In this document: one piece after another, positions 1 through 64,000 of the stretch | How the letters are laid out: the number at the start of each line of letters is the position of its first letter | Numbering within the stretch: the first letter of the stretch is position 1 | Sequence record: PZ338878.1 | DNA from: a phage | Reading direction: 5' to 3' (one strand) | Length of the DNA stretch: 64,000 nt | The notes under the pieces: generated by a model | Databases searched by the model: none | Told to the model about the DNA's origin: nothing | What the model saw: only the letters and a program-made list of their open reading frames with translations | Translations under genes and position numbers: made by a program

Positions 1-82
1 GGCGTAAAACAAAACTTGGGATATCTTCATAACAGGTTAATGTACCTGCTGCATTAATATGGTCTACTTGAAAGTCTTTCAT
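1..82 (-). CDS. hypothetical protein, N-terminal 27 codons only (gene runs off the window start)
   Basis: AGGAGG Shine-Dalgarno 6 nt upstream of ATG at 82-80 (minus strand); frame open to position 1. Confidence 0.25.
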   Translation of the reverse strand, partial: MKDFQVDHINAAGTLTCYEDIPSFVLR

Positions 83-326
83 ACCTCCTGTATGTCCACA
101 CAATTCACATTGACAATTCCAAACCTGTTTCGGTTTGCCTGTTTTCTTATCTAAAACTACATTGCCATCTTTATCCAACCTATCGGCTTTAAATCGTACA
201 GATTGGATCTTTTTTATCTTATTCGGGTGTCTCACCCATGCTTTCCTTAAGCAACCCCTTAAATATGTATAAAAGGCTGCTTGAGTTTTCCAAGGTGTTC
301 CATCTCCCCAAATAACTTTAGGTTCT

Positions 327-521
327 TTATTTTCCAATAGTGCTCACCTTTTTAGCTACATAATCTCCAGGTGGAATGTTATATTTAAAGAAAAGCATAC
401 GGTCTAAACCAGCCTTACACATGTTTTCTGGGATTGTGATTGTATATAGGAGTTTATCTCCACGTTTATTGTATATTTTATACACTTCACCCTCTCCGTA
501 TTGTTTACCGTGAGAAGCCAT
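327..521 (-). CDS. hypothetical protein (64 aa)
   Basis: ORF preceded by AAGGAG RBS; in a co-directional early gene block. Confidence 0.45.
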   Translation of the reverse strand: MASHGKQYGEGEVYKIYNKRGDKLLYTITIPENMCKAGLDRMLFFKYNIPPGDYVAKKVSTIGK

Positions 522-906
522 CTACACTCTCCTTCAATTGTTCAATAGCATCTGCTGCTTCAATATACTTGCCTTTATACATTGCTTTTAAAGCCTTACG
601 AACAAGAACATCGTCTGTGTATAAATCAATTAGCTGATTAGCTAACTCAATTTTTACAGGATTTTTTAAGTTAGGGTAGGCTTCATACAACATATTGTAA
701 TATTTATCACTCAATTCTTTTTCAATATGAATAACGTGAATCGCTTTGTTTAGGTTGATCACACGATCACCTTTGTTTCGACAAGCATACTTAGCTAACT
801 TAGTGAAACAAGGAGTTGCACCAATTAGATATGCAAGTTCCAAAGGTTGCATACGCATACGTTTGTAGTGATCACCATCAATTTGAATATCCAGTGCTGT
901 AGTCAT
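505..906 (-). CDS. hypothetical protein (133 aa)
   Basis: ORF with GGAGGA RBS; short overlap with downstream gene. Confidence 0.5.
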   Translation of the reverse strand: MTTALDIQIDGDHYKRMRMQPLELAYLIGATPCFTKLAKYACRNKGDRVINLNKAIHVIHIEKELSDKYYNMLYEAYPNLKNPVKIELANQLIDLYTDDVLVRKALKAMYKGKYIEAADAIEQLKESVDGFSR

Positions 907-944
907 AAATCCTCCAAAAATAAAGGGGCTTTCGCCCCTTTTTA

Positions 945-1907
945 TTAAATTCCAATAACAGTGTTTACACGCTTCTCTTTGCTACGCAAATTAACACGTC
1001 CACGAGACAGGCTATTACATGATGTGCATCTTAGCACTTGGAATGTACTAACCGCTGTTGTGTAAACCTTACCAGGAACAACTTCAAGGTGCTCTTTACC
1101 GCAACGAGGACAACGAAGTTTTTCATCGTCATAGAATGCAGATACGTTAGGATGTTGTGGAATCCACGCACGAAGTTTGATGTAAAGATCTCTAAGAGAA
1201 ACAACATCACCATCGTTGTATGTTTGCATACGGAAGAAGGCGTGTCTGTCTCCTTCACAACATGCTTTCCACAAAGGAAAACCTTCATTATCAAGTTTAA
1301 AGTTTTCTGTATCAAAATACAAACACATTTCTTTAAGCGCATTAGAAGGTAGTGCAAACTGCTTCTTAGCTGCCTTGAGTGTATCAATTACAACATAGTG
1401 TGATGGTGGCTCCATACCGTGAAAAGCAAAACGTTGGTTAATATAAGCCTTATCAAACTTAATACCGTTGTGTGCGATCACAATATCTGCATCGTCAAGC
1501 AAGTGCCACAGATCTTGACATAATTCCCAATCATCTGTATGATCTATGTCAAACAGAGGGTAATTGCTAAGGTTCTTACCTTCTACTTCTCCTGTTTCTA
1601 AGTCAGCAGATGAATAGGAAAGCAAGTAACCTCGACGAATAACTTGTTCAGGTGCAATAAAGGCTTTGAAACGTGAGAAGCTATACACGATCTCCGGTGC
1701 TGTCTCTACGTCAATAATTTTAATTACTGGCCCACCTTTATCTTGCGGAGCACCGCGATGTGGTGAATTTACACGAGCTAAGTAATCATTTACTGTGCTC
1801 TTCTTAGTAGAACTTCCCAACACCTCTTGTGCAATCTTACGCGAAGAATAACCTTGTGCTTTCATAGATACAATCAAGGCTTTCTGTTCGTCTGTTAATT
1901 TACTCAA
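945..1907 (-). CDS. 3'-5' exonuclease, DEDDh/DnaQ-like, with N-terminal HTH and C-terminal Cys4 zinc ribbon
   Basis: Motifs IIDVET (Exo I) and IAHNGIKFD (Exo II); CPRCG...CTSCN ribbon; N-terminal helix-turn-helix-like segment. Confidence 0.6.
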   Translation of the reverse strand: MSKLTDEQKALIVSMKAQGYSSRKIAQEVLGSSTKKSTVNDYLARVNSPHRGAPQDKGGPVIKIIDVETAPEIVYSFSRFKAFIAPEQVIRRGYLLSYSSADLETGEVEGKNLSNYPLFDIDHTDDWELCQDLWHLLDDADIVIAHNGIKFDKAYINQRFAFHGMEPPSHYVVIDTLKAAKKQFALPSNALKEMCLYFDTENFKLDNEGFPLWKACCEGDRHAFFRMQTYNDGDVVSLRDLYIKLRAWIPQHPNVSAFYDDEKLRCPRCGKEHLEVVPGKVYTTAVSTFQVLRCTSCNSLSRGRVNLRSKEKRVNTVIGI

Positions 1908-2938
1908 TGTTCCTCCTGCTCTGAAATATATGCTTGTAGCATACTTTCAAAAGTTGTTTCATCATTCGCCCAACGTTTCATATATACCAACTGAAAAATT
2001 GTCTCTATCCATTCGTCAGTTGTCATCTCTACTTCTTCACCATCCCAAGAAGTAAATTTAACGCCATCTGGGAACCATTCATAATACTGATCTTTAACTG
2101 TCTGAAAAAGTTCAGCCTGTGTTTTACATTTGGAAATAAGATTAAAGCAAGTAATATCTCCAAACTTAACATCGAAATCTTGGTAAGGTCGAATACTATC
2201 TGTCTTATCACCCATTAGCATTTGATAAGCTAACCAGTAACTACCCCAACCCTTAATTTCTTTTTTCTTACCTTTTTCTACGATCCAGATATCACCAATA
2301 GATTCATCAATCAGAATAATACAAGGATTTTTATAAACACCATCCTCTTTATAAAAGTTAAAGAGTAAACTTGGTGTGTGCAAGCTATCTTTGTCGATAG
2401 ATGCTACAATATGAGAAAACTTACCAGTCTCCTTGTAGGCTTTATACCCTGCATATCCATAGATTTCTAAAGCATCATCTGCCTCAATACCAGTAACAAC
2501 GTCACCGTTATGTTTTTCAACTAGATAATCTTTAGTATCTGATAAATGGATTGGTCTTAAATCTGATCGTTCTGATTTATATTCTTTTGGCATTTTGAAA
2601 GAATGCCGGAAGGTTTTTCCTACCCCGATGACACCGCAATACTTTTGAAGTTTTAGGTGATCCATCATCTGGGTTATTTTTGTCTTTGCAGCTTGAAACG
2701 TAAAAGAAATATTATCTGGGACTATTTGAACGTCTTTTATTTCAAAATCTTCTCTAGAGAACAACTTCTTACCAGCAGCTTCGCGTTGCGCGTTAAGTAC
2801 TCCTAACCATCCTCCAATATTTTTTGAAGATTTACCCCAAAAATCTGTTCTTGTTTCAAACTCTTTTACATTACCGGAAGCCTTGTGTACAGCGTGGATT
2901 TTTCTTTGTTCTAAAGCTGAAGATGCTTGGAACGCCAC
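1904..2938 (-). CDS. 5'-3' exonuclease / flap endonuclease (Pol I 5'-nuclease-like)
   Basis: GIEADD and ASIDKD motifs matching the FEN/5'-nuclease GxEADD...S.DKD signature; 4-nt overlap with upstream gene. Confidence 0.6.
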   Translation of the reverse strand: MAFQASSALEQRKIHAVHKASGNVKEFETRTDFWGKSSKNIGGWLGVLNAQREAAGKKLFSREDFEIKDVQIVPDNISFTFQAAKTKITQMMDHLKLQKYCGVIGVGKTFRHSFKMPKEYKSERSDLRPIHLSDTKDYLVEKHNGDVVTGIEADDALEIYGYAGYKAYKETGKFSHIVASIDKDSLHTPSLLFNFYKEDGVYKNPCIILIDESIGDIWIVEKGKKKEIKGWGSYWLAYQMLMGDKTDSIRPYQDFDVKFGDITCFNLISKCKTQAELFQTVKDQYYEWFPDGVKFTSWDGEEVEMTTDEWIETIFQLVYMKRWANDETTFESMLQAYISEQEEH

Positions 2939-3030
2939 TTGATCGTAGTCTATTGCAAGAATTGTGTTCTCGTCAACATATTTGTGCAGGTCTTCCGGTT
3001 GGATTAAAATGTAACCGCTAATATTACCTC

Positions 3031-3243
3031 CTATTCATCATCTGAACTCTCTGTTGAGAATGTTCGTGTGTAGGGACACTGACGACTTGCAGAAACCTCT
3101 ATAACCTTGTCGTACATACCATTAGAGTAAAAACAGTATTTTGTACTTCCAGAAACTTGTTCTCCAGAATTAATTAAAGTTATTTGACCAGCATAAGAAT
3201 AAGAACTGATTGCTAGAAGTAAACCGACAAGAAGTTTTTTCAT
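3031..3243 (-). CDS. small secreted protein with N-terminal signal peptide (70 aa)
   Basis: MKKLLVGLLLAISSYSYA hydrophobic leader; AGGAGA RBS. Confidence 0.4.
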   Translation of the reverse strand: MKKLLVGLLLAISSYSYAGQITLINSGEQVSGSTKYCFYSNGMYDKVIEVSASRQCPYTRTFSTESSDDE

Positions 3244-3256
3244 GGTGTGTCTCCTT

Positions 3257-3284
3257 AAAAGCCCACCTAACTAAGTAGGTAGGC
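3257..3284 (-). terminator. rho-independent terminator downstream of the RdgC-like gene
   Basis: Minus-strand hairpin GCCTACCTA-loop-TAGGTGGGC followed by TTTT. Confidence 0.45.
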
Positions 3285-3317
3285 ATATTAACACATATTA
3301 AATTAGTAAGTCAAGTA

Positions 3318-4223
3318 TTATTTTTGAATAGTTGACTTGATAAGGTCTTGCATAATACCACGGATTTCGTTAAAGCACAGAAGGACAGATGCTTCAAAAG
3401 ATCCTTCTTCATCATTAAAGTATTTAGGGAATTTAATACCACTCAACTTAAATTCTTTATCAACAATAAAGTTAACGAAGCCGTCATATTCCAGGCCAAT
3501 GGCAACAACGTGCTTACCATCTTCCATAAGTTCTACTGCACGAGATTCATAAAGGGACTCTTTACTCCATACAACCACACCTTCCGAATCTTCAAGTTTA
3601 ATATAATTACCCAGGGTCAGTCGTTCAGCTTCATGTTCTTCTAAGATGGTATCAAAACCTTTAATAATGGCTTCTTCGTGTACACTAAACGGCAGAACTG
3701 GGAAAGTACCCAACACCTCACGAAGAAATACAGCAATATCTTCACTAATTTTCTTAGTACCATTAAGAACATAGGTAATACTGTTTTCAGTGTCTACAAC
3801 AACATAGTTATAGAAATCATCTGCCTCTGTTTCTGGGAGCAGAGAAAACACAATATCAGCCTCAATTGCTTTTTTGCTTTCTTTGTCCAAGAAGAACTCT
3901 TTAGTAGGATTTGCAGCAATAAACTCTTGTTCCATCTCCTGGAGTTTTTCATTAAGAATGCGTTTAACTTTCTTCTTGTTAACTTTCTTAACAGACTGCC
4001 CTACTTTAATAACCTCTAAACCAGAGAACACTTTTACATAGGAACCATCATCTTCAAAACGAACAAGACCAATGGTATGTGCTTGTTGCCCCTGTGCCAC
4101 AACAAAATCCAGCGGTTTGTCTGTTACTGTGTTCAGTGCTGAAATAGACAGACCATCACCAGAAATCAGGGTTACGCAAGATTTGAAATTTTTAGCAAAC
4201 ATAGTTTTCTCCTCAAATAACAA
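3318..4223 (-). CDS. rdgC: recombination-associated protein RdgC-like
   Basis: About 300 aa; blocks colinear with E. coli RdgC from memory (SLLPETEADDFYNYVVVDTENSITYV, ISEDIAVFLREVLGTFPVLPF). Confidence 0.55.
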   Translation of the reverse strand: MLFEEKTMFAKNFKSCVTLISGDGLSISALNTVTDKPLDFVVAQGQQAHTIGLVRFEDDGSYVKVFSGLEVIKVGQSVKKVNKKKVKRILNEKLQEMEQEFIAANPTKEFFLDKESKKAIEADIVFSLLPETEADDFYNYVVVDTENSITYVLNGTKKISEDIAVFLREVLGTFPVLPFSVHEEAIIKGFDTILEEHEAERLTLGNYIKLEDSEGVVVWSKESLYESRAVELMEDGKHVVAIGLEYDGFVNFIVDKEFKLSGIKFPKYFNDEEGSFEASVLLCFNEIRGIMQDLIKSTIQK

Positions 4224-4491
4224 CTACAAAATATTTTACACCATCATATTCGACAATATGATCAGGATATTTAAATCCTTTATAAGATTTACCAAACAGA
4301 CTAACAGCCTCATTAGCTTTGTTTTGCGGATTACTCAACCACTGTTCTTCTGTGTAAAACTTAAATTCTGTTCTCTTACCTTCTTTTTCTAAACCAACAA
4401 TTTCCTGTGTGATATCTTCAATACCTGCATTCTTCAAGGATTTGATTACCTGACGCAAACCGTGTTTAAAGATATCTTCTGCTGTTAACAT
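4213..4491 (-). CDS. hypothetical protein (92 aa)
   Basis: ORF with GGAGG RBS; overlaps start of RdgC-like gene. Confidence 0.45.
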   Translation of the reverse strand: MLTAEDIFKHGLRQVIKSLKNAGIEDITQEIVGLEKEGKRTEFKFYTEEQWLSNPQNKANEAVSLFGKSYKGFKYPDHIVEYDGVKYFVVVI

Positions 4492-4527
4492 AATACCTCC
4501 AATAAGCCCCCGAAGGAGCTTTATTTG

Positions 4528-5250
4528 TTAAGCAATGATTGCTGCGATATTAGGTTTAACAAAGGTAGATGGCTTCATAATTTTACCTTTGTCATCAAAG
4601 AATACGTATACCTTTTGAACTTCGTTATATACAGCATGTACTCCAGTATAAGAACCTTCTGCACGATCTTTGCTTCGCATCTCGATAGCATCACACTCTT
4701 TTTCAAGAGCTTCAACAATATCCTTAGTTTCCCAAATAGCCAGGAGTTGCTTCTTGGTAGGATACTTGGACTCATTGCTATTCAACACTTCACGCATAAC
4801 CTTCTTCTCGTTATAAACAGAACGCACCAAAGTATCTCGTGCCATACGTGTAAGTGTAAGAGACATTAGGGCAAATTGCAAGTCATTTTCTACCATTTTA
4901 TCAAATTCAATGATAACATCGTAGATGTTTTCTGCCAGAACATCTCCTGTCGGCATTTCCAGAGCTTTATCAACACCTTCTTTACCAAAGAACATAAACG
5001 CCAGGTAGGATGCTACCACAAAAATATCTGCTGCTGCATCAAGTAATTCAACGTGATCATTTTCCTGTGCTGCTGCTTGGAACTCTTTTAGTTCTTCTCG
5101 TACAAAAGAAAGTTGAGCTTCAAACATCTCTTGAGTAAATTCTGGAGTTACGCCTCCACGTGCCTTAGCATTCCAAGCAACAATTTGATCGGCAGCTTTG
5201 ATAAAGAAGCTATTGTCCACTTTTACTTGTTTGAAAAAATTCTCGATCAT
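4528..5250 (-). CDS. MazG-like nucleoside triphosphate pyrophosphohydrolase (putative)
   Basis: EExxE...ExxD-type acidic helix signature (REELKEFQAAAQENDHVELLDAAAD). Confidence 0.4.
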   Translation of the reverse strand: MIENFFKQVKVDNSFFIKAADQIVAWNAKARGGVTPEFTQEMFEAQLSFVREELKEFQAAAQENDHVELLDAAADIFVVASYLAFMFFGKEGVDKALEMPTGDVLAENIYDVIIEFDKMVENDLQFALMSLTLTRMARDTLVRSVYNEKKVMREVLNSNESKYPTKKQLLAIWETKDIVEALEKECDAIEMRSKDRAEGSYTGVHAVYNEVQKVYVFFDDKGKIMKPSTFVKPNIAAIIA

Positions 5251-5259
5251 TGTTTCTCC

Positions 5260-5440
5260 TTATTTAAAATATTGTTCTAACAAAACACTAATGCGAACTA
5301 CCGATTCGCCCATATACGCCCCAGCACAGAGGAAAACAACAAATCTACAAAAATTGCAGTACCATTTGTTCACTGGAAACGAGGCTAACATTATAATTGC
5401 AATAGCAATTAACATCATAAGAACTGTTACTAATACCATA
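5260..5440 (-). CDS. small membrane protein (59 aa, below ORF-track cutoff)
   Basis: MVLVTVLMMLIAIAIIMLASF hydrophobic N-terminus; GAGG RBS; nested between ligase and MazG-like genes. Confidence 0.3.
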
Positions 5441-5448
5441 TTTACCTC

Positions 5449-6564
5449 TTACTCTGCTGGTTCCCAAGTACCTGGAATCATCTTACGTACACGTACCCCA
5501 ACAGGCTTGGTAGGAATACCTTCGTCTGAAAATTCTTCGTACTCAATTTCAACAAATTGACCAATAAGTGTCAAAGCATTTTCTTCTTTACGATAGTTAA
5601 TGGTTTCATCTGAATCCTTACGCATCAGGAATTCGACTACTTTACCATTTTCCATCTCGCCTGTCAATACCCCGTCACCATTTTTATCACGTTTTGCACT
5701 TACCACCTTAACTTCAAGCGTCTGCCGTGGTTTACGTTTAATAACATCATAAGAACGTTTATCAAACTCATAAACACCTTGTGCATTACGATAAACAACA
5801 CCTTCAGCTTTCTCACGCAGAGCTTTTGCATAGAATGCATCAAACTGCTCTTGGTTTTCAATGTACTCTGTATGTACTACACAAATAAGTTCATCTAAAC
5901 CTTTATCTTCAACAACTTCTTTTAGAGCAGCCAAAACTTCAACCCTCTTCTCAAATGGTACAGATGGCACAGGAACATCATATACATAGTATTTAAGAAG
6001 CGGAGTGTTAGCATTATGCTTTTTCCACGCACTATTAATTTGTTGAAGGCTAAGGACACCCAAACCAGCAAAAACTTCACCATCAAGAGGATGACCAACT
6101 ACTTCTTTAATGAAGGTTGGAATTTCTTTCCAGTGAGGTGGAAGTTTATATACCTCCCCAGCTTTAGATAAGCATTCACCTTGCATGTTAATCATTGAAC
6201 GTAGACCATTCAATTTATATTGTGCATAACCTGGGAACAAAACACGATCAGCATAATCTTTATAATCCTGACATTTCATGGGTGTGGAAGGAACATGGTT
6301 TTCAGCTTCCTCTTTTGTTTTGTAATACCCATTCTTAAGTTGCTTTGTCCATTTGGCAAGAGCTTCTATTTCAGCTTGTTCTTCTGCTGTTGTTTCATTT
6401 GAGCGACCAATATTTTTAGGTTCTGCCGTATAAGATTTGCTAGTAATCTTTCCACCTAATTGACCATGAGCAACAGTTACAACACTACCTTCGGTATAGA
6501 CTGACCACTGTTTAATTTTACCTGTAGAAGTTTTACCATACAATGTAGGATTAGTTTGTTTCAT
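5449..6564 (-). CDS. ATP-dependent DNA ligase
   Basis: Nucleotidyltransferase motifs KLNGLR (I), DGEV (III), EGVVYR (IV), DVIKRK (V). Start moved to ATG at 6564, which has a GGAGG RBS; the ORF-track start at 6612 lacks one. Confidence 0.6.
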   Translation of the reverse strand: MKQTNPTLYGKTSTGKIKQWSVYTEGSVVTVAHGQLGGKITSKSYTAEPKNIGRSNETTAEEQAEIEALAKWTKQLKNGYYKTKEEAENHVPSTPMKCQDYKDYADRVLFPGYAQYKLNGLRSMINMQGECLSKAGEVYKLPPHWKEIPTFIKEVVGHPLDGEVFAGLGVLSLQQINSAWKKHNANTPLLKYYVYDVPVPSVPFEKRVEVLAALKEVVEDKGLDELICVVHTEYIENQEQFDAFYAKALREKAEGVVYRNAQGVYEFDKRSYDVIKRKPRQTLEVKVVSAKRDKNGDGVLTGEMENGKVVEFLMRKDSDETINYRKEENALTLIGQFVEIEYEEFSDEGIPTKPVGVRVRKMIPGTWEPAE

Positions 6565-6754
6565 CTTTAACCTCCAGTTGCGAAAGAACCCATTTAGCCA
6601 TTTCAATTTCACCGTGTAGTCTGCCTAGTTCATAGGCATCATCAATATTACCACCAGTGTAATCATCCACCATAAAGTAAGGATCTTCGCTACTGTTAGG
6701 TGCGTTTGCAATTCTCGTTAATTCTTCAATAAATGTCATAGTTACCCTTACCAA
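6551..6754 (-). CDS. hypothetical protein (67 aa)
   Basis: ORF in co-directional block; stop overlaps ligase start. Confidence 0.4.
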   Translation of the reverse strand: MVRVTMTFIEELTRIANAPNSSEDPYFMVDDYTGGNIDDAYELGRLHGEIEMAKWVLSQLEVKDETN

Positions 6755-6972
6755 TTATATACAAGAGTTTGAATCTCTTCCATCAAGTCTTCAAGATCTG
6801 TATCAACGTATTCAGAAGATGTTGCCATAAAGTATGTAATCATTGTGAACCCTTCCGAAGAAAGGGCATCAAGGATATCATTAAACATATCTTCCATTTC
6901 AGTATTCTCACCAAATGAGAATAACATTTGTTGATCTTCGCTTACACCTTTAACATAGATAGCTGTACTCAT
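6748..6972 (-). CDS. hypothetical acidic protein (74 aa)
   Basis: ORF tightly packed with neighbours. Confidence 0.4.
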   Translation of the reverse strand: MSTAIYVKGVSEDQQMLFSFGENTEMEDMFNDILDALSSEGFTMITYFMATSSEYVDTDLEDLMEEIQTLVYNW

Positions 6973-6975
6973 ATA

Positions 6976-7296
6976 TTAATCCTTAAGACGTTCATTTAAA
7001 TCTGCAATAACATCACCTAAATCTTCACATTCCAGTGTTAACTCTGAAACTTGTCCACTCAAATAACAAACTTCTTCATTTAGATCTGAAATAATGTTTT
7101 CTAATGAATCTACTTGATCATCATATGAACGTTTTGTTTCTTCAAGTTCTTCTGTAAGATCATTAATCAGACGAAGCAAAGATAAGATATAGCCGTCTCC
7201 TGTCTCGTTCCTCCACTCACTTCCGTAGCGATAAATAATAATTTCACCATTATCGACTACTGTAAAATACTTACCTTCACCAGAATAAATTTCCAT
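6976..7296 (-). CDS. hypothetical coiled-coil protein (106 aa)
   Basis: ORF with charged heptad-like sequence. Confidence 0.4.
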   Translation of the reverse strand: MEIYSGEGKYFTVVDNGEIIIYRYGSEWRNETGDGYILSLLRLINDLTEELEETKRSYDDQVDSLENIISDLNEEVCYLSGQVSELTLECEDLGDVIADLNERLKD

Positions 7297-7305
7297 ACAC
7301 TCTCC

Positions 7306-7710
7306 TTATTGTAGCTTAAGTGAACTGCGAAGACGTTTCTCTTGCTGATCACGAATATGTTGTGGAACCTCATGAATTGAGTCGTTACCGTGCCTATTTT
7401 CAACAACTAAAGAGATAACTTGATAACCAAACTCTTCAGCAAGAGTAAAATAAGGTTTAAGTTCTTTCTCTGTGGTTGAAGTGTTAGAGACAATAATCTT
7501 TTTAATATCAGATGCCATAGCATCACGAACAATACTCTGACACCATGCGTGTGCTTTACCTACATTCTCTGGCTTCCAATCGTAAACACCACTTTCTGTG
7601 TAATGATATTGATCTGCCTCACAGATAGGCCAATAACCTTCAGAAATAATTTCTGCTACTGTAGATTTACCTGCACCTGAAACACCACGTAAAATGATAA
7701 GTTGTTTCAT
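7306..7710 (-). CDS. P-loop polynucleotide 5'-kinase-like protein
   Basis: N-terminus MKQLIILRGVSGAGKST resembles the T4 Pnk kinase domain start (Walker A); abuts the RNA-ligase-like gene. Confidence 0.5.
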   Translation of the reverse strand: MKQLIILRGVSGAGKSTVAEIISEGYWPICEADQYHYTESGVYDWKPENVGKAHAWCQSIVRDAMASDIKKIIVSNTSTTEKELKPYFTLAEEFGYQVISLVVENRHGNDSIHEVPQHIRDQQEKRLRSSLKLQ

Positions 7711-8643
7711 TTAGCCTCCAAAGAAGTTTTCTATTTCTTTACGTCGCTCTTGTGGATCTAAAGCAGCCCATTGAGTCTTAGTAAAGTTGTTTCGAAGCCA
7801 TTCTAGCAAAGTATAATATTCTTCGTCAACAATTTGTTTAGCATTTTTTGGGTTGTCCCAAATCATATCCCACTTCTTATTGCCACCACGCATAAGGAAT
7901 TTCTTAGCAAGATAATATGGTGACTTAATCTTTAACAGCAAGTTAAACGGATAGTTTGTTTCACGAATAACAAACCCTTCGTGCTTACAATGTTTAGACA
8001 TTTCAACAACATCTGAAAATTTAATCATCGGATAAACTTCAGGACGTTTAAATTTTGTAATAGATGCAATCCCATCAAGCACACCTTCGGGTAACATGAA
8101 ACTTGTCCCATCAGGATTTTGAATCCTTGCTCCAATTAAGTATGCGCCTGGTTCTTCTTCAACAATATGTGGATCAGAAGGATCACAGATTTCAAAAAGG
8201 AAAGTTGCTTTTGCACTTTCTGTCCACTTAATGAAATATTCTATGTCATCACACTCGGAAACAATATGGTTCTTGGCAAGAATTGCAAAATCTGACTCTA
8301 GGCTCCCTGTTGTTGATACAATAAGTTGCCCTTTGTACACACCTACAGATGCCATAAAACCGTTTACTTTACGGACAGCATCTACAAGCTGGTCTGCTGG
8401 AAGATCTGTACCATTCTCAAAACGATTAAAGATTTTAGTAAAAGGCCAAATAACAACATTGTCTTCTGAGTCAACAACCAACCCACGACAATCTAGAAGG
8501 CGTTTGTCTACGTCCCACAAGTTGTCCCAGAATACATTGTTTTTGTATTTAAGTACAGCAAGACCAGCATACTCTCCAGATTTAACTTCTTTTTTATGCA
8601 CTAAACCTTTTGCAATCAGGTCATCACAATTGAACTTAGCCAC
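7711..8643 (-). CDS. RNA ligase-like nucleotidyltransferase
   Basis: Motifs KVNGF (I, no Arg at +5, unlike DNA ligases), FEICD (III), EGFVIRE (IV), LLLKIK (V). Confidence 0.5.
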   Translation of the reverse strand: MAKFNCDDLIAKGLVHKKEVKSGEYAGLAVLKYKNNVFWDNLWDVDKRLLDCRGLVVDSEDNVVIWPFTKIFNRFENGTDLPADQLVDAVRKVNGFMASVGVYKGQLIVSTTGSLESDFAILAKNHIVSECDDIEYFIKWTESAKATFLFEICDPSDPHIVEEEPGAYLIGARIQNPDGTSFMLPEGVLDGIASITKFKRPEVYPMIKFSDVVEMSKHCKHEGFVIRETNYPFNLLLKIKSPYYLAKKFLMRGGNKKWDMIWDNPKNAKQIVDEEYYTLLEWLRNNFTKTQWAALDPQERRKEIENFFGG

Positions 8644-8644
8644 C

Positions 8645-9196
8645 TTAATCTCCTTTGATTATCTTATGATGGTCTACAACAACAATATCACGCTTATCCA
8701 TAATAGAGATGATTTCGTCAAAATGCAAGATTTTTCCGTGTGCGTCCCAACCAACATCCAACATTTTCCCATACAAATGATCAGGGAATGATCCGTGAGA
8801 GTGCCCGTGTAGCATGATTGATCCATGCCCTTGTTTATTCCAGGAAGCCATAGGGTAATGGCTTAAGACGAAGAACAGTTTCTGATATTTCACTTCATCA
8901 TAATACACCACCTCGCCATATTCTGCAAGCACTTCTCGGTGTTTACTGTAATCATGGTTCCCAACACAGTAAGTAATATCCCCTTGGAGACGGGAAGCAA
9001 TCTTACGGGTATCTTCTTCAGTCCCGAAACAGAAGTCCCCAAGATGGTACATCTTTACTCCTGGTCTTGTGGCACATTTATTCCATGCTTCGATCAGTGC
9101 TTCTGTCATATGCTCCATATCTTCCCACGGGCGATATTCAGGAGCAAACTCTCGGATACGTTTGTGCATAAAATGCAAATCACTTGTAATAAACAT
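8645..9196 (-). CDS. calcineurin-like metallophosphoesterase (candidate 2',3'-cyclic/3'-phosphate end-healing phosphatase)
   Basis: Motifs DLHF, GDFCFG, GNHDY, GHSHG. Confidence 0.6.
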   Translation of the reverse strand: MFITSDLHFMHKRIREFAPEYRPWEDMEHMTEALIEAWNKCATRPGVKMYHLGDFCFGTEEDTRKIASRLQGDITYCVGNHDYSKHREVLAEYGEVVYYDEVKYQKLFFVLSHYPMASWNKQGHGSIMLHGHSHGSFPDHLYGKMLDVGWDAHGKILHFDEIISIMDKRDIVVVDHHKIIKGD

Positions 9197-9555
9197 TAGT
9201 ATAATCCCTCGCTGAATAGTTCACTGTCGTGACCATTTCTTTCATAGTTAATTTGTTTGGCATTATCTGCAATGATATAAGCATCTTTGCGACTCCACCA
9301 GTTATAATACTGATCAATAAACCCTTGATTATCAGGTAAGCAAAACAGTTTATCAATCAATCCTGCATCTTTTAAAACATTAAGTTGTGCAGATAGTACA
9401 GGATTTGCATGCCTAACACAAGGGATAATTAACTCTTCACCATTGTTGAGAATATACTTATTCGCAGCGCATACTATAACACGTTGAGCATAGTGATCCT
9501 CACCAATCCAAGTAAGAGGTTGGTAACAAATATCATGTTGATTAGTAGCGCACAT
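9196..9555 (-). CDS. hypothetical protein (Cys-rich, 119 aa)
   Basis: ORF; start moved to ATG at 9555 (ORF-track start at 9558 is TTG). Confidence 0.4.
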   Translation of the reverse strand: MCATNQHDICYQPLTWIGEDHYAQRVIVCAANKYILNNGEELIIPCVRHANPVLSAQLNVLKDAGLIDKLFCLPDNQGFIDQYYNWWSRKDAYIIADNAKQINYERNGHDSELFSEGLY

Positions 9556-9701
9556 CAATTTTCTTCATACTCTTCGTCTGTATGTATATCGTAAAAGCAA
9601 TCTTCAAAAGTTGCAAGTGCTTTTTCTACATCGGGCCAATGGTTAGTGTGTTTGTATATATAAAACCCATCCCCTTCATCTACCCAAATAACATAAAGCA
9701 T
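9555..9701 (-). CDS. small hypothetical protein (48 aa)
   Basis: AAGGAGG RBS then ATG at 9701; stop overlaps next start (ATGA-type junction). Confidence 0.3.
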   Translation of the reverse strand: MLYVIWVDEGDGFYIYKHTNHWPDVEKALATFEDCFYDIHTDEEYEEN

Positions 9702-9710
9702 AACACCTCC

Positions 9711-10052
9711 TTAATAGTTAACACGTTTAATTTCAACACCGTAGGATGAAATAAAATTTTCCTTAGCTAACATATATTTACCAGCAGCAGAAGGGTTTGA
9801 TGTATGGACATAGATAGTTTTAAGAGCATCCCATTCACCAGCATACAACATACATTCTACGTCTAAGAATGCATGATATCCTTCCTGATCTTCTCCAAGA
9901 TCATTATCGAAGTGTATCTCTGAGATATTATTGAAATTATCTTCATCTGAAACAAAAGATAACCAATCCTCAAAAGATTTTAACCAAATGGCATCCTCAT
10001 AACCATAATCTTTAGGATCTCTTAAATCGTCTAACCAAAGAATTTTAGCCAC
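9711..10052 (-). CDS. hypothetical protein
   Basis: ORF; likely GTG start at 10052 with GAAGGGGG RBS just after the upstream stop; ORF-track start at 10085 overlaps the upstream gene. Confidence 0.4.
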   Translation of the reverse strand: MAKILWLDDLRDPKDYGYEDAIWLKSFEDWLSFVSDEDNFNNISEIHFDNDLGEDQEGYHAFLDVECMLYAGEWDALKTIYVHTSNPSAAGKYMLAKENFISSYGVEIKRVNY

Positions 10053-10054
10053 TA

Positions 10055-10246
10055 TCAACCCCCTTCCTGTTTCTCTTCTTTCCAAGTTTTACCATTATCT
10101 ACCAACTTCTTAGAAACAGCAAATCTTTCTCCATTGATATAAAACAAATAAAGAATAAAGGATTTTCCTATAGTTACAGTATCTACTACTTCTACACGCT
10201 TCACACCTTGCATGTATTTGGCTTTACCTGAATAAATAAGGAACAT
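10055..10246 (-). CDS. hypothetical protein (63 aa)
   Basis: ORF in co-directional block. Confidence 0.35.
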   Translation of the reverse strand: MFLIYSGKAKYMQGVKRVEVVDTVTIGKSFILYLFYINGERFAVSKKLVDNGKTWKEEKQEGG

Positions 10247-10524
10247 TACTTATTCCTTTTGTTGTTGATCACATCTAAAGCTGTGTAAGGTTTGTTTGTA
10301 CCGCTGTATTCAAGAATAATTGGTACATATTCATAGACCAACTCAAAAGTACCATACATAGAATCTGCAACTGAAATAAGCATTTCAGTGCCTTTGTCGT
10401 TCTTAATTAATGAAAATCTTGCCCCTGGTTTATTGAGCACTTCATATTTCTTACCTGCTGTCAGCAAACCTGAATACCATTCATTTTCCACAACAGATAA
10501 ACACTTCAGATAAGTTTTTCTCAT
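10246..10524 (-). CDS. hypothetical protein (92 aa)
   Basis: ORF, start/stop overlap with neighbours. Confidence 0.4.
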   Translation of the reverse strand: MRKTYLKCLSVVENEWYSGLLTAGKKYEVLNKPGARFSLIKNDKGTEMLISVADSMYGTFELVYEYVPIILEYSGTNKPYTALDVINNKRNK

Positions 10525-10862
10525 TTCTTTTTGCTCCTTCTTTTAGGCTTCTCGTATAAACCTAACACAGCCGACTCTTTTGCGCAAATAGGAACTGACT
10601 TCATTCCTCGTTTTTTAGCTTCTGGTAGATTCAAAACCCACCAGCCAAACCAGTACAATTCATCTTCTGTGAAAGGATCTGCCATAGGATCTGCATCACG
10701 TGCTTCAAATTTAGCAAGAGCTTCTTCTATCTTTTCTATTGGAGTATCAAAGACAAAAGCCTCTGTGTCAAATTTTTGTTTCTTAGGAGCGGCTTTTGCC
10801 GCCACATCTTTAGATGCGCGCTTTGTTACGGATCGCTTCTTCGGTGTTTTCGCCATCAACAA
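10521..10862 (-). CDS. hypothetical basic protein, possibly nucleic-acid binding
   Basis: Lys/Ala/Pro-rich basic N-terminus and basic C-terminus. Confidence 0.4.
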   Translation of the reverse strand: MLMAKTPKKRSVTKRASKDVAAKAAPKKQKFDTEAFVFDTPIEKIEEALAKFEARDADPMADPFTEDELYWFGWWVLNLPEAKKRGMKSVPICAKESAVLGLYEKPKRRSKKK

Positions 10863-11049
10863 CCTCCATGCGGTGTAAGAAATCTTGCTGGAATCGCCAA
10901 TACTGTTGACCAGTCCTTACATCTTCGTAGATCACAACAGGATCAAATACTTTAGATACACCCGCTGGTTTAGGAAAGCCAACTACACGATATAAACCGC
11001 CTTTGCTAATACAAGAATATGTTACATCAGTTAAAATTTCTTTTTTCAT
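10810..11049 (-). CDS. hypothetical protein (79 aa)
   Basis: ORF in co-directional block. Confidence 0.35.
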   Translation of the reverse strand: MKKEILTDVTYSCISKGGLYRVVGFPKPAGVSKVFDPVVIYEDVRTGQQYWRFQQDFLHRMEVVDGENTEEAIRNKARI

Positions 11050-11243
11050 TTCTTAATAAACTCCAATACAGGTACGTGATCAGCAGTTAAAGTTACACAA
11101 TTGTAACTTACCTTTTCAACTTCAGAAAATGCTTCAACCCATAGCAAGAAATTCTCTTTAGCTTCTTCATAATTCAATGTTGACTTAACAACATGGAACT
11201 CACCAAGGATTACTCTATAGATTGTTTGCATAGTTTGATTCAT
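11046..11243 (-). CDS. hypothetical protein (65 aa)
   Basis: ORF, 4-nt overlap with next gene. Confidence 0.35.
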   Translation of the reverse strand: MNQTMQTIYRVILGEFHVVKSTLNYEEAKENFLLWVEAFSEVEKVSYNCVTLTADHVPVLEFIKK

Positions 11244-11309
11244 TTATTTTTCCTTTGTTTAAAATGTGTTAAACAATCGCAAATGCTTGTGACGCACTTT
11301 GTGATCCCA

Positions 11310-11717
11310 CTAATTAATGTCAGCACTATGATTGTTGAGAGTATAGGATACTCCATCGCCCAAGTCAACATGAATCTCAACTCCTAACTGTCTTTCTAAT
11401 GGTAAACGTTTTGAGAATTGATAATTACAAAATTTACAGTCTAAGTCAAGCAACTCATGTTTGCTTAAACCTGCAACGATAACTTTGCTTCCCACTGTCC
11501 ACTCAATACCTTCAAAGTTATCTCTTCTTTTCAAAATGTCAAGTAAGAAGATGATTTGTTGCCACTCCGTAGACAAGTCTTCTTCATAAAATGCAGAACA
11601 AAAAGTTTTATCATCGTAGAAAGCATACATTATGCCTCCATCTATTGTTTCACTTCTAACGTAACGTGTGACCCTCATTATTCCCTCCTGTATGGCTCTG
11701 TAACGAGCTAATAGCAC
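11310..11717 (-). CDS. hypothetical protein, first gene of the leftward early block
   Basis: ORF with AGGAGGG RBS; borders the divergent intergenic region. Confidence 0.4.
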   Translation of the reverse strand: MLLARYRAIQEGIMRVTRYVRSETIDGGIMYAFYDDKTFCSAFYEEDLSTEWQQIIFLLDILKRRDNFEGIEWTVGSKVIVAGLSKHELLDLDCKFCNYQFSKRLPLERQLGVEIHVDLGDGVSYTLNNHSADIN

Positions 11718-11809
11718 CTAAGATATGCAATCACCTTACCTCACAGTAAAACTCGTTACAATCGTTTTTAGGAGGTTCAGGTTGTACTTAAAAATAATCT
11801 AAAAAGGTG

Positions 11810-11838
11810 TTGACAAACGCAAAAAAGTATGCTACCCT
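11810..11838 (+). promoter_or_regulatory. sigma70-type promoter (TTGACA, 17-nt spacer, TGc-TACCCT)
   Basis: Perfect -35 and TG-extended -10 sharing the TATG-N-TA architecture of the other promoters here; transcript would begin at a CCCCC...GGGGG stem (11841-11871). Confidence 0.35.
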
Positions 11839-12019
11839 AACCCCCGAAAAACGCCGAGCGCAGCGAGGGGGTGTTATCTAATCTTGTGATACATGATCTA
11901 ACAGACAACTGAGTAGTCTACATATAGCACTATGTTATGTCTATAATACTAACATACATGCTCTATACTAACAATAGATTATTTATTAATTTTATTATTA
12001 ATTAAATAATAAATATCTA

Positions 12020-12048
12020 TTGACTTTAGATCTATCTGTATGTAGAGT
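12020..12048 (+). promoter_or_regulatory. sigma70-type promoter upstream of the prs-like gene
   Basis: TTGACT, 17 nt, TAGAGT preceded by TG; AT-rich upstream tract. Confidence 0.5.
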
Positions 12049-12087
12049 AGAGAACATAAAGTCCTAACTCAGCTAAGGAGATAAAAA

Positions 12088-12981
12088 ATGAAAGTTAGTA
12101 TTCTGCATGGTGTTGACTGTTATGTTACTGATGTAGACGTTAAAGTGTTTACATTCTCTGGTGGAGAACAACATGTTCAATTAGATATGAATCTATCAGA
12201 TTTCAATCATGCTACAGACAGAATCTTACTCACTTTAGAAGTAAGATCTGCTAAAGACTTGATGACTTTGGTTATGACTAAGAATGCATTGGACAATATG
12301 CTATATCATAAACCATATTGTGTTGATTTACTCATGTTGTATGTGCCGTATGCACGACAAGACAGAGTGTGTGAGCCTGGGGAAGCATTCGGAGTTAAAG
12401 CATTTGCTTCTATAATTAATTCATTAAATTTCTCACGTGTTATCGTTGCTGATCCGCATAGTGATGTTACTCCAGCAGTGTTTGACAGACTCTGTGTAAT
12501 ACCTCAAGAAGAGATTGCTTACGAAACTTTAAAGTGGAAGTTACGTATGGAGAATTTTGCTCTTGTTAGCCCTGATGGTGGTGCTCTTAAGAAAATATTT
12601 AAATTATCTAAGAAAATGTCTTTAGATGTGTTCTGTGCAGAGAAGGTTAGAGATACCGCAACAGGTGCTATTGTTCGTACAGACATTTCTGTACAGGATT
12701 TCAATAAGCGTAACCTGATGATCGTAGATGATATCTGTGATGGTGGTAGAACTTTTATCGAATTGGCTAAAGTGCTACGTGCTCGTAACGCAGGTAAGAT
12801 TGAGCTATATGTTACGCACGGTATCTTTTCTAAAGGTCTTAAAGAGTTAAGTGAGCACTTTGACTGCATTCATTCCCTTAATGTGTGGGAAGATAACATC
12901 CAAGAAGATTCTGGTGTTCTTGTTAAGAATCAGTCAGATTTGCAACAACAAATTGTATCTCCATACGTGTGGAATTTTTAA
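12088..12981 (+). CDS. prs: ribose-phosphate pyrophosphokinase (PRPP synthetase) family protein; candidate ADP-ribose pyrophosphokinase (Adps) of a NARP1-type pathway
   Basis: PRPP-binding loop MIVDDICDGGRTF; AAGGAG RBS; adjacent to nadV-like gene. Confidence 0.75.
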   Translation: MKVSILHGVDCYVTDVDVKVFTFSGGEQHVQLDMNLSDFNHATDRILLTLEVRSAKDLMTLVMTKNALDNMLYHKPYCVDLLMLYVPYARQDRVCEPGEAFGVKAFASIINSLNFSRVIVADPHSDVTPAVFDRLCVIPQEEIAYETLKWKLRMENFALVSPDGGALKKIFKLSKKMSLDVFCAEKVRDTATGAIVRTDISVQDFNKRNLMIVDDICDGGRTFIELAKVLRARNAGKIELYVTHGIFSKGLKELSEHFDCIHSLNVWEDNIQEDSGVLVKNQSDLQQQIVSPYVWNF

Positions 12982-12991
12982 ATAATAAGTG

Positions 12992-13020
12992 TTGACAATA
13001 GGGAGTATGCTTAGTAAGAT
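12992..13020 (+). promoter_or_regulatory. sigma70-type promoter upstream of the nadV-like gene, with overlapping inverted repeat
   Basis: TTGACA, 17 nt, TAAGAT; 8-bp inverted repeat GGGAGTAT / ATACTCCC (13001-13008 and 13019-13026) brackets the -10. Confidence 0.5.
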
Positions 13021-13052
13021 ACTCCCACATTAACAAACAAGGAGACATAACT

Positions 13053-14786
13053 ATGAATATTTTTGCACCTTTTGCTACTGATTGGTACAAACCTGGTCAC
13101 AAGCAGATGTACAACCAAAATACAAAACTTATTTTCTCTAATTTAACTCCTCGTAATGATAAAAACTTTGCACACTATGCAGATCGTGAAGCACGTGGTG
13201 TGATTGTTTTAGGTATTCGTCGAGCAGTCACTGATGCTCTTGTAACTATGTGGGATAGCTTCTTTAAAATGTCTCGTAGTGCAGCAGTAAATAAATTTTA
13301 TCGTATGTCTAAAAATGCATTAGGTGCTTCTGCTCCTTCTGCTGAATGTTGGGGAGAATTGCACGATTTAGGTTATCTTCCGCTGGAAGTTCGATCTCTG
13401 CCAGAAGGTGTTTTGTGTCCTATTGGTGTTCCTGTGTTTACTGTGCATAATACTTTAGAAAAATTCTTTTGGTTAACTAACTATGTGGAAACACTACTGT
13501 CAGATGAAACTTGGAAGACAATGACTAATGCCACAGCAGCTTTTCAGTATAAGCGTATCGCTATGGCATATGCGATGGCAACGTGTGATAATATTGATCA
13601 CGTTAACTTCCAGTGTCATGATTTTAGCCTACGTGGTTTAAGTAATATCGAAGATGGTTATAAGAGTGGTATCGCTCACTTGGCATCGTTCACAGGAACA
13701 GATAATATTCTGGCTATTGAAACTGTGCATGACTATTATGGTATTGATTATGATCAGTTTGTTGCAGGTTCGATTCCGGCAACAGAACATTCAGTAGCAA
13801 CGACTAACATTGGAGCTATTGTTGAAGATCTGAAGAAACATTTCCCACATCTTAAAGATGATGTAGATGGGCTTCGTTATGTAGCAGAAAAAGAGTTTCT
13901 TCGTCGTTATATCGAAGAAATTGTTCCAGAAGGTTTTTGTTCATATGTAGCAGACTCTTATGACTATTGGGCTGTATTGACTCGCATTCTGGTAGAATTG
14001 AAAGATTCCATTATGTCACGAAATGGTCGTCTTGTTATTCGTCCAGATTCAGGAGATCCGGTTAAAGTTGTTGCAGGATACAATGTTGAATCTTTTGATA
14101 ACTATGAAGACCTCTTAAATAATGGTATTGCGACAGCCACTGAAGTAGTTCATTTGGCTGATGTTAATAAGTATTACAATGTTCTTCAGGATTGCAGTGT
14201 TGCTGACTGTATTGATGAAACTTATGAGATTCCTTATTGTGAAGCAGTAGGTTCTATTCAAATCCTTTGGGAAGTGTTTGGTGGTACTATCAACCGAAAA
14301 GGCTACAAGGTTCTTGATCAGCATATCGGTATGATTTATGGTGATTCTATTACTGTTGAACGAGAACACGAGATCTTACGCCGACTGAAGAAGAAAGGTT
14401 TTGCAGCTTCCAATATTGTATTTGGTGTTGGTAGTTATACTTATCAGTTCAATACACGAGATACTTTTGGTTTTGCTGTTAAAGCAACAGGTAGTATTAT
14501 CGGTGAACACGAAATTTTGGTAAGTAAGGAGCCTAAAACTGATCCTGGTAAACGCTCTGCAAAAGGTTTTATTAAGGTTGTTAAGGATACCAATGGTAAT
14601 CTGTCTCTTGTAGATAATCTTTCTTTTAAAGATATCCAGGATGAAGACAATGAGTTACAAGTTATCTTCAAGGATGGTAAGGTTATTACACCACAAGTAG
14701 AAGGCCGTGATGAAACATTCACTGATATCCGCAACCGTGTTGACGTAGAGGTTCTTCGTACTATGGGAACCATCCAGGTTGACTAA
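13053..14786 (+). CDS. nadV: nicotinamide phosphoribosyltransferase family protein; candidate nicotinamide ADP-ribose transferase (Namat) of a NARP1-type pathway
   Basis: 577 aa; NAMPT-like N-terminus (FATDWYKPGHKQMY); GGAG RBS. Confidence 0.75.
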   Translation: MNIFAPFATDWYKPGHKQMYNQNTKLIFSNLTPRNDKNFAHYADREARGVIVLGIRRAVTDALVTMWDSFFKMSRSAAVNKFYRMSKNALGASAPSAECWGELHDLGYLPLEVRSLPEGVLCPIGVPVFTVHNTLEKFFWLTNYVETLLSDETWKTMTNATAAFQYKRIAMAYAMATCDNIDHVNFQCHDFSLRGLSNIEDGYKSGIAHLASFTGTDNILAIETVHDYYGIDYDQFVAGSIPATEHSVATTNIGAIVEDLKKHFPHLKDDVDGLRYVAEKEFLRRYIEEIVPEGFCSYVADSYDYWAVLTRILVELKDSIMSRNGRLVIRPDSGDPVKVVAGYNVESFDNYEDLLNNGIATATEVVHLADVNKYYNVLQDCSVADCIDETYEIPYCEAVGSIQILWEVFGGTINRKGYKVLDQHIGMIYGDSITVEREHEILRRLKKKGFAASNIVFGVGSYTYQFNTRDTFGFAVKATGSIIGEHEILVSKEPKTDPGKRSAKGFIKVVKDTNGNLSLVDNLSFKDIQDEDNELQVIFKDGKVITPQVEGRDETFTDIRNRVDVEVLRTMGTIQVD

Positions 14787-14857
14787 ATAAAAACTTCGTG
14801 ATAAGATTAAGGTAAGGAGAGCCTACAACTGCCCTGGATGGGCTTCACGAAGGATTT

Positions 14858-15079
14858 ATGAAACAACATAATTTTTATTTTCGTTGCCGAGCCTGTAACA
14901 GACACTTGACTAATCATTCCCGTAGAGACAGGAATGGTAATATTCAAGAGTCGGATCTATGCTCGATTTGTACAAGTTTGGCATTCGATGACAGTCCCGA
15001 AAGGGTTTATCAACATCAAAGTGTAACTGATCTTCTTCTAAATTACACAACACCAGAGGAGGAATTAGATTTCACATAA
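14858..15079 (+). CDS. hypothetical zinc-ribbon protein (73 aa)
   Basis: CRAC...CSIC cysteine pairs. Confidence 0.35.
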   Translation: MKQHNFYFRCRACNRHLTNHSRRDRNGNIQESDLCSICTSLAFDDSPERVYQHQSVTDLLLNYTTPEEELDFT

Positions 15080-15092
15080 TTAAGGAAACAGT

Positions 15093-15203
15093 ATGTCTAC
15101 AGAAATTATTTTTGGCTTATCTGTTTTTATTGCTATTGTATCTTTTGTATGCGGTTATACACTAGGTTACAGATCAAGAAAAAATATTGTAAAAACTAGT
15201 TGA
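15093..15203 (+). CDS. small single-pass membrane peptide (36 aa, below ORF-track cutoff)
   Basis: AAGGA RBS then ATG; MSTEIIFGLSVFIAIVSFVCGYTLGY hydrophobic core. Confidence 0.25.
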   Translation: MSTEIIFGLSVFIAIVSFVCGYTLGYRSRKNIVKTS

Positions 15204-15229
15204 CAACATAGCTAGTTATTTGCTAAGAT
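15200..15229 (+). promoter_or_regulatory. sigma70-type promoter (TTGACA, 18 nt, TAAGAT)
   Basis: Perfect -35 and 5/6 -10, upstream of ORF 15260 and the tRNA array. Confidence 0.45.
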
Positions 15230-15259
15230 AAGCACAAGTTAAACAAAAAGGAGAAAACT

Positions 15260-15526
15260 ATGACAGAACGTACTTATGGTAAAGAATTGATTGAGAAGCA
15301 CGTATTGATTGATAATAAAGGTGGAGCAATCTTTATTTTTGAACCTGAATCAGTTCTTACTGAAAACGAAAATGGTAGCGTTAGCCTTAAAACAGAAAGT
15401 TTGGTAATTGACTTCCTTGCTCTTCTGGATGAAATGGGGCTTCCGCACGAAGAAGAAGCAGCTATTGCTTTGATTACAGTTCTTCTGGAGAAACGCGAAG
15501 CTGGTGAAATGACCCAGTATGCTTAA
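15260..15526 (+). CDS. hypothetical protein (88 aa)
   Basis: ORF with AAAGGAG RBS. Confidence 0.45.
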   Translation: MTERTYGKELIEKHVLIDNKGGAIFIFEPESVLTENENGSVSLKTESLVIDFLALLDEMGLPHEEEAAIALITVLLEKREAGEMTQYA

Positions 15527-15533
15527 TATTCAA

Positions 15534-15609
15534 GGTTCCATAGCTCACTGACGAGAGCGCACACCTCATAAGTGTCGAGGGCAGGGATTGTAACCCTGGG
15601 GAACCACCA
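15534..15609 (+). tRNA. tRNA-Met (anticodon CAT; Ile2 or initiator not excluded)
   Basis: 76 nt; acceptor GGTTCCA/GGGAACC (one 7:66 mismatch); anticodon loop CTCATAA; non-canonical T-loop ATTGTAA; CCA encoded. Confidence 0.5.
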
Positions 15610-15640
15610 TTTAAAAGGAGATGCTATGCATCTCCTATAT

Positions 15641-15726
15641 GCAAGTGTGGTGGAATTGGTGATACACATTGTGCTTAAAACGCAACGCTTAAATGATTGA
15701 GGGTTCGAATCCCTCCACTTGCACCA
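15641..15726 (+). tRNA. tRNA-Leu (anticodon TAA)
   Basis: 86 nt class II; acceptor GCAAGTG/CACTTGC; anticodon loop CTTAAAA; long variable arm; T-arm GAGGG-TTCGAAT-CCCTC; A73; CCA encoded. Confidence 0.7.
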
Positions 15727-15728
15727 AC

Positions 15729-15834
15729 GCCTAGTAGGGTATTTGGTAATTCCGAGGCCATCAAAGCCTGAAAAATATGTTAGACCGCTTTGTCTAACTA
15801 AATACGAAATATGGTTCGATTCCATAACTAGGCT
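15729..15834 (+). ncRNA. tRNA-like element, 106 nt, non-canonical (possible stable small RNA, pseudo-tRNA or suppressor-like)
   Basis: Perfect 7-bp acceptor pairing GCCTAGT/ACTAGGC and canonical T-arm TATGG-TTCGATT-CCATA, but a 40-nt internal region with a 7-bp hairpin (15779-15798); candidate anticodon loop CATCAAA; no CCA encoded. Confidence 0.3.
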
Positions 15835-15866
15835 TCAATTTAAATAATAATTTTAGTAAAAATATC

Positions 15867-15895
15867 TTGACATTCACTTAGTTTTTTGTTATAGT
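15867..15895 (+). promoter_or_regulatory. sigma70-type promoter inside the tRNA array (TTGACA, 17 nt, TGt-TATAGT)
   Basis: Perfect -35 plus TG-extended -10, about 12 nt upstream of the next tRNA-like gene. Confidence 0.5.
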
Positions 15896-15906
15896 TACTG
15901 TGAAAA

Positions 15907-15988
15907 CGGGGTGTATCTCACCTGACTTCTAATCAGGCGTTAACCGAGTAATTGGAGTATGCAGGTTCGAATCCTGTCACCCCGACCA
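15907..15988 (+). tRNA. tRNA-Arg (anticodon TCT)-like, non-canonical D region
   Basis: 82 nt; acceptor CGGGGTG/CACCCCG; canonical anticodon arm CCTGA-CTTCTAA-TCAGG; T-arm GCAGG-TTCGAAT-CCTGT; CCA encoded; only 5 nt where the D-arm should be and a 23-nt region before the T-arm. Confidence 0.45.
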
Positions 15989-16006
15989 AAAAGTTTTAAA
16001 AACTAC

Positions 16007-16036
16007 TTGACAAGCAAGATAGTTTTATGTTAGATT
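16007..16036 (+). promoter_or_regulatory. sigma70-type promoter inside the tRNA array (TTGACA, 18 nt, TGt-TAGATT)
   Basis: Perfect -35 plus TG-extended -10, about 15 nt upstream of tRNA-Ser. Confidence 0.5.
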
Positions 16037-16051
16037 TAAAGTATGATAACG

Positions 16052-16141
16052 GGAAGGTAGGGCGCAGCGGTGCGCAACCAGGTTTGAACCCTGGCCCATT
16101 GTAGCGATACGGTGATGGTTCGACTCCATTATCTTCCTCCA
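16052..16141 (+). tRNA. tRNA-Ser (anticodon TGA)
   Basis: 90 nt class II; acceptor GGAAGGT/ATCTTCC; anticodon arm CCAGG-TTTGAAC-CCTGG; 19-nt variable arm; T-arm GATGG-TTCGACT-CCATT; CCA encoded. Confidence 0.7.
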
Positions 16142-16159
16142 AATTCAACTAGGAGCTTT

Positions 16160-16312
16160 ATGAATTATAAAACTATTGGACAGGTTGTTACCGGAGTTAA
16201 GATTGTAGATAATAAAGTTGTTTATGAGTATTCTAATCTTCAACAATCTGAAGATGGTAAAAATATTCGTATGGTAAAAGCAGAACAAAAAGATTCCGGT
16301 TGTTTTGAATAA
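16160..16312 (+). CDS. small hypothetical protein (50 aa) between tRNA genes
   Basis: AGGAG RBS then ATG at 16160; the ORF-track start at 16112 lies inside tRNA-Ser. Confidence 0.3.
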   Translation: MNYKTIGQVVTGVKIVDNKVVYEYSNLQQSEDGKNIRMVKAEQKDSGCFE

Positions 16313-16320
16313 TTAAGAAC

Positions 16321-16406
16321 GGTAGATTGGTGAAATGGTAGCCACAACAGTTTGCTAAACTGTCGTCGGAAACGGCGTGTAGGTTCAAGTCCTACATCTA
16401 CCGCCA
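16321..16406 (+). tRNA. tRNA-Ser (anticodon GCT)
   Basis: 86 nt class II; acceptor GGTAGAT/ATCTACC; anticodon arm ACAGT-TTGCTAA-ACTGT; long variable arm; T-arm GTAGG-TTCAAGT-CCTAC; G73; CCA encoded. Confidence 0.7.
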
Positions 16407-16540
16407 AGTTATCTTTAATGTAGCTTGTAATCTTACTTTAATAGAGTAAACTTTCGGCAGATGGCCTCCACCATCTTACCGATACCCTAATACTTCATAG
16501 TCAAGTGCCGCAAACACTGGCTATTTTAAAGATAATTTAT

Positions 16541-16616
16541 ACATCGTTAGCTTAGTTGGTAGAGCAAGGGGCTTTTAACTCCAAGGTCGAAGGTTCGAAT
16601 CCTTCACGATGTACCA
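16541..16616 (+). tRNA. tRNA-Lys (anticodon TTT)
   Basis: 76 nt; acceptor ACATCGT/ACGATGT (A1-U72); D-arm GCTT-AGTTGGTA-GAGC; anticodon loop CTTTTAA; T-arm GAAGG-TTCGAAT-CCTTC; CCA encoded. Confidence 0.65.
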
Positions 16617-16621
16617 AACAC

Positions 16622-16708
16622 GTAGGTATCGCATAGCGGCAATTGCTGGAGACTGTAAATCTCCTGCCCTTCGGGGCTTCGTTGGTTCGAGTCCAACTAC
16701 CTGCACCA
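16622..16708 (+). tRNA. tRNA-Tyr (anticodon GTA)
   Basis: 87 nt class II; acceptor GTAGGTA/TACCTGC; anticodon arm GGAGA-CTGTAAA-TCTCC; 16-nt variable arm with TTCG loop; T-arm GTTGG-TTCGAGT-CCAAC; CCA encoded. Confidence 0.7.
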
Positions 16709-16715
16709 AATTAAA

Positions 16716-16800
16716 GATGGATTGGCCTAGTGGTTGGGCGACGGACTGTTAATCCGTGAACGAAAGTTCTAGCAAGGTTCAAATCCTTGATCCATCGCCA
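16716..16800 (+). tRNA. tRNA with Asn anticodon (GTT) but a class II-type long variable arm
   Basis: 85 nt; acceptor GATGGAT/ATCCATC; D-arm GCCT-AGTGGTT-GGGC; anticodon arm ACGGA-CTGTTAA-TCCGT (as E. coli tRNA-Asn, from memory); 15-nt variable arm with GAAC/GTTC stem; T-arm CAAGG-TTCAAAT-CCTTG; G73; CCA encoded. Confidence 0.55.
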
Positions 16801-16879
16801 AATAGTGCTTGTAGAGTTAATAGAAACCTCTAGAATTTTCTAGAATTGTAGGTATAAAATCCTACCAAGCAAATATTTT

Positions 16880-16954
16880 GCTCCTATCGTATAACGGCTA
16901 TTACGGTTGCCTTGTAAGCAACTTATCAGGGTTCGAGTCCTTGTGGGAGCACCA
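16880..16954 (+). tRNA. tRNA-Thr (anticodon TGT)
   Basis: 75 nt; acceptor GCTCCTA/TGGGAGC; anticodon arm GTTGC-CTTGTAA-GCAAC; T-arm CAGGG-TTCGAGT-CCTTG; CCA encoded. Confidence 0.7.
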
Positions 16955-16971
16955 ATTTTAACTCTAAAGGA

Positions 16972-25389: not shown

Positions 25390-25782
25390 ATGGCAACTGG
25401 AATTTCTTTATCAAACTACCGCCAGGAATTTGGACACCTTGTTCTGGGTGGAGTATTTAGTTCTGACCTAGGTCACTGTGTTCGTGAAGTGAACCTGGTT
25501 AAAACTGCAACCATGAAAATTGGTTCTGTACTGAAAGCTGACAACACAGAAGCTGCTTCTGCTGGTGAAGCTGTTAAAGTTCTGCTGTGGACTGACGCAC
25601 TGTTCGGGATCGATGATGTTGCAGTAGGTGACACTTTCACCGCAGTTGTTGGTGTACGTGACCTGACTCTCAACCGTTATGCAGTTTACTACAAGAGTGG
25701 TGATCTGATTGATGACGCTGGCGTTGCAGCACTGGAAACTCACGATCTGAAACTGACTGAAAAAGTTGTTTTCACTTCTTAA
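25390..25782 (+). CDS. head protein (decoration-type?), highly expressed
   Basis: 130 aa ORF with strong codon bias (CTG, CGT, GGT) like the adjacent capsid gene; AAGGAG RBS. Confidence 0.35.
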   Translation: MATGISLSNYRQEFGHLVLGGVFSSDLGHCVREVNLVKTATMKIGSVLKADNTEAASAGEAVKVLLWTDALFGIDDVAVGDTFTAVVGVRDLTLNRYAVYYKSGDLIDDAGVAALETHDLKLTEKVVFTS

Positions 25783-25803
25783 TTTTTAATAGGAGATTTA
25801 TAC

Positions 25804-26805
25804 ATGCCAGCTATTATCTTAGATCAGGTTGTTGACTTTAGCCCAATGATTGAGCTACAAGAAACTCCTGATACACTTATCGCAAGTCTGAACCTGTTTG
25901 ATGTTCAGTATCATGCTACCACTGCTATCGAAATTGGCAGACAGAAAAATGCAGATGGTCTGATCCCAGCACGTGAACGTGGTGGTGAGCGTAACTTCCT
26001 GACTATGGACGCTCCAAGCGTTAAAGTCTTCCGTATTCCGTTCTTCCCTCTGGATAAGAACATTAAGGCACAGGATATTCAATCCTTCCGTAGCTTCGCT
26101 ATGGGTGGCATCAATGATAACCTGCGTACCGAAGCGGAAGTTGTTAACCGCTATATGACTCAAATCCTGCGTGATGTTGCAAAAACTAAAGAAAAAATCT
26201 TTGCAGAAGCAGTAATGGGTCGTGCATACAATGGTGTTGGTGGTGCAGCTAACTCTGCATACAACTGGTACACCGAATGGGGTGCTACCCAGAAATCAGT
26301 ATCTGTAGATTTCGCTTCTACTACTGTTTCTCCGGCTGCTACCATTGAGAAAGAAGCTCGTGCATACATCATCGATCAGAAACAAGACGGTTCTACCGCT
26401 ACTCGTATCGTTGCTCTGTGCTCTCGTGAGTTCTTTGCTTCTCTGGTTAACTCTCCGTTTGTTCGCCAGGCTTATCAATACTTCCAAGGTACTCCGAACC
26501 TTCTGCGTGACCGCCTAAGCGGTAATATGGACGTTCAAGTATTCGAATGGAATGGTGTAACCTACATCGAAGATATCCACGGTAACATTCCTGCTGGTGA
26601 AGCGTTTGTTCTGCCGATGGGTATTCCAGATATGTTCCAGGCGCACTATGCTCCAGCGGATACTCCAGAACTGGCTAACACTGTTGCTCGTGATCTGTAT
26701 ACCTTTATGGTATCTGAACACCGCACTGTACAGCTACAGTCTGAATTCTCCCTGCTGGCGGTTAATACCCGTCCAGAACTGGTAGTTAAACTGACTACTG
26801 CTTAA
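25804..26805 (+). CDS. major capsid protein (putative)
   Basis: 333 aa, strongly biased codon usage, position after scaffold, followed by a strong terminator. Confidence 0.5.
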   Translation: MPAIILDQVVDFSPMIELQETPDTLIASLNLFDVQYHATTAIEIGRQKNADGLIPARERGGERNFLTMDAPSVKVFRIPFFPLDKNIKAQDIQSFRSFAMGGINDNLRTEAEVVNRYMTQILRDVAKTKEKIFAEAVMGRAYNGVGGAANSAYNWYTEWGATQKSVSVDFASTTVSPAATIEKEARAYIIDQKQDGSTATRIVALCSREFFASLVNSPFVRQAYQYFQGTPNLLRDRLSGNMDVQVFEWNGVTYIEDIHGNIPAGEAFVLPMGIPDMFQAHYAPADTPELANTVARDLYTFMVSEHRTVQLQSEFSLLAVNTRPELVVKLTTA

Positions 26806-26826
26806 TCCTTAACGGGATTCTAAAAA

Positions 26827-26853
26827 GCCTGCCCCTTGCGGGTGGGCTTTTTT
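26827..26853 (+). terminator. rho-independent terminator after the capsid gene
   Basis: GCCTGCCC-CTTGC-GGGTGGGC stem then TTTTTT. Confidence 0.6.
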
Positions 26854-26872
26854 ATTATGTGTCCCACTAACA

Positions 26873-27241
26873 ATGAGAGGAAACACGATTATGGGTAACG
26901 CTGTACTGAAAACATATTTTAGCTACCATGAAATGATTATGGATTTTGCTTCACTATCTCCTGCATTAGATGCAGGTAAGACACTTAGTGTTGCTCCACC
27001 TATGTCATTCTATACTACAGATGGTAGAGTAGCCCTTGGCGGTAACTTTATTCACTTCTTAGTTCGTCTACGTGAAGAGACAGGAATTCAGGTTCATCCC
27101 TTCGGAAGTGAAGAACATCCTGGTTACTATCTCGTTAGCTATGAAGATTATGCACCTGTAGAATTAAAAACGCAAGATAAAATTGAAGTTAAAGCAGTAG
27201 ACACACCAGCAAAGAAACGTGCACAGCGCACTAAAAAGTAA
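26873..27241 (+). CDS. hypothetical head/neck-module protein
   Basis: ORF; start ambiguous (ATG 26873 or 26891). Confidence 0.4.
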   Translation: MRGNTIMGNAVLKTYFSYHEMIMDFASLSPALDAGKTLSVAPPMSFYTTDGRVALGGNFIHFLVRLREETGIQVHPFGSEEHPGYYLVSYEDYAPVELKTQDKIEVKAVDTPAKKRAQRTKK

Positions 27242-27253
27242 TAGGAGGTTTAC

Positions 27254-27802
27254 ATGCTTGTAGCTAGTGACCTTGTACCTATGATCCGTATATTGGTGTT
27301 TAATCCTTCACAAGAAACACTTCCTGATGCAATGATTGAACAGATCATTCAAACGTGGATAGATGTGCTAGGGAATGATGATGCCAATAAATGTGCCGTA
27401 CTGTGGAACAGTCTGATCTCTGTACTTGAATACTTGTGGAATACAGACGTACTAAATCATAATACACAGACAGGTGGTGCTCTTTCTAGAAAAGAGAAAG
27501 TTGGCGAAGTACAGGTTGAAGTAACCTTTGGTACTGGACAGACAGAATACATCTCACCTTGGGAAAATATCTATAAAGGATATCTTGATGGTGATATGAT
27601 GATACCTGGTTGTACTTCTGGTAGAGGTGTAACGAGTAAAGTATTAGTTGGTGGTGTTGATGCTCGTGAAATTGATCGTGTCAACAGTGATCCTAATTCA
27701 GTAAATGGTTTAGGTGGTGTTGGCAGTGTAGATCGACATACGAGAAATATCAAGTATGCCAGAAACTATGGCCCCATTGGTTACTACAGAAGGGATAAAT
27801 AA
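27254..27802 (+). CDS. head-tail joining protein (putative, by synteny)
   Basis: ORF with AGGAGG RBS between capsid and sheath genes. Confidence 0.35.
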   Translation: MLVASDLVPMIRILVFNPSQETLPDAMIEQIIQTWIDVLGNDDANKCAVLWNSLISVLEYLWNTDVLNHNTQTGGALSRKEKVGEVQVEVTFGTGQTEYISPWENIYKGYLDGDMMIPGCTSGRGVTSKVLVGGVDAREIDRVNSDPNSVNGLGGVGSVDRHTRNIKYARNYGPIGYYRRDK

Positions 27803-28290
27803 TGAAATGTGAGATCAAACGTGGCGATGATATGTCGTTAGATGAATATTTTAGTAAAATGCTGGCTCTGGATAATATAGAAATAGATGCTGGTTTTCTT
27901 ACTGCTGTTCGCCATCCAGAATCAGATCTCACTATCCCTGCAATTGCTGCCATACAACAGTTTGGTAATGAAACAAACAATACTCCTGCACGTCCGTTTT
28001 TAACGGATGGTGCAGTCCACGCCAGCAAAGAAATACCTAAACATTTTGATGAAGTGTTTAGAAATTATTTACTTCGTGGAAGGGGTTTAGCTGCCTTTGA
28101 ACCTATTGCAAAAGTTTCACGAGAATCTATTGCTAAAGCGATTGCTCTGCAACGTTATAGACCACTATCTCCTGTGACTATTAAAATCCGTAGAGATAAA
28201 GGTAACTACTCTTCTCATATTCTTATTGATACTGGACACTTAATTAACAGTATTGAATCAGAAATCAAGAAGGGTCGTTCTAAAAAATAA
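27802..28290 (+). CDS. head-tail joining protein (putative, by synteny)
   Basis: ORF; start overlaps upstream stop (ATGA). Confidence 0.35.
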   Translation: MKCEIKRGDDMSLDEYFSKMLALDNIEIDAGFLTAVRHPESDLTIPAIAAIQQFGNETNNTPARPFLTDGAVHASKEIPKHFDEVFRNYLLRGRGLAAFEPIAKVSRESIAKAIALQRYRPLSPVTIKIRRDKGNYSSHILIDTGHLINSIESEIKKGRSKK

Positions 28291-28291
28291 C

Positions 28292-28320
28292 TTGCAATAA
28301 GTCTGTTTTTGATGTATACT
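28292..28320 (+). promoter_or_regulatory. sigma70-type promoter (TTGCAA, 17 nt, TG-TATACT)
   Basis: 5/6 -35, TG-preceded -10, upstream of the AAAGGAGA RBS of gene 28335. Confidence 0.4.
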
Positions 28321-28334
28321 AAAAAGGAGATACA

Positions 28335-28751
28335 ATGCTATTAGACCAATTTACTCTCCTTGATCTTACAACGTATCAGGGTCGTAAAAGAACCTATGTT
28401 CAAGATCCTGATTCGCCAATTTCCAATATGGGTAATACAGTAGCATACGAAGACTTTACAATAGAGGCTGCAAGTTTGCAACCAATATCAGGTAGAACAC
28501 TTCAAGCACTGCCAGAGGGATACAGATCTAAGGCACAATATAGCTTCTGGACAAAAACAGAAATCAGAGGCATTCAGCAAGGATCAGATCAATTATCTGA
28601 CCAAATACTAATAGATGGACAATGGTTTTCCATTTATTCTTTGAAAGATTGGACAAGAACATCTTTCTTAATACACACACATTGTGTTGCTATTCTAGAT
28701 GACCAGAATAACACCTATTCTTATTCTGAGGAGGGTGGTAATTTTGGCTAA
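28335..28751 (+). CDS. neck/tail-completion protein (putative, by synteny)
   Basis: ORF with AAAGGAG RBS. Confidence 0.35.
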   Translation: MLLDQFTLLDLTTYQGRKRTYVQDPDSPISNMGNTVAYEDFTIEAASLQPISGRTLQALPEGYRSKAQYSFWTKTEIRGIQQGSDQLSDQILIDGQWFSIYSLKDWTRTSFLIHTHCVAILDDQNNTYSYSEEGGNFG

Positions 28752-29400
28752 TATCTACGAACAAATTGAATTGTATGAAAATACGATATTATTAAATATC
28801 GCTAAGTTCTTACAAAGACTCGTGGGGCTTCCGGTTTATGTTATGGATAAGCCATTTGTTAAACCAACAACCCCATATCTGACATTACGTATTGTATCAT
28901 CTGATGATTCAGGTGGTTGGTCACAAAAATATTCTTTTAGTGAAGATGCGTTTTCATATCTAATGGACAATAAGTATGAAATAGAACTTATGGCTTTTAG
29001 AGGAAGACCAATGACACTTTTAAGTTATGTTCTTGCGGCACTTCGTGGTGCAGATGAATTAAAATACCAGTATCTTTATTCCAAAGGTATTAGCTTCTTG
29101 TCTGCAACAAATGTTGCACAGGCTAACACTGTTCTGGATGGAGATAAAACTGAACAAAGAGCGAGAATATTTCTTACATTCAATACTACGATGGTTATTG
29201 AGGATTTAGTAACTACCGAAATTGAAGCAATTAATATGAACATTCATTCGTTCAGAGATGATTACGATGATCCTACTCCAATAGATCTTCCTTTGGATAA
29301 GATTTACATTGTTGCTCACAGAAGTAAAACTTATTACTTTACGACGACTGATGATGGATCATTAATTAAGTATATCCCAACGGATAATTCATTGGAATAA
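28744..29400 (+). CDS. neck/tail-completion protein (putative, by synteny)
   Basis: ORF; probable TTG start at 28744 after GAGGAGGG RBS (ORF-track ATG at 28699 lies deep in the upstream gene). Confidence 0.35.
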   Translation: MANIYEQIELYENTILLNIAKFLQRLVGLPVYVMDKPFVKPTTPYLTLRIVSSDDSGGWSQKYSFSEDAFSYLMDNKYEIELMAFRGRPMTLLSYVLAALRGADELKYQYLYSKGISFLSATNVAQANTVLDGDKTEQRARIFLTFNTTMVIEDLVTTEIEAINMNIHSFRDDYDDPTPIDLPLDKIYIVAHRSKTYYFTTTDDGSLIKYIPTDNSLE

Positions 29401-29420
29401 AGTTTCTAACAGGAGCATAA

Positions 29421-30827
29421 ATGGCAACTTTTCGTGATAAGGTAGTTTCCGTAACCCTTACCTACGGTGCTACTTCAATTAGTGAAACACAGTTTGATAT
29501 CCCTCTAATTCTTACAGGGCATAACGTTACTGGCAATCTTGTAGATTATTTCACTTCTTCAGACGCACTTCTGCAAGCAGGTTTTGGCACTGCCGATCCA
29601 GCTTATAAAATGGCAAAACTACTATTTGACGGTCTGTTCGCACCAGAACAAGTTATCGTCGGTAAGCGTGATGTTTCTAAAACAACTCTAACTCCAGTAG
29701 TTGAAGATAGTGCAACTTACGTTATCACTATTAAAGCAAATTCAAAAAGCAAGGACTTCAAGTTTGTTGCCGATGATACTGCAACTGCTCAAGAGATTGT
29801 TGTTGGTTTAACAGAAATGATCAACGCAGACATGGTGTATAAAGAATTCTTCACTGTGTCAAACGATGGTAGTGTTATCACTGTAACCCCAGTTGCAGGT
29901 AAATACGCTACTATGGATAGTTCAGGATTCACAACTAAAGTAGAATATGCAAATGATATCTTAGAAGATATTGCTAAAATTGCAGATTATGAAAACAGTT
30001 GGTTCTGGTTACTATCTGATTCTCACGCAGAACAAGATATTATCGATCTAGCAGGTTATGTAGAAGAGCACGATAAAGTGTATTTCTTCTCTACCTCGCA
30101 ACCAGGTGTTCTAACTAAACAAGAAGATAACATTCTAGAACGCTTAGGTGATATGGGCTACAATAACACTTGTATGGCATTGTGGATGACTAACGCTGAT
30201 ACAGTGTTCCCAGAAGCTGCTGTAGTTGGTTCTATCTGCTCTGCAACACCAGGTACTACTACCCTGCATGGTAAAACCCTTGTTGGTATCGAGATTGAAA
30301 AACTTGGTCAGACAGCAGAAAACTTTATCGTTCAACAGAATGGTAATATTTACCGTAAAGAACACGGTGTTCTGTTCTACCGTGATGGTTTCATGGTTAG
30401 TGGTTTCTATGTTGACTATGTGGTACACGCTCTGTGGTTCAAAGCTCGCGTAGAAGAATCTCTGTTCGCTCTATTTAAACAGCAATCTATGCTTGGTAGT
30501 GGTGTTAGAGCAACTTCTGCTGGTCTTGCTTTGATTCGTCAGGCTGTTACTGCAAACCCAATCCAAGTAGGTATTAACAATGGTTCTATTGCCAATGAGG
30601 TAGTAACTTCAGAGGAAACAGGACTTCTGGTAAGCCTTAAACCTACTATCTATATCCCATCTCGTGCAGATATGACTGATGCTCAAATCAATGCACGTTT
30701 GGTTGATGGTATGGTTATTGAATACGTATATGCTGGATTCTTCCACTATGTTAAAGTGCAGGTAAACGTTCTGACGAACCGCACTGCAAATAGCCAGAAT
30801 TCCAATAGCTCTACTGTATCTTCATAA
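29421..30827 (+). CDS. tail sheath protein (putative)
   Basis: 468 aa, biased codon usage, AGGAG RBS, directly upstream of tube-sized gene. Confidence 0.45.
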   Translation: MATFRDKVVSVTLTYGATSISETQFDIPLILTGHNVTGNLVDYFTSSDALLQAGFGTADPAYKMAKLLFDGLFAPEQVIVGKRDVSKTTLTPVVEDSATYVITIKANSKSKDFKFVADDTATAQEIVVGLTEMINADMVYKEFFTVSNDGSVITVTPVAGKYATMDSSGFTTKVEYANDILEDIAKIADYENSWFWLLSDSHAEQDIIDLAGYVEEHDKVYFFSTSQPGVLTKQEDNILERLGDMGYNNTCMALWMTNADTVFPEAAVVGSICSATPGTTTLHGKTLVGIEIEKLGQTAENFIVQQNGNIYRKEHGVLFYRDGFMVSGFYVDYVVHALWFKARVEESLFALFKQQSMLGSGVRATSAGLALIRQAVTANPIQVGINNGSIANEVVTSEETGLLVSLKPTIYIPSRADMTDAQINARLVDGMVIEYVYAGFFHYVKVQVNVLTNRTANSQNSNSSTVSS

Positions 30828-30835
30828 TTAAAAGC

Positions 30836-30853
30836 AGCGGGGGAAACCCCGCT
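30836..30853 (+). terminator. GC-rich hairpin (partial terminator/attenuator) between sheath and tube genes
   Basis: AGCGGGG-GAAA-CCCCGCT with no U-tract. Confidence 0.3.
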
Positions 30854-30885
30854 TATATGAAAAGTAGTATAAAAGGAGATCCACT

Positions 30886-31365
30886 TTGGATAAAATGCTT
30901 ACTGGCGTAATGGCCTATGATCCTTCTCAAGTAATCCTGTCTTTGGGTGGTTGGGAACCTTGGGGTTTCGCCGCAGATACCAAAATTGTTATTAACAAAA
31001 CTAACGATATCATCAACCCATATTCAGGTACTGATGGTGACGTTTCCTTGGCGCTTAGTCGTAACCGTTTAGGTACGCTAACAATGTCACTGCAACGTAC
31101 TTCTCCAGCAAACGAAGTTCTTGCTGCTTATGCACAAACGATGTATTCTACTCGTCAAGTAGCATTTAGCGTATATCTGGAAGACCCTCGCGGATATTAT
31201 ATCAGCACAATTGGTTGGATTCAAAGCCAACCGGACGATACTATTGGTGAAACTATTCAAGAAAACCAATGGGTAATTGGTCTTAAAGATGCAAGCCTAC
31301 TTCGTTCTACTGTAGGTGTTGGTGTTAACGCACTTAACTCTATTAGTGCTCTAACTATTCAGTAA
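30886..31365 (+). CDS. tail tube protein (putative)
   Basis: 159 aa ORF after sheath gene; AAAGGAG RBS; TTG start. Confidence 0.45.
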   Translation: MDKMLTGVMAYDPSQVILSLGGWEPWGFAADTKIVINKTNDIINPYSGTDGDVSLALSRNRLGTLTMSLQRTSPANEVLAAYAQTMYSTRQVAFSVYLEDPRGYYISTIGWIQSQPDDTIGETIQENQWVIGLKDASLLRSTVGVGVNALNSISALTIQ

Positions 31366-31368
31366 TAA

Positions 31369-31394
31369 AAAGGGCAGAAATGCCCTTTATTTTT
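31369..31394 (+). terminator. rho-independent terminator after the tube gene
   Basis: AAAGGGCA-GAAA-TGCCCTTT then ATTTTT. Confidence 0.55.
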
Positions 31395-31408
31395 AAAGAG
31401 AGGAAATA

Positions 31409-31891
31409 ATGGAACAACAAAAAGATAATACTATTGCAAAATTTGCTCGTCCAGAAGTAATGGTTGAAATTGATCTGGATGAAGGACGCAGTGTAAAATT
31501 TAGAGTTCTCAAGTGGAGTCCGACTAAAGTTTTTGAAAGGATTCCAGAACTAGGTAGTGTACTGGCTGTTCCTATGACAATGTATAATACTGCTCTTATG
31601 TCAGCAGACGAAGATCTAGAAGCTCGTATTGCTATGGCACTGATCCAATTATTCAGTGGTCTGGAAGAAAAAAACTTAGCCGCATTCTTACGTAAAATTT
31701 TAGATGAAGTTTACACAGAAGCAGGACACAGTGTTTCCGATAATTTTGATGAATTGTTTTTTGCTCACCCAGAATTAGTTGTTGACTTAGCTGCAAAAGT
31801 TCTTGAGGTGAACTATGCCCCTTTTTTCAAACGAGGTTTCGGAAAACTGTTGACCCAATTTCAAGGAATAGAGACTCTAGCGAAGAGTTAA
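31409..31891 (+). CDS. tail assembly chaperone (G-like)
   Basis: 160 aa ORF between tube and tape-measure genes; slippery site near its 3' end. Confidence 0.5.
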   Translation: MEQQKDNTIAKFARPEVMVEIDLDEGRSVKFRVLKWSPTKVFERIPELGSVLAVPMTMYNTALMSADEDLEARIAMALIQLFSGLEEKNLAAFLRKILDEVYTEAGHSVSDNFDELFFAHPELVVDLAAKVLEVNYAPFFKRGFGKLLTQFQGIETLAKS

Positions 31892-32166
31892 GTCCGGCAA
31901 TTAAATCAGCAATTGAAATTGCCTCACAAACCCTTAGCTTGACATGGTATGAAGTAATTCTTTGTAAGGTAATTAAGAATACCTCCGAAACCTTGTCCTC
32001 GTTAGATAATTATGGTGTAGATTATCTACTTAAAATTTATGAATATTTAACATTTGAAGACTATGTACAAGATCTTCACGTTAAAGATGCGGATATTAAA
32101 CGTGGTCAACAGAGAACAATAAGAGAACTGGATACGGCTATGAAAAAATTAATTCCAGATTCATAA
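31409..32166 (+). CDS. tail assembly chaperone, -1 frameshift fusion product (G-T-like)
   Basis: Shift at 31822-31828 joins ORF 31409 to the 31939-32166 ORF frame; canonical position immediately upstream of the tape-measure gene. Confidence 0.4.
31822..31828 (+). other. -1 programmed ribosomal frameshift slippery heptamer T TTT TTC
   Basis: X XXY YYZ heptamer in the chaperone 0 frame; the -1 frame is open from 31807 to 32166. Confidence 0.45.
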
Positions 32167-32185
32167 GTAATACGGAGGATTACCC

Positions 32186-34165
32186 TTGTTAGAAATTAAC
32201 ACTTCCAAGATTAAGAATACAGTAACGTTTACTGTAGATAAAGACAGTTTAAAAAATACTAAAGACGCAATTAAAAACCTTAAAACTTTTACAGAATCTA
32301 TTGAACCATCTTTAAATATGACTAAAATGCGTCGTCAGTTTAAAAGTATGGAAGAGTATGCTAAAAGAATAAGGCAGCAAATGTCAGGTCTTGGCGGCGG
32401 TAATCCTCCACCAATCCCACCAGCCGGAGGTTCAAGTGGTGGTGGAAAAGGAGGAAGTGGTAGAGGTGGTTCTGGATCTTCTGGAGGACGTAAGACACCA
32501 GAGGAAAGAGCCGCAGAAGCCGCCGCTAAACGTGCAGCACTTGCTAATATGAAGCAAGACGATTTTAGTTTTAAAGCTATGCCTTTTACAAAAGCAGACA
32601 GCAGAATTCTAGAAAAATCTAAAAAGATTGTAGAAGAAACTGTTGAACTTTATCGTAAAGGTGTAATCACTAGCCAACAAATGAATAATACTTTGGCTAG
32701 ACAGTTAGAAGAACTACGAAGATCTCATAGAGAGAAGAATGCACAACTTCTTGATGAAGAGAGAGCTAGACGTAGAATTGCCCGTCTGCAAGAAGCAGAA
32801 GATAAAAGAAGACAGCGTATCCGAGAAAGAGAAAGAAAGGATTTCGAACGTCAGCAAAGAAGAGAGAAAGAAGCAAGACAACGAGATAGACAACGTAAGC
32901 TATCTGGTGTAGGTAATGCTGCTATTGCTCTTAACCCTGCTATGTTTGGTGCTGCTCTTTTAGGTGCTGGTTTATATCAAGGTATAAGCAAAATAGCTGA
33001 AAATATTACAGCGGCGGCAGAACGTATTAATATGGTTAGTAAAGGTGGTCAGAACGTACAGGTAAACCCTAACGCAATTTTAACAATGCGTACTTGGGGT
33101 GAAATGAACGGTGTAGACTCTGCCAGCATTATTAAAGCCATTGACAATATTAAAGACGTTCGTGAACGTTTAGGTAATACTGTACTCCACTCTGAATTTG
33201 ATGAAAAATCAGGTAAATGGAAAGGTGGAGATAGTGGTATTAATGAAATCATGAACCAATTTGGTTGGTCGAAAGAAGATGTTGCTAAATTCCAGAACAG
33301 ACCTCTAGACTTTGTTCAAGCACTTGTTAATGAAGGTCAAAAAAGAGGAATGAACTCCGCGCAAATTGGTCGTTTGATGGAAAACCTTGGTGATGACTTA
33401 ATGCACTACCAACGTATGTTTTTGGATAACGGTAAAGAGTACATGAAAGTCTTGGATATGTTAAAAAATTCAGGAGCAACTCTTAACGATGAAAACATCA
33501 AAGCAGCACAAGATTTTGTTAAACTAAGAGCACAAATTAGTGCAGCAGGAGAAGGTTTTACCAATAACTTACTTGTAGGGTTTATGGATGGTTTAAAATC
33601 TGCACCAGATTTTGCAGAAAATATGAAAACTTTCCAAGAAGCTGCTCGTGGTCTTGGTGAAATGTCTGGTAGTATTGTAAGTAGCCTTGCAAAAATTGCG
33701 AAATATTTCCTTGATTTTTCAAATAAGGTTGGGCCAAAAAACAATACTAAAGAAGCTGTAAGAGATTATTATAATGGTACGCAGTATGGGTACGATGCAC
33801 AGGTTGGTGGTAATCCTTGGGCTTATTGGCCTATTGGAAGAGATCAACATAAACCTGAAAATCAACCTTTAGGTGACTTTGATAGTAGTTTCTTAACTAG
33901 CGCCTTAAACCCAAGTGCTTCTAGTATTGGTTACAATAGACCTGATTTAACAGCATCTATGCTAACACCACGCCAAGGTGTTCCAGTACCGTTAAGTCTA
34001 GAGAATACGGTTGTTATCCCAGACAACGCATTCCAGATTAATGTTATTCCAGATGGTTATGGTTTTAGTAATTATCTAGATGCGACAATGAATACCAGTT
34101 TTAGTAACTTCTCACAAGGTTTAACTCTTCAGTTAAGCAGTGGACAATCTTCTACTGGTGGTTAA
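32186..34165 (+). CDS. tail tape measure protein
   Basis: 659 aa; Gly-rich tracts (GGGNPPPIPPAGGSSGGGKGGSG); Arg/Glu-rich coiled coil; TTG start after GGAGGA RBS. Confidence 0.6.
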   Translation: MLEINTSKIKNTVTFTVDKDSLKNTKDAIKNLKTFTESIEPSLNMTKMRRQFKSMEEYAKRIRQQMSGLGGGNPPPIPPAGGSSGGGKGGSGRGGSGSSGGRKTPEERAAEAAAKRAALANMKQDDFSFKAMPFTKADSRILEKSKKIVEETVELYRKGVITSQQMNNTLARQLEELRRSHREKNAQLLDEERARRRIARLQEAEDKRRQRIRERERKDFERQQRREKEARQRDRQRKLSGVGNAAIALNPAMFGAALLGAGLYQGISKIAENITAAAERINMVSKGGQNVQVNPNAILTMRTWGEMNGVDSASIIKAIDNIKDVRERLGNTVLHSEFDEKSGKWKGGDSGINEIMNQFGWSKEDVAKFQNRPLDFVQALVNEGQKRGMNSAQIGRLMENLGDDLMHYQRMFLDNGKEYMKVLDMLKNSGATLNDENIKAAQDFVKLRAQISAAGEGFTNNLLVGFMDGLKSAPDFAENMKTFQEAARGLGEMSGSIVSSLAKIAKYFLDFSNKVGPKNNTKEAVRDYYNGTQYGYDAQVGGNPWAYWPIGRDQHKPENQPLGDFDSSFLTSALNPSASSIGYNRPDLTASMLTPRQGVPVPLSLENTVVIPDNAFQINVIPDGYGFSNYLDATMNTSFSNFSQGLTLQLSSGQSSTGG

Positions 34166-34172
34166 TGCATAA

Positions 34173-34196
34173 AGCCTCGCTTCGGCGGGGCTTTTT
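34173..34196 (+). terminator. rho-independent terminator after the tape-measure gene
   Basis: 8-bp stem AAGCCTCGC/GCGGGGCT with TTCG tetraloop then TTTTT. Confidence 0.6.
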
Positions 34197-34203
34197 ATTT
34201 GTC

Positions 34204-34233
34204 TTGACAAAGAGTTGTTTTTCGTGATAAAAT
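34204..34233 (+). promoter_or_regulatory. sigma70-type promoter (TTGACA, 18 nt, TGa-TAAAAT)
   Basis: Perfect -35 plus extended -10; upstream of the baseplate gene block. Confidence 0.5.
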
Positions 34234-34280
34234 GAGTGATAAGGGAGAATGTTTCTTATCACATTAAGAGGTAAAATTAT

Positions 34281-34991
34281 ATGGCAGCAAACACTCCAGA
34301 ACAACACGTTCAAGCGGTTTATAAAGCGGAACAAGATATAAATTCTACAAAAAACACAAATAACTCTGCCTCTACTGTGAAAGGGGAGAATGGTTTTTGT
34401 ATTTTAGCAAGTGTTTACAATAGTGCAAGTGATCAATATATTCAAAACTACCAGGCTATAGTTTTTGATGCTGTGCCAAATATCGGTGTAAAACGCCAAG
34501 CAGATGTTACTAGCTATCCTGTAGAAAATGGTGCTAATGTATCGGATCACGTTCAAGTTAAAAATAATACTTTCTCTTTATCAGGAATGATTACAGAGAC
34601 ACCTGTAAGATTGATGCGAGATATGCTATATAGTGCTGGTGTTAACGGTACTCGTATCAGTCAAGCAATTACTTACTTAGATAAAATATTTGATGAAAGA
34701 CAGCCTATCATTTTAATAACAGAACATAAGGTGTATGAGAATGTTATTTTGAAAGGCATATCATATGAATATCAAACAGAATATGCAATGCAATTTGACT
34801 TGGAATTTGAACAAGTAAGATTAGTTTCCTACGGGGAAACAAATGCTATTGCACTTAAGACAAAACCAAATAAGAATACAGGTGTTAAAAACAAGAAAGG
34901 TACTAGTCCAGATGCTGATTTGGATGCAAGAACAGGGAAAGCAACTGGTACAGAACATCTTAGTGATCACAGTGCAGATGGTAAAAAATAA
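34281..34991 (+). CDS. baseplate/tail structural protein (putative)
   Basis: ORF with AAGAGG RBS; first gene after the TMP terminator. Confidence 0.4.
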   Translation: MAANTPEQHVQAVYKAEQDINSTKNTNNSASTVKGENGFCILASVYNSASDQYIQNYQAIVFDAVPNIGVKRQADVTSYPVENGANVSDHVQVKNNTFSLSGMITETPVRLMRDMLYSAGVNGTRISQAITYLDKIFDERQPIILITEHKVYENVILKGISYEYQTEYAMQFDLEFEQVRLVSYGETNAIALKTKPNKNTGVKNKKGTSPDADLDARTGKATGTEHLSDHSADGKK

Positions 34992-35002
34992 GGAGAAAAT
35001 TT

Positions 35003-35422
35003 TTGGCTATTTCATCTTATTCAAAGATCAGTAGAAGCACATCTAATAGTGGCTACAATGCAGTATTTATTGATCGAAATTTAGGTTATTATTCTTGGTA
35101 CTTACCTACAGAACAGTACCCAGACCAAACATATACGGTAACTCTCGATGGAGTAGATTATGATATACGTTTGAGATGGAATACAAGAGATCAAGCGTGG
35201 CAAATGCAATTAGGATTATCAGGAGACAACCCTAGTGTAACTTTTAAAGTAACCAATGGTTTAGATCTTCTAGAACCATATAAGTATATAGAATCTGTGC
35301 CGGATGGTCAACTCTATTTGGTAGATACTGTTAAAATAAACGGTAGACCTAATTACTATGACACAGGTGTAGATAAAAGATTTGCTTTGGTTTATATCGA
35401 CGCTCTTCCATATCAAGCATGA
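35003..35422 (+). CDS. baseplate/tail structural protein (putative)
   Basis: ORF with AAGGAGAA RBS. Confidence 0.4.
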   Translation: MAISSYSKISRSTSNSGYNAVFIDRNLGYYSWYLPTEQYPDQTYTVTLDGVDYDIRLRWNTRDQAWQMQLGLSGDNPSVTFKVTNGLDLLEPYKYIESVPDGQLYLVDTVKINGRPNYYDTGVDKRFALVYIDALPYQA

Positions 35423-35438
35423 TAAAAGGAGTTTTTAA

Positions 35439-36449
35439 ATGGCAGAAGAAAGAAATTACACAAAAGCTCCTGCACCCAATCTAAACAGAGCATACAAACT
35501 GTTAATAGGTACAGCTACTAATACTAAAGAAAAAAGGACAAAAAATTCCTCTTTCAAATCTACAGTAGACTTAGATACTAAACTAGGGGATGCTAAAAAA
35601 TCAACCCCTAATTTGTATGTTATTACGGAGCACCAAATATCTTTCACAATAAGAAAAGATAATAATAAAGATCCTAATCAAGCCGAGATAACTATTTATA
35701 ACCTAAGTGATGATACTGTTAATTATATTAACAAAGGTATTCGTAACAACTTGGCTGTTGCTTTGGCAGTAGGTTATGAAGGTCAAGAGTTAATTATGAT
35801 CTTTAAGGGAACGGTGCAGTGGGTGAGTGATACCTTTAACAATACAGACAGACGTACAGTGTTACATTGTCTGGATGGTGGTATTAACATCTCCGAAGCA
35901 AGGACAAGCAGAAGTTATCCGAAAGGTACAAAAGTAAGTAAGGTTGTTAAAGATTTAGTTAAAGATTTAGGTACTACAGAAGGTAATATTCACGTAGATA
36001 CAGAGAAAACTTTATCATCTGCAACAGCTATGTGTGGGAACACATCACATTACTTAGAAAGTATCTGTAAAGGTATTGATCATAACGTGTCAATACAAGA
36101 CGGATCTGTTTACGTGACACCAAGATCACAAATGTCTAGTGCAAGATGCGCATATATTAGTGCAGAAACAGGTTTAATTGGTAGTCCAGAACCTTTCCAC
36201 AACGATATTAAACCGACACAAAAAGTAACTAAATCTTCTAAGAAAGCTAAAAAGCCTACAGATGGTGTTAAGTTCAGATGTGAAATGAACGGTGCTATCT
36301 TACCAGAAAAAACTGTTTGGCTCAAGAGCCATAACTATGATGGTGGTTTTAAGGTGGTGTCTGTTGTTCATACAGGCGATAGGGAAGGTAAAGACTGGAC
36401 AACTGAAGTAGAGTCTGTATCTGTATCTGCAATTATTAAGAAGGGCTAG
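35439..36449 (+). CDS. baseplate hub-like protein (putative)
   Basis: 336 aa ORF between TMP and spike-like gene. Confidence 0.35.
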   Translation: MAEERNYTKAPAPNLNRAYKLLIGTATNTKEKRTKNSSFKSTVDLDTKLGDAKKSTPNLYVITEHQISFTIRKDNNKDPNQAEITIYNLSDDTVNYINKGIRNNLAVALAVGYEGQELIMIFKGTVQWVSDTFNNTDRRTVLHCLDGGINISEARTSRSYPKGTKVSKVVKDLVKDLGTTEGNIHVDTEKTLSSATAMCGNTSHYLESICKGIDHNVSIQDGSVYVTPRSQMSSARCAYISAETGLIGSPEPFHNDIKPTQKVTKSSKKAKKPTDGVKFRCEMNGAILPEKTVWLKSHNYDGGFKVVSVVHTGDREGKDWTTEVESVSVSAIIKKG

Positions 36450-36451
36450 AA

Positions 36452-37189
36452 ATGGATGCTTTAAATTTTGTAACAGCAATCCGTGGATTAATCAACGAAC
36501 AAGTTGCGGAAGTACATACATCTTTACCTGTAAGGGTAATTGGTGTAGATTATGGATCTAAGACAGTAACTTTAGAATCTATTGTAAAAAACACCAGATC
36601 TACTGAAGATGAAATAGATTACCCAACATTCCACGATGTTCCTTTTATGGTAAATGGTGGTGGTACAGGTAGAATTTCATTTCCAATTAAAGCAGGAGAT
36701 ATTGGTGTTGTTGTCTTTTCGGAAAGAGATCCGTCGAATGCTTTCCAGACAGATGGAGATACAGCCAGCAGCGGAACATTAATTCAACCTTGTGGTTTAT
36801 ATCCAGCCTGTTTTATTCCTAAGATAGCAACAGCTACAGATTCTTCAGAAGAAGTAGATTCTGAAAAAGTTGTTATCTCAAATAATAAGCAAACTTACGC
36901 TTCGTTTGATCCTAACGGTAATATATCTGTGTACAACACACAAGGTATGAAAATAGATATGACACCAAACAGTATCGTTCTTACTGATGCAGGAGGAGGA
37001 AAACTTACACTGCAAGGCGGGACTATGACATATAAAGGTGGTACTGTAAATTTAAACGGTTTAACAATCACACCTGACGGTCGTATGAAAGATAGTGGTG
37101 GCATTGGTTTACACACACATACACACCCTGTACGCGGTGTTGAAACTGGTGGTAGCACTGTTACTTCCGACAAACCAAATGGAGGTTAA
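36452..37189 (+). CDS. baseplate central spike protein (gpV/gp5-like), putative
   Basis: C-terminal Gly-rich segment with HTHTHP motif typical of metal-binding spike tips. Confidence 0.4.
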   Translation: MDALNFVTAIRGLINEQVAEVHTSLPVRVIGVDYGSKTVTLESIVKNTRSTEDEIDYPTFHDVPFMVNGGGTGRISFPIKAGDIGVVVFSERDPSNAFQTDGDTASSGTLIQPCGLYPACFIPKIATATDSSEEVDSEKVVISNNKQTYASFDPNGNISVYNTQGMKIDMTPNSIVLTDAGGGKLTLQGGTMTYKGGTVNLNGLTITPDGRMKDSGGIGLHTHTHPVRGVETGGSTVTSDKPNGG

Positions 37190-37192
37190 CAG

Positions 37193-37828
37193 ATGGGAAT
37201 ACCATTTGATTTAAAACTTGATGGTTCTAACGATTTAGTAATGGTGGATGGTGATTTAACACTAACCACAACTAAAAGTGAAATTGCAGCACAGACGCTT
37301 GGAATAACACTTAGAACTTTCCGTGGAGAATGGTTCCTCAATTCTAATTTTGGGGTTCCATATCTGCAAGAGATTATTGGTGTTGCCAAGAAGAAAGAGA
37401 TTGTTGATCGCATTTTCTTATCAACTATCGCAAGTAATGTTTATATAGATAATATCAATTCCTATACATCCTCTTATGATAGAGATGATAGGTATTACTC
37501 AATGAACGTTACTGTTACAGTTGGTGAACAAGTTGTTAGTGCTCTATTCAGTACACAGCCGTCTGAAGAATATATCTATCCAGAAGCTGGTGATGATAAT
37601 GCAGCAATCACTTGTGAAGCATTTGAAATTGTTGAATCTGCAAATAGACTCTATCGCTTTATTAACATTGTTGGTCTTCCTAAAGATACTTATTCTACTT
37701 GGTGGAATGAGTGGTCTAACGAGGCATTGCTTGAAAAATACCTTGTTAACGAAGCCAATAAAGGTCTTGCAACCAATTACAATTATGCTATAACAGCAAC
37801 AATGGGAGCTACAAATAATAATGGCTGA
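37193..37828 (+). CDS. baseplate wedge protein, gp25/W-like
   Basis: FRGEWFLNSNFGVPY matches the conserved RGE...fG core of gp25/GPW-family proteins. Confidence 0.5.
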   Translation: MGIPFDLKLDGSNDLVMVDGDLTLTTTKSEIAAQTLGITLRTFRGEWFLNSNFGVPYLQEIIGVAKKKEIVDRIFLSTIASNVYIDNINSYTSSYDRDDRYYSMNVTVTVGEQVVSALFSTQPSEEYIYPEAGDDNAAITCEAFEIVESANRLYRFINIVGLPKDTYSTWWNEWSNEALLEKYLVNEANKGLATNYNYAITATMGATNNNG

Positions 37829-38294
37829 TTTAACTACAATCAAGGTGTCTGATCTACCTGTAACAACATCTGTTTCAGACACAGATTATTTTGTAACAGA
37901 TCAATCAGGCATCACTAAGAAAACATCATTACGTGTTCTTCTTGCGGGTGCTGGTGTTACACGAAATCGTCTTTCTGCAAGGGGTACTGTTACAAATACC
38001 CTAGCTTTAGATATTAGCACGGCAGAGTATTTCTCTGCCACTTTATCTAGTCCAACTTGCAGTATTTCATTTAGTAATGTTCCAGTTACAACTAACATTG
38101 TTCAAAACTTTACTCTATCCCTACGTCAAGGCAGTGGAGCAAATAAAGTAACGTGGCCTCAATCTGTTAAATGGAGTTTTGGTCGCGCTCCTGTTTTGAG
38201 TTATAAACAGGGAGCTACAGATATTTTTGAATTTGTTAGTTATGATAATGGAGCTACCTGGATAGGTAGTTTAGTGATGGCAGGAGTGATTTAA
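37821..38294 (+). CDS. baseplate structural protein (putative)
   Basis: ORF overlapping neighbours by a few nt. Confidence 0.35.
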   Translation: MADLTTIKVSDLPVTTSVSDTDYFVTDQSGITKKTSLRVLLAGAGVTRNRLSARGTVTNTLALDISTAEYFSATLSSPTCSISFSNVPVTTNIVQNFTLSLRQGSGANKVTWPQSVKWSFGRAPVLSYKQGATDIFEFVSYDNGATWIGSLVMAGVI

Positions 38295-41170
38295 TGTCAA
38301 GAATTAAGCACAGAATTGACAATGTTTTTCAACTGATCGATGGACATATTCAGTTCTTAGATCGTAATACAGGTTTAACTGTAGATCCTACAGTGCAACA
38401 CTATGTATTAAACCCACAAAACGTTCTAGCTAATAACAGACACTTTATAAACTGGACTGCTCAAGAAGGGCAACCAAACGGGGATGCTACAACAGAAGGT
38501 CAATCCGTGCTTGTTCTTGGTTGCGCTTATGCATACCTAGCTTCCGGCGATACAAAGTATTTAGACTCTGCTAAAAAATATTGGCAAGCCTATATAGATT
38601 ACTTCTTTGGTGGTCAACCTATCCCAGATCCGCCAGCAAAATATCGCCCTAACTGGATTATTAACGGTAAAGAACCACGTCTTGCACACTATCCTCTTAC
38701 AGATGATGGCTACCCTACACACGGAGGTTTTAAGGGTAGCTTAATGACGTGGACTAACGGTAGAACAGTTATTCCTCATGGTGCTCCACATTGGGGAGAA
38801 TACCTTGATAAAGCATGGTTTGCTTTTAATGGTAATCTAGGATGGAACTCTGTAAACGCTACAGTATATGCTGTTAATGCAGATGGAACAACAGATTGGT
38901 CTAAGAATGGAGATCAGTGGGACGTTGATTGGATCATTGATCGTCTAGGACGTAAAGTTGATTGGGATGGAAATATCTTAGAAGAAGGTTTTCCAACATC
39001 TCAATACGGAACAGTTCAACTAAAAAATACTTCTGTCAACGGTACATATAAATTTAACTACGCGACTTGTAACCCTGTTGAACACGGCGGTTATTTAATG
39101 GAGCGTAACACTATGTGGCATAACAGACCAGTTAACGTTCCGGTAGAAATGGGCTTTCAGGATAATGCGTCAGATGCCGAAACTTGGTGGTGTGATGCTA
39201 ATTACCTGATGTACCAAATTACAGGAGAAAGAAAATATTGGCTATGCTGGCAGTCTTCACTGTTAGTGTGTCAAGATTACTCAAACATTGATATGTTTGA
39301 TAAATTCTTCCGTAAATCTACATATGCAACTATTCCGTTTACAGATGGCATCTCTTACGATTATTCGTATCCATCTACAGCAATACCTAAATATTCAAGA
39401 GATACTTTAGGTTATATTGTTATTAGACAAGATGTTGCTGCTCAAACAACATTAGAACAGCAAGCCATTTGGTTTAAAGTTGATCAGAACTCTAAGTTAC
39501 GAGTTCAGTTCCAAGGTGTAGATGACGTAGGACATGGTATCCTTTTCCGTCCAGAATTGGAGCTAAGTAAGACCAAAGATGAAAATAACACAGTAACTTA
39601 CCGTTGTGGTTTACCACTAGGTACAGCTAATATGACAAGCATGGATATTCCATTATCCAGCTTTATGAGAAGTACCCCTCCGAATGGTGGAACATATATT
39701 ATCGCAGACCCGCGAATTATTGTTGACTGGGGTGACAATACTGTGGTACAATATAAGTATGTAACAGGTATTGCTGGAACTAATAATGACCAGATTGTTA
39801 CTGCATCAATGGATACGGATGGTGGTATCACTGTTGGTTTTTGGTTAACTCCTACATCAAAAGCTAATGTTAAGTCTATCACATATAGAACATATGAAGA
39901 TGACTTTAACATGACTATCACGGATGCTCAAGGTTGGAGATGGTGGGCTATGCTGCCTAAAACGCAAGGGGCATGGAGTACGAAGACTTTATCAGCCTCT
40001 GCTTTTAAGTTAAGTGCTTATCAGCCTAATCATCCAGAAACAGATCCTAAACCTTCAGCAATAAATCTTACTGCGGTAGATCAGGTAAATTTAGTTCTGG
40101 ATACGGCTCCTGTCAATGGTTTAACAGGAACAATAGATTTCTATTGTATTAACGATGTACCTGAAAGATATTCATCATCTTCTGGTGATGATTATACCAT
40201 GTACTTCCGTATCACTGTACAGGCTTCAAGTTCTCATACTGCTAAGTTAGGTGATTGTACTATTATTGACTATAAGTTAAATAGTCTTAATTACACACCA
40301 GGAATAATTCCATTCTCTAATATCAGTGACCCAAACACTGCATTATACGATGGATGGCGTGGTATTCCATACCCAGGATACCAGTATCCTTCCTTATACT
40401 GTTTCGCAGGTAGGGATATTGATTGGACACGTTTAAACAACAGTATTGATTTCTTGTATGATGCTCAAATGTGGTTTTATAACACGTTTGATCCTGTGAT
40501 GCCTGGGCCTATGGCACAAGCATATGTGTGGGATCGTTGGGATGCAAGAAAATACGGTGAACCGAATACGTTCACAATGAAACACTGGAATGAAAAAGCG
40601 TGGGATGGTTATGAAGCTCGTGCATTCTACTGTGCTTGTCATGCTGTATACGAACTTGTACAAAGAGGAGAAACACCTCCTGAAAAACTGGTAACAGTTT
40701 GTAAAAATTGGATCAACTACCTTAAATGGTTCCAAGACAATAATGATGGAAGAACACCAACTATCTTTAACCCAGATGGTACAGTTCTTGCACCTATAGA
40801 TGACTTTACTAGTCATATGTCTGCACTGTTTATGGCTGGTTGTTCAATCATGGGTTTGGCAGGTTATGATTCACAAATTCCAAACATTGGTATTGTAGCA
40901 GACAGATGTTTTGATCTGATTCAGCAAAACTATATTGTGCTTTCCCCTAACCATCCGATGAATGGTTGTTGGAGTGTTGCACCGCGTCCAGATTCAGATA
41001 ACGGAATGTTCTTTGGTTTCCATGCTGGAGAACTACTACGTGGTTTTGGTTTATATGCTTTATATCGTAAACTAAATCCTCAAAACGCCTTACCAATTTT
41101 GGACAATAGTAACATACCGACACTAACTGTTCTAACTATGAATGATATTAGTGTTGATGTAACCAAATAA
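38294..41170 (+). CDS. large tail-associated protein with glycoside-hydrolase-like helical domains (candidate depolymerase)
   Basis: 958 aa; Trp/Tyr/Asp-rich segments reminiscent of (alpha/alpha)-barrel carbohydrate enzymes; no motif confirmed. Confidence 0.35.
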   Translation: MSRIKHRIDNVFQLIDGHIQFLDRNTGLTVDPTVQHYVLNPQNVLANNRHFINWTAQEGQPNGDATTEGQSVLVLGCAYAYLASGDTKYLDSAKKYWQAYIDYFFGGQPIPDPPAKYRPNWIINGKEPRLAHYPLTDDGYPTHGGFKGSLMTWTNGRTVIPHGAPHWGEYLDKAWFAFNGNLGWNSVNATVYAVNADGTTDWSKNGDQWDVDWIIDRLGRKVDWDGNILEEGFPTSQYGTVQLKNTSVNGTYKFNYATCNPVEHGGYLMERNTMWHNRPVNVPVEMGFQDNASDAETWWCDANYLMYQITGERKYWLCWQSSLLVCQDYSNIDMFDKFFRKSTYATIPFTDGISYDYSYPSTAIPKYSRDTLGYIVIRQDVAAQTTLEQQAIWFKVDQNSKLRVQFQGVDDVGHGILFRPELELSKTKDENNTVTYRCGLPLGTANMTSMDIPLSSFMRSTPPNGGTYIIADPRIIVDWGDNTVVQYKYVTGIAGTNNDQIVTASMDTDGGITVGFWLTPTSKANVKSITYRTYEDDFNMTITDAQGWRWWAMLPKTQGAWSTKTLSASAFKLSAYQPNHPETDPKPSAINLTAVDQVNLVLDTAPVNGLTGTIDFYCINDVPERYSSSSGDDYTMYFRITVQASSSHTAKLGDCTIIDYKLNSLNYTPGIIPFSNISDPNTALYDGWRGIPYPGYQYPSLYCFAGRDIDWTRLNNSIDFLYDAQMWFYNTFDPVMPGPMAQAYVWDRWDARKYGEPNTFTMKHWNEKAWDGYEARAFYCACHAVYELVQRGETPPEKLVTVCKNWINYLKWFQDNNDGRTPTIFNPDGTVLAPIDDFTSHMSALFMAGCSIMGLAGYDSQIPNIGIVADRCFDLIQQNYIVLSPNHPMNGCWSVAPRPDSDNGMFFGFHAGELLRGFGLYALYRKLNPQNALPILDNSNIPTLTVLTMNDISVDVTK

Positions 41171-41178
41171 GGAAAATA

Positions 41179-43338
41179 ATGAAACAGGCTATTTTTACTG
41201 TAACTCGAAATACGAGAGTAAATGCCAGTTCATTCAGCTATAAGACCGTCGATGGAACGGCGGTCGCTGGTAGAGATTATGTAGCTAAACAGGGAACAGT
41301 AACGTTCCCTTCTGATGCAGATTCTGCTACTGTGGTGGTTGATGTATATGAACGTCCGGCAAACTCTTTAGATCTTTATTTTACTCTTGAGATTACTAGC
41401 ATAAGTCAAAATAACATGATGATCAATGAAGAAATTCGTTGTGTTATTACGACTAATCAATCGAATACAACCCCGCTAACTTGGCCTGTTGTGAAGTCTA
41501 GAATGTTTGATCCTAAGTTTTGGACAATAGATTCTCAAGCAACAGAAAGTTGTTCTATTATCTCTAATGGTGATTCTTTCACAGCAAGAATGGTTAATAG
41601 GACAGTGGCTGGTCTTGCTGGGATTATTTGGTCAACTTACGATAAATATGATCACAAAGGATTAGGCTACCAAGAACATTCTGACTTAAGTAAAGAGAAA
41701 CTTTGGTTTAAAATGGAACTTAGTCAAGGTGTTCCTGGATTAAAAGAAGAAAAATTAATACCATCCTTAACAGTGACACTGAAGGATGAAACAGTTCATT
41801 ATGTATCTCTAAACTTTTATGCAGAAGAAGTTTCAGAAGATGGTAAGACAGCAACAATCAAATTAGATTTCTCAAACTTAAAATCGGGGCCAGAAAATGA
41901 TATTGTTGTTGACACTACACAAATAGATAATATGTTCTTCTCCTTGATCTCAACGAGGTATCAAGAAATTGAAGATATTATTCCTGTAGACAATGAGGAT
42001 CTTTCCTTTAAGTTTACCATACTGGAGCCTGATACTGGTTACAGTATGATGAATATGGGTAATTTAAATGTTCCAGCACACACCATAAGAATGTGTACAT
42101 CTTATGATGATATGTATAACCTGACCCCAGAGCGAATTATTTCTAACACCTACAGATTAGGTTATAGGGATATGATTAACCACTATAATGGTATGTCACA
42201 CTATTATCAGTTTAGTTGGGATGCTGGTTCTAATAAATGGGCTTTGAATAGAACAGAATATTTAAACCCAGCAACAGAAGCATGGTTTGATAATTTCCAC
42301 GCTAATGCAAAAGCTATGGGCTACACAGTAATGAATTCCTTAAGTTTTGAACTTATGAGTACAGTGTGTCCTGTAGAATGGGTACAACATACTTGGAATG
42401 ATGATCTTGCTGCTACAGGTTATGAGCCACCAAGTTATGTTTTATCTCCTTCAATTGATGAAGGGATGAATTATTTACAAGGTGTAATAAATAAAATAGC
42501 TTCTATATCCGCTGCTAATGATCTTCCGGTTATTATTCAGGTTGGTGAACCGTGGTGGTGGTATAACACAGCTACCAATCTACCGTGTATTTATGATTAT
42601 ACAACCAAAGTTGCATTTAATAATGAAACTGGATTGTATGCACAAGATGTTGGTACAGTTAAAAATTATAAAACTGGTACACCATATAATGAATATTATG
42701 CATTCCTATCTAAAACATTAGGACTGCGTGTTGCTAAATTTGCAACAGATACCAGATTAGCATATCCTGGAGCTAAAGTTACATTGTTACCATTTGTGCC
42801 ATCCATTTTGGGTAATGGTATGATGGAGTTTGTTAACTTCCCTAAAGATTATTATATCCCAGAGAACTTTGACTTTTATTGTTCAGAATGTTATGACTGG
42901 TTGTTGGAAGGTAAGATGGAAAAATCTTTCGACGCTATCACAATACCTAATGAGCAACTAGGTTTTAGTTACGATAAGATACATTATCTTGCAGGGTTTG
43001 TTCCAGACGCAACTCTAGCACCATTATATGGCTTTGATCCTGAATCAGACTACAGAACATATTTGTGGAAAATGATTATAGGTAATATTGTATTGAATGA
43101 TCAGAAGTTTGTTGGTTTATATCAATACATATGGGCTTACCCACAAATAATGCATGATTCAATAACTGTTCTTAATTCAAAATCCCAAGTGTTTTATATG
43201 GGTAATGTGCCTTTGAATTGCTACTTGCAAGATATCACTCTTAAACAGGTAAATGTTGAGATTGCCACTATAAGTGGAATTACATTAGCCACTAAATCTG
43301 GAGAAGATTTAGTAACAACACAAAAATTTTATATATAG
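41179..43338 (+). CDS. tail-associated protein with N-terminal Calx-beta-like domain
   Basis: KTVDGTAVAGRDYVAKQGTVTFPSDADSATVVVDV resembles the Calx-beta motif. Confidence 0.4.
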   Translation: MKQAIFTVTRNTRVNASSFSYKTVDGTAVAGRDYVAKQGTVTFPSDADSATVVVDVYERPANSLDLYFTLEITSISQNNMMINEEIRCVITTNQSNTTPLTWPVVKSRMFDPKFWTIDSQATESCSIISNGDSFTARMVNRTVAGLAGIIWSTYDKYDHKGLGYQEHSDLSKEKLWFKMELSQGVPGLKEEKLIPSLTVTLKDETVHYVSLNFYAEEVSEDGKTATIKLDFSNLKSGPENDIVVDTTQIDNMFFSLISTRYQEIEDIIPVDNEDLSFKFTILEPDTGYSMMNMGNLNVPAHTIRMCTSYDDMYNLTPERIISNTYRLGYRDMINHYNGMSHYYQFSWDAGSNKWALNRTEYLNPATEAWFDNFHANAKAMGYTVMNSLSFELMSTVCPVEWVQHTWNDDLAATGYEPPSYVLSPSIDEGMNYLQGVINKIASISAANDLPVIIQVGEPWWWYNTATNLPCIYDYTTKVAFNNETGLYAQDVGTVKNYKTGTPYNEYYAFLSKTLGLRVAKFATDTRLAYPGAKVTLLPFVPSILGNGMMEFVNFPKDYYIPENFDFYCSECYDWLLEGKMEKSFDAITIPNEQLGFSYDKIHYLAGFVPDATLAPLYGFDPESDYRTYLWKMIIGNIVLNDQKFVGLYQYIWAYPQIMHDSITVLNSKSQVFYMGNVPLNCYLQDITLKQVNVEIATISGITLATKSGEDLVTTQKFYI

Positions 43339-43346
43339 GAGTAAAA

Positions 43347-45662
43347 ATGTCAACTACAATTACTAATTTACCCGAAACATCAAAAGTTAATGGTTCTGAT
43401 TACCTGGTTTTAGACCAACCTGATAAGACTGTTAAAAGCACAGTTTCCAACTTTCTTACTAACACTGGGGTGGTTGCTGCGGGGAGTTATACACCTAGAA
43501 CATTAGCCGATAGATTTGCTGATGTATTTAACGTTAAAGACTTTGGTGCAATTGGTGATGGAGTTACCGATGATACAGCAGCACTGCAAGCAGCAATAGG
43601 CGCAGCAGCAACTTCTGGTGTAAAACTGATATGGCCTGCTGGTACTTACTTGTTCACCAAACTTAGTAGCACTATTAGATATGGAGCATACAATTGGGAG
43701 GCAATAGGTCACGTAGAGCTTATCAGCACAGCTAACCCTGTCGGTGAAGCAGGTCAGGCTATACTACTAAGCGGAGCTTATAGTTCAGATCTGCTAAGTT
43801 TCGAGGAATATGATGTTAAGAAAGGTGATAGATCTATTACCTTAAATAAGGTACTTGATGCATCTACAAAAGACCTCATCGTGATTCGTAATAAGCACGT
43901 TGTACGAGGTGATCATCGTGGTAGCTGGCAAGAAGGTCAAATATCAGGTATTACAAAAGTAGAAGGAAATACCATTATGTTAGACCAGAATGCGCAGTAT
44001 TACTATAGGTCTGGTGGTAACTTCCATTTCACAGTTACTGGTGCGGAAAGTGGACGCAAGTTTTCTGCTGCTGAGTTTTCTGTTACCAACCCGCCACGTG
44101 ATGCATTATATCGTATCACAGGAACAACCGGTGTTAATGCTGGTATAACAAAGGTTGTAACAGCATATGATGATGCAACTAAGACCTTCACCATAGGTTC
44201 TGATGCAAACACAGGGTTCCCTAATACACCAGCAGTTGGTGATCAGTTCTTACTAGATAGGAAAGCAGAGGCTTGGTTGGTATACCCAGCAACTGTACAC
44301 ATTTCTGGTGACTTCGTACTTAAGACACAGCGTGGCCTTATTACAGATGCAGAAAAAGGTTCTCTCGCATGGGATGGACTTGTTCTAAGATATTGCCGTG
44401 ACAGCAAGATACAACTTGGTGGTGTACACAATTTCCCTAACTCAGGTGTTACAGTGAATATGTCATTGCGTGTTCATGTCAATGTAAGTAATATTACTGG
44501 GGCTAACAGGGTGTGGGATGGGTCAGGAGGCTCTGGTAATGCGGTATCCATTAACACCAGTAGCTTCTGCATAGTAGAAGGTCTGTCTTCGACAGGTTGC
44601 CGAAGGGGTGTAGATGTCACCGGTAGTAACTGGTCTAGTTTCTATAACATGATTAAAGACATCTCTGTGAGAGGGGGTGGCGTAGGTTTCACAGGTCAAT
44701 CTATCTTCCCACAGATAGGGTCTGCTGCTGATTGCTATGGAGTGGGCAGTCATGGCGGAGCTGTAGGTACAATGTATGATGGATGTGATTTAGTGGATTG
44801 CACTATACCATTTACCATACGTGGTTTTGATGAGAGTATTCAGAATAGTACAATTCGTGGGTATTGCTCTCAGCCAATTCGCCTGTATTACGCAAGCGGG
44901 TGCTACATTAACAATGTTACATACTCTGACGGTTTCACAGAAACTAAAGGGAGCACTAGCGAGTGGCAGACGATTACAACGACAGAGTACCGTAAGTTAC
45001 GACCAATTAGTTTCTTGACTATCACAGATACTTGGTCTTTTGAAACACCAACTGTAGTGGAGAATTGTGTTGCCAAATCTATTACTCGCTCTTTTGCTTA
45101 TGTAACAACAAAGGAAGAACAGCTAGATAACTTGGTACTTAAGGGTTGTATAGCTTATGTGGATAACTATGGCGCATCTACCACTGATGCAGCTTTCTTG
45201 CAAGTGATTGGTACTCCAGAGTTCCTAGGTAATATAGGTATGTTTGGTGGATGTGATCTTATTTTAGTTGGTTCAAACAACACAGTAAGCTCAAGTCAAA
45301 TGGTGAGAATTGCCTCCGCTTGTACTGGTATCATCCGCAGAAGTGAGACATTGTGGGAAGTAAGGATTAATTCAGGAGAGCAGAAGCGTGTGCCTCTTTC
45401 GAAAACATCTTCTATGCTTCTTGTAGATGTAGCTAACATGGGCAACCCAGGTAACTATAGTGCTTGCAATGTAATCATGGGTAAGGACGATGCAACCGAT
45501 TACTCGCCACTAAGCTCCTTCAACAAGAATAAGGTAGAGTTGCGAGATACTGGAGGGGCAACTGCCGGCACTCTTGCCTTATGGTTTTCTGGTAACAAGC
45601 TAGGAATAACTAATGGTTTCGGAGGAAAAGCTAATATACTTATAGATATTAGATCGTTCTAA
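43347..45662 (+). CDS. tailspike with pectate-lyase-like right-handed beta-helix domain (candidate depolymerase)
   Basis: N-terminal particle-binding segment then DFGAIGDGVTDDTAALQAAI (pectate lyase superfamily signature). Confidence 0.55.
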   Translation: MSTTITNLPETSKVNGSDYLVLDQPDKTVKSTVSNFLTNTGVVAAGSYTPRTLADRFADVFNVKDFGAIGDGVTDDTAALQAAIGAAATSGVKLIWPAGTYLFTKLSSTIRYGAYNWEAIGHVELISTANPVGEAGQAILLSGAYSSDLLSFEEYDVKKGDRSITLNKVLDASTKDLIVIRNKHVVRGDHRGSWQEGQISGITKVEGNTIMLDQNAQYYYRSGGNFHFTVTGAESGRKFSAAEFSVTNPPRDALYRITGTTGVNAGITKVVTAYDDATKTFTIGSDANTGFPNTPAVGDQFLLDRKAEAWLVYPATVHISGDFVLKTQRGLITDAEKGSLAWDGLVLRYCRDSKIQLGGVHNFPNSGVTVNMSLRVHVNVSNITGANRVWDGSGGSGNAVSINTSSFCIVEGLSSTGCRRGVDVTGSNWSSFYNMIKDISVRGGGVGFTGQSIFPQIGSAADCYGVGSHGGAVGTMYDGCDLVDCTIPFTIRGFDESIQNSTIRGYCSQPIRLYYASGCYINNVTYSDGFTETKGSTSEWQTITTTEYRKLRPISFLTITDTWSFETPTVVENCVAKSITRSFAYVTTKEEQLDNLVLKGCIAYVDNYGASTTDAAFLQVIGTPEFLGNIGMFGGCDLILVGSNNTVSSSQMVRIASACTGIIRRSETLWEVRINSGEQKRVPLSKTSSMLLVDVANMGNPGNYSACNVIMGKDDATDYSPLSSFNKNKVELRDTGGATAGTLALWFSGNKLGITNGFGGKANILIDIRSF

Positions 45663-45753
45663 TGCCACTAATCAAATCAGTTAAGCAAAGTGCTGTACGC
45701 CAGAACACACAAGAGGTTATTCAGTCAGGACGTGACACTAAACAGGTTATAAG

Positions 45754-45773
45754 ACCCCTCTTCGGAGGGGTTT
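45754..45773 (+). terminator. hairpin terminator after tailspike gene
   Basis: ACCCCTC-TTCG-GAGGGGT then TT. Confidence 0.45.
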
Positions 45774-45796
45774 ACTAGAAAAACAAAGAGGTACTT

Positions 45797-45946
45797 ATGA
45801 ACGAATTATTCTACCAAGGCGGTATTGCCCCAGGTACTACTGCCATTAGTCTTAGTGCTGCTGTACTTGTGCATTCAGCGGGTTCTGTAGACCTTGGGGA
45901 ATTAGCTGTATCTTGTGATTTAAAAAGTAATGAGAACGCACCATGA
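45797..45946 (+). CDS. small hydrophobic protein (49 aa, below ORF-track cutoff)
   Basis: AAAGAGG RBS; stop overlaps next start (ATGA). Confidence 0.3.
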   Translation: MNELFYQGGIAPGTTAISLSAAVLVHSAGSVDLGELAVSCDLKSNENAP

Positions 45947-46188
45947 GAAAATTTTTAATAGGTATGTTTTGTACATATCCTGATAATAAAGTCAGTTCTA
46001 CTAAAGTTTGGAATGCTATTGGTATGATTGTTATGTCCAGTATGTTTATTTATTTGGGAATTGATAAAGAAATTCCTGAATGGATGGGCTGGGCTTTTGT
46101 TTTTATGATCACACCATCCAGACTAATGAAGAATTTAATAGATTTACGTTGGGGCAGATCACCTGCCCCTGATAAGGAGGATAACTAA
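45943..46188 (+). CDS. small membrane protein with charged C-terminus (holin-like topology)
   Basis: Two or three hydrophobic segments then RLMKNLIDLRWGRSPAPDKEDN. Confidence 0.35.
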   Translation: MRKFLIGMFCTYPDNKVSSTKVWNAIGMIVMSSMFIYLGIDKEIPEWMGWAFVFMITPSRLMKNLIDLRWGRSPAPDKEDN

Positions 46189-47675
46189 TGGCAGATTATG
46201 GTTTAACAGATGCTGGTTTTGTAATTCCAACGTTTGATGATATTTTAAATAATTATATGACAGCATTGAAAAACACTTTCGGTGCAGATACAGCTACATC
46301 TGAAGATACTGTCTTTGGTCAACTGTTTCGTATTATTGCATATACAGATTACACACTTTGGGAAGGTATGCAAGGTGTTTACAATACCCAAACCTTAGAT
46401 GGTGCAGAAGGTATTTACCTTGATGAAATTTTCTCTAAAAGGGGTTTTTATCGTAAAGCTGCTTCTGCTGGTAGTGGTTATGCTTATGTTAAATCTAACA
46501 ATAAGGCAGCTTGGACTTATGAACTAAGCACAGATGTTTATTTTAATGCCGATAACGATTTGACATATTATGTCAGTGCACCAACAATGTTGAATGCTAA
46601 GATTGGAGCATATACCATTTCTAAAGCAAACGCAACAGCTTCTGGTGAAACTTCTATTACTTTCTACATTCAAAGTGCTATTGATGGTGGTCTTAACAGT
46701 AAAACATTAAGTCCTAGCAATACAAACTTTATTGTAGATCTCACGAATTTCATTAAAGCTAACGTATCAACAACAGATCGTGCTTTAGTATGGAATGATG
46801 CTAGTAATGTTTACATGGGTTATAATCCAGAAGATAATGTTAATCCAATAGGTCTAGTAACACCAGTGAAATTTTATGCATCTATTGCCATTGGTACAAA
46901 ATGGAGTGAAATTCCAGTTACGTGTTCAGACGTTGGTTATAATCCAGTAGGTACAGAAAGTATTACAGGTATTTCTTCAACGTTTACAGGCTTTTTAGAT
47001 ACAGGTAACTTCTATCCGTTCTCTCCAGGTACAGATGTTGAAACAGATGCAGAATTCCGTTCTCGTTTCAATGATAATATGGATGAAGCTAATGCTGCTA
47101 CTCGTGCTGCTATTGTTAAAGCTCTATTACTGACAGACGGTGTGACAAAGGTTAAGATTTATGATAACCCTACACTACACGATCAGGAACATGCTCCAGC
47201 TATGACATTTCAGACTATTGTGTATGGTGGTACAGCAGAAGAAGTTGCACAGGTTATTTATAATACTAAGCCTATTAACACCTTAACTTATGGTACGACA
47301 GCAATTACTATCATAACAGAAGATGGTGGTCAAGAAGTAATTCGTTTTTCTCCTGGTGATAATGCGGAATACTCACTTAAACTGGTATATCAAACTGGCA
47401 ATGGTAGTGTGTTAAGTACAACAGAAAGGGAAAATATTGTTTCTGCTCTTGCAAACTTACAGGCTTATTTTGAATTAGGCTCAACAGTAACTAACGATCA
47501 GATAAAAGGTGTAATTTATTCTGCACTTGCGTTCGGACGCTTGACTTCTCTCCGTGTTTATGTTAAACTTAATACTGAGGATGACAGTAAATATAATGAG
47601 GGAGATATCACTCCAGCGTACAATGTTGTACCATCCTTTGACCTTGATAATATTTCCTACGAGTACGGAGTCTAA
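46188..47675 (+). CDS. baseplate J-like / tail-fibre-proximal structural protein (putative)
   Basis: 495 aa ORF; N-terminus FDDILNNYMTALKNTFG loosely resembles baseplate J-family proteins. Confidence 0.35.
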   Translation: MADYGLTDAGFVIPTFDDILNNYMTALKNTFGADTATSEDTVFGQLFRIIAYTDYTLWEGMQGVYNTQTLDGAEGIYLDEIFSKRGFYRKAASAGSGYAYVKSNNKAAWTYELSTDVYFNADNDLTYYVSAPTMLNAKIGAYTISKANATASGETSITFYIQSAIDGGLNSKTLSPSNTNFIVDLTNFIKANVSTTDRALVWNDASNVYMGYNPEDNVNPIGLVTPVKFYASIAIGTKWSEIPVTCSDVGYNPVGTESITGISSTFTGFLDTGNFYPFSPGTDVETDAEFRSRFNDNMDEANAATRAAIVKALLLTDGVTKVKIYDNPTLHDQEHAPAMTFQTIVYGGTAEEVAQVIYNTKPINTLTYGTTAITIITEDGGQEVIRFSPGDNAEYSLKLVYQTGNGSVLSTTERENIVSALANLQAYFELGSTVTNDQIKGVIYSALAFGRLTSLRVYVKLNTEDDSKYNEGDITPAYNVVPSFDLDNISYEYGV

Positions 47676-47677
47676 AA

Positions 47678-48307
47678 ATGGCAGTGAGTGTTGACCATGT
47701 GACAACGTGGGATAGTATCAATGAAGATGTTAAAGACCTACTGATTGAAGATTTTAAATCTTCTCCGAACATTGTCAAACTACTCTATATCATTTCTAGC
47801 GAAAAACAAAAGATAGATCAGGCAATGATCTATCTTGCCAAACACCGCTTAATCTCTACTGCAACTGGTAAGTATTTAGATCTTATTGGTGAAGAGATGG
47901 GGATGGAGAGAAATGGTGCTACGGATGAAGAGTATCGTACAATATTAAAAATCAGGGCTTATCGTGTTGCGTCTTCTGGTACGCGAGATGATATCATTGA
48001 TATGTTCGCTCGTTTTACAGGAACAGAAAAAGAAACGATCAATACATACGTTGGATTAAATAAAACATTCGACGTATTCTTTTATAATTTGTGTCTACAA
48101 TCCGATCAGGCAGTAGCACAGTTACTTAACGTTTTCCCGATCCTAAGTAGTTATCGCTTAGGTGCGAAAGCGGGTGCAGCCTTTGGTTTCACTTCCTATT
48201 ATGCCACAAAGCCACCTCATGGTATAGGTGGTTTAGGTTCTCTTTACACAGAGGCTGAAGGAGATGATACAGGGCGAATGACTATGCTGATAGCTCAAAT
48301 AGAATAA
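47678..48307 (+). CDS. tail structural protein (putative)
   Basis: ORF immediately downstream. Confidence 0.35.
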   Translation: MAVSVDHVTTWDSINEDVKDLLIEDFKSSPNIVKLLYIISSEKQKIDQAMIYLAKHRLISTATGKYLDLIGEEMGMERNGATDEEYRTILKIRAYRVASSGTRDDIIDMFARFTGTEKETINTYVGLNKTFDVFFYNLCLQSDQAVAQLLNVFPILSSYRLGAKAGAAFGFTSYYATKPPHGIGGLGSLYTEAEGDDTGRMTMLIAQIE

Positions 48308-48320
48308 GGAGTTACTCTTA

Positions 48321-49301
48321 ATGGCAAAGCCACAATACTACCCTGACTGGGCGACACAAACAGTAACCCTCCCAGGAACGGGAAACACAAACAAGATTAG
48401 ACCAAAAGAAACCATCCGTAATGTTGGTATGGATTTTGGTCAGATTATGACTTGTGAAGAAATGAACTGGATCTTGAACAATATTGGGTCTTGGATTCGC
48501 TATATGCAAGATGAATTCTTCCCAACATTGCCTACTACATATCTTCCTATAGTCGGTACTAAAATTACAATGGCAGGTGATGCTACAGGTGAAGTTACAT
48601 GGAATGGTAATGCTGCTGTAACATTATCTATTCAAGTCGTAGATAATAGTCATAATCACTTATCAGCTAACATTACAGACGCAACATCAAACCAAGTTGT
48701 AGGAAATGTCCTTGTTAAGCGTGATAATGGTGGTGCTATCTATGCAGGTGATATTTACACTTGTGGTACAGGTGCTACAGATCCTGCAACATTATTTTTT
48801 AGAAACTATAACGGACAAACAGTAGGCAATATGTCTTCTGAACCAGGTGCAGGTGGTCAACTCTATATTTATAGAATAAATCCATCTACTGGAGGAACAT
48901 CTTGTGGAGTCCGTTTGTATGATGCAGGTTATGTTTTAATAGACAACCCTCGTTCTAATTCTGGTCAAGATACTGGTAATGGTAATGCTCTTGTAAGATT
49001 AGATTATCTTAACTCAAGACTAAACTCATTGCAAAGTACACTGCAAAATAATATTAACAACGTTAATAGCAACTTGCAAGGCCAAATTAATAACATTAAC
49101 AATAGAGTTTCTTCTGTTGTGTCTTCTATCCGTCTAGGTACACGTATTAAAGCTGGTGTATCTGAATCTCCTTTCTATGCTGGTCACGTGATCACAGGCT
49201 GGGGTTTTGGTGATAAGAAAGAACTTCGTGGTGCTTGGTATTGGTCTGCTCCGCTACAATATTACATTAATGGTAGGTGGATAACAGTAACCAACGTTTA
49301 G
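48321..49301 (+). CDS. tail fibre protein
   Basis: Asn/Gln/Ser-rich coiled-coil shaft (LNSRLNSLQSTLQNNINNVNSNLQGQINNINNRVSS) and Gly-rich beta segments. Confidence 0.45.
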   Translation: MAKPQYYPDWATQTVTLPGTGNTNKIRPKETIRNVGMDFGQIMTCEEMNWILNNIGSWIRYMQDEFFPTLPTTYLPIVGTKITMAGDATGEVTWNGNAAVTLSIQVVDNSHNHLSANITDATSNQVVGNVLVKRDNGGAIYAGDIYTCGTGATDPATLFFRNYNGQTVGNMSSEPGAGGQLYIYRINPSTGGTSCGVRLYDAGYVLIDNPRSNSGQDTGNGNALVRLDYLNSRLNSLQSTLQNNINNVNSNLQGQINNINNRVSSVVSSIRLGTRIKAGVSESPFYAGHVITGWGFGDKKELRGAWYWSAPLQYYINGRWITVTNV

Positions 49302-49313
49302 TAAGGAGAACAC

Positions 49314-49865
49314 ATGAAAAAAGATGTTATTTACACTGGCTTTGAACTATATCAACCAGAATTGACAGAAGAAAATGTCATCTATCTTTCAATAGGTGCT
49401 GGTTTTCTTAAAGATAAAGATGGTAATGATTGGTACGAAATTCAGAAATATTTATCCAAAAATTACCCTGATGCCTATTTCTTAACTCTAGATCACAATA
49501 ATGTAGTTGTTGCAGCTACGAAAGATGTTTCTACATATTTTCCCGCTGGTCTTACTGTTCTTGTAACATACAATGTTCCAGATAAAATAGAAGAAGAAAG
49601 CAACCTAGGATCGTGGAGATATGACAATGGTAAGTTTATTTCTCATAATGGGTTTGCAATAGAAGATGCCAACCTTAAAATGGAAAAAGAATTAACTTGG
49701 GCCACAAATCAAATATCTGCAATTCAAGATTTAGAGGAATTACAAGGTTTATCTGAAGAACAAAAAGATTGGTTAGGAAAAGTTAAACTATATCGTGCAA
49801 CACTGATTCAAATTAACGTTGAAGATGCACCTAATATAACTTGGCCTACAAGACCTAAGAAATAG
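49314..49865 (+). CDS. tail fibre assembly/chaperone protein (putative)
   Basis: 183 aa ORF directly after the fibre gene. Confidence 0.35.
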   Translation: MKKDVIYTGFELYQPELTEENVIYLSIGAGFLKDKDGNDWYEIQKYLSKNYPDAYFLTLDHNNVVVAATKDVSTYFPAGLTVLVTYNVPDKIEEESNLGSWRYDNGKFISHNGFAIEDANLKMEKELTWATNQISAIQDLEELQGLSEEQKDWLGKVKLYRATLIQINVEDAPNITWPTRPKK

Positions 49866-49874
49866 GGGTAATGT

Positions 49875-50216
49875 ATGGAGCTAACAGAAGTATGGGATAT
49901 CGCTAAAGAGGCGATTATCCCTCTTATTGGTGTAATCTGGGTGGTCTTCAAACAGAAGATAGATGATATAGCAAGTGATTTGGATAAAATGGAAGACAAA
50001 TACCGTGAACTAGAAAAGAAGTTGGTGTTTGTTGAATCCACTTATGCTACCAAAGCAGAACTTGCTCAAATGCTTAACCAGATCAACTCTACATTAATGG
50101 CAAATAATACTGCCTTAGAACAGAAGATTGAAAAAATAATGGATTTAAAAAATGCTCCTGTTCAATTAATGCTAGAGGAGATTACGAAGCGCACACAAAG
50201 TAAGGACAAAAATTAA
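49875..50216 (+). CDS. hypothetical protein with N-terminal hydrophobic segment and coiled coil
   Basis: IIPLIGVIWVVF then heptad-like charged sequence. Confidence 0.35.
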   Translation: MELTEVWDIAKEAIIPLIGVIWVVFKQKIDDIASDLDKMEDKYRELEKKLVFVESTYATKAELAQMLNQINSTLMANNTALEQKIEKIMDLKNAPVQLMLEEITKRTQSKDKN

Positions 50217-52630
50217 TGGCGAATTTTCCAACATATCCTGCTACGACACTAGAACAAGGTGTTGATCTGGTTATATTCTCGTCTAACCAGATGCATGATG
50301 TTATTAACGGGGATGCTACAGCAACTGTAGAAACCGAAACAGGTTTAATACCTACACTGCGTAAAGCACTTGTTGATAACTTCTTCTTTAAGAGTCCTGT
50401 TGCTTGGTCAGCAGGATCAACTGAAACTGTATTTAACCAGTTACGTTATTTTGAAAACGGTATCTTGAGTGGGTACTACTATGCTCCATCTGCCACTACT
50501 GCGAACCCTGTACCTATGCAGGGTACACCTGTAGGAGACAGTAACTGGACTCTGTATGCTCTTAAAACTGAACAGTTAGCTTCAGATGTGTATCCTTGGT
50601 ATTTTAAAGGTGCTACAGGGTATGAGACAGAAATCAGTCCTCCTTATATCTTTGATAATGCTATTGTCACCATTAACGGTGTAATTCAGATTCAGGGTGA
50701 AGCATTTACTATCAAAGATAGTAAAATTATTCTGGCAGAACCATTAGGTTTAGATCCGTCTACTGGTCTACCTAACAAATTGTTTGCTTTTATTGGTAAA
50801 ACAACAGCCTCTACTTCTTACGTAGAGAAAAACCTTTTGTCATCTACCACTGGTGCAGCAATGGTTGGTCTTCCATCTGGAGGCAATCTGTTACAAGCTC
50901 AATACTTTGTAACGCCTGAGCAGTTTGGTGCAATTGGTGATGGAGTTACCGATGATACTCAAGCAATTCTAAAAACCATTACTTTCGCTAACACGAATAA
51001 CATTCAAGTACGTGCAGATAAGAATTATAGATTCACAAGCTCAATTGCTATGTCTGGTATTCGTTGGTATGGTGGTACATTCACTGGTAACGGTGGAACA
51101 ATGATTTCTACTGTGTCCTGTTGGATTGAAAACGTTCGCTTTGAAAAATGTTATGTTAAGATGTTAGGTGGTGATTGCCGATTCTATCGTAATATCTTCT
51201 CCAACGCAACATCTACAGCAGCATTTTTAATGCAAGCAATGACAAGTGAAGGTACGTTGGACTTCAGTTACAACGAAATGTATGGTTGTAAATATGCGAT
51301 CCTGCAACAAGGTACTGGAGAAGTAATGACCTATGGGCGTTACTCTAACAACTACATTCACGATATCAAAGGTGATGCTATTGAACTTAACGTAGTTCAA
51401 AAACACTACACTGAAGGTTTGATCATCGAGAATAACCACATTGCTAACGTAGATGCTTCTGGACAAGGGGCAAACTGGGGTATTGGTATTGGTGTAGCAG
51501 GTAGTGGCCCATATGGTGTTGATGCTCCTGATTCACAATATGTACGTAACTTCAGTATCGTTGGAAATAGGGTTTACAATTGCCGTCAATGTTTACACGT
51601 TGAAATGGGTAAAAACTTCACTATACGTGACAACGAAGTTTATCCTAACACAGCAGTTTCAACAGGTACAGGTTTAACTACTTGTGGTGTTGCATTATAC
51701 GGATGCCAAGATTTTGAAGTTGATGGTTTAACTGGTTATCTGCTTAATGATCCGTCTGTTTCAACACGCATGGTCTTTATTGACTGGGGTGTTAACAGTG
51801 GAAGATATGCGGGGCCACCAATTAACTTTACAATTAAGAATTTGGATATTCCAGAATCTTCAATTGAAATTGCAACGGCTGGATCAGATGCCTGGGAAAA
51901 CTCTACAATTGTTAGTAACATCAATTGTAATGTTTTTAAATGGCGTGGATTACCATCTAGCTCTACCTTTAATAATATTCGTTGCCGTAGTATTGACTTT
52001 ATTGGTCAACACGGAAGCGGAGAAGGAAGTGGTGGCGGTTTCTATACTCGCAGCCAATTCACTTATATGAAGTGGGTAGGATGTACAGCACTTAGCGGAG
52101 ATGAAACAACAGTTTCTTTTGCTAAAATCTACACGGATCGTTGCGATCAGGTTGGAAATAACTTTGGTGTTCCAACTGCTGTTGATGGTACAGGTCATCG
52201 TGGGCCAGTCTTAACCACTATTTCTGAACAATATTTTACAGATTATGATGAATTCCCAGGTGGGCGTGACTTCCCTACTGGAACAGTTATTCATTGTGCA
52301 AGCGGTAAAAAACACGTTGTTACAGTAGGTGGTGCTTTCTTTAGTAATAATGAGAAAATAAAAGCAACTGTTACAGGTCAAACCTATCTACAGTCTAATG
52401 CTTTAAACTGGGCTAGTAATGGCTACGCTAAAGCGGCAGGTACTAAGATTGTTATTCCAGGTGCAGGAGCAAATGGTGGCGATCTTGTGACAACTATAGC
52501 ACGTGCTACGTATGTGACAAATAGTTTGTACACAATAGATATTGCAGATCCAATTGTAACACCTACAGCAGAGAATACACAAATTAAAGCTCTGAACCCT
52601 GTTACTTTTGTTACTGTCAATAATGCTTAA
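50216..52630 (+). CDS. second tailspike with pectate-lyase-like beta-helix domain (candidate depolymerase)
   Basis: QFGAIGDGVTDDTQAIL signature; shares a 35-nt identical DNA stretch with gene 43347. Confidence 0.55.
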   Translation: MANFPTYPATTLEQGVDLVIFSSNQMHDVINGDATATVETETGLIPTLRKALVDNFFFKSPVAWSAGSTETVFNQLRYFENGILSGYYYAPSATTANPVPMQGTPVGDSNWTLYALKTEQLASDVYPWYFKGATGYETEISPPYIFDNAIVTINGVIQIQGEAFTIKDSKIILAEPLGLDPSTGLPNKLFAFIGKTTASTSYVEKNLLSSTTGAAMVGLPSGGNLLQAQYFVTPEQFGAIGDGVTDDTQAILKTITFANTNNIQVRADKNYRFTSSIAMSGIRWYGGTFTGNGGTMISTVSCWIENVRFEKCYVKMLGGDCRFYRNIFSNATSTAAFLMQAMTSEGTLDFSYNEMYGCKYAILQQGTGEVMTYGRYSNNYIHDIKGDAIELNVVQKHYTEGLIIENNHIANVDASGQGANWGIGIGVAGSGPYGVDAPDSQYVRNFSIVGNRVYNCRQCLHVEMGKNFTIRDNEVYPNTAVSTGTGLTTCGVALYGCQDFEVDGLTGYLLNDPSVSTRMVFIDWGVNSGRYAGPPINFTIKNLDIPESSIEIATAGSDAWENSTIVSNINCNVFKWRGLPSSSTFNNIRCRSIDFIGQHGSGEGSGGGFYTRSQFTYMKWVGCTALSGDETTVSFAKIYTDRCDQVGNNFGVPTAVDGTGHRGPVLTTISEQYFTDYDEFPGGRDFPTGTVIHCASGKKHVVTVGGAFFSNNEKIKATVTGQTYLQSNALNWASNGYAKAAGTKIVIPGAGANGGDLVTTIARATYVTNSLYTIDIADPIVTPTAENTQIKALNPVTFVTVNNA

Positions 52631-52632
52631 TT

Positions 52633-52653
52633 AAAAGGGGCGAAAGCCCCTTT
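52633..52653 (+). terminator. rho-independent terminator
   Basis: AAAAGGGGC-GAAA-GCCCCTTT. Confidence 0.5.
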
Positions 52654-52670
52654 ATAAAAGGAGTAGTAAA

Positions 52671-54632
52671 GTGATTTTAACACGTCCAAATAGTGCCATT
52701 GCAGACATGGTAGAGTCTCGCTATAGAAAGCGTAGAAGTTTTGCAAGTGGTTTTACCTTAAGAGATGCTCGTGAAGCATTGCTCTTTGAAGCTGACGGTA
52801 ACTACTATCAGTGGAAAGGTTCTCTACCTAAAGTTGTACCTGCTAACTCTACTCCTACATCTACTGGAGGGATTTCAGATACAGCTTGGAAAAATGTGGG
52901 TAATGCAGATGACATTGCTCAAATAGAATCAGAATTAGATGCTATTGAAGCTGAAATTGAAGATCTTAGAGAATCCATCCCAGAAGCTGGTAAATCAGCT
53001 TACCAGATTGCCGTAGACAATGGTTTCCAAGGTACTGAGACACAGTGGTTGGCTTCTTTAAAAGGTGATCCAGGTGCTCCATTAAAGCTATTAGGGACAC
53101 TATCTAATACCAACCAATTACCTACAAGTGGAAACAATGCAGGGGATGCATGGATTGTAGGCGAGAATATGTATGCTTGGGATGGTACTGCTTGGAGAAA
53201 AGTAAACTCACAGGGGCCAGAAGGTAAATCTGCTTATGAAGTATGGCTTGCAGCAGGAAATGAAGGTACAGAACTAGATTATCTTGCTTCAATTAAAGGT
53301 GATAAAGGGGAGCCTGGCCCAGAGGGGCCACAAGGTGTGCCAGGTAATAATGCTAATGGTTTTGATTACCAAGGCGCAGCTAATTCCGTTTCAGATCTTC
53401 CTTCTGCATCTCATGGAAACACATCTCAAGCATGGAGTGTTGGTACATATCTATACGTGTCAAACGGTGTAGAATGGATCAATATGGGTGCTATAGTGGG
53501 GCCAAAAGGAGATAAAGGCGACAAAGGTGATAAGGGTAACACTGGTGATTCAGCTTATCAAGTCTGGTTAAATGCTGGTAACGTTGGTACTATTGACGAA
53601 TATATTGCCTCTCTGAAAGGAGAAAAAGGTGATAAGGGAGACAAGGGTGATCAAGGTGCACAGGGTATACAAGGCTTGACGGGGCCAACTGGTGCAGGGT
53701 TGACCATTATTGACATTCTGACTAACACTTCTGAACTACCACAAACTGGAGAAGAGGGTGATGGTTATCTGATCAATAATGAACTTTGGGTCTGGTTGCA
53801 AGGAGCCACAGAGTGGACAAATGTTGGTCGTTTAGCTGGTACTCCAATCACTGCAAAAGGACACGTTGCGTCTGCAAGTGCACTTCCTCCTACAGCTAAT
53901 TACGGTGATGCTTATCTGACGGAAGATACAGGTCATCTTTACATTTACACCTATGATGAACAAACTCAAACTGCTGAATATGTAGATATGGGTAGTTTGA
54001 AAGGTGATAAGGGTGAAAAAGGTGACGCTGGTACTAACGGTACAGACGGTGCAACTTGGATTGTTAAAACAACAGATCCAATCTCTAGTGATGGTAAACA
54101 AGGTGATTATGCCTTTAATATCTCCACGGGCGAGGTGTTCTTAAAAACATCTGCAACTGTCTGGACTTCTCAAGGTACACTACCTAGTATCACAGATGCA
54201 CCTAGTGACGGTAAGACTTATGCTCGTAAAGATGGGGCATGGGAAGAACTCACTAATTCTGTAGATGGTCAAGATATAGTTCCAACAAAAGTAACAACTA
54301 ATTTTATAGAGGTTACAGCATATACCAACAATTCTGTTACAGGGGACTGGACACCTCCAGGAACACATAACATGAATGTGTTGAATCTTACTGGTAACGC
54401 TACTATAAAAGCATGGCCTGGTGTCGAAGATAGTACAAAACCTAAACCATTCTCTGCAATAGTTTATCTTATCCAAGATGCCACTGGAGGTCGTACTGTT
54501 ACTTTAGATCCATCTTACAAAGTAATTGGTTCCAGTGATATTAATACAGATCCTAACGGAGTAACAATACTACAACTAACATATTGTGGTGTTGGCGATT
54601 ACGTGGATGCTATTGTTGCTAAACGCACATAA
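52671..54632 (+). CDS. tail fibre with collagen-like Gly-X-Y tracts and phage-tail-repeat motifs
   Basis: GDKGEPGPEGPQGVPG, GPKGDKGDKGDKGNTGD, GEKGDKGDKGDQGAQGIQGLTGPTGAG; three SAYQ..W...G..GT...Y.AS.KG repeats; GTG start. Confidence 0.55.
   Translation: MILTRPNSAIADMVESRYRKRRSFASGFTLRDAREALLFEADGNYYQWKGSLPKVVPANSTPTSTGGISDTAWKNVGNADDIAQIESELDAIEAEIEDLRESIPEAGKSAYQIAVDNGFQGTETQWLASLKGDPGAPLKLLGTLSNTNQLPTSGNNAGDAWIVGENMYAWDGTAWRKVNSQGPEGKSAYEVWLAAGNEGTELDYLASIKGDKGEPGPEGPQGVPGNNANGFDYQGAANSVSDLPSASHGNTSQAWSVGTYLYVSNGVEWINMGAIVGPKGDKGDKGDKGNTGDSAYQVWLNAGNVGTIDEYIASLKGEKGDKGDKGDQGAQGIQGLTGPTGAGLTIIDILTNTSELPQTGEEGDGYLINNELWVWLQGATEWTNVGRLAGTPITAKGHVASASALPPTANYGDAYLTEDTGHLYIYTYDEQTQTAEYVDMGSLKGDKGEKGDAGTNGTDGATWIVKTTDPISSDGKQGDYAFNISTGEVFLKTSATVWTSQGTLPSITDAPSDGKTYARKDGAWEELTNSVDGQDIVPTKVTTNFIEVTAYTNNSVTGDWTPPGTHNMNVLNLTGNATIKAWPGVEDSTKPKPFSAIVYLIQDATGGRTVTLDPSYKVIGSSDINTDPNGVTILQLTYCGVGDYVDAIVAKRT
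52989..53696 (+). repeat. intragenic repeats (three roughly 30-aa units plus collagen-like triplets)
   Basis: Repeat units at aa 107-136, 185-214 and 291-320 of gene 52671; Gly-X-Y runs at aa 209-226, 277-293, 316-342. Confidence 0.5.
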
Positions 54633-54635
54633 TCA

Positions 54636-54660
54636 AAGCCCCTTCGGGGGCTTATTATTT
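54636..54660 (+). terminator. hairpin terminator
   Basis: AAGCCCC-TTCG-GGGGCTT then ATTATTT. Confidence 0.45.
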
Positions 54661-54671
54661 AAGGAGATTAA

Positions 54672-57491
54672 ATGTATCCTATTCCTTTATTTATGTCAAC
54701 AACATCAGCTTCAGTAGTAACAGCTACATCTATAACCACTTCCTCTATTGGTATTGCAATAGTTGGTAGTAAAAAGCAACTGACATACACAGTTTCACCG
54801 GAAGATGGTGCGTTATTTGATATAGCTTTTTCATCTTCAGATAATACCAAAATGGTTATAGATAATAATGGTATGATGGAGTTTGTTGCCGAAGGTGGTT
54901 TTGATGCAATAATGACAGCTAAAAATAATTTAGGTGCTGTCTTAACTGATCAATCTGGTGGCTATGCTTCAGAATTAAGTGTGTACACTGAAAGTCTGTC
55001 TGCTATGGATGCAGGAACTACTCAACAATTGGTTGCTACAATCAGTCCAGAAGGTGCTAAAGACCTTCCAGACATGGTAATTACGTACACCACAACAGAT
55101 CCAGAAGTAGCTACTGTAAGTCCTACAGGATTAATAACTGCTCTTAAAGATGGCAGTTGCCGTATAGGTTGCACTGCAACTTATCAAGGAACAGTGGTGG
55201 CCTCTGATAGTTCTTATTTAGGTGTTAATGCTGTTCCTGTTATTTCTAATGTAACAGCCGTGGCAAACAGCTATGGAGACATTCGTGTTGCTTGGGATGT
55301 AGCTGATCCGCTAGATGGTGATACTTATACTGTAGAAGTATTAGATTTAAGTAATAACAGTGTCCAGTGGACTACAACAACCACGAATACTTACGCTTAC
55401 TTTGATATCTCTGACTCTATTCCTCTTTATGGGTTTGCTCCAACATACCTTAAAATTAGCGTTAAGAGCACCAAAGCAGCACCCGTTATCTTTAATAACT
55501 CAATAGCTACAGATGATTCATTCATTAAAGAAGTTATTGTCTTTGCTGGACAAGATAACGTAAATGCACACTTTACAGAACTATCTGGTGCAAATAAAGC
55601 AGCAATGAGTAGCACAACAGCCCGTAATGCATATGCTACGCAACGTGGTTTAGCAAATGCTGAAGTTCTCCCGTTAAATACAGCTTCTGGATCATCAGCA
55701 GCAGATAAATATGCTGACGATAAAGCTGGAACAGGTACACCAGACAACTACTGGTATGATCTGGATAACACAGCAGATGGGCCATGCTTAACTAACTTTA
55801 TCACTAAAGTCACACCTTATGCAAGTAAGGTTAAAGCGATTATTTGGGGACAAGGTGAAAATGATGCTGTATCAGCATCTTCAACTGTTGCAGGTAGATA
55901 CAGTAACACTACACGTTACCATGATGCTACGATAGCTATCTTTGATAAGATGCGTACAATAGTTCCTGCTTCTCAAGCAAAAATTGTTTGGCAGATCCTA
56001 GGACGTTCTTATTTATATGGTGTAGAAGTTAATGGTGTGGATTGGCAGAAATACAGAAATGTACAAAGAACCATCTCTACAGCACGTGACGATGTTATCA
56101 TTGGTTCTTGGGTGGATGGTGCTGAACGCTACAGTGGTTATGTTTATGAAGAAGGTATTGCTGGTCGTATCCATTATATTTCTTCTGTATACCAAACAGC
56201 AGCTACAAAACTTGCTAAATCAGCAGCAGACGGTACAGACCTAACATCAACGTCACCTGTTTGGGTTGATATGGCTGTTCCAACTGGAGCAACAGCTATT
56301 TCCCAATCTAATCAAGATATAATTTTAGCATGGGATGCTCAAGGTTATAGTAAACACTACTTCCGTAATATTAACGTCTTAACAGCATCTGTATTAACTG
56401 AACAAACCCTTAATACGAACAGTTATACGTTTACCTATGCAGATCAAGTAGAACAATATGGTTTTGCAGCAGGTACTACGGTATTTGATGTTGCATATTA
56501 TGACGAAGCAAATGATGTGTTATCTCCTTTAGTACGTTTTAATGTTAGCGTTACAGCAGGAAAAGTAGAAGATAAACCTGTCGTGATGGATTATGATTTG
56601 ACACAAGAAACTCTTCCATCAGATGTTAAGGTTAATGGTGGGAACTCTTTTGCTCGTGCTTCTGGAGATAAACTTGTAGCCACTAACACCTTGGTTGCTC
56701 CGTTGGAGTATGTTGGTACTACCCCTGTAGGTAGACGTGTAACAGCTAACACAGCTACACAAATTTTTGTCAACAACGCCTTAACAAGCGCAAGCCCGTG
56801 GGTAAAGACCAACTTAACTGTTGCAGCTTCATCTGATAACTCTCCGGCTGGAACTACTGCTAATGTATTCAAATTAACTCCGACTACAACCTCTGGTAGT
56901 CATATCTTAACTGCAACATATACTAACGCGTACAACATATCTGCCGGACGTAACTGGTCTGCCTCTGTTTTCTTGAAAGCGAACGGGATTACTAAGGCCA
57001 AACTAAGATTAAAAGCAGGAACTGAAGTTAATGAGGGTACTTTTGATTTAGCAGCAGGTACATTCGCAGGAAGTGAAGCTAATATTATATCTATGGGCAA
57101 CGGTTGGTATCGTGCTATTCTGCATAAAACAGGGATAGCCAAACAGTCCTCCATAAGTTTTGAAATAATTGCCTTGGATGCAACTGGTGCGGAGATTTTC
57201 GCTGGAGATGGTACTAGTAACCTTGCAGTTTGGTTGCCACAGCTTGAAGGTGCTTCTACAGGAGACACATCAAAAGCTGGATCGCCTTATGTCTGCACAT
57301 ATCCTGGAAATTTAGGAGGAGTATCCTTCACTATACCAAGGAACGGACATACTGGTGTGGATGTTTACTATTCCAACGGAGACGTTGTTCGTGACGTATT
57401 CTCTGGTACGGCATCTACTTGGACAATAAACTACTCCAGCTTGTACGATTGGGGATCAGTCTTTATTACAGGTTTGAAATATTACGACTAA
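54672..57491 (+). CDS. tail protein with Ig-like segments and a SASA/SGNH-type carbohydrate esterase-like domain
   Basis: VIVFAGQDNVNAHF (GQxN block) and IWGQGENDA (QGExD block) resemble sialate O-acetylesterase motifs, with Asp in place of the usual Ser. Confidence 0.45.
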   Translation: MYPIPLFMSTTSASVVTATSITTSSIGIAIVGSKKQLTYTVSPEDGALFDIAFSSSDNTKMVIDNNGMMEFVAEGGFDAIMTAKNNLGAVLTDQSGGYASELSVYTESLSAMDAGTTQQLVATISPEGAKDLPDMVITYTTTDPEVATVSPTGLITALKDGSCRIGCTATYQGTVVASDSSYLGVNAVPVISNVTAVANSYGDIRVAWDVADPLDGDTYTVEVLDLSNNSVQWTTTTTNTYAYFDISDSIPLYGFAPTYLKISVKSTKAAPVIFNNSIATDDSFIKEVIVFAGQDNVNAHFTELSGANKAAMSSTTARNAYATQRGLANAEVLPLNTASGSSAADKYADDKAGTGTPDNYWYDLDNTADGPCLTNFITKVTPYASKVKAIIWGQGENDAVSASSTVAGRYSNTTRYHDATIAIFDKMRTIVPASQAKIVWQILGRSYLYGVEVNGVDWQKYRNVQRTISTARDDVIIGSWVDGAERYSGYVYEEGIAGRIHYISSVYQTAATKLAKSAADGTDLTSTSPVWVDMAVPTGATAISQSNQDIILAWDAQGYSKHYFRNINVLTASVLTEQTLNTNSYTFTYADQVEQYGFAAGTTVFDVAYYDEANDVLSPLVRFNVSVTAGKVEDKPVVMDYDLTQETLPSDVKVNGGNSFARASGDKLVATNTLVAPLEYVGTTPVGRRVTANTATQIFVNNALTSASPWVKTNLTVAASSDNSPAGTTANVFKLTPTTTSGSHILTATYTNAYNISAGRNWSASVFLKANGITKAKLRLKAGTEVNEGTFDLAAGTFAGSEANIISMGNGWYRAILHKTGIAKQSSISFEIIALDATGAEIFAGDGTSNLAVWLPQLEGASTGDTSKAGSPYVCTYPGNLGGVSFTIPRNGHTGVDVYYSNGDVVRDVFSGTASTWTINYSSLYDWGSVFITGLKYYD

Positions 57492-57492
57492 T

Positions 57493-57523
57493 AAAAAAGG
57501 AGCCATTAGGCTCCTTTTCTTTT
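57493..57523. terminator. bidirectional hairpin terminator between convergent genes
   Basis: AAAAGGAGCC-ATTA-GGCTCCTTTT with A/T runs on both sides. Confidence 0.55.
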
Positions 57524-57526
57524 ATC

Positions 57527-57958
57527 TTAATCAGTGAAAATTACGCTCACATCTTCTTTAGAGAAGAGTTTATGATCTTCACCTTTTGTCTCAAGAGTTT
57601 CATACAGGTTAAGAAGTTCTGAAACATCTTTCTCTACCAGTTTCTTCAATGTTGCAATTTTCTGTTTGCGATTCTTAATACGTTCAGCTACAACCTTACG
57701 TTGGTATCCAGCAGTACGATAACCTGAGAAAGTTACACCAGTAAGACTTGCAGTTACAGGATCGTAGTGACGTTCAATCTGAAATTTATTAAAAGGTACA
57801 GCGTCATCACGAATAATCTTACCGCCATTACTTACTTGACGAAGACCAGTAACTTGTTCCAGTCGTGCCATAGAAATCTTTGGAGACAGACCAGAGTCCA
57901 AATTCATACCGTTGTTAATCAGTGCTTTCAGGGTGATTTTGCTGTTCAGTGTACTCAT
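57527..57958 (-). CDS. hypothetical protein (143 aa)
   Basis: ORF overlapped at its 5' end by the methyltransferase gene. Confidence 0.45.
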   Translation of the reverse strand: MSTLNSKITLKALINNGMNLDSGLSPKISMARLEQVTGLRQVSNGGKIIRDDAVPFNKFQIERHYDPVTASLTGVTFSGYRTAGYQRKVVAERIKNRKQKIATLKKLVEKDVSELLNLYETLETKGEDHKLFSKEDVSVIFTD

Positions 57959-58646
57959 TTAGTCGTTCCTCCGCTTGCTTAAAAATATTTACATCGGCTT
58001 CACAGCCTAAGTATTCTCTACCTGTTAAAAGTGCCGCAACTTGTGTTGTTGCACTTCCAGAGAAGAAGTCTAAGACTACATCTCCTTCGTTGGTATGTAT
58101 ATTAATAAGGTCACAAAACAAAGTCAAGTGTTTTTGTGTTGGATGAAAACGATCTGCTCCTTGATAGATAGGATACTCAAACACACCCTTATGGTAGGAA
58201 GCATTGAAGGTTGGCTTCGAACCTTTAACACAAACAATAGCCATCTCTTTAGCGTTACTAAGGTAGTTAACACCACTGTTGATGGGTACAGGGTTTGTTT
58301 TAATCCATTCAATAGTACGGAACATACGAAAACCAAGCGGTTCAAGGATTTCACGTAGTTCCTGGATCTTCCAGATATCATACCAAACTATGCAAGTACC
58401 ACCTTTTCTAAGCACCCTATAGGCTTCTTTGAATACTTCTTTAAAGTAAGGAATATCTACAACATCCCAGTCACCAAAGTTGTAAGATACACGGAATCTA
58501 TCCGTATCTTTTCCAGTAGGTTCTCCAGATTGAAAATTTGTGTCACGAGAAATAGCATATGGTGGGTCAGTAAGAATCAAATCTACACTATTGCTTTCGA
58601 GGGTTTGCAGGTAGTTTAATGCGGTGTTGTTTACAAATTCGCTCAT
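57915..58646 (-). CDS. DNA methyltransferase (N6-adenine or N4-cytosine, beta-class motif order)
   Basis: Motif IV LILTDPPYAI precedes motif I VVLDFFSGSATT; GAAGGAGA RBS. Confidence 0.7.
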   Translation of the reverse strand: MSEFVNNTALNYLQTLESNSVDLILTDPPYAISRDTNFQSGEPTGKDTDRFRVSYNFGDWDVVDIPYFKEVFKEAYRVLRKGGTCIVWYDIWKIQELREILEPLGFRMFRTIEWIKTNPVPINSGVNYLSNAKEMAIVCVKGSKPTFNASYHKGVFEYPIYQGADRFHPTQKHLTLFCDLINIHTNEGDVVLDFFSGSATTQVAALLTGREYLGCEADVNIFKQAEERLNEYTEQQNHPESTD

Positions 58647-58657
58647 TATATCTCCTT

Positions 58658-58684
58658 CAAAGAAAAGGAGCCGTTAGGCTCCTT
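58658..58684 (-). terminator. rho-independent terminator, near-identical copy of the 57493 hairpin
   Basis: Minus-strand AAGGAGCC-TAAC-GGCTCCTT then TTTCTTTG. Confidence 0.5.
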
Positions 58685-58706
58685 ATATTCACACAATATT
58701 TAATTA

Positions 58707-59654
58707 TTAGAAACAGTGCAGGAAGTTTCGACCATATTGCAAACCAATAGGAGCAAACGGGATATCATCATCGAAATCTTGAACAACAGGTTCTGGTTCT
58801 TTCGGTGCTGGCTCTTTCTTCTCTACTTTTTTAGTTTCTTTCTTAACTTCTTGTACTGGGGTAGACATTCCACGGATAGCAGCAGCTACTTTATCAGACA
58901 AAGCAAGAACTTCACGAGCAGCTTCAATAATCTCTTCTGCCGTTACAGTTTTACCTGTATGATCACGACAAGCGTTAAGAATTGCGTGTCCAACTGAAGC
59001 ACCAAGATCATAGTCAGTTACATCAACGCCACGATCTTTAGCAATTTCAGCTTTCAGAGTAACAGTTGCAGATTGTACCACACCAGCCAAGTCGAAAGCA
59101 TCACCTTTCACACCAGCACGTAGAAGCTCCAGAGCGCCGTTTACAGCGTGTCCTGTTTCAATCCCTACGGTATCACGTTTTTTGTAGTTAGGCTTGTTAC
59201 CGTCATTATTAGATGGCTTATTTCCACCTTTTGAAGAGGATTGCGCTTGCTGAACACCTTCTGTTGAAAGAATAGTGATTTTACCTTTAGAGGAGTTGTA
59301 GTATGTTTTGCCATTCCATTCGGAAGGTTTAACATCCATAGTTAGTTCTACGCCTTTTTCGATAGTAACCCACTTATCACCATCTTTAACTTGCAGGTTT
59401 TCATGTTCTGGGTGCAGTTTAACTTCACCTAGGCTAACCCAAACACCTTTATCATCAGCACCAGCACCTTTCTCTTTAATAAGCAGAGATGCTTTGTGAG
59501 TTGATTCAATTTTCTTATCTGGCTGACCTGCAACCTTAATATAAGAGACTTTCATTTCATCAAACTTATCTAGTTTGACATATTCGACAATACCTTCAGC
59601 CCAGAATGCTTCTTTTTTAGTACGGCGGTCGATTTCAGAATTAATTACTGGCAT
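58707..59654 (-). CDS. single-stranded DNA-binding protein-like
   Basis: Acidic DFDDDIPF motif (as at the E. coli SSB C-terminal tip, from memory) near the C-terminus; Gly/Asn/Lys-rich linker; 315 aa. Confidence 0.45.
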   Translation of the reverse strand: MPVINSEIDRRTKKEAFWAEGIVEYVKLDKFDEMKVSYIKVAGQPDKKIESTHKASLLIKEKGAGADDKGVWVSLGEVKLHPEHENLQVKDGDKWVTIEKGVELTMDVKPSEWNGKTYYNSSKGKITILSTEGVQQAQSSSKGGNKPSNNDGNKPNYKKRDTVGIETGHAVNGALELLRAGVKGDAFDLAGVVQSATVTLKAEIAKDRGVDVTDYDLGASVGHAILNACRDHTGKTVTAEEIIEAAREVLALSDKVAAAIRGMSTPVQEVKKETKKVEKKEPAPKEPEPVVQDFDDDIPFAPIGLQYGRNFLHCF

Positions 59655-59670
59655 AAATTCTCCTCTATAA

Positions 59671-60069
59671 TTACATTACTTTAACACAAAACTCTCGTAA
59701 AAGAGTAGCGTCAGTTTCTTCCAACAGGTATTTACCAAGACCAATACCAAATCCTATTTCACCACTTTCAAAATGGAGAATTTGTATCTTTTCTCCACCA
59801 AGGTTAATTACTTTTGCTTTTCCAGGATTGTCCAAAACATCTCGTATTGTGTCCTGTAGTAGCATTAGTTCACGTTTTGTAATAGTGGTTTCAGATATCT
59901 CTTTGTCTTCTACCCGCACTGTTAAACGGTTGTATCCACCAAAGAGACATAGTATTTGAATAAAAAAGGTATTATCTTGAGGTTCAACATCTTTTTTAGT
60001 TAGTTCAAGACGATTAGTTTCTCTACTATAGAACGTCTCGACTAAGATTTTAGAACGATTGTCTGTCAT
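59671..60069 (-). CDS. hypothetical protein (132 aa)
   Basis: ORF with GAGGA upstream. Confidence 0.45.
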   Translation of the reverse strand: MTDNRSKILVETFYSRETNRLELTKKDVEPQDNTFFIQILCLFGGYNRLTVRVEDKEISETTITKRELMLLQDTIRDVLDNPGKAKVINLGGEKIQILHFESGEIGFGIGLGKYLLEETDATLLREFCVKVM

Positions 60070-60079
60070 TCAAGTCCTC

Positions 60080-60109
60080 ATAATAACACATAATTGTAAG
60101 GTTTGTCAA
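60080..60109 (-). promoter_or_regulatory. sigma70-type promoter on the minus strand (TTGACA, 18 nt, TGt-TATTAT)
   Basis: Perfect -35 and extended -10 read on the minus strand; only about 10 nt from the ATG at 60069, so the transcript would be near-leaderless. Confidence 0.3.
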
Positions 60110-60112
60110 CAC

Positions 60113-60706
60113 TTAAATCTTAAATTCTTCGTTGTTAAACGAATCTAGTGTACGTACTTCTGGTTTTTTGGGAATGAAAACGTCTTTTACAAAGCGGAAC
60201 ATAGGGAAACGTTCTGCCATTTTACGGACGTGTGCTTCTTTACCTGTGTATCGGTGATTAATAGTGCAAATATTAGTTTTCAATGCAAAGTCAAAATCTG
60301 GATGATATACATAATTTTGACCATCCCAGTAACACAGGCAAATAGCTACGTCAAAATTCCATACGATTTCACTGCGTACACCCTCTTCCATGATCATAAA
60401 GTTAAACTTAAGATCTTTATAGTATGCTTCAAATACCCATTTCAAATGTGGTAGTTCGGCATAAGTGTGTTCTGTTTGCTTAGTAAGTTGTTTAACATTA
60501 CGTGCACCAACACCCAACATCAAAAATTTCTCTACCAGTACGGTTGTATTGTGGTTAGGCATACGCAAGTAAATGTCAATATCTTGCGCAGGTGTTTCTA
60601 ATCGCCAGTCGCGTACAGCGCCGCCAGCTACAATTGCAAACGGATCTACCAGTTGGCACATACGTAATACTTCTAAAGCGCGTACTTTTTGATCTTCAAT
60701 ATTCAT
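60113..60706 (-). CDS. CCA-adding enzyme/poly(A) polymerase-type nucleotidyltransferase head domain
   Basis: AIVAGGAVRDWRLETPAQDIDIY matches the GGxVRD...DxD motif of class II tRNA nucleotidyltransferases; 197 aa. Confidence 0.5.
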   Translation of the reverse strand: MNIEDQKVRALEVLRMCQLVDPFAIVAGGAVRDWRLETPAQDIDIYLRMPNHNTTVLVEKFLMLGVGARNVKQLTKQTEHTYAELPHLKWVFEAYYKDLKFNFMIMEEGVRSEIVWNFDVAICLCYWDGQNYVYHPDFDFALKTNICTINHRYTGKEAHVRKMAERFPMFRFVKDVFIPKKPEVRTLDSFNNEEFKI

Positions 60707-60843
60707 ATTTTCTCCTATCTCTTATGGTCTTTGCGTTATTCTAGATGTTCAAACATCTAATTATGAAATGGTTTAAAAGTGCGGAACAACCTTGGCAATA
60801 ATAGATTGTCCCACATAAAAACTCCTTTAAAATCAAACAGATA

Positions 60844-63423
60844 CTAGTGACAACTGGCCCATGAGTTACCAACATCGTAACCAGCAGTGAGAGGTACATT
60901 AAGATTGTAATACTCACCAGCTTTATTAACAGCGATAGATGCTAATTCTCCAGCACGACTGTAGGCTGTAAACCAACCACCTTTCGGAGATTCATGTACG
61001 TTAGCCCAAATCTTGCCAGTACGTTTCTCTTCTTCTTCTTTCCAGGCGTTAACTTTATCCAAACATTCTTTATCAATTTTCTTTTGTTCTTCTGGATCAT
61101 CAACTTGAGTCCAACCTAAAGATTCTTTAGAGAACCATTTAAAATGCACTAGATCACGAGTTACTTCAAGCTGTGCTTCATCGTGATATGCAATCATTTG
61201 TTGAACGAATGACTTATTTTTCCAGTCATCAACAAAAAAGTCAACAGCTAATCCTTCTTCTTCGATAAGATCATCGTAGATAACCATTGCTCTTTTTGCA
61301 CAAATAACACCACCACTCTGGAACAGAGAGTTAAGTATTGCGTGTGCAGATCGTGTAGGTACTTTCCTACCATCAATACCAAGAATGTATTTCTTACCTG
61401 TTTTAACCCAAAAATCATGCAGACGTTCTTTAAGAAGCGCAAGAGGCTTTGCAGCTTCCCAGAAAGCATCGTATACAAGCTGTCCTGTATACATATCACT
61501 ACCAATAGTTTTTGCTACTTTTGCAGCTTGAGCACCATAGGTAATACCATATTTAACAGATTTAGCAGGGCTTCGTTCAAACTTACGACCAATAGTATCA
61601 GAAATACGTCGAGCCATCATTGTATGAACATCATTAGGTTTTTCCAACAATAGAGCGTTACAATATTCGTGTGGCTCCTGCTCGTACCGCCAACAGTAGT
61701 GTGATTCTATTTTTGCTTCAAGAGAATCGAAGTCATAACCAATCTGGAAGTATTTTGGAACTTCTACACCAAATAAGTTACGCATTTCATATCCGTACAG
61801 AGATGTTACACGTGGAATGTTTGCTACTAATCTATGTTTCATACGAGACGTAGCTGCATCACACGTTGCAGCAGGAGTTGGTATACGACCATCAGCCCTT
61901 ACTGCCGCCAGATAACCTTTATCGTAATCCTCTTCATCTTCTTCCCAATCAGCACCACCACCTAGAATAGAGTTTCTACGATGTTTATACGTAAGATACT
62001 GCACAATCTGCGTAGCATAAGGAAACTTTTCACCCAGTGCTTCCAAGTTAGGACAAATATCTTTCTCTTGCCCTTTTGTAAAGGAAGGGTTAGTAAGCAC
62101 TTTAACACCACGACCTTTAGCTTTAGCAATACGATCTCTTAGTTTCCATTCCAAAGTTTCTGGTGTGCACTCCAGATGATCACATCTATCCTGGCAGAAG
62201 TTAGATGCTAATGTTTGATCAACATAGTCACGAATAGCCTTCTCCATTTGTGCTTCATCTTTCTTAATCTTAGTGCCAGATTTAAGAGTGATATCTTTAT
62301 CTTTATATTCAGATGGACTCCAACCTAAACCAACTAACCAATTTTTAATATGTGTAGTGTCGTCTAAAGTAGCAGGTACTGTAGGATCACAAATAGGTTC
62401 TTCTGCTGGAATAGGTAGTTTAAACTCTTTACCTAATGCAAATAACCACCAACCATCTTCTTTTTGTACAAGTTCACCAGAATGTTTCTCTGCAAACTTT
62501 AGCATGTTACTTGAAGGTTCACCATTCTTTTTAAACTGTAGTTTAGGTGGAATGAATGATTTCAAATAACCTTTAGTAGCAGGTTTAGGAGGTAGCACAG
62601 GTTCTGCCTCTAAACGACATGCTTCCATTCGAGCATCCAGATCACGAATATTATCCTCTGCTTGTTTCATATTGAAAGCAAAGCCACGGTGCTCTTGACG
62701 TGTAATAATATCAGCTACACGTTGTTCTAAGTTAAATGGTTCAGACCACTTATTATAATCACCCCACTCTTCCATCAAATAACGGAACACTGCGGTGTTA
62801 GCTTTGTTATCGTAAATACAGTAATACAGCATATCTGCTGCAAATGTTCTAAATCTTTCAGTTTCAGGGATGTTTTTTCTAAAATCAATTTTAACATCCC
62901 CTCCAGCTTTCTTAGATAACTCTGCCAGACTATGACCACCGAAGCGATCAGGGTTTAGTGTCTTACTTAAGATCATAGTATCACAAATTTCAATGTTACT
63001 ATTACCCCAAGTATTGTACTTAATACTGTAGTTGAGTTTAAAAAATAATTTAATTGCCAGTAAGTCGAAGTTAATGATGTTGTGTCCAACTACTTTGGTA
63101 ATTTTATAGTTTGAATTACCTTTAAATTTACCTGTTCCATTTACAAAATCAGGAAAATCTTTAAGAGGGAAATGGGTATATTCTAAATGCTCATATTCCT
63201 CCAGTCGGTATTCATACTTTCCGTCAGTCTCAATATACGGACGACCATCGAAAAGATATTTATCACCATCATGGAAAGCAATAATCTCTCCAGTATCATG
63301 ACTTTCACACACAATACAGTGCATTGCAAAACTATCTTTTAAACGATATGGACTTGCCAAGTAATCTACACTTTCGTCATTAAGCAAGTTGTTACTTTCA
63401 ATGTCGAAAGTAAAAGCTCCCAT
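60844..63423 (-). CDS. DNA polymerase, family A, with 3'-5' proofreading exonuclease domain
   Basis: FDIESNN (Exo I); DFDSLEAKI (motif A-like); KSVKYGITYG (motif B); YHDEAQLEV (motif C); AAGGAGGGAGA RBS. Confidence 0.75.
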   Translation of the reverse strand: MGAFTFDIESNNLLNDESVDYLASPYRLKDSFAMHCIVCESHDTGEIIAFHDGDKYLFDGRPYIETDGKYEYRLEEYEHLEYTHFPLKDFPDFVNGTGKFKGNSNYKITKVVGHNIINFDLLAIKLFFKLNYSIKYNTWGNSNIEICDTMILSKTLNPDRFGGHSLAELSKKAGGDVKIDFRKNIPETERFRTFAADMLYYCIYDNKANTAVFRYLMEEWGDYNKWSEPFNLEQRVADIITRQEHRGFAFNMKQAEDNIRDLDARMEACRLEAEPVLPPKPATKGYLKSFIPPKLQFKKNGEPSSNMLKFAEKHSGELVQKEDGWWLFALGKEFKLPIPAEEPICDPTVPATLDDTTHIKNWLVGLGWSPSEYKDKDITLKSGTKIKKDEAQMEKAIRDYVDQTLASNFCQDRCDHLECTPETLEWKLRDRIAKAKGRGVKVLTNPSFTKGQEKDICPNLEALGEKFPYATQIVQYLTYKHRRNSILGGGADWEEDEEDYDKGYLAAVRADGRIPTPAATCDAATSRMKHRLVANIPRVTSLYGYEMRNLFGVEVPKYFQIGYDFDSLEAKIESHYCWRYEQEPHEYCNALLLEKPNDVHTMMARRISDTIGRKFERSPAKSVKYGITYGAQAAKVAKTIGSDMYTGQLVYDAFWEAAKPLALLKERLHDFWVKTGKKYILGIDGRKVPTRSAHAILNSLFQSGGVICAKRAMVIYDDLIEEEGLAVDFFVDDWKNKSFVQQMIAYHDEAQLEVTRDLVHFKWFSKESLGWTQVDDPEEQKKIDKECLDKVNAWKEEEEKRTGKIWANVHESPKGGWFTAYSRAGELASIAVNKAGEYYNLNVPLTAGYDVGNSWASCH

Positions 63424-63464
63424 TCTCCCTCCTTAAAATATTTCTAAAGTCTTAATTTGTTAAT

Positions 63465-63493
63465 ACTGTACCATAAATTAATTGTTTTGTAAA
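63465..63493 (-). promoter_or_regulatory. sigma70-type promoter for the DNA polymerase gene (TTTACA, 17 nt, TACAGT)
   Basis: Minus-strand reading; about 35-nt leader containing the RBS. Confidence 0.4.
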
Positions 63494-63510
63494 GGGGCTT
63501 TCGCCCCTTC
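63491..63510 (-). terminator. hairpin terminator downstream of gene 63514-63999
   Basis: GGGGC-GAAA-GCCCC then TTTAC on the minus strand; overlaps the -35 of the polymerase promoter. Confidence 0.35.
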
Positions 63511-63513
63511 TTG

Positions 63514-63999
63514 TTATTTATTGTCAGCACTTAATTGTACTTTAATAAGGCAATTAGGGACACCATTGGTATTTCTCAAACCTACACGGTCAATTTTAAC
63601 TGTCCCTGTTAAGCCACTAAAAGTGGAAACAATGTTATTAATGTTTTCATCCTTACTAGCGATATCAAGAACAACTTTATCACTAACATTTTTCAACATA
63701 CGATCTACAAGCTCTCCCACAAAACCACTGGTAGTTTGAATGAGAAGGTATAGGCAACCATCCTCAAACCACAAATGTTCGCCATAAGCATAACCGTATG
63801 GTTCTAACTCCGATCCATCTTGAAATTTAAACTTGGCAATAGTTTTCGTATAATCATACCCTAACGCAGAAGGGGATACCCCATAGAGGATATTTTCGTT
63901 GTCTTTCATATTTTTCTCCTTAATAAGAACCATCAGGAATATTCTCTGGGTTACTTGTGTATTGATCGTAATCGTGAAGTGTCGCTGTTTTAATCTCAT
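63514..63999 (-). CDS. hypothetical protein (161 aa)
   Basis: ORF upstream of the polymerase gene; start at the window edge. Confidence 0.45.
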   Translation of the reverse strand: MRLKQRHFTITINTQVTQRIFLMVLIKEKNMKDNENILYGVSPSALGYDYTKTIAKFKFQDGSELEPYGYAYGEHLWFEDGCLYLLIQTTSGFVGELVDRMLKNVSDKVVLDIASKDENINNIVSTFSGLTGTVKIDRVGLRNTNGVPNCLIKVQLSADNK

Positions 64000-64000
64000 A

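What the first reader, a model, noticed from the sequence alone, without database searches (positions are those of the whole stretch)
31807..32166. Programmed -1 frameshift site in the tail assembly chaperone
The chaperone ORF contains the slippery heptamer T TTT TTC (31822-31828) about 20 codons before its stop. The -1 frame is open from 31807 through ORF 31939-32166, so a shift would give a C-terminally extended fusion just upstream of the tape-measure gene, the conserved G/GT arrangement of tailed phages.
Basis: partly seen in the sequence, partly recalled or inferred. Interest (0 to 1): 0.45.

Follow-up and report, generated by a model that had tools for sequence, protein, structure and literature searches.

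The report
Tail chaperone -1 frameshift, phi92-like phage
This is almost certainly the ordinary "G/GT" trick of tailed phages: a few ribosomes slip back one base on C CCT TTT TTC near the end of the tail-chaperone gene and make a longer fusion protein. It is strongly conserved, but it is not annotated in any of the 23 phi92/rV5-group records I opened.

Summary
The window is a phi92-like E. coli myophage (Justusliebigvirus). T TTT TTC lies at 31822-31828 in the right phase of the chaperone ORF (31409-31891, Pfam Phage_TAC_15), 20 codons before its stop. The -1 frame is open from 31807 to 32166, just upstream of the tape-measure gene.

A single in-phase heptamer could be chance, about a 12% probability in the overlap. 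Comparison with relatives settles it:
- All 58 related loci examined (12 clusters at 70% protein identity, down to about 28%) have xxT TTT TTC in phase. The only two exceptions have other canonical heptamers (A AAT TTT, G GGA AAG).
- The two Phe codons are fixed (TTT 36/36, TTC 36/36), while other invariant Phe codons vary freely.
- The residue before them changes (Pro, Cys or Ser) but its codon always ends in T.
- The -1 ORF has no Shine-Dalgarno sequence and no conserved start codon, and its conserved peptide begins upstream of the TTG.

No conserved downstream RNA structure was found. An upstream SD-like GAGGTGA may stimulate the shift.

Predicted products are G (160 aa) and GT (252 aa). 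No protein data exist. This is a new member of a known kind, of low to moderate interest, mainly an annotation correction.

The parts
29421..30827 (+). Tail sheath gene (phi92 gp130 homologue). Context only.
   Evidence: ORF. Pfam DUF3383, 1.2e-21. Annotated as tail sheath in relatives. Found in the phi92 virion by cryo-EM.
30886..31365 (+). Tail tube gene (phi92 gp131 homologue), TTG start. Context only.
   Evidence: Pfam KPP10_Orf10. Tube protein gp131 in PMC13450770.
31369..31396 (+). Intrinsic-terminator-like hairpin plus T run between the tube and chaperone genes. It probably lowers chaperone and tape-measure expression relative to sheath and tube.
   Evidence: 8-bp stem, T tail. Terminators are annotated at the same place in phAPEC8, PATM and FBKp34.
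31409..31891 (+). Tail assembly chaperone ORF 'G' (phi92 gp132 homologue). 160 aa, 18.1 kDa; the zero-frame product.
   Evidence: Pfam PF21822 Phage_TAC_15, 1.6e-22. PHROG 3840, 4.4e-54. SD AGGA before the ATG. Mass.
31804..31806 (+). TGA in the -1 frame. The -1 frame is open only from 31807, 12 nt before the decamer (15 nt before T TTT TTC).
31805..31811 (+). SD-like GAGGTGA, a 7-nt match to the anti-SD, ending 10 nt before T TTT TTC. Candidate upstream stimulator (inferred, not shown).
   Evidence: 2 copies in the window. It is built from rare codons: GAG 32 against GAA 146, and GTG 24 of 211 Val codons. Glu133 is GAG in all 8 Stephanstirmvirinae-type clusters (those with CCT at residue 138) but not in Certrevirus. 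Sharma 2014 searched for stimulatory SD-like sequences 6-17 nt upstream of the motif.
31819..31828 (+). Slippery decamer C CCT TTT TTC, made of two overlapping in-phase heptamers: C_CC.U_UU.U (31819-31825) and U_UU.U_UU.C (31822-31828). A slip at either gives the same peptide, ...YAPFF-QTR...
   Evidence: Conserved in all Stephanstirmvirinae loci. T TTT TTC is conserved in 12 of 12 clusters. Both motifs are listed as shift-prone in E. coli (PMC4066793).
31828..32166 (+). -1-frame extension 'T': 112 codons plus the stop. The first 21 codons overlap G, and roughly the first 20 residues form the predicted disordered linker; a helical domain follows. Fused to G residues 1-140 it gives GT, 252 aa, 28.8 kDa.
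   Evidence: PHROG 16039, 3.2e-45. AF2 model: residues 1-18 disordered, helices 23-35, 40-51, 56-59 and 63-108, mean pLDDT 68.
31939..31941 (+). TTG used as the start of 'gp133' in GenBank records. Probably not a real initiation site.
   Evidence: No SD in the 18 nt upstream, unlike all flanking genes. Start codons are not positionally conserved, and 4 relatives have none. The TTG lies inside the conserved SL.W motif and after helix 1. Gene callers chose at least 5 different starts.
32186..34165 (+). Tape measure protein gene (phi92 gp134 homologue), TTG start with GGAGG SD. It begins 19 nt after the GT stop.
   Evidence: PHROG 16051. SD. TMP gp134 in PMC13450770.

Best explanation
Programmed -1 ribosomal frameshifting in the tail assembly chaperone gene, the G/GT arrangement.

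**Products.** Most ribosomes translate 31409-31891 and release the 160-aa chaperone G. A minority slip back one base with tRNA-Phe (or tRNA-Pro and tRNA-Phe) on C CCU UUU UUC (31819-31828). They then read CAA at 31828 and continue to 32166. The result is a 252-aa GT protein: G residues 1-140, a flexible linker of about 20 residues, and a helical T domain of about 90 residues.

**Function, by analogy with lambda gpG/gpGT.** The shared G part coats the tape measure protein (32186-34165). The rare T domain recruits the tube protein so that tube and sheath polymerise to the measured length. Neither form remains in the virion.

**Signals.** The shift appears to rely on the slippery sequence itself, possibly helped by the internal SD-like GAGGUGA 10 nt upstream. 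No downstream RNA structure is involved.

**Shown versus inferred.** Shown: the sequence architecture, its deep conservation and the nucleotide-level constraint. Inferred: that slippage occurs, how efficient it is, the SD effect, and what the T domain binds.
For: 1. **Architecture.** G is a Pfam and PHROG tail assembly chaperone lying between the tube and tape-measure genes. The heptamer is in phase, and the -1 frame is open from 12 nt before the slippery decamer to 19 nt before the tape-measure start.

2. **Conservation.** In all 58 loci from GenBank and IMG/VR, the -1 frame runs 218-278 nt past the G stop. All have an in-phase T TTT TTC inside the open window except Vibrio S4-7, which has A AAT TTT.

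3. **Nucleotide-level constraint.** Phe139 is TTT in 36/36 and Phe140 is TTC in 36/36. The equally invariant Phe31 splits 17 TTT to 19 TTC and Phe117 splits 10 to 26. Residue 138 is Pro, Cys or Ser in different clusters but is always encoded by a codon ending in T: CCT, TGT or AGT, in 12 of 12 clusters.

4. **Motif turnover.** Vibrio S4-7 uses A AAT TTT and Rheinheimera Barba18A uses G GGA AAG within the same overlap.

5. **The T part cannot start on its own.** There is no SD. Start codons are scattered or absent. The conserved residues A..A....SL.W and the first predicted helix lie upstream of the TTG.

6. **U_UU.U_UU.C and C_CC.U_UU.U are shift-prone in E. coli** without stimulators (PMC4066793).

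7. **Published parallels.** A -1 PRF at a GTTTTT motif was proposed for the TAC of the sister clades Vandenendeviridae and Andersonviridae (PMC12846349). A frameshifted chaperone was annotated in the Felix O1-like phage Moogle.

8. **Virion composition.** The phi92 cryo-EM paper lists gp130, gp131 and gp134 in the virion and never mentions gp132 or gp133. That fits an assembly-only role.
Against: - There is no direct evidence for a GT protein: no proteomics, ribosome profiling or reporter data were found.
- No downstream stimulatory structure is predicted. Fold z-scores are -1.5 and +1.3, and the alignment fold is -0.42 kcal/mol. Efficiency could therefore be low.
- Conservation of the FF dipeptide and of both frames in the overlap accounts for part of the nucleotide conservation downstream of the heptamer.
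- All 23 GenBank records opened annotate two separate genes or omit the second.
- A +1 U insertion by RNA polymerase at the T6 run would give the identical protein.
Confidence: 0.9

Rival explanations
1. Transcriptional slippage. RNA polymerase adds one extra U at the T6 run (31822-31827) in a fraction of transcripts. Standard translation of those transcripts then gives the same GT protein (...PFFQTR...).
For: The product would be indistinguishable from that of -1 PRF (sequence logic). The site is a homopolymeric T run in nearly all relatives. Sharma 2014 notes that A7 and U7 runs are avoided in all frames, possibly because of transcriptional slippage.
Against: - The run is only 6 nt and is held at exactly 6 by an invariant TTC (36/36). 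To my knowledge, known bacterial slippage sites are longer runs.
- Outgroups use the heteropolymeric heptamers A AAT TTT and G GGA AAG, which fit tandem tRNA slippage and not polymerase stuttering.
- The base before the run is constrained to T, or to C-CCT, in codon phase. That matters only to a ribosome.
Confidence: 0.05
2. Two independent genes. ORF 31939-32166 (phi92 gp133) is translated from its own TTG as a 75-aa protein, and the heptamer is incidental. This is how GenBank records annotate it.
For: An ORF with a TTG start exists. TTG starts are genuinely used by neighbouring genes, the tube and the tape measure. Records annotate it as a separate CDS.
Against: - There is no SD within 18 nt upstream, whereas all five flanking genes tested (sheath, tube, G, tape measure and the gene after it) have one.
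- Start position is not conserved. Four relatives have no ATG, GTG or TTG anywhere before the conserved Trp.
- Conserved -1-frame residues and predicted helix 23-35 lie upstream of the TTG.
- Gene callers picked at least 5 different starts, and some records drop the ORF.
- It does not explain the fixed xxT TTT TTC.
Confidence: 0.03
3. Chance. The heptamer and the open -1 frame are coincidental and the downstream ORF has no function.
For: An in-phase heptamer somewhere in a 28-codon stretch has a probability of about 0.12 in this AT-rich genome.
Against: The arrangement is conserved in 58 of 58 loci across 12 clusters, down to about 28% protein identity. The T peptide is conserved and matches its own PHROG.
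Confidence: 0.02

Closest known systems
Phage lambda gpG/gpGT and the conserved tail-chaperone frameshift of long-tailed dsDNA phages (Levin 1993 and Xu, Hendrix & Duda 2004, as summarised in PMC5009743)
   Same: - Two overlapping ORFs immediately upstream of the tape-measure gene.
[quoted passage not shown]
- A C-terminally extended minor product.
- No downstream structure detected here. That lambda needs none is from my own knowledge.
   Different: - No detectable sequence similarity to lambda G; the family is Pfam Phage_TAC_15.
- The heptamer is U UUU UUC (lambda uses G GGA AAG, from my own knowledge).
- This is a contractile-tail phage of about 148 kb.
- The ratio of products and the binding partners are untested.
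TAC-N/TAC-NC -1 PRF at a conserved GTTTTT motif in Vandenendeviridae (Pakpunavirus Adele) and Andersonviridae (PMC12846349; Moogle, PMC4319497)
   Same: - The clades are related; that paper groups Stephanstirmvirinae and Vequintavirinae with them.
- Same locus, same kind of argument (an uninterrupted -1 frame across divergent alleles), and a poly-T slippery motif near the 3' end of TAC-N.
- Vequintavirinae relatives of this window carry TGTTTTTTC, which contains GTTTTT.
   Different: - The passages of that paper I retrieved by term search make no frameshift claim for Stephanstirmvirinae or Vequintavirinae.
- The phi92 group has CCCTTTTTTC, with no G and a double heptamer.
- Homology between this G protein and the Pakpunavirus TAC was not tested here.
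E. coli dnaX and IS911/IS3 -1 frameshift signals (upstream SD-like element, heptamer and downstream hairpin or pseudoknot; PMC4066793)
   Same: A canonical heptamer, with an SD-like GAGGUGA that ends 10 nt upstream. This is inside the 6-17 nt window in which Sharma 2014 searched for stimulatory SD-like sequences.
   Different: - There is no downstream hairpin or pseudoknot and no Rfam frameshift element.
- The SD-like element is not conserved in all relatives; Certrevirus has GAAGTC.
T4-like tail assembly chaperones (Vladimirov, Gautam & Davidson 2022, cited in PMC12846349)
   Same: Large virulent myophages that have a short and a long chaperone form.
   Different: [quoted passage not shown] Here the classical heptamer with a -1 overlap is present.

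Membership tests
G/GT-type tail assembly chaperone with programmed -1 frameshift | Two ORFs located between the major tail/tube gene and the tape measure gene | tested here: met
   Tube 30886-31365, G 31409-31891, -1 ORF to 32166, tape measure 32186-34165. Same order in 23 annotated relatives.
G/GT-type tail assembly chaperone with programmed -1 frameshift | The second ORF is in the -1 frame and overlaps the 3' end of the first | tested here: met
   (31939-31409) mod 3 = 2. The -1 frame is open from 31807, giving an 85-nt overlap. True of all 58 loci.
G/GT-type tail assembly chaperone with programmed -1 frameshift | A canonical X XXY YYZ slippery heptamer, in zero-frame phase, inside the overlap | tested here: met
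   T TTT TTC at 31822-31828 and C CCT TTT at 31819-31825. Both motifs are shift-prone in E. coli.
G/GT-type tail assembly chaperone with programmed -1 frameshift | The slippery site and -1 architecture are conserved among divergent homologues beyond what protein conservation explains | tested here: met
   All 12 clusters have xxT TTT TTC. The Phe codons are fixed 36/36, against free variation at the other invariant Phe positions. Residue 138 is P, C or S with a T-ending codon. Two outgroups carry alternative heptamers.
G/GT-type tail assembly chaperone with programmed -1 frameshift | The downstream ORF lacks its own translation initiation signals | tested here: met
   No SD before the TTG at 31939. 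Start codons are not conserved and are absent in 4 relatives. Conserved coding sequence extends upstream of the TTG.
G/GT-type tail assembly chaperone with programmed -1 frameshift | Two proteins, G and GT, made in a fixed ratio and both required for tail assembly | not testable with these tools
   No proteomic or genetic data were found. Predicted masses are 18.1 and 28.8 kDa.
G/GT-type tail assembly chaperone with programmed -1 frameshift | The chaperones are absent from the mature virion | not testable with these tools
   Indirect only. The phi92 cryo-EM paper lists gp130, gp131 and gp134 and never mentions gp132 or gp133.
Pfam PF21822 Phage_TAC_15 | Whole-protein score above the curated gathering threshold | tested here: met
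   80.8 bits against a cut-off of 22, E = 1.6e-22, covering residues 29-144.
GTTTTT-motif TAC frameshift of Vandenendeviridae/Andersonviridae (PMC12846349) | An invariant GTTTTT motif near the 3' end of TAC-N | tested here: not met
   The window has CCCTTTTTTC, with no G before the T run. Vequintavirinae relatives (TGTTTTTTC) and Aeromonas phiA019 (AGTTTTTTC) do carry the motif. The site works the same way but the literal motif differs.
GTTTTT-motif TAC frameshift of Vandenendeviridae/Andersonviridae (PMC12846349) | Sequence homology of the chaperone to Pakpunavirus or Felix O1-type TACs | not tested
   tblastn with the phi92-type and rV5-type G proteins listed no Pakpunavirus or Felix O1-type hits among the organism names and rows shown. 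No profile comparison was run.
dnaX/IS911-type multi-element -1 PRF signal | An SD-like sequence 6-17 nt upstream of the heptamer | tested here: met
   GAGGTGA at 31805-31811, ending 10 nt upstream. It is made of rare codons. Its function is untested and it is only partly conserved.
dnaX/IS911-type multi-element -1 PRF signal | A stable, conserved hairpin or pseudoknot a few nucleotides downstream | tested here: not met
   The 50-nt fold is -5 kcal/mol (z = +1.33) and the 100-nt fold has z = -1.54. RNAalifold on 12 sequences gives -0.42 kcal/mol and no pairs near the site. There is no Rfam match.

The most novel reading that the evidence does not exclude
The phi92 group has evolved an unusual structure-free, high-efficiency signal. 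It combines a tandem double-slippery decamer (C CCU UUU UUC, two overlapping in-phase heptamers that yield one product) with an internal 7-nt SD match (GAGGUGA) 10 nt upstream. This could give a GT:G ratio well above lambda's, about 1:30. If so, the chaperone stoichiometry of large contractile-tail phages would differ from the siphophage paradigm. The same site would be a nucleotide-level fossil retained across whole phage families, with occasional heptamer replacement.
Probability: 0.15. Interest if true: 0.4.

Novelty: new member of a known kind. Interest (0 to 1): 0.25.

Why it matters
**Annotation.** The main value is a correction. All 23 phi92-, phAPEC8-, rV5-, PVP-SE1- and phiTE-group records I opened, out of roughly 500 with a homologue, annotate "gp133-like" hypothetical proteins with arbitrary starts or omit the ORF. 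They should carry a joined chaperone CDS with a -1 shift at C CCT TTT TTC. Many of these are therapeutic-candidate coliphages and Klebsiella phages.

**A model site for frameshift signals.** It is a clean, deeply conserved natural example of U_UU.U_UU.C frameshifting in E. coli with no downstream structure. It also has a possible SD stimulator and natural heptamer replacements in outgroups.

**What it does not change.** It adds nothing new to how tails are understood to assemble.

Tried and rejected
- **Downstream stimulatory RNA structure.** Single-sequence folds of 50 and 100 nt and an RNAalifold run on 12 Stephanstirmvirinae sequences found nothing near the site. Rfam at E <= 1 gave only sub-threshold chance hits: SraG on the terminator and a CRISPR repeat.
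- **Natural single-ORF G-T fusions**, which would have shown directly that the two parts form one protein. A profile search of 1.84 billion representatives with the T domain returned 17 hits, all 107 aa or shorter. The word-index search returned 17 short ORFs of 64-84 aa. None is a fusion.
- **Solved structures.** The G profile gives only a marginal hit to 5ir0_A, "ORF19" (E = 0.015). The T profile gives nothing.
- **Structure prediction of the T part.** The AF2 model has pLDDT 68 and no Foldseek match in the PDB. I used it only to show that helix 1 precedes the TTG.
- **Second in-phase heptamer in G.** A AAA AAC at 31669-31675 meets the -1 TGA at 31804 and is not conserved outside close relatives. 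I judged it incidental.
- **ORF 10531-10878.** It has heptamers and a 77-nt -1 extension, but it is a shadow ORF antisense to gene 10521-10862. I treated it as an artefact.
- **Literature.** Searches for a published frameshift in phi92, rV5, phAPEC8, PVP-SE1, Stephanstirmvirinae or Vequintavirinae found none.
Full report
**What the window is.** The region 29400-34200 is 99.7% identical to Escherichia phage pEC-M2929-1AR.1 and 99% or more to other Justusliebigvirus (phi92-like, Stephanstirmvirinae) myophages of about 148 kb. The 777-nt chaperone region is 99.2% identical to phi92 itself. The local gene order is:
- tail sheath 29421-30827;
- tail tube 30886-31365;
- a 160-aa ORF 31409-31891 (phi92 gp132);
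- a small ORF 31939-32166 (phi92 gp133);
- tape measure protein 32186-34165 (phi92 gp134).

The 160-aa ORF is a tail assembly chaperone by Pfam (PF21822 Phage_TAC_15, 80.8 bits against a cut-off of 22) and by PHROG 3840. The -1-frame part matches PHROG 16039, a family of unknown function.

**Checking the observation.** TTTTTTC lies at 31822-31828. The chaperone frame reads CCT|TTT|TTC, so the heptamer is in canonical X XXY YYZ phase. Twenty sense codons follow before the TAA at 31889-31891. The -1 frame is closed by TGA at 31804-31806 and open from 31807 to the stop at 32164-32166, and the 31939 ORF is in that frame. The site is therefore the decamer C CCT TTT TTC, unique in the window. A slip on either heptamer gives the same peptide...YAPFF-QTRFRK...

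**Is it more than chance?** Taken alone, hardly. The AT-rich window (38% GC) has 81 in-phase XXXYYYZ heptamers in 18,313 codons, so at least one in the 28-codon overlap has a probability of about 0.12. The chaperone ORF is nevertheless the only real gene in the window that combines such a heptamer with a -1 extension of more than 200 nt. The one other hit, 10531-10878, is a shadow ORF on the strand opposite a real gene. The case rests on comparison with relatives.

**Comparative evidence.** I collected 23 annotated GenBank regions and 44 IMG/VR loci. They span Stephanstirmvirinae, Vequintavirinae (rV5, PVP-SE1, phiTE and CR3 types), Aeromonas phiA019, Vibrio S4-7 and Rheinheimera Barba18A. Chaperone identity to the window falls to about 24-30%.

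- In all 58 loci analysed, the ORF downstream of the chaperone is in the -1 frame. That frame runs 218-278 nt beyond the chaperone stop and ends just before the tape-measure gene.
- All have T TTT TTC in phase inside the open -1 window, with one exception among the 58 (Vibrio S4-7, A AAT TTT) and one in a later outgroup (Rheinheimera Barba18A, G GGA AAG).
- Among 36 unique sequences, Phe139 is TTT in 36/36 and Phe140 is TTC in 36/36. The equally invariant Phe31 and Phe117 use TTT and TTC 17:19 and 10:26.
- Across 12 clusters at 70% protein identity, the residue before the Phe pair is Pro, Cys or Ser, yet it is always encoded by a T-ending codon: CCT, TGT or AGT. That constraint acts on the RNA and not on the protein.
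- The two exceptions carry other canonical heptamers in the same overlap: A AAT TTT in Vibrio S4-7 and G GGA AAG in Rheinheimera Barba18A. Replacement of one slippery motif by another is what selection for ribosomal slippage predicts.

**The downstream ORF is not a free-standing gene.**
- The TTG at 31939 has no Shine-Dalgarno sequence within 18 nt. The sheath, tube, chaperone, tape-measure and following genes all have one.
- Candidate start codons in the -1 frame fall at different alignment positions in different relatives. Four relatives have no ATG, GTG or TTG at all before the conserved Trp.
- The conserved -1-frame peptide (A...A....SL.W...) begins 10 residues upstream of the TTG, which lies inside the SL.W motif.
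- An AlphaFold2 model of the 112-residue -1 part has mean pLDDT 68, which is moderate. It shows a disordered linker (residues 1-18) followed by helices 23-35, 40-51, 56-59 and 63-108. The first helix would be lost by starting at residue 38.
- Gene callers have chosen at least five different starts for homologues. RefSeq records for phages alia and nieznany omit the ORF.
- Neither a word-index search nor an exhaustive profile search of 1.84 billion representative proteins found this domain in any protein longer than 107 aa. It exists only as this -1-frame piece.

**Mechanism.** E. coli tRNA-Phe reads both UUU and UUC (my own knowledge), so both tRNAs re-pair after a one-base backward slip on U UUU UUC. 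Sharma et al. 2014 place H_HH.U_UU.Y among the most efficient heptamers in E. coli. They list U_UU.U_UU.C and C_CC.U_UU.U among motifs with more than 0.1% frameshifting without any stimulator (PMC4066793).

I found no downstream stimulator:
- the 50 nt after the heptamer fold at -5 kcal/mol (z = +1.33);
- 100 nt give z = -1.54;
- an RNAalifold consensus of 12 Stephanstirmvirinae sequences is -0.42 kcal/mol with no pairs near the site;
- Rfam gives nothing relevant.

A possible upstream stimulator does exist. GAGGTGA (31805-31811) is a 7-nt match to the anti-SD and ends 10 nt before T TTT TTC. That lies within the 6-17 nt window in which Sharma et al. searched for stimulatory SD-like sequences. 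It is built from codons that are rare in this phage: GAG 32 against GAA 146, and GTG 24 of 211 Val codons. GAG is kept in all eight Stephanstirmvirinae-type clusters. It is absent from Certrevirus (GAAGTC), and a second internal copy of the heptanucleotide exists in the window. I therefore rate it only as plausible.

The invariant C at heptamer position 7 is partly explained in this group. A T there would create TAA as the first -1-frame codon (sequence).

**Products and role.** Predicted products are G (160 aa, 18.1 kDa) and GT (252 aa, 28.8 kDa). GT consists of G residues 1-140, a linker and the T domain.

By analogy with lambda, as summarised in PMC5009743, G and the G part of GT bind the tape measure protein. 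The T part recruits the tube subunit, and neither stays in the virion. The 2026 cryo-EM study of phi92 fits this. It lists gp130, gp131 and gp134 among virion proteins and never mentions gp132 or gp133.

A terminator-like hairpin between the tube and chaperone genes (31369-31388) is also annotated in relatives. It would lower expression of the chaperone and tape-measure genes relative to sheath and tube.

**Rival explanations.**
- **Transcriptional slippage** at the T6 run would give the same protein. The run is held at exactly six, outgroups use heteropolymeric heptamers, and the constraint is tied to codon phase. I give it about 5%.
- **Independent initiation at the TTG** is contradicted by the points above. 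I give it about 3%.
- **Pure coincidence** is excluded by conservation.

**Relation to what is known.** The G/GT frameshift has been known since lambda and is widely conserved in long-tailed phages (PMC5009743). A December 2025 paper argued for the same -1 PRF at an invariant GTTTTT motif in the chaperone of Vandenendeviridae and Andersonviridae, which are sister clades of this group (PMC12846349). The Felix O1-like phage Moogle was annotated with a frameshifted chaperone in 2015.

I found no paper stating it for phi92-, phAPEC8-, rV5- or PVP-SE1-like phages. None of the 23 GenBank records opened carries a joined CDS. The phi92-group site lacks the literal GTTTTT motif (it is CCCTTTTTTC), but it works the same way.

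**Verdict.** Protein-level proof is lacking. This is a new member of a known kind, so interest is low to moderate (0.25). The practical outcome is a correction to annotation. The site is also a well-conserved, structure-free U_UU.U_UU.C signal with a testable SD stimulator.

Noticed in passing
window 31369-31396: An intrinsic-terminator-like hairpin (8-bp stem plus T run, readable on both strands) sits between the tail tube gene and the chaperone gene. Terminators are annotated at the same spot in phAPEC8, PATM and FBKp34. It probably sets lower expression of the chaperone and tape measure than of sheath and tube.
   Followed up: partly
window 34171-34233: A strong terminator-like hairpin (10-bp stem, 34171-34194) lies right after the tape-measure stop. 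It is followed by an 11/12 sigma-70-like promoter (TTGACA-18-TAAAAT with a TG extension, 34204-34233) ahead of the next tail gene at 34281.
   Followed up: no
window 31669-31675: A second in-phase heptamer, A AAA AAC, lies inside the chaperone ORF. A -1 slip there would stop at TGA 31804-31806 after about 43 codons. It is present in phi92, and as AAAAAAT in Klebsiella KP2025, but not in more distant relatives. It is probably incidental.
   Followed up: partly
L064 (Rheinheimera phage Barba18A) 1830-1836; L015 (Vibrio phage S4-7) 1803-1809; L065 (Aeromonas phiA019) 1842-1848: Slippery-motif turnover in distant homologues of the same chaperone: G GGA AAG in Barbavirus, A AAT TTT in Vibrio S4-7, and T TTT TTC retained in Aeromonas phiA019 after a Ser (AGT) codon. 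None of these records annotates a frameshift.
   Followed up: yes
L064 2132-2770; L014 (phiTE) 2246-3346: The usual tight spacing between the -1 ORF and the tape-measure gene is broken in some relatives. An HNH endonuclease gene on the opposite strand is inserted in Barba18A. Two extra ORFs lie between the -1 ORF and the tape-measure gene in phiTE.
   Followed up: no
GenBank records MG065645, MG065656, MG065652, MG065658 and others: Records named 'Campylobacter phage' (host C. jejuni) are at least 99% identical in this region to E. coli phi92-like or rV5-like phages. 'Serratia phage KKP_3264' is 99.9% identical to the window. 'Acinetobacter phage ABPW7' and 'Pseudomonas phage PsgM04F' match at about 74%, like Phapecoctavirus-type E. 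coli phages. The host labels may reflect contamination, polyvalent hosts or mislabelling.
   Followed up: no
window 10531-10878 (+) and 10521-10862 (-): A 115-aa ORF on the + strand has in-phase AAATTTA and AAATTTT heptamers and a 77-nt -1 extension. It is almost exactly antisense to a 113-aa Lys-rich ORF on the - strand. It is a shadow ORF and not a second frameshift candidate.
   Followed up: yes
window 30886 and 32186: Both the tail tube gene and the tape measure gene appear to start at TTG, each with a good SD (AAGGAG and GGAGG). Some records call the tube gene from a later start (PaulScherrer, 471 nt against 480 nt).
   Followed up: no
window 32390-32480 (within the tape measure gene): The tape measure protein has a Gly/Ser/Pro-rich low-complexity stretch (GGGNPPPIPPAGGSSGGGKGGSGRGGSGSSGG) near its N terminus, followed by a highly charged Arg/Glu-rich segment. 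The phi92 cryo-EM paper could not resolve the N-terminal part of gp134.
   Followed up: no
L009 (phi92, NC_023693) 464-556: The phi92 RefSeq record carries a 'Hypothetical tRNA' feature inside the tail sheath coding sequence. It is probably a false tRNA call.
   Followed up: no

Follow-up and report, generated by a model that had tools for sequence, protein, structure and literature searches.

In phi92, endosialidase activity is proven for gp143, and the colanidase gp150 has a solved structure. A multivalent adsorption apparatus was reportedly described for phi92 by Schwarzer et al. in 2012 (J Virol 86:10384). Cryo-EM of phi92 shows three sets of fibres on each of the six baseplate wedges: the wedge proteins form a fibre-carrying platform, gp143 sits at the tip of fibre I, an ‘arm-like scaffold’ bears the endosialidase, gp147 is fibre III, and gp140 is listed as a fibre-like candidate (PMC13450770). 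In that 2026 study fibre II is left without an assignment, and gp141 and gp142 are never mentioned (PMC13450770). The short fibre and its chaperone are homologous to GpS and GpU of Mu (PMC8594841), and the locus has been dubbed a ‘Swiss army knife’ of co-expressed tailspikes (PMC11984140; PMC8594841). Phi92-like phages depend on the NGR glycan, as N4 does, and have tailspikes of the deacetylase type in common with N4 (PMC8669472; for NGR also PMC11984140); this dependence (nfrA/nfrB/wecB) has been reported in phi92-like relatives (PMC8669472; PMC11984140). Receptor-binding domains are swapped between conserved motifs in phages that include Justusliebigvirus (PMC10408124), and a conserved terminator-like motif lies 3' of receptor-binding protein genes, again including those of Justusliebigvirus (Pas et al., 2023; PMC10408124).

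A tail gene array in the phi92-like order

We examined a 64-kb stretch of phage DNA (64,000 nucleotides, record PZ338878.1; ‘the window’ hereafter) for homology, domain and fold content, synteny and swap boundaries, which we report as observed, and used these to predict positions in the virion. An initial annotation had placed at least six large tail proteins at 38294-57491. A co-directional gene array is indeed there: it lies on the + strand, its open reading frames (ORFs) match these coordinates, and each of the six large ones (958, 719, 771, 804, 653 and 939 aa) has strong homologues among phage tail proteins. The features of the locus are as follows.

37821-38294, + strand: p157, small fibre-like protein just 5' of the start of the array (ORF)
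38294-41170, + strand: p958, conserved tail protein at the position of phi92 gp141 (GH-like fold)
41179-43338, + strand: p719, counterpart of phi92 gp142, Calx-beta with an N4 gp65-type N-terminal domain and an N4 gp64/gp65-type TIM barrel (Pfam, PDB)
43347-45662, + strand: p771, tailspike in the slot of the phi92 gp143 endosialidase (PF12708, phrog_14558)
45755-45770, + strand: GC-rich hairpin CCCCTCTTCGGAGGGG, downstream edge of the swapped p771 cassette, conserved in KMB37 and a sibling contig
45797-45946, + strand: 49-aa ORF, truncated counterpart of a 101-aa ORF of PaulScherrer
45943-46188, + strand: 81-aa predicted membrane protein
46188-48307, + strand: baseplate wedge p495 (Baseplate_J-like) and p209, phi92 gp145/gp146 by position (Pfam, PHROG)
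48321-49865, + strand: p326, short tail fibre that includes a coiled-coil segment, at the position of phi92 gp147 (‘fibre III’), and its Caudo_TAP chaperone p183
49875-50216, + strand: p113, small, with a hydrophobic N-terminus and a coiled-coil region
50216-52630, + strand: p804, colanic-acid-degrading beta-helix tailspike, phi92 gp150 orthologue (PDB, PHROG)
52634-52653: GC-rich hairpin after p804
52671-54632, + strand: p653, collagen-like fibre with a TSP1/Gp66-type N-terminal docking domain (Pfam, PHROG)
54636-54653: GC-rich hairpin after p653
54672-57491, + strand: p939, Big_2 Ig-like N-terminus, SGNH-esterase-like centre, FN3-like repeats and head-spike-fibre-like C-terminus (Pfam, fold)
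57495-57518: strong bidirectional terminator after p939

The ~19.2 kb region shares 97-99% nucleotide identity over 86-89% of its length with W22, SD2, vB-Eco-KMB37 (KMB37), alia, PHB05 and PaulScherrer (Bas60), all of which are Justusliebigvirus (phi92-like). Gene order is conserved relative to KMB37 and PaulScherrer, and 11 of the 12 genes have identical lengths. We are highly confident that the array comes from an E. coli myophage of the genus Justusliebigvirus (phi92-like) and makes up its late-expressed locus for baseplate and receptor binding.

Beyond the shared genus, the likeness to phi92 lies in a common order of hub, spike, sheath initiator, small fibre, large tail proteins, exchangeable tailspike, wedge, short fibre with chaperone, colanidase and collagen-like fibre; the phi92 gp numbers that we use for p157 to p653 come from gene order and the 2026 phi92 paper. 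Unlike phi92, whose slot has the gp143 endosialidase, this phage has a pectate-lyase-type module there, and the 939-aa last gene, found in most Justusliebigvirus, is not in phi92 (PMC12210895). Simultaneous display of several fibre types on each wedge was seen by cryo-EM in phi92 and is predicted for the present phage. The proposal of a branched, multivalent apparatus for several surface glycans matches the established picture of near-identical phi92-like phages, with the same genes in the same order; it is not new, being the published phi92 model from 2012 onward. The region is, as had been remarked, unusually large relative to most phages, but it is standard within the phi92-like group, for which the whole locus is ordinary except for the receptor-binding module of p771.

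The predicted platform and its fibres

The wedge genes match PF04865 (E 3.5e-11), phrog_6 baseplate wedge (E 2e-46) and phrog_4056 baseplate protein (E 1.7e-81). By analogy with phi92, p495 and p209 would form the six platforms that surround the baseplate hub, with several different trimeric fibres or spikes on each at once. These wedge genes at 46188-48307, the fibre chaperone and three small ORFs lie in the same stretch and were absent from the initial annotation. Two of the small ORFs, of 49 and 81 aa, are annotated in relatives as ‘tail spike’ or ‘membrane protein’ and returned no family matches, and p113 had no significant family match.

The ‘coiled-coil fibre’ of the initial annotation corresponds to p326, a Mu GpS-like short fibre. 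Matches of p326 and p183 include phrog_4465 tail fibre (E 4e-109), PF02413 (E 3.2e-11) and phrog_136 (E 4e-44). Folded with its chaperone p183, p326 would make the final contact with the LPS core. At the other end of the array, p157 has by gene order the position of phi92 gp140, which suggests that it is the counterpart of that protein. Its N-terminus resembles the p771 anchor, with 37% identity over 38 aa to the N-terminus of p771 (BLASTP, E 8e-5), and its counterparts in relatives are annotated as tail fiber or sialidase-domain protein.

The collagen-like fibre that had been predicted is p653, which matches Collagen PF01391 (E 4.7e-8, 33.1 bits vs a cut-off of 27.2) and phrog_15437 (E=0) and has four G-X-Y runs (residues 210-227, 277-294, 317-343 and 445-462). 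Its residues 11-77 match PF18668 (E 4.2e-21), a TSP1/Gp66-type N-terminal domain by which p653 may dock and which may be the source of branching. The same docking domain is found in many alleles of the p771 slot, a likeness to the branched tailspikes of CBA120 (Kuttervirus) and G7C (Gamaleyavirus), as are the modular arrangement of anchor and receptor-binding domain and the conserved DNA motifs at swap points. Unlike those phages, in which two to four tailspikes share one adaptor, this phage would carry its spikes and fibres on a six-fold myovirus wedge, along with a Mu-like short fibre.

Hairpins had been said to separate each of the large genes as terminators. They do follow p771, p804, p653 and p939, but not p958 or p719: the p958/p719 and p719/p771 gaps, of 8 nt each, contain no stem, with best folds of -1.2 and -2.0 kcal/mol that are no better than those of shuffles. 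Among the four hairpins only that of p939 has a good T-run.

Predicted enzymes, possible scaffolds and N4-like modules

The initial annotation's domain calls hold at the level of family or fold. Only for p804 does an orthologue studied by experiment support the enzymatic activity; the other ‘enzymes’ are assigned at fold or family level, so that catalytic competence is a prediction for p958, p719, p771 and p939, as are the glycan targets of every protein but p804. Residues 180-804 of p804 match PDB 6e0v_A, ‘Bacteriophage Phi92 gp150’, at E=0 and 1422 bits, making it essentially the crystallised protein. It also matches phrog_6117 colanic acid degradation (E 2e-270) and has a WcaM-like region and a C-terminal TSP_Ig-like domain. 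In the assembled apparatus p804 would serve as the colanic-acid-degrading beta-helix tailspike.

The Calx-beta-containing protein reported earlier is p719, with Pfam matches to Calx-beta (E 1.7e-9), NCTSP_N (PF23844, E 4.6e-21) and TIM-barrel_NCTSP (PF23845, E 1.9e-81). Its PDB matches are 9lc0_M (N4 Gp64, E 3.4e-27) and 9lc0_I (N4 non-contractile sheath, E 1.8e-11), and relatives are annotated as glycan-deacetylase tail fibres. Similarly, p939 has Big_2 (E 7e-14) and GTA_spike_fiber (E 1.1e-18) domains, and its profile matches N4 gp65 in the PDB at E 1.2e-55. With Foldseek, its model matched the N4 tail (9lc0_I, E 6e-25) and, at probability 1.0, PatB, GDSL esterases, CE2 and a deacetylase. 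Region 190-630 of this model has a pLDDT of 70-94 in most 10-residue blocks, and an SGNH alpha/beta/alpha fold is predicted at residues ~285-520.

Compared with N4 gp65/gp64 (PDB 9lc0, 9yf4), p719 thus has the gp65 N-terminal domain and the gp64/gp65 TIM barrel, and p939 has the SGNH-like and FN3-like middle part of gp65, so that the two jointly appear to carry the domain set of the N4 receptor-binding sheath proteins gp65 and gp64. The NGR glycan is required by both the N4 group and the phi92-like group (PMC8669472), and p719 and p939 would most likely handle this conserved glycan, with p719 as a candidate NGR-glycan module. The architecture differs: N4 has one 1382-aa protein as a sheath around a short podovirus tail, whereas here there are two proteins and a myovirus baseplate, and the domains are joined to Calx-beta, Big_2 and head-spike-fibre-like domains.

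The esterase-like label given to p939 survives for its central SGNH-type fold but not for its nucleophile. The block I Ser is absent, being Asp (‘VFAGQDN’) in the window and in all close relatives, while four distant homologues (P0276, P0277, P0282 and P0284) read ‘FAGQSN/H’. Some relatives also do without the downstream His, and the profile alignment shows the corresponding N4 gp65 domains to be degenerate at the nucleophile site as well.

The glycoside-hydrolase-like helical domains ascribed to the 958-aa protein are also present as a fold. The barrel is of the (alpha/alpha)6 glycoside-hydrolase-like type and discontinuous, beta-sandwich (CBM-like) domains being inserted into it, and p958 shares only 8-12% identity with its structural matches; Pfam, NCBIfam and PDB sequence searches gave no match, which leaves it outside the described GH families. 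Between hosts as far apart as Pseudomonas and marine bacteria the protein retains 44-57% identity, and because of this a structural role fits better than that of a host-specific depolymerase. It is too conserved across hosts for a depolymerase of variable receptors, and as a highly conserved component it would either serve as scaffold or act on a conserved glycan.

These features of p939 and p958 speak for a reading in which true glycan-degrading receptor-binding proteins number just two or three (p771, p804 and perhaps p719), while the arms of the fibre network are made of p958, p939 and p653 as scaffolds, adaptors or lectin-like pseudo-enzymes. The fusion of some p958 homologues to a gp65-type TIM barrel points the same way, as does the phi92 ‘arm-like scaffold’ that carries the endosialidase (PMC13450770). 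However, many acidic and aromatic residues of p958 are invariant among 41 diverse homologues, as they could be in an active site; SGNH triads can be unconventional, and a tail-fibre-type deacetylase with a ‘diluted triad’ (9h4u) is among the fold matches of p939; and relatives are annotated with glycosidase or deacetylase domains. We regard this as a fair possibility, though less likely than not; if it is true, the apparatus is less ‘multi-enzymatic’ than the list of domains implies.

An exchangeable tailspike slot with a new body

In p771, a conserved anchor of 43 aa (43347-43475) is followed by a replaced, beta-helix-type receptor-binding body. DNA homology to relatives ends at 43475 and, in KMB37, restarts at 45755, exactly where the hairpin begins. 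The anchor is common to 70 database proteins (at least 88% identical), which carry at least 54 unrelated bodies. Positions 43476-45754, which hold the p771 body, have no counterpart among 50,697 deposited phage records, and deposited phages match p771 no further than about its first 104 aa. In these comparisons the body appears as the sole new element of the locus, found in no deposited phage.

Two pectate-lyase-type beta-helix tailspikes had been proposed. The match to 6E0V bears this out for p804, while the PF12708 match of p771 is above the cut-off (E 4.8e-12, 46.6 bits vs 27) but covers only residues 61-106. The PHROG tailspike family phrog_14558 matches residues 49-767 (E 3.7e-55), and a p771 profile built from 11 homologues matches the Sf6 tailspike, AlgE4 and iota-carrageenase over the first beta-helix turns only. 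The two tailspike genes share a 42-nt repeat (43542-43583 and 50924-50965, 93% identical). We considered this as a widespread recombination motif and rejected it, the exact 35-mer occurring in only 2 IMG/VR contigs and thus not being broadly conserved at the exact level.

The tailspike P0004 of a P22-like (Lederbergvirus-type) E. coli prophage is 60% identical in amino acids over 93% of p771. It occurs in strains ECCWS199, LH10-b-1, LS45 and XH992, in the tailspike position after gp16 and the mnt/arc genes, and has the same PF12708 start; unlike p771, it comes from a temperate podovirus and is anchored by the head-binding domain of P22. Of the four complete E. coli genomes with this tailspike, two had their O-antigen clusters located. 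The clusters differ, one being O86 (with wzy frameshifted) and the other O21, and we rejected the idea of reading a serogroup for p771 from these lysogens. In a search with the O86 wzx, the other three strains were not among the best 60 of 80 matches, and the literature on the strain names yielded an unrelated plasmid table only. Because the lysogens carry O86 and O21, a capsule or other glycan found across serogroups would fit as the target of p771.

We also asked how far the new body might be a recent, non-functional recombinant, incompatible with its anchor, that leaves the phage one receptor-binding protein short. The body is joined on after just 43 residues, the Tail_spike_N domain of many other alleles being absent, and its nearest full-length relative outside the genus has a different anchor, that of P22. 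Yet the ORF is intact at 771 aa, and a sibling contig from an independent sample (P0001, SRA SRR21291458) encodes a p771 that is 96% identical, with the same anchor-body junction and frame-preserving differences. The first 104 residues are moreover matched at 82% identity in alia, and the junction type is therefore established in the genus. A non-functional p771 is thus very unlikely.

We instead favour a p771 that docks in the exchangeable slot through its 43-residue N-terminal anchor, with host range retuned by exchange of the body between this anchor and the conserved downstream hairpin. Tentatively, we suggest that the body (43476-45662) is an uncharacterised receptor-binding and depolymerase module newly in the slot, with a target that is perhaps not a single O-antigen, and that in parallel the SGNH-like domain of p939, with its Ser-to-Asp change, is a lectin-like pseudo-esterase that grips acetylated NGR glycan and does not cleave it.

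Discussion

Although p958 has homologues in Enterobacter, E. coli and Pseudomonas chromosomes and the p771 body has its relative in a prophage, it is exceedingly improbable that the cluster is a tailocin or defective prophage remnant in a bacterial chromosome and not part of a virulent phage, as virulent Justusliebigvirus genomes of 145-150 kb match both the region and the DNA directly on either side of it, the locus neighbours a phage DNA polymerase and a Dam-like methylase, a 16-gene tRNA cluster also lies in the window, and no bacterial housekeeping gene occurs among the window's ORFs of at least 150 aa.

As a whole the locus adds little to what is known, phi92-like phages being a textbook case of multivalent host recognition in which swapping of tailspike cassettes is documented. 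Two points are brought to light here: the conserved GH-like p958 and the N4 gp65-like p719 and p939 have a place in the virion in no published structure, and p939 has an esterase-like domain that does without a canonical nucleophile. The body of p771 offers another receptor-binding module for host-range engineering and depolymerase discovery, and the gene is a clean natural example of swap boundaries, with the 43-residue anchor upstream and the conserved hairpin downstream.

Gene array and genome identity

The region between 38294 and 57491, which the initial annotation had singled out, runs from the first start codon to the last stop codon of one co-directional array of 12 called open reading frames (ORFs) and one small ORF, all on the plus strand. 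Its large products, named here by their length in amino acids, are encoded as follows.

Features of the array (ORF calls and GC-rich stem-loops)
38294-41170, plus strand: p958
41179-43338, plus strand: p719
43347-45662, plus strand: p771
45755-45770: stem-loop 3' of p771
Between p771 and p804: a 49-aa ORF, an 81-aa ORF, wedge proteins p495 and p209, p326 and chaperone p183, and a 113-aa coiled-coil protein
50216-52630, plus strand: p804
52634-52653: stem-loop 3' of p804
52671-54632, plus strand: p653
54636-54653: stem-loop 3' of p653
54672-57491, plus strand: p939
57495-57518: stem-loop 3' of p939, a strong bidirectional terminator common to the convergent gene

We compared this 19.2-kb region with 50,697 phage records by megablast. 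The matches, which include Escherichia phages W22, SD2, vB-Eco-KMB37, alia, PHB05, BME3, PaulScherrer (Bas60) and others, share 97-99% identity over 86-89% of the query, and are phi92-like phages. The two records inspected, KMB37 and PaulScherrer, are classified as Stephanstirmvirinae; Justusliebigvirus, and their annotated loci have the gene content and order of the window. Genes for a tube initiator, hub, central spike and sheath initiator lie 5' of the array, and a Dam-like methylase and a DNA polymerase are encoded 3' of it on the opposite strand. The source is a virulent myophage of 145-150 kb; synteny with Justusliebigvirus genomes, the methylase/polymerase flank and a cluster of 16 tRNA genes rule out a bacterial locus. 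That cluster (15534-18410, plus strand) lies upstream of the structural genes and includes three tRNA-Met(cat), two Leu and two Ser genes. The convergent genes at 57527-58646 (minus strand) end at the terminator shared with p939, and the second of them encodes the Dam-like N6/N4 DNA methylase (PF01555, E 1.9e-30).

The initial annotation of this region proves largely correct, apart from one detail, the terminator hairpin proposed after each large gene. This holds at four of the six junctions, those following p771, p804, p653 and p939. p958 and p719 are each followed by a gap of 8 nt that contains a ribosome-binding site alone; no stem forms in either.

The p771 tailspike carries an exchanged body

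Residues 61-106 of p771 match PF12708, the start of a pectate-lyase-type beta-helix, and a PHROG tailspike family match spans residues 49-767. Because a profile search reaches solved beta-helices over the first turns only, we infer the full-length beta-helix fold of p771. The second tailspike, p804, is the orthologue of phi92 gp150, for which there is a crystal structure (6E0V, E=0), and contains a WcaM-like segment. Of the two expected pectate-lyase-type tailspikes, p804 is matched by the structure of its orthologue and p771 at the start of the helix. Both genes contain a direct repeat of 42 nt (43542-43583 and 50924-50965, 93% identical) encoding FGAIGDGVTDDT, the beta-helix start in each protein; an exact 35-mer of it occurs in only two IMG/VR contigs.

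DNA homology to KMB37 and PaulScherrer ends at 43475, 43 codons into p771, and resumes at a conserved hairpin, at 45755 (KMB37) or 45823 (PaulScherrer). By tblastn, the p771 body is absent from deposited phages, the match being limited to the first ~104 residues (alia, 82% identity). In a collection of 5.8 billion proteins, the closest relative is P0001 (96% identical). Its gene lies on a contig of a sibling Justusliebigvirus (SRR21291458), with flanking genes as in the window. That contig (L003 11166-11634) has an insertion of ~380 nt between the tailspike stop and the conserved hairpin, absent from the window. Two 742-aa proteins are 89-91% identical to p771, and the one examined has a different phage context. 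A P22-like prophage of E. coli has a further relative as its tailspike: P0004 aligns with p771 over 93% of the length at 60% identity, is encoded after gp16 and mnt/arc and carries a P22 head-binding anchor.

The 43-residue anchor itself (43347-43475) recurs at ≥88% identity in 70 of p771's 120 best matches, and within these best matches the 70 proteins fall into at least 54 unrelated body groups, including endosialidase, GDSL, GDPD, sialidase and several beta-helix types (Pfam). This pattern is the modular exchange of anchor and receptor-binding domain described for phages including Justusliebigvirus, in which conserved motifs flank the exchanged domain and the downstream motif is terminator-like (Pas et al., 2023; PMC10408124). 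The N-termini of p771 and p157 (37821-38294) share the motif LP.T..V...DY.V.DQ....K.S (37% identity over 38 aa, E 8e-5), which suggests that the two proteins share a type of docking site.

Four complete E. coli genomes carry the P0004-type prophage tailspike. Lysogen ECCWS199 has an O86 cluster in which wzy carries a frameshift and an internal stop (L009, NZ_CP032237.1 1762001-1792000), whereas LH10-b-1 has an O21 O-antigen cluster, so these two lysogens point to no single O-serogroup for p771. In ECCWS199 the colanic-acid gene wcaM is likewise frameshifted. The same pattern has been reported for alia and VecB, with non-O-antigen targets suggested for their receptor-binding proteins (Pas et al., 2023; PMC10408124).

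Fibres and small proteins

The predicted collagen-like fibre is p653, which has a TSP1/Gp66 N-terminal docking domain, a Collagen match and four G-X-Y runs, and the predicted coiled-coil fibre is p326, a short fibre with a coiled coil (phrog_4465) followed by a Caudo_TAP chaperone. The array also encodes two small proteins that have hydrophobic segments: a predicted 81-aa membrane protein (45943-46188), annotated in relatives as membrane protein or holin, and a 113-aa protein (49875-50216) whose N-terminus is hydrophobic and which contains a coiled coil. The stop of the 49-aa ORF (45797-45946) overlaps the start of the 81-aa gene. This ORF had no match in a family search; it is the counterpart of a 101-aa PaulScherrer ORF annotated 'tailspike protein' (L002 10982-11287), with conservation limited to the last ~40 codons.

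Conserved proteins with glycan-related folds

By sequence, p958 has no match in Pfam, NCBIfam or PDB, but it belongs to a big 'tail protein' family (phrog_2871), and 310 homologues were found. An AlphaFold2 model built from 41 diverse homologues was confident (pLDDT 86.7, pTM 0.83), and its inserted beta-domains resemble CBM11 and CBM22. The helical domains likened to glycoside hydrolases are thus correctly named at the level of fold only, with no glycoside hydrolase family matched by sequence. Homologues 44-57% identical occur in chromosomes of Enterobacter, E. coli, Pseudomonas, Gluconobacter and marine bacteria (P0215 and others). Such identity across distant hosts argues for a role as a scaffold, or in acting on a conserved glycan, rather than in variable host recognition. 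Some homologues are 1.5-1.6-kaa fusions to an N4 gp65-type N-domain and TIM barrel, or to PF21722; the fusions to the gp65-type barrel hint that p958 acts together with p719.

p719 is the Calx-beta-containing protein of the initial annotation. Pfam places Calx-beta, NCTSP_N and an NCTSP TIM barrel in it, and a PDB search matches it to two N4 proteins, Gp64 (E 3.4e-27) and gp65, which forms the non-contractile sheath. p939 has an N-terminal Big_2 domain and a head-spike-fibre-like domain near its C-terminus. In our model, its middle part (residues 190-630, pLDDT mostly 70-94) has an SGNH-type fold, with structural matches to PatB, GDSL esterases and CE2, and a profile comparison shows this part to be homologous to the central stretch of N4 gp65 (E 1.2e-55). 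Aligned with homologues, the SGNH-like domain (residues ~280-530; 55509-56261) lacks the canonical serine nucleophile in block I, which reads FAGQDN, compared with FAGQSN or FAGQSH in distant homologues fused to an N4-type TIM barrel. The description of p939 as esterase-like applies to its fold and not to its nucleophile. In a third group of homologues block I is FAGGDN, and two of the three members also lack the downstream histidine (RIQY vs RIHY). Judged from these motifs, this type of tail protein looks like one undergoing stepwise loss of the catalytic triad.

Together, p719 and p939 hold the domain set of N4 gp64 and gp65. Both phi92-like phages and N4 require the NGR glycan, and both 'encode homologous glycan deacetylase tailspikes' (PMC8669472). 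Because of the shared domain set, p719 and p939 would be the obvious candidates for the NGR-glycan step.

Relation to the phi92 adsorption apparatus

The branched, multivalent adsorption apparatus that had been proposed is supported by the phi92-like relatives and already published. The multi-fibre concept reportedly goes back to a 2012 study of phi92. It recurs in the BASEL papers and the Eryne announcement, and again in the paper on BME3 and a 2026 cryo-EM paper (PMC13450770). In phi92, six wedge heterotrimers bear three sets of fibres, with gp143 as the tip of fibre I and gp147 as fibre III, whereas fibre II and the fibre I arm carry no protein assignment; the 2026 structure paper makes no mention of gp141 or gp142 (PMC13450770). 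Our working model for the window locus is taken from these near-identical relatives. By gene order, the phi92 counterparts would be gp143 for p771, the wedge proteins for p495 and p209, gp147 for p326, gp150 for p804 and gp151 for p653.

To a specialist, the locus as a whole is unsurprising. At the sequence level it is new through the p771 allele alone, the remainder being 97-99% identical to deposited genomes. Its remaining interest lies in the target of the new p771 module, the serine-less SGNH-like domain of p939 and the place of the conserved, glycoside-hydrolase-like p958.

What the first reader, a model, noticed from the sequence alone, without database searches (positions are those of the whole stretch)
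43542..43576. 35-nt identical DNA segment shared by two tailspike genes
The sequence TTTGGTGCAATTGGTGATGGAGTTACCGATGATAC occurs at 43542-43576 (gene 43347) and again at 50924-50958 (gene 50216), encoding FGAIGDGVTDDT at the start of each beta-helix domain while the flanking DNA diverges. Perfect nucleotide identity over 35 nt within otherwise different genes suggests a recombination joint for swapping catalytic domains.
Basis: seen in the sequence. Interest (0 to 1): 0.5.

Follow-up and report, generated by a model that had tools for sequence, protein, structure and literature searches.

The report
Recombination joint shared by two tailspike genes
A 35-base stretch shared exactly by two otherwise unrelated tailspike genes of a phi92-like E. 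coli phage marks the point where enzyme domains have been swapped at least three times with a different phage family, and the two copies are kept alike by tiny copy-and-paste events within the genome.

Summary
The 35-mer occurs exactly twice, at 43542-43576 and 50924-50958, and is the longest exact repeat in the window.

The window is a Justusliebigvirus (phi92-like myovirus). Gene 50216 is the conserved colanidase (phi92 gp150). Gene 43347 sits in the variable gp143 tailspike slot. The 35-mer encodes FGAIGDGVTDDT, the common N-terminal cap of right-handed beta-helix enzymes.

Codon bias does not explain the identity. Of 95 IMG/VR sites encoding this peptide, only two colanidase genes match exactly; all others differ at 3 or more synonymous positions.

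In the slot gene, three unrelated catalytic modules (X, Y, Z) follow the same anchor, linker and 35-mer. Each has a counterpart in Vectrevirus (SP6/K1-5-like podoviruses), and that DNA homology begins in the last 8-15 bases of the 35-mer. The linker has yet another origin, and its homology ends in the first bases of the 35-mer.

Rare variants co-vary between the slot and colanidase copies within single genomes (J-01, a GCA_019973095.1 contig). This points to short ectopic gene conversion in both directions.

The parts
43347..43475 (+). Anchor module of the variable tailspike gene (nt 1-129, 43 aa). This is the phi92 gp143 slot, directly after the NCTSP-type tail gene 41179-43338.
   Evidence: It is 95-99% nt-identical in more than 100 Stephanstirmvirinae records, and in most of them homology stops at nt 129. 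The synteny is the same in every fetched Justusliebigvirus locus.
43476..43541 (+). Linker B (nt 130-195; AAGSYTPRTLADRFADVFNVKD).
   Evidence: It is shared only with the alia, J-01, P0001, P0143, P0130 and P0012 alleles. It is 63/66 nt identical to a tailspike gene on a P2-like myovirus contig (P0038, L111), whose own motif has 6 mismatches to the 35-mer. The P0014 allele carries a different linker A in front of the same module X.
43533..43549 (+). 5' crossover box GTTAAAGAC|TTTGGTGC (17 nt).
   Evidence: This is the stretch common to the P0038-like linker source and the P0014/alia module-X alleles. Homology to P0038 ends here, and homology between the linker-A and linker-B alleles begins here.
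43542..43576 (+). 35-mer copy 1, encoding FGAIGDGVTDDT (the first strand/cap of the beta-helix domain).
   Evidence: Pfam PF12708 matches aa 61-106 at 46.6 bits against a cut-off of 27. PDB sequence hits to beta-helix enzymes centre on this segment; the longest spans aa 25-139.
43569..43583 (+). 3' crossover box GATGATAC|AGCAGCA (15 nt).
   Evidence: Window vs Vectrevirus module Y: nt 196-222 are 19/27 identical, nt 223-237 are 15/15, and nt 238 to the end are 89% identical. Modules X and Z break at the same place.
43577..45662 (+). Catalytic/C-terminal module Y of the tailspike (a beta-helix depolymerase of unknown substrate).
   Evidence: It has no match in the INPHARED phages collection by megablast or tblastn. 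It is 96% aa-identical to metagenomic Justusliebigvirus alleles (P0001 cluster), 91% to 742-aa Vectrevirus tailspikes (P0002/P0003) and 60% to an E. coli P22-like prophage tailspike (P0004).
45663..45757 (+). 3' flank that travels with the module. It includes a remnant of the end of an S74-chaperone/endosialidase-type gene (45663-45684, TGCCACTAATCAAATCAGTTAA).
   Evidence: It is 82% identical to the 3' flank of the Vectrevirus Y gene. It is also shared with the module-Z allele P0012, where the same bases are the last codons of the gene.
45755..45770 (+). G+C-rich hairpin CCCCTC-TTCG-GAGGGG, the point where all slot alleles become homologous again (3' boundary of the cassette).
   Evidence: An alignment of five alleles converges here. 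The simple terminator scan did not call it because the T-run is weak. A conserved terminator-like motif downstream of such genes is described in PMC10408124.
50216..52630 (+). Colanidase tailspike gene (orthologue of phi92 gp150).
   Evidence: It is 97.7-99.5% nt-identical over its full length in 56 phage records. PDB 6E0V 'Bacteriophage Phi92 gp150' matches aa 180-804 with E=0.
50924..50958 (+). 35-mer copy 2, at the start of the colanidase beta-helix. It is the likely donor, and sometimes the recipient, of the short conversion tracts.
   Evidence: The colanidase consensus is this exact 35-mer. Variants are GGG in 3 of 51 records, and GCT in none of 47 records but present in the P0014 contig.

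Best explanation
The 35-mer encodes the N-terminal cap motif of the right-handed beta-helix fold (FGAxGDGxxDDT). This motif is present at the start of the catalytic domain of many tailspikes. Because the peptide is so conserved, unrelated tailspike genes already share 70-90% DNA identity across these ~35-60 bases. This patch is the only DNA similarity seen between the otherwise unrelated genes compared here. Two processes appear to use it.

1. Module exchange.
- In the gp143 slot of Justusliebigvirus, incoming beta-helix modules were joined by crossovers in the micro-homology at either edge of the motif: GTTAAAGAC-TTTGGTGC on the 5' side and GATGATAC-AGCAGCA on the 3' side.
- A second crossover lay in a conserved ~95-nt 3' flank and hairpin.
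- Shown: three modules (X, Y, Z) have moved this way between Vectrevirus podoviruses and Justusliebigvirus myoviruses. The window carries module Y.

2. Ectopic gene conversion.
- The motif copy in the slot gene and the copy in the resident colanidase gene, 7.4 kb away, occasionally overwrite one another over tracts of about 16-44 nt, in either direction.
- This is why the slot alleles carry colanidase-type codons rather than those of their Vectrevirus relatives, and why the two copies in this window are 35/35 identical.

Shown: the mosaic junctions, the allele comparisons and the within-genome co-variation. Inferred: that the crossovers are homology-guided rather than merely selected afterwards; that conversion happens within one replicating genome or between co-infecting genomes; and which enzymes carry it out (unknown).
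For: Identity and chance: (P about 3.7e-4; 93 of 95 other encodings of the same peptide differ at 3 or more sites).

The motif as a general fold feature: PF12708 hit; PDB hits restricted to this segment; 75-89% nt similarity to tailspikes of Vibrio, Bacillus, Klebsiella, Acinetobacter and Salmonella phages.

Module swaps at the motif:
- Homology to alia and J-01 ends at nt 230-237.
- The same 77-aa N-terminus precedes modules X, Y and Z.
- Each module has a Vectrevirus version (547, 742 and 841 aa) whose motif differs at 7-9 of 35 nt.
- Identity rises from 0.67-0.74 (nt 196-222) to 0.93-1.00 (nt 223-237), then 0.89-0.98 to the stop codon and 0.69-0.82 in the 3' flank.

5' junction: linker B is 63/66 identical to P0038, but P0038's motif has 6 mismatches. 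Linker-A and linker-B alleles are identical from GTTAAAGAC onward.

Gene conversion:
- The alia and J-01 slot genes differ at 10 of 1725 nt, and 7 of those lie in nt 210-244. The 6 in nt 210-233 all match J-01's own colanidase. That includes GGG, which is a minority colanidase allele (3 of 51 records). The identity runs 44/44.
- The colanidase on the P0014 contig carries GCT (a Thr-to-Ala change) like its own slot gene. None of 47 colanidases in the phage collection has it.
- The P0130 and alia alleles are 94-99% identical in the flanks but only 18/27 in the motif. There P0130 is Vectrevirus-like and alia is colanidase-like.
Against: - The micro-homology boxes are short (8-17 nt). Purifying selection for foldable chimeras would also concentrate surviving junctions near a domain boundary, so homology guidance is not proven.
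- Only 3 of 9 genomes holding both loci have identical copies; the others differ at 1-9 positions. Conversion is therefore sporadic.
- A 5-genome permutation of colanidase assignments, counted by hand, is not significant on its own (12 of 120 arrangements).
- The window allele differs from its closest relative P0001 at a single motif base (ACC vs ACT). That could be a point mutation rather than a conversion event in this lineage.
- Some bases fit no known donor: GCT in alia, and ACG in the P0014-contig colanidase.
- Much of the comparative material is metagenome-assembled.
- No recombinase was identified in the window; only an RdgC-like protein, ligases and a family-A polymerase were found.
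Confidence: 0.75

Rival explanations
1. Selection-only junction. Recombination in this region is illegitimate and random, and only chimeras joined at the structural start of the beta-helix fold survive. Under this view the nucleotide identity with the colanidase is incidental and plays no mechanistic role.
For: The motif is the first element of the fold, so domain-boundary selection certainly acts. Module Y is also found behind other N-termini: a P22 head-binding domain, TSP1/Gp66-type N-termini and others. In those, protein homology starts near the motif, and in some (P0008, P0010) the motif itself is degenerate.
Against: All three Vectrevirus-to-Justusliebigvirus junctions fall inside the domain, after DDT, within the same 8-15 identical bases and not in the linker. 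The 5' junction falls in another 17-nt identical stretch. This view does not explain the within-genome co-variation of synonymous variants.
Confidence: 0.15
2. Chance convergence. Two independent genes encode the same conserved peptide with the phage's preferred codons.
For: The peptide is very common, and most of the codons used are preferred ones (GGT 0.65, GAT 0.80, TTT 0.60).
Against: P is about 3.7e-4 even with this genome's codon bias, and two rare codons are shared (GGA 0.20, ACC 0.10). 93 of 95 other encodings differ at 3 or more sites, including those on low-GC contigs. Vectrevirus homologues of the very same modules differ at 7-9 sites. Rare variants co-vary within genomes.
Confidence: 0.04
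3. The 35-mer is a nucleotide-level functional element (a promoter, a protein-binding site or an RNA structure) kept identical by selection in both genes.
For: None specific. The only support is that the identity is at the DNA level.
Against: In colanidase genes the 35-mer is no better conserved than its flanks (about 98% overall) and tolerates GGG, ACT, GCT and GCG variants. One slot allele (P0130) lacks it altogether yet occurs on 10 contigs. No RNA or promoter test was run.
Confidence: 0.03
4. Assembly or sequencing artefact, in which repeat copies were collapsed or a bubble popped so that both copies received the same variant.
For: Several comparison genomes are short-read or metagenome assemblies.
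Against: The repeat is only 35-44 nt with unique flanks, which is shorter than reads and usual final k-mers. The SNPs lie 14-20 nt from the repeat edge, so no bubble can form. The pattern recurs in independent isolates and assemblies (window, alia, J-01, several ENA/Logan contigs).
Confidence: 0.02

Closest known systems
Recombination between conserved motifs in T-even tail-fibre/adhesin genes (Tetart, Desplats and Krisch 1998; gp38 glycine-rich motifs, Trojet et al. 2011, PMC3157838)
   Same: Short conserved coding motifs embedded in hypervariable receptor-binding genes are the places where natural exchanges occur, and those exchanges give chimeric host-range determinants.
   Different: Here the motif is the N-cap of an enzymatic beta-helix tailspike, not a fibrous or glycine-rich adhesin motif. 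The exchange is between a podovirus genus and a myovirus genus. In addition, the motif is homogenised between two non-homologous genes of the same genome.
Conserved DNA motifs flanking receptor-binding domains of lytic coliphage tailspikes (Pas et al. 2023, PMC10408124)
   Same: That paper proposes conserved nucleotide islands upstream and downstream of the exchangeable domain as recombination hotspots, with Justusliebigvirus among the genera, plus a 20-nt terminator-like motif downstream. The 3' boundary found here (hairpin at 45755-45770) fits their motif three.
   Different: [quoted passage not shown] The joint here lies inside the first strand of the catalytic domain. Vectrevirus is not among their six lytic genera with these motifs. 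They report no correlation with observed events and no intragenomic conversion. That the two upstream motifs are different is my inference; their alignment figures are not held as text.
Tail-gene cassettes of SP6/K1-5/K1E phages (Vectrevirus) and the phi92 gp143 endosialidase
   Same: phi92 gp143 is homologous (51-54%) to the K1E, K1-5 and K1F endosialidases (PMC13450770). This shows earlier traffic between these groups at this same slot. The window's 3' flank still carries the tail end of such a gene.
   Different: The window's module is not an endosialidase. The nucleotide-level junctions and the three parallel transfers (X, Y, Z) are shown here from sequence data, not taken from that literature.
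Interlocus (ectopic) gene conversion / concerted evolution of paralogous segments
   Same: There are clustered substitutions that match a second locus in the same genome, unaffected flanks, transfer in both directions, and rare variants shared by the two copies.
   Different: The tracts are extremely short (about 16-44 nt). The two genes are not paralogues in any other part. The homology that seeds the exchange comes from convergent conservation of a fold motif.

Membership tests
Right-handed beta-helix / Pectate_lyase_3-type domain start (Pfam PF12708) | HMM match above the gathering score that covers the N-terminal motif | tested here: met
   Gene 43347: PF12708 at 46.6 bits (cut-off 27), aa 61-106. 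PDB hits to GH55 glucanases, AlgE epimerases and the Sf6 tailspike centre on the motif segment, with spans from aa 61-91 to aa 25-139. Gene 50216: no PF12708 hit at E<=0.01 in my scan, but it is 98% identical to phi92 gp150, which has a solved structure.
phi92 gp150 colanidase orthologue (gene 50216) | Full-length high identity to phi92 gp150 in the same genomic position | tested here: met
   98.0% nt identity over 2415 nt to FR775895.2 PHI92_gene_150. PDB 6E0V matches with E=0. The enzymatic activity itself was not tested here; it is taken from PMC13450770.
phi92 gp143-slot tailspike (gene 43347) | Conserved 43-aa anchor and position directly after the NCTSP-type tail gene | tested here: met
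phi92 gp143-slot tailspike (gene 43347) | Endosialidase catalytic domain, as in phi92 gp143 | tested here: not met
   There are no endosialidase catalytic-domain Pfam hits; the only hit is a weak End_N_terminal match over the motif. The module is homologous to other beta-helix tailspikes. It is an allele of the slot, not an endosialidase.
Conserved-motif-mediated modular exchange of phage receptor-binding genes | A nucleotide island shared by otherwise diverged genes | tested here: met
Conserved-motif-mediated modular exchange of phage receptor-binding genes | Natural mosaic junctions map to the island, and do so repeatedly | tested here: met
   Three modules break at the 3' box and there is one linker swap at the 5' box.
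Conserved-motif-mediated modular exchange of phage receptor-binding genes | Recombinants arise at the island in crosses, and this depends on the shared bases | not testable with these tools
   This needs co-infection experiments with recoded motifs.
Interlocus gene conversion | Substitutions clustered in a short tract that match the other locus, with unchanged flanks | tested here: met
   J-01 vs alia: 7 of 10 differences lie in 35 nt, and 6 of them match J-01's colanidase. P0130 vs alia: 18/27 in the motif against 94-99% in the flanks.
Interlocus gene conversion | Copies within a genome are more alike than expected from population frequencies of the variants | tested here: inconclusive
   The J-01 (GGG, 3 of 51 records) and P0014-contig (GCT, 0 of 47 records) cases are striking. 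However, only 9 genomes hold both loci, 6 of them are not identical, and a simple permutation on 5 genomes is not significant.
Diversity-generating retroelement (template/variable repeat pair in a tail gene) | Repeat of about 100 nt or more with adenine-specific differences, plus a nearby reverse transcriptase | tested here: not met
   The repeat is 35 nt and exact. The allele differences are T/G, A/G and C/T rather than adenine-specific. No reverse-transcriptase domain appeared among the 17 ORFs scanned (7 tail and 10 flanking). The whole window was not scanned for one.

The most novel reading that the evidence does not exclude
phi92-like phages may actively maintain, by concerted evolution, one identical 'socket' sequence at the start of the beta-helix in several of their tailspike genes. 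Any beta-helix depolymerase module met during co-infection could then be plugged into any slot. Under this reading the process is promoted by dedicated machinery, for example an annealase acting on short single-stranded fragments, or breaks made by the homing endonucleases that sit next to the Vectrevirus tailspike cassettes (a NUMOD4 gene follows the tailspike in L098). It would be an evolved host-range diversification device rather than a by-product of recombination.
Probability: 0.12. Interest if true: 0.75.

Novelty: new variant of a known kind. Interest (0 to 1): 0.5.

Why it matters
Tailspike enzymes decide which capsule or O-antigen types a phage can attack. How new specificities are acquired is central to phage ecology and to engineering therapeutic phages.

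This locus gives base-pair resolution for a natural splice point. It lies right after the DDT of the beta-helix cap motif, with a second joint in a ~95-nt 3' flank. The same point has been used at least three times to move enzymes between a podovirus genus and a myovirus genus. That is a directly usable design rule for chimeric tailspikes.

The locus also shows that two non-homologous genes in one phage genome can exchange tracts of only a few dozen bases. This is a form of concerted evolution that has hardly been documented in phages. It can alter even a conserved enzyme, as in the Thr-to-Ala change in one colanidase.

Tried and rejected
- A protein search with only the 77-aa N-terminus returned only short fragments and was useless.
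- Exact scans for the linker-plus-motif sequence found nothing in IMG/VR or JGI metagenomes. The extra alleles came instead from cluster members of the protein database.
- tblastn of module Y, and megablast of modules Y and Z, against the INPHARED phages found no catalytic-domain match. Donors could therefore not be found among deposited phage genomes.
- Literature searches for gene conversion in tailspikes, or for Vectrevirus-Justusliebigvirus exchange, gave no paper describing this site.
- A terminator scan did not call the hairpin at 45755-45770.
- I looked for a recombinase in the window. I found only an RdgC-like protein, DNA and RNA ligases, an RNase H-fold protein and a family-A polymerase.
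- Considered and rejected:
  - chance codon convergence;
  - a duplicated ancestral domain, because no similarity exists outside the 31 aa around the motif;
  - a DGR template/variable repeat pair;
  - an invertible or shufflon-type switch, because the repeats are direct and 7.4 kb apart across essential baseplate genes;
  - an assembly artefact.
- The E. coli Chi sequence (GCTGGTGG) is not present in the 35-mer, by inspection.
Full report
**Observation**

The 35-mer TTTGGTGCAATTGGTGATGGAGTTACCGATGATAC occurs exactly twice on the + strand, at 43542-43576 and 50924-50958. No additional copy appears even with three mismatches allowed, and none appears in 100 shuffles. It is the longest exact direct repeat in the window; the next is 22 nt.

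Both copies are in frame and encode FGAIGDGVTDDT, in ORF 43347-45662 (771 aa) and ORF 50216-52630 (804 aa). DNA identity stops abruptly on both sides. The proteins share only a 31-residue local match.

**Context**

The region 41000-58000 is 97-99% identical to Justusliebigvirus genomes (phi92-like myoviruses, Stephanstirmvirinae) over about 86% of its length.
- Gene 50216 is the colanidase, phi92 gp150. It is full-length and 97.7-99.5% identical in 56 phage records, and it matches PDB 6E0V.
- Gene 43347 lies in the slot that holds the endosialidase gp143 in phi92 (fiber I; PMC13450770).
- Only its first 129 nt are conserved across more than 100 records.
- Nt 1-230/237 are shared only with phages alia and vB_Eco_J-01.
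- The remaining 2.1 kb has no counterpart in the deposited-phage collection.

**What the peptide is**

The peptide is the start of the Pectate_lyase_3-type right-handed beta-helix (PF12708). The only PDB sequence matches of the 771-aa protein cover this segment. They are to glucanases, alginate epimerases, polygalacturonase and the Sf6 tailspike. Around the motif the DNA is 75-89% identical to tailspike genes of Vibrio, Bacillus, Klebsiella, Acinetobacter and Salmonella phages. It is therefore a fold motif under very strong protein-level constraint.

**Is codon constraint enough?**

No.
- With this phage's codon usage, two independent encodings of the same 11 codons coincide with P of about 3.7e-4, and two rare codons (GGA, ACC) are shared.
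- In IMG/VR, 95 sites encode exactly this peptide. Two are 35/35 identical, and both are colanidase orthologues. The other 93 differ at 3-10 synonymous positions, including those on low-GC contigs.
- No exact copy exists in representative prokaryotic genomes. The only exact copies in JGI metagenomes are colanidase genes.

**Module swapping at the motif**

Protein searches and cluster look-ups show that the same anchor (nt 1-129), linker B (nt 130-195) and motif precede three unrelated C-terminal modules in Justusliebigvirus genomes:
- X (alia/J-01 type, 574 aa);
- Y (window type, 771 aa);
- Z (endosialidase-like with an S74 chaperone, 868 aa).

Each module also exists in a shorter version (547, 742 and 841 aa) on contigs that are Vectrevirus, i.e. 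SP6/K1-5-like podoviruses. One such contig carries X and Y in tandem.

At the DNA level the Vectrevirus motifs differ from the 35-mer at 7-9 positions, although module Z encodes nearly the same peptide (FGAIGDGVVDDT). Identity between the Justusliebigvirus and Vectrevirus versions is as follows:

| Segment | Identity |
|---|---|
| Linker | about 0.5 |
| nt 196-222 | 0.67-0.74 |
| nt 223-237 (GATGATAC plus the next bases) | 0.93-1.00 |
| nt 238 to stop codon | 0.89 / 0.91 / 0.98 |
| First 95 nt of 3' flank | 0.69-0.82 |

All alleles become homologous again at a G+C-rich hairpin (45755-45770). The window's 3' flank still contains the last codons of a Z-type gene. Three independent transfers therefore share the same 5' junction, inside the last 8-15 nt of the 35-mer.

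**The 5' side**

Linker B is 63/66 identical to a tailspike gene on a P2-like myovirus contig (P0038), whose own motif has 6 mismatches to the 35-mer. An allele with a different linker A (P0014) is identical to alia from GTTAAAGAC|TTTGG onward. A second junction therefore lies in the 17 nt that straddle the start of the 35-mer. The 35-mer is bracketed by mosaic junctions on both sides.

**Why the slot motif looks like the colanidase**

None of the presumed sources carries these codons: neither the linker source nor the Vectrevirus modules. Only the colanidase of the same genomes does. Three comparisons indicate short ectopic conversion.

1. The alia and J-01 slot genes differ at 10 of 1725 nt, and 7 of those lie within nt 210-244. 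The 6 in nt 210-233 all match J-01's own colanidase. These include a GGG codon that only 3 of 51 colanidases carry, and the following TCAAGCAAT. In J-01 the two loci are identical over 44 nt.

2. On the GCA_019973095.1 contig the colanidase carries GTTGCTGATGATAC, a Thr-to-Ala change, like its own slot gene. None of 47 colanidases in the phage collection does. This is conversion in the opposite direction.

3. The P0130 allele, present on 10 contigs, is 94-99% identical to the alia allele in both flanks but only 18/27 in the motif. There it is Vectrevirus-like while alia is colanidase-like.

Across nine genomes that hold both loci, the slot copy differs from the genome's own colanidase copy at 0, 0, 0, 1, 2, 2, 3, 8 and 9 positions. 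Homogenisation is therefore sporadic.

In this window the copies are 35/35. The closest allele, P0001, is 34/35 (ACT vs ACC). The last step to perfect identity in this lineage may be either a conversion or a single point mutation.

**Mechanism**

I conclude that the beta-helix cap motif is the only DNA similarity seen between the unrelated tailspike genes compared here, and that recombination uses it in two ways.
- It is the 5' crossover site for cassette exchange. The second crossover lies in the conserved 3' flank.
- It is the substrate for very short interlocus conversion with the colanidase.

The mosaic structure and the co-variation are shown. Homology guidance, the cellular setting (one genome or co-infecting genomes) and the enzymes are inferred. 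No recombinase was found in the window; it holds an RdgC-like gene, ligases and a family-A polymerase, and only 64 kb of about 148 kb is visible.

**Rivals**

- Selection-only clustering of junctions remains possible for the swaps. It does not explain junctions inside the domain within identical bases, nor the synonymous co-variation.
- Chance convergence is disfavoured by the codon statistics and the IMG/VR survey.
- A nucleotide-level functional element is disfavoured because the 35-mer tolerates variants and one common slot allele lacks it.
- An assembly artefact is disfavoured because the repeat is shorter than reads and the pattern recurs in independent assemblies.

**Relation to known work**

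Exchange at conserved motifs is classical for T-even adhesins (Tetart et al. 1998; PMC3157838). Pas et al. 2023 proposed conserved DNA motifs around tailspike receptor-binding domains, including in Justusliebigvirus, as hotspots (PMC10408124). [quoted passage not shown] I found no paper describing this joint, the triple Vectrevirus-Justusliebigvirus exchange, or conversion between tailspike genes of one genome. I therefore rate it a new variant of a known kind, of moderate interest.

Noticed in passing
window 42813-42834 and 54866-54887: There is a second exact in-frame repeat, 22 nt long (TAATGGTATGATGGAGTTTGTT, encoding NGMMEFV). It sits in two other tail genes: the NCTSP/TIM-barrel gene 41179-43338 and the Big_2 fibre gene 54672-57491. 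The flanks are unrelated, and my own estimate of the chance expectation in 64 kb is about 1e-4. The copy in the NCTSP gene is also present in alia, J-01 and the P0001 contigs. The Big_2 copy is not present in the part of L102 that covers it. It may be another micro-conversion island.
   Followed up: partly
window 45797-45946: A 49-aa ORF (MNELFYQGGIAPGTT...) lies just after the slot gene's hairpin. It resembles the N-terminus of TSP1/Gp66-type tailspikes (compare P0005, MNEMFSQGG...) and is annotated 'tail fibers protein [Salmonella phage GG32]' in alia. It looks like the stump of a former tailspike gene.
   Followed up: no
L118:1501-3144 and 3227-4644: One Vectrevirus contig carries module X and module Y as its two tandem tailspike genes. 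This is the same pair of modules that alternate in the Justusliebigvirus slot.
   Followed up: partly
L104:15360-17774: The colanidase of this Justusliebigvirus contig has a Thr-to-Ala replacement inside the conserved cap motif (GVADDT), apparently imported from its slot gene. An adjacent ACG codon matches neither locus.
   Followed up: partly
phages collection records MG065639, MG065645, MG065656, MG065689 (hits H42-H45): Records named 'Campylobacter phage' with host Campylobacter jejuni are 98.6% identical to the E. coli Justusliebigvirus colanidase gene over its full length and are about 146 kb long. They are probably mislabelled or contaminant genomes.
   Followed up: no
L108 (phage Antha, PP925826.1 73900-84500): This Justusliebigvirus has no gene at all in the gp143 slot. 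The NCTSP-type gene is followed directly by the small membrane-protein gene.
   Followed up: no
window 921-940 and 63490-63509: A 20-nt exact repeat TAAAGGGGCTTTCGCCCCTT, which is hairpin- and terminator-like, occurs at both ends of the window near the ends of minus-strand gene blocks.
   Followed up: no
window 945-9196 (- strand) and 57915-63423 (- strand): The flanking early/replication genes include an RNase H-fold protein, an RdgC-like protein, an ATP-dependent DNA ligase, a T4-type RNA ligase, an N6/N4 DNA methylase and a family-A DNA polymerase.
   Followed up: no

Follow-up and report, generated by a model that had tools for sequence, protein, structure and literature searches.

Collagen-like repeats flank a variable region in the antireceptors of Streptococcus thermophilus phages, and in collagen-like phage fibre and host-specificity proteins, as in the gene analyzed here, the repeat-encoding DNA is a site of indels and of module exchange. 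The nearest solved relative of two of the elements described below, the B unit and the foldon-like motif, is gp54 of phage JBD30 (DUF2793; PDB 8rk3), a trimeric fibre-type protein. The matches between gp54 and the protein studied here are weak and partial, and gp54 has neither collagen tracts nor A units and carries another tip (PMC11445458). The collagen-like proteins of E. coli O157 prophages have short, bacterial-type Gly-X-Y tracts in a trimeric fibre, with interrupting non-collagen trimerisation domains (PMC3368898); if the two are likened by this description, the interrupting domains of our protein would be the A unit, the B unit and the foldon-like motif. The closest relative overall is gp151 of phage phi92, one of the adsorption proteins of that phage, for which the GenBank record notes a 'central domain predicted as coiled-coil fold'. 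In a 2026 cryo-EM study, AlphaFold3 models of gp151 fitted no fibre density in phi92 virions (PMC13450770), an observation that stands against the fibre-shaft model set out below. A thin, segmented and probably flexible rod would nevertheless be compatible with the absence of gp151 from averaged maps.

The gp151-type gene and its N-terminal anchor

The window, a stretch of 64,000 nucleotides of phage DNA (PZ338878.1), carries on its plus strand an open reading frame of 653 aa (52671..54632) with a GTG start and an AAGGAG 7 nt 5' of it. The orthologue of this gene in phi92 is gp151, and its product is a putative accessory (lateral) tail fibre: gp151 covers 100% of the gene at 98.8% nucleotide identity, and 56 Justusliebigvirus records show nucleotide identities of 97-99.4%. 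PHROG 15437 'tail fiber protein' matches from end to end (aa 1-653, 1364 bits). The orthologues in GenBank are annotated as tail fibre, to which some records add 'with type I collagen domain', and the records of the BASEL collection use the name 'lateral tail fiber protein with type I collagen domain'. Judged by its sequence, the gene thus belongs to the gp151-type tail fibres of phi92-like coliphages, a type that is known already and uncharacterised. The initial annotation as a tail fibre gene is borne out by the orthology, by the end-to-end PHROG match and by the anchor domain described below. Apart from one moderately interesting point, the A unit, the protein is an ordinary mosaic phage fibre. 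For the window, the practical value of the analysis lies in the correct annotation of the gene as an accessory tail fibre of gp151 type and in the map of its modules, which shows experimenters where to cut constructs.

The 5' neighbour (50216-52630) matches PHROG 6117 'colanic acid degradation' and corresponds to the colanidase tailspike gp150. The order of colanidase tailspike gene and gp151 orthologue is common to the window, phi92, PD06, ECGD1 and alia, whereas the gene downstream in the window is a 939-aa variant and not gp152/gp153 as in phi92. In Justusliebigvirus and Phapecoctavirus the same gene is found, 1962 or 1971 nt long and likewise preceded by that of the colanidase tailspike. 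Near-identical orthologues differ from the window only by point changes and a one-triplet indel in Gly-X-Y tract 4, and phAPEC8-like orthologues, which are about 60% identical, keep the same order of modules. A scan of IMG/VR for relatives returned two loci only, both near-identical. Full-text literature searches with motif strings of the A unit returned unrelated words only, and a search for Justusliebigvirus together with collagen found nothing.

At the N-terminus, aa 11-77 (52701..52901) match the Pfam domain Tail_spike_N (PF18668; E 4.2e-21, 75.2 bits, cut-off 25), which is the model of the TSP1/gp66 N-terminus. Searches of the PDB by sequence and with Foldseek matched this domain to the tailspike N-termini of CBA120 TSP1/3/4 and G7C gp63.1, and in tblastn aa 18-92 matched K1F gp17 and the spikes of Kayfunavirus. 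The domain would plug the fibre into the baseplate or the tailspike cluster. It is followed by a single long alpha-helix in the AF2 model (aa 82-102; 52914..52976), which probably forms a short trimeric coiled coil.

Repeated units and Gly-X-Y tracts

The modules of the protein are arranged in the order anchor domain, coiled coil, A-B-A-col-B-col-A-col-B-B-col-B, foldon-like motif and a presumed receptor-binding tip. The initial annotation had described a thrice-repeated 30-aa motif in a region from 52989, the first Gly of A copy 1, to 53696, the end of Gly-X-Y tract 3. Both boundaries and the three copies, here termed A units, were recovered, and the conserved core of the motif proved to be 26-28 aa long, with a 26-aa pattern GxSAYxxxxxxGxxGTxxx(W/Y)(L/I)ASxKG. 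Each of the three units consists of two short helices in the AF2 model: A unit 1 (GKSAYQIAVDNGFQGTETQWLASLKG, aa 107-132; 52989..53066) with helices at 110-116 and 123-130, A unit 2 (GKSAYEVWLAAGNEGTELDYLASIKG, aa 185-210; 53223..53300) at 188-194 and 201-208, and A unit 3 (GDSAYQVWLNAGNVGTIDEYIASLKG, aa 292-317; 53544..53621) at 295-301 and 308-315. The pLDDT of the A units in this monomer model is only about 50-75. In pairwise comparisons 13-17 of 28 residues are identical, and ungapped BLOSUM62 scores range from 64 to 90, far above the 32.7 +/- 4.1 (maximum 53) obtained when the protein was shuffled 200 times and the best off-diagonal window of 28 aa was scored each time. At the DNA level the units are 56-61% identical. 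Such identity is too low for ready recombination between the copies to be expected, and it makes the long-period repeat invisible to Tandem Repeats Finder (TRF). Tandem-repeat analysis, which the initial annotation had proposed as a check, accordingly picked up 9-nt arrays inside the tracts and missed the repeat of the motif itself. A recent tandem duplication was rejected on the same DNA identity and on the conservation of three copies across the subfamily.

All orthologues with identities down to about 41-46% have three A units, apart from a few that score two. The number per protein ranges from 0 to 19 among the 120 homologues listed and reaches 38 in a wider library, and with clustering at 50% identity at least 20,244 clusters of proteins contain the unit. 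When the window protein and the 120 homologues listed were taken together, a run of at least three Gly-X-Y triplets directly followed 347 of their 617 A units and directly preceded 253 of them. The unit has no dedicated Pfam family, and a search of its profile against the PDB gave chance matches only (designed toroid repeats and HincII, E >= 0.01), with no solved relative. The nearest named family is DUF2934 (PF11154), with which it shares a helical hairpin signature of the type AY..W...G..G...(D/E)W. Membership in this family was considered and rejected: the window protein has no DUF2934 match at E <= 1 in Pfam, the orthologue P0002 remains below the threshold (14.8 bits, cut-off 22), and only those relatives that have 11-19 copies of the unit exceed it (37-42 bits), with matches that span only positions 10-30 of the 37 profile positions. 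DUF2934 has neither a known function nor a known structure and so explains nothing about the A unit.

What alternates with the A units and the collagen tracts are five beta units of about 45 aa (B units), which were absent from the initial annotation. B unit 1 (aa 137-179; 53079..53207; LPxxGxxGDAWIV..MYAWDGTAW..V; HMM 3e-16) is modelled by AF2 as four strands, most of the unit having a pLDDT of about 81-86, and B unit 2 (aa 230-277; 53358..53501; HMM 3.6e-13) as strands with a pLDDT of 83-86. Strands are likewise predicted for B unit 3 (aa 343-390; 53697..53840; HMM 7.7e-17), for B unit 4 (aa 392-445; 53844..54005; HMM 3.6e-14), which has an extended hairpin insertion, and for the divergent B unit 5 (aa 460-505; 54048..54185), with a weak HMM match of 2.4e-5. 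The B-unit profile matches gp184 (8y6v) and the trimeric receptor-binding protein gp54 of JBD30, the latter at its residues 44-62, and Foldseek also returned gp54 (8rk3_E, E 2.4e-3). The idea that the B unit is a duplicate of the foldon was dropped, as profile comparison with hhalign gave probabilities of 9% for the foldon-like segment of the window protein and 8% for the T4 fibritin C-terminus.

Four Gly-X-Y tracts were found, one more than had been claimed, the fourth lying downstream of the region marked in the initial annotation. Tract 1 (GDKGEPGPEGPQGVPG, aa 210-225; 53298..53345) has six Gly positions, each of them invariant in 28 homologues. Tract 2 (GPKGDKGDKGDKGNTG, aa 277-292; 53499..53546), which varies in length among orthologues, also has six and includes a 9-nt TRF array (53505-53527). 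The longest, tract 3 (GEKGDKGDKGDQGAQGIQGLTGPTG, aa 317-341; 53619..53693), has nine Gly positions and a 9/18-nt array (53619-53656), and this stretch is annotated as 'repeat_region' in the record of phage alia. Tract 4 (GDKGEKGDAGTNGTDG, aa 445-460; 54003..54050) has six Gly positions and an array at 54000-54025. Within the tracts TRF reported only short 9-nt arrays of 2-4 copies. The statement that each motif copy is followed by a Gly-X-Y run holds for copies 2 and 3, copy 3 being flanked on both sides, but copy 1 is followed only by GDPGAP, which amounts to two triplets. Similarly, of the two sequences in which the runs were said to be rich, GDK is the common triplet but GEPG occurs once. 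The protein scores above the cut-off for Pfam Collagen (PF01391; 33.1 bits, cut-off 27.2). The NCBIfam matches to the collagen adhesins Scl1, Scl2 and Lcl all remained below threshold and are driven by Gly-X-Y composition, and membership in these families was rejected.

We consider it probable that the accessory tail fibre is a homotrimer and that this region forms its shaft, in which collagen segments alternate with A and B beads and the length of the tracts varies through slippage. Such a shaft would be a beads-on-a-string rod whose short triple helices, of collagen type and 5-8 Gly-X-Y triplets long, contain many K-G-D/E charge pairs in place of proline. Charge pairs of this type are reportedly stabilising, and the tracts contain 2-4 KGD/KGE motifs and 0-4 prolines each. 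Two kinds of small trimeric knots would interrupt and clamp the helices, namely the A unit, a helix-turn-helix hairpin of about 26 aa that would enter and leave the Gly-X-Y register directly, and the four-stranded B unit of about 45 aa. The trimeric packing of the A unit is a guess on our part.

Some properties of the tracts stand against a triple-helical shaft, namely that they are short and poor in proline (0-4 Pro each) and have pLDDT values below 50 in the monomer model. The same properties, that is the length of only 5-8 triplets, the few prolines and the low pLDDT in AF2, together with the fact that phages which are nearly identical differ in tract length and that no phenotype is tied to this, would suit a reading in which the tracts are flexible low-complexity linkers or hinges that form no triple helix, and in which their length variation is neutral slippage noise. 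We regard this reading as unlikely. The low pLDDT comes from a monomer model, in which no triple helix can show. Moreover, the Gly at each third position is strictly or nearly strictly kept across the 28 homologues, in which the residues at X and Y differ and the tracts vary in length, and both the indel examined at the DNA level (n=1) and the differences in tract length between orthologues comprise whole triplets. A plain linker requires neither the Gly register nor indels of whole triplets. The tracts are, in addition, flanked by units and by a foldon-like motif that are typical of trimeric fibres.

Foldon-like motif, tip domain and breakpoints

A foldon-like beta-hairpin motif was identified at aa 507-528 (ITDAPSDGKTYARKDGAWEELT; 54189..54254) by a phmmer search of the PDB. 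With aa 495-540 as the query, this search matched the foldon chains of T4 fibritin (8udn, 5.5e-4; 1rfo, 2.1e-3) and many foldon fusion proteins, including the engineered collagen-foldon fusions 1nay and 9gfr, as well as residues 121-147 of JBD30 gp54 (2.4e-5). Compared by eye, 11 of 19 residues are identical between this motif and the T4 fibritin foldon (DAPSDGKTYARKDGAWEEL vs EAPRDGQAYVRKDGEWVLL). The Pfam score for Fibritin_C (PF07921) lies just below the cut-off (19.4 bits, cut-off 21), which the relative P0028 exceeds with 36.9 bits. The window protein would seem, as far as the sequence can tell, to be a natural pairing of collagen tracts with a foldon-type trimeriser. The foldon of T4 fibritin is C-terminal, whereas the motif is internal here and a tip domain of 125 aa comes after it, and T4 fibritin is unrelated to the rest of the window protein. 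Located just before the C-terminal tip, the hairpin would nucleate and register the trimer.

The tip (aa 535-653; 54273..54629) is all-beta in the AF2 model and corresponds to a match with the C-terminus of PHROG 4549 (aa 526-653). Tail fibres of rV5-like phages and of GAP32 are 42-50% identical to its aa 545/557-652 in tblastn. The tip is probably the part of the fibre that binds the receptor.

The foldon-like motif, as in T4 fibritin, and the coiled-coil segment would also fit a whisker of the fibritin kind or a fibre decorating the capsid or neck, with a role in environmental sensing or loose surface adhesion, and gp151 has been located in no baseplate fibre density (PMC13450770). However, the N-terminus carries a Tail_spike_N domain, a type that attaches tailspikes and fibres to tail structures, and not the attachment domain of fibritin or of Pa223, to which the match is weak (TM scores 0.14 and 0.27). 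The gene lies inside the baseplate and tailspike cluster, directly 3' of the colanidase tailspike gene, and the C-terminal tip is common to tail fibre genes of rV5-like phages. We therefore judge it very unlikely that the protein is such a whisker or decoration fibre and not a baseplate fibre.

In tblastn, the groups of phages that are matched differ between the N-terminal domain, the shaft and the tip. The similarity to Tr1, P0017, P0019, P0021 and P0034 stops at aa 448-462, so that homology breakpoints cluster at tract 4, which is a frequent breakpoint site. This is what would be expected if the collagen tracts lie at junctions where distal parts of the fibre were swapped.

Length variation among relatives

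The initial annotation held that the repeats are prone to expansion and contraction and that they could tune the length of the fibre. The first of these claims applies to the Gly-X-Y tracts and not to the 26-aa motif, which is fixed at three copies in orthologues and changes in number only at greater distance. Among the 56 records at 97-99% identity, one 9-nt unit is the only change in length, and it keeps the reading frame: the gene is 1971 nt long in 7 of the 56 near-full-length records and 1962 nt in the other full-length ones. This unit, a AAAGGTGAG indel in tract 4 that encodes one GEK triplet, is present in PD06, ECGD1 and one IMG/VR contig, and, within a set that is more than 97% identical, sets these three apart from the window, phi92 and the second IMG/VR contig. 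In the phAPEC8-like orthologues, at about 60% identity, the number of Gly positions is 5-11 in tract 2 and 4-13 in tract 4. For tract 1 it is six in all orthologues, and for tract 3 it is 8-10 in close orthologues. The repeat number is hence not wholly invariant, and the region is not merely a disordered linker, the A and B units being predicted as folded.

Slippage on 9-nt near-repeats (AAAGGTGAT-like) that encode the collagen tracts would add or remove whole triplets, and one Gly-X-Y triplet corresponds to about 0.86 nm. The A and B units, by comparison, would be ancient repeats that have diverged and whose number is stable in the phi92 gp151 lineage. The idea that the repeats may tune the length of the fibre is partly supported for the tracts, by their variation in length, and for whole modules only at greater distance. 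Two other kinds of variable locus were considered and rejected. A hypervariable tandem-repeat locus of the contingency type does not agree with the 56-61% DNA identity of the A units or with a single 9-nt change in 56 records, and a phase-variable switch was discarded because the slippage units are 9 nt long and keep the reading frame.

More tentatively, and with rather less than an even chance of being right, the A unit may be a widespread, unnamed trimerisation clamp that starts, stops and registers short, proline-poor collagen triple helices in phage fibres, a natural counterpart of the foldon tags with which recombinant collagens are folded. Together with the B unit and the tracts it would then make up an interchangeable shaft kit, in which the collagen DNA serves as the recombination joint for swaps of the tip. 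If the A unit is indeed a nucleator or clamp of short collagen helices, it could be useful for the design of recombinant collagens, as well as for engineering the length of fibres and for swapping tips at the collagen junctions.

Two further differences in length were seen in single phages. Citrobacter phage Tr1 has two more triplets in tract 2, and the fibre gene of phage EP57 contains an in-frame deletion of 162 aa.

Modular organization of the fibre protein

The fibre gene (52671-54632, + strand) begins at a GTG codon, 7 nt downstream of AAGGAG, and its product of 653 aa is matched end to end by PHROG 15437 'tail fiber protein'. The modules of this protein follow the order Tail_spike_N, helix, A-B-A-col-B-col-A-col-B-B-col-B, foldon-like motif and tip, where A and B are two distinct repeats and col is a Gly-X-Y tract. 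The initial annotation had placed three copies of a ~30-aa motif, each followed by a Gly-X-Y run, at 52989-53696. This feature is real and was correctly spotted, its limits running exactly from the first A unit through tract 3, but it was incompletely described (five B units and a foldon-like motif were missed). The A units (aa 107-132, 185-210 and 292-317; consensus GxSAYxxxxxxGxxGTxxx(W/Y)(L/I)ASxKG) reach pairwise ungapped BLOSUM62 scores of 64-90; when the protein was shuffled 200 times, the top off-diagonal window of 28 aa scored 32.7 +/- 4.1 and never more than 53. The DNA identity among these copies is only 56-61%, and they were therefore missed by TRF on the fibre gene, which did find a 9-nt array in tract 4; the copies are old duplications. 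The Gly-X-Y tracts (aa 210-225, 277-292, 317-341 and 445-460) bring the protein above the threshold of the Pfam Collagen model, and each contains 2-4 KGD/KGE motifs, which stabilise collagen triple helices. Their layout departs from the one first proposed in that copy 1 precedes only two triplets, copy 3 is flanked by tracts on both sides, the fourth tract lies beyond 53696, and GEPG, supposedly abundant, is present once.

The B unit, a repeat of ~45 aa with the signature ..LPxxGxxGDaYxV...lYvW.g..W..vG, is found at aa 137-179, 230-277, 343-390, 392-445 and 460-505. The last copy is followed by a segment (ITDAPSDGKTYARKDGAWEELT, aa 507-528) that matches the foldon of T4 fibritin (chains consisting of the foldon alone at E 5e-4 to 2e-3, with hundreds of foldon fusion proteins matched as well) and also resembles residues 121-147 of JBD30 gp54; the Pfam Fibritin_C score is just sub-threshold. 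The protein begins with a Tail_spike_N anchor domain (aa 11-77, E 4e-21) and a single long helix (aa 82-102), and ends with a beta-rich tip (aa 535-653). A whisker or a capsid fibre is an alternative reading of the protein, but the type of this anchor domain and the position of the gene speak against it.

An AF2 monomer model built with 28 homologues (mean pLDDT 68) has two short helices in each A unit, four strands in each B unit (pLDDT mostly >80) and an all-beta tip. The Gly-X-Y tracts remained below a pLDDT of 50, which is expected because one chain was modelled alone. The tracts could act simply as flexible linkers, but the strict Gly register and the occurrence of indels in whole triplets argue against this. 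We favour a trimeric rod in which the A and B knots, together with the foldon-like motif as nucleator, would keep short charge-stabilised triple helices in register. At 0.286 nm per residue the four tracts together would measure ~21 nm and one added triplet ~0.86 nm, and whole-triplet slippage on 9-nt repeats would alter length while leaving frame and register intact.

Variation and exchange among relatives

At 97-99.4% full-length DNA identity, the gene has a single counterpart in each of 56 GenBank records from Justusliebigvirus phages, including phi92 gp151 (98.8%). It is 1971 nt long in 7 of these 56 near-full-length records and 1962 nt in the other full-length ones, the difference in the records examined being one AAAGGTGAG unit, a GEK triplet within the 9-nt array of tract 4. 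In the phAPEC8-like orthologues (~60% identical, 622-681 aa) the module order is unchanged. The suggestion that the repeats are prone to expansion or contraction held for the tracts (Gly positions: always 6 in tract 1, 5-11 in tract 2, 8-10 in tract 3 and 4-13 in tract 4) but not for the A units, of which there are always three. The homologue of Escherichia phage vB_EcoM_EP57 (P0018) carries a 162-aa in-frame deletion relative to the otherwise near-identical phAPEC8-like P0005, and has lost the end of A3, tract 3, B3, B4 and most of tract 4; it may represent either a naturally shortened shaft or a collapse of the assembly at the repeats. Distant homologues have 0-19 A units, 0-12 B units and tracts of up to 55 Gly positions, and include pure (A-collagen)n, (collagen-B)n and A-array proteins; judged from these arrangements, A, B and collagen appear to behave as a construction kit.

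The N-terminal domain is similar to K1F-type and Kayfunavirus spikes, the shaft to fibres of Pantoea, Cronobacter, Pectobacterium, Erwinia, Burkholderia, Ralstonia and Pseudomonas phages, and the tip (aa 545-652) is 42-50% identical to rV5-like fibres. Since similarity to several relatives ends at aa 448-462, which corresponds to tract 4, or at ~aa 507-522, the collagen-encoding DNA is suggested to act as an exchange joint, the BLAST end-points being too fuzzy for proof. We also observed that the Citrobacter phage Tr1 homologue (L004, 4036-6564) keeps the N-terminal domain and shaft to ~aa 448, followed by a different, longer distal part with a further KGDKGDKGD tract. Here the tip has clearly been swapped at tract 4.

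The main point of interest is the A unit, which is abundant yet without a solved structure. With a profile of the three copies, at least 20,244 cluster representatives were retrieved at E <= 1e-3, and a single protein can hold as many as 38 copies. Among the 617 A units of the fibre protein and its 120 listed homologues, a collagen run lies directly after 56% and directly before 41%. The nearest Pfam family, DUF2934, has no known function and is matched by multi-copy relatives only.

Previous annotation and genomic context

The gene and its collagen-like character were already known, as was this kind of phage fibre. Several records label the gene 'lateral tail fiber protein with type I collagen domain', and one GenBank record has a repeat_region at the exact position of the third tract. 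A 2026 cryo-EM study listed gp151 as a putative fibre, its AlphaFold3 model matching no density (PMC13450770).

The upstream ORF (50216-52630) is orthologous to gp150 and encodes the colanidase tailspike. It is separated from the fibre gene by a gap of 40 nt with a G+C-rich hairpin (AAAAGGGGCGAAAGCCCCTTTATAAAA, 52634-52656) directly before the AAGGAG ribosome-binding site; this hairpin resembles an intrinsic terminator or an attenuator placed between two late genes. The downstream tail protein gene (54672-57491, + strand, 939 aa) encodes Big_2 domains with a weak SASA (carbohydrate esterase) match, and some relatives have it annotated as 'tail carbohydrate esterase'. Gene content at this position varies: two short genes (gp152 and gp153) are present in phi92 and a 1887-nt gene in PD06, and the version in the window is covered for at least 80% in only 27 of 61 records.

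The fibre gene is also present, at 99.2% identity, in four records that are named 'Campylobacter phage' and list Campylobacter jejuni as the host (MG065639, MG065645, MG065656 and MG065689). These genomes are of Justusliebigvirus size, the gene they carry is a coliphage gene, and phAPEC8- and rV5-like phages are matched by other records from this series; the host given for the four looks doubtful, perhaps owing to contamination or mislabelling.
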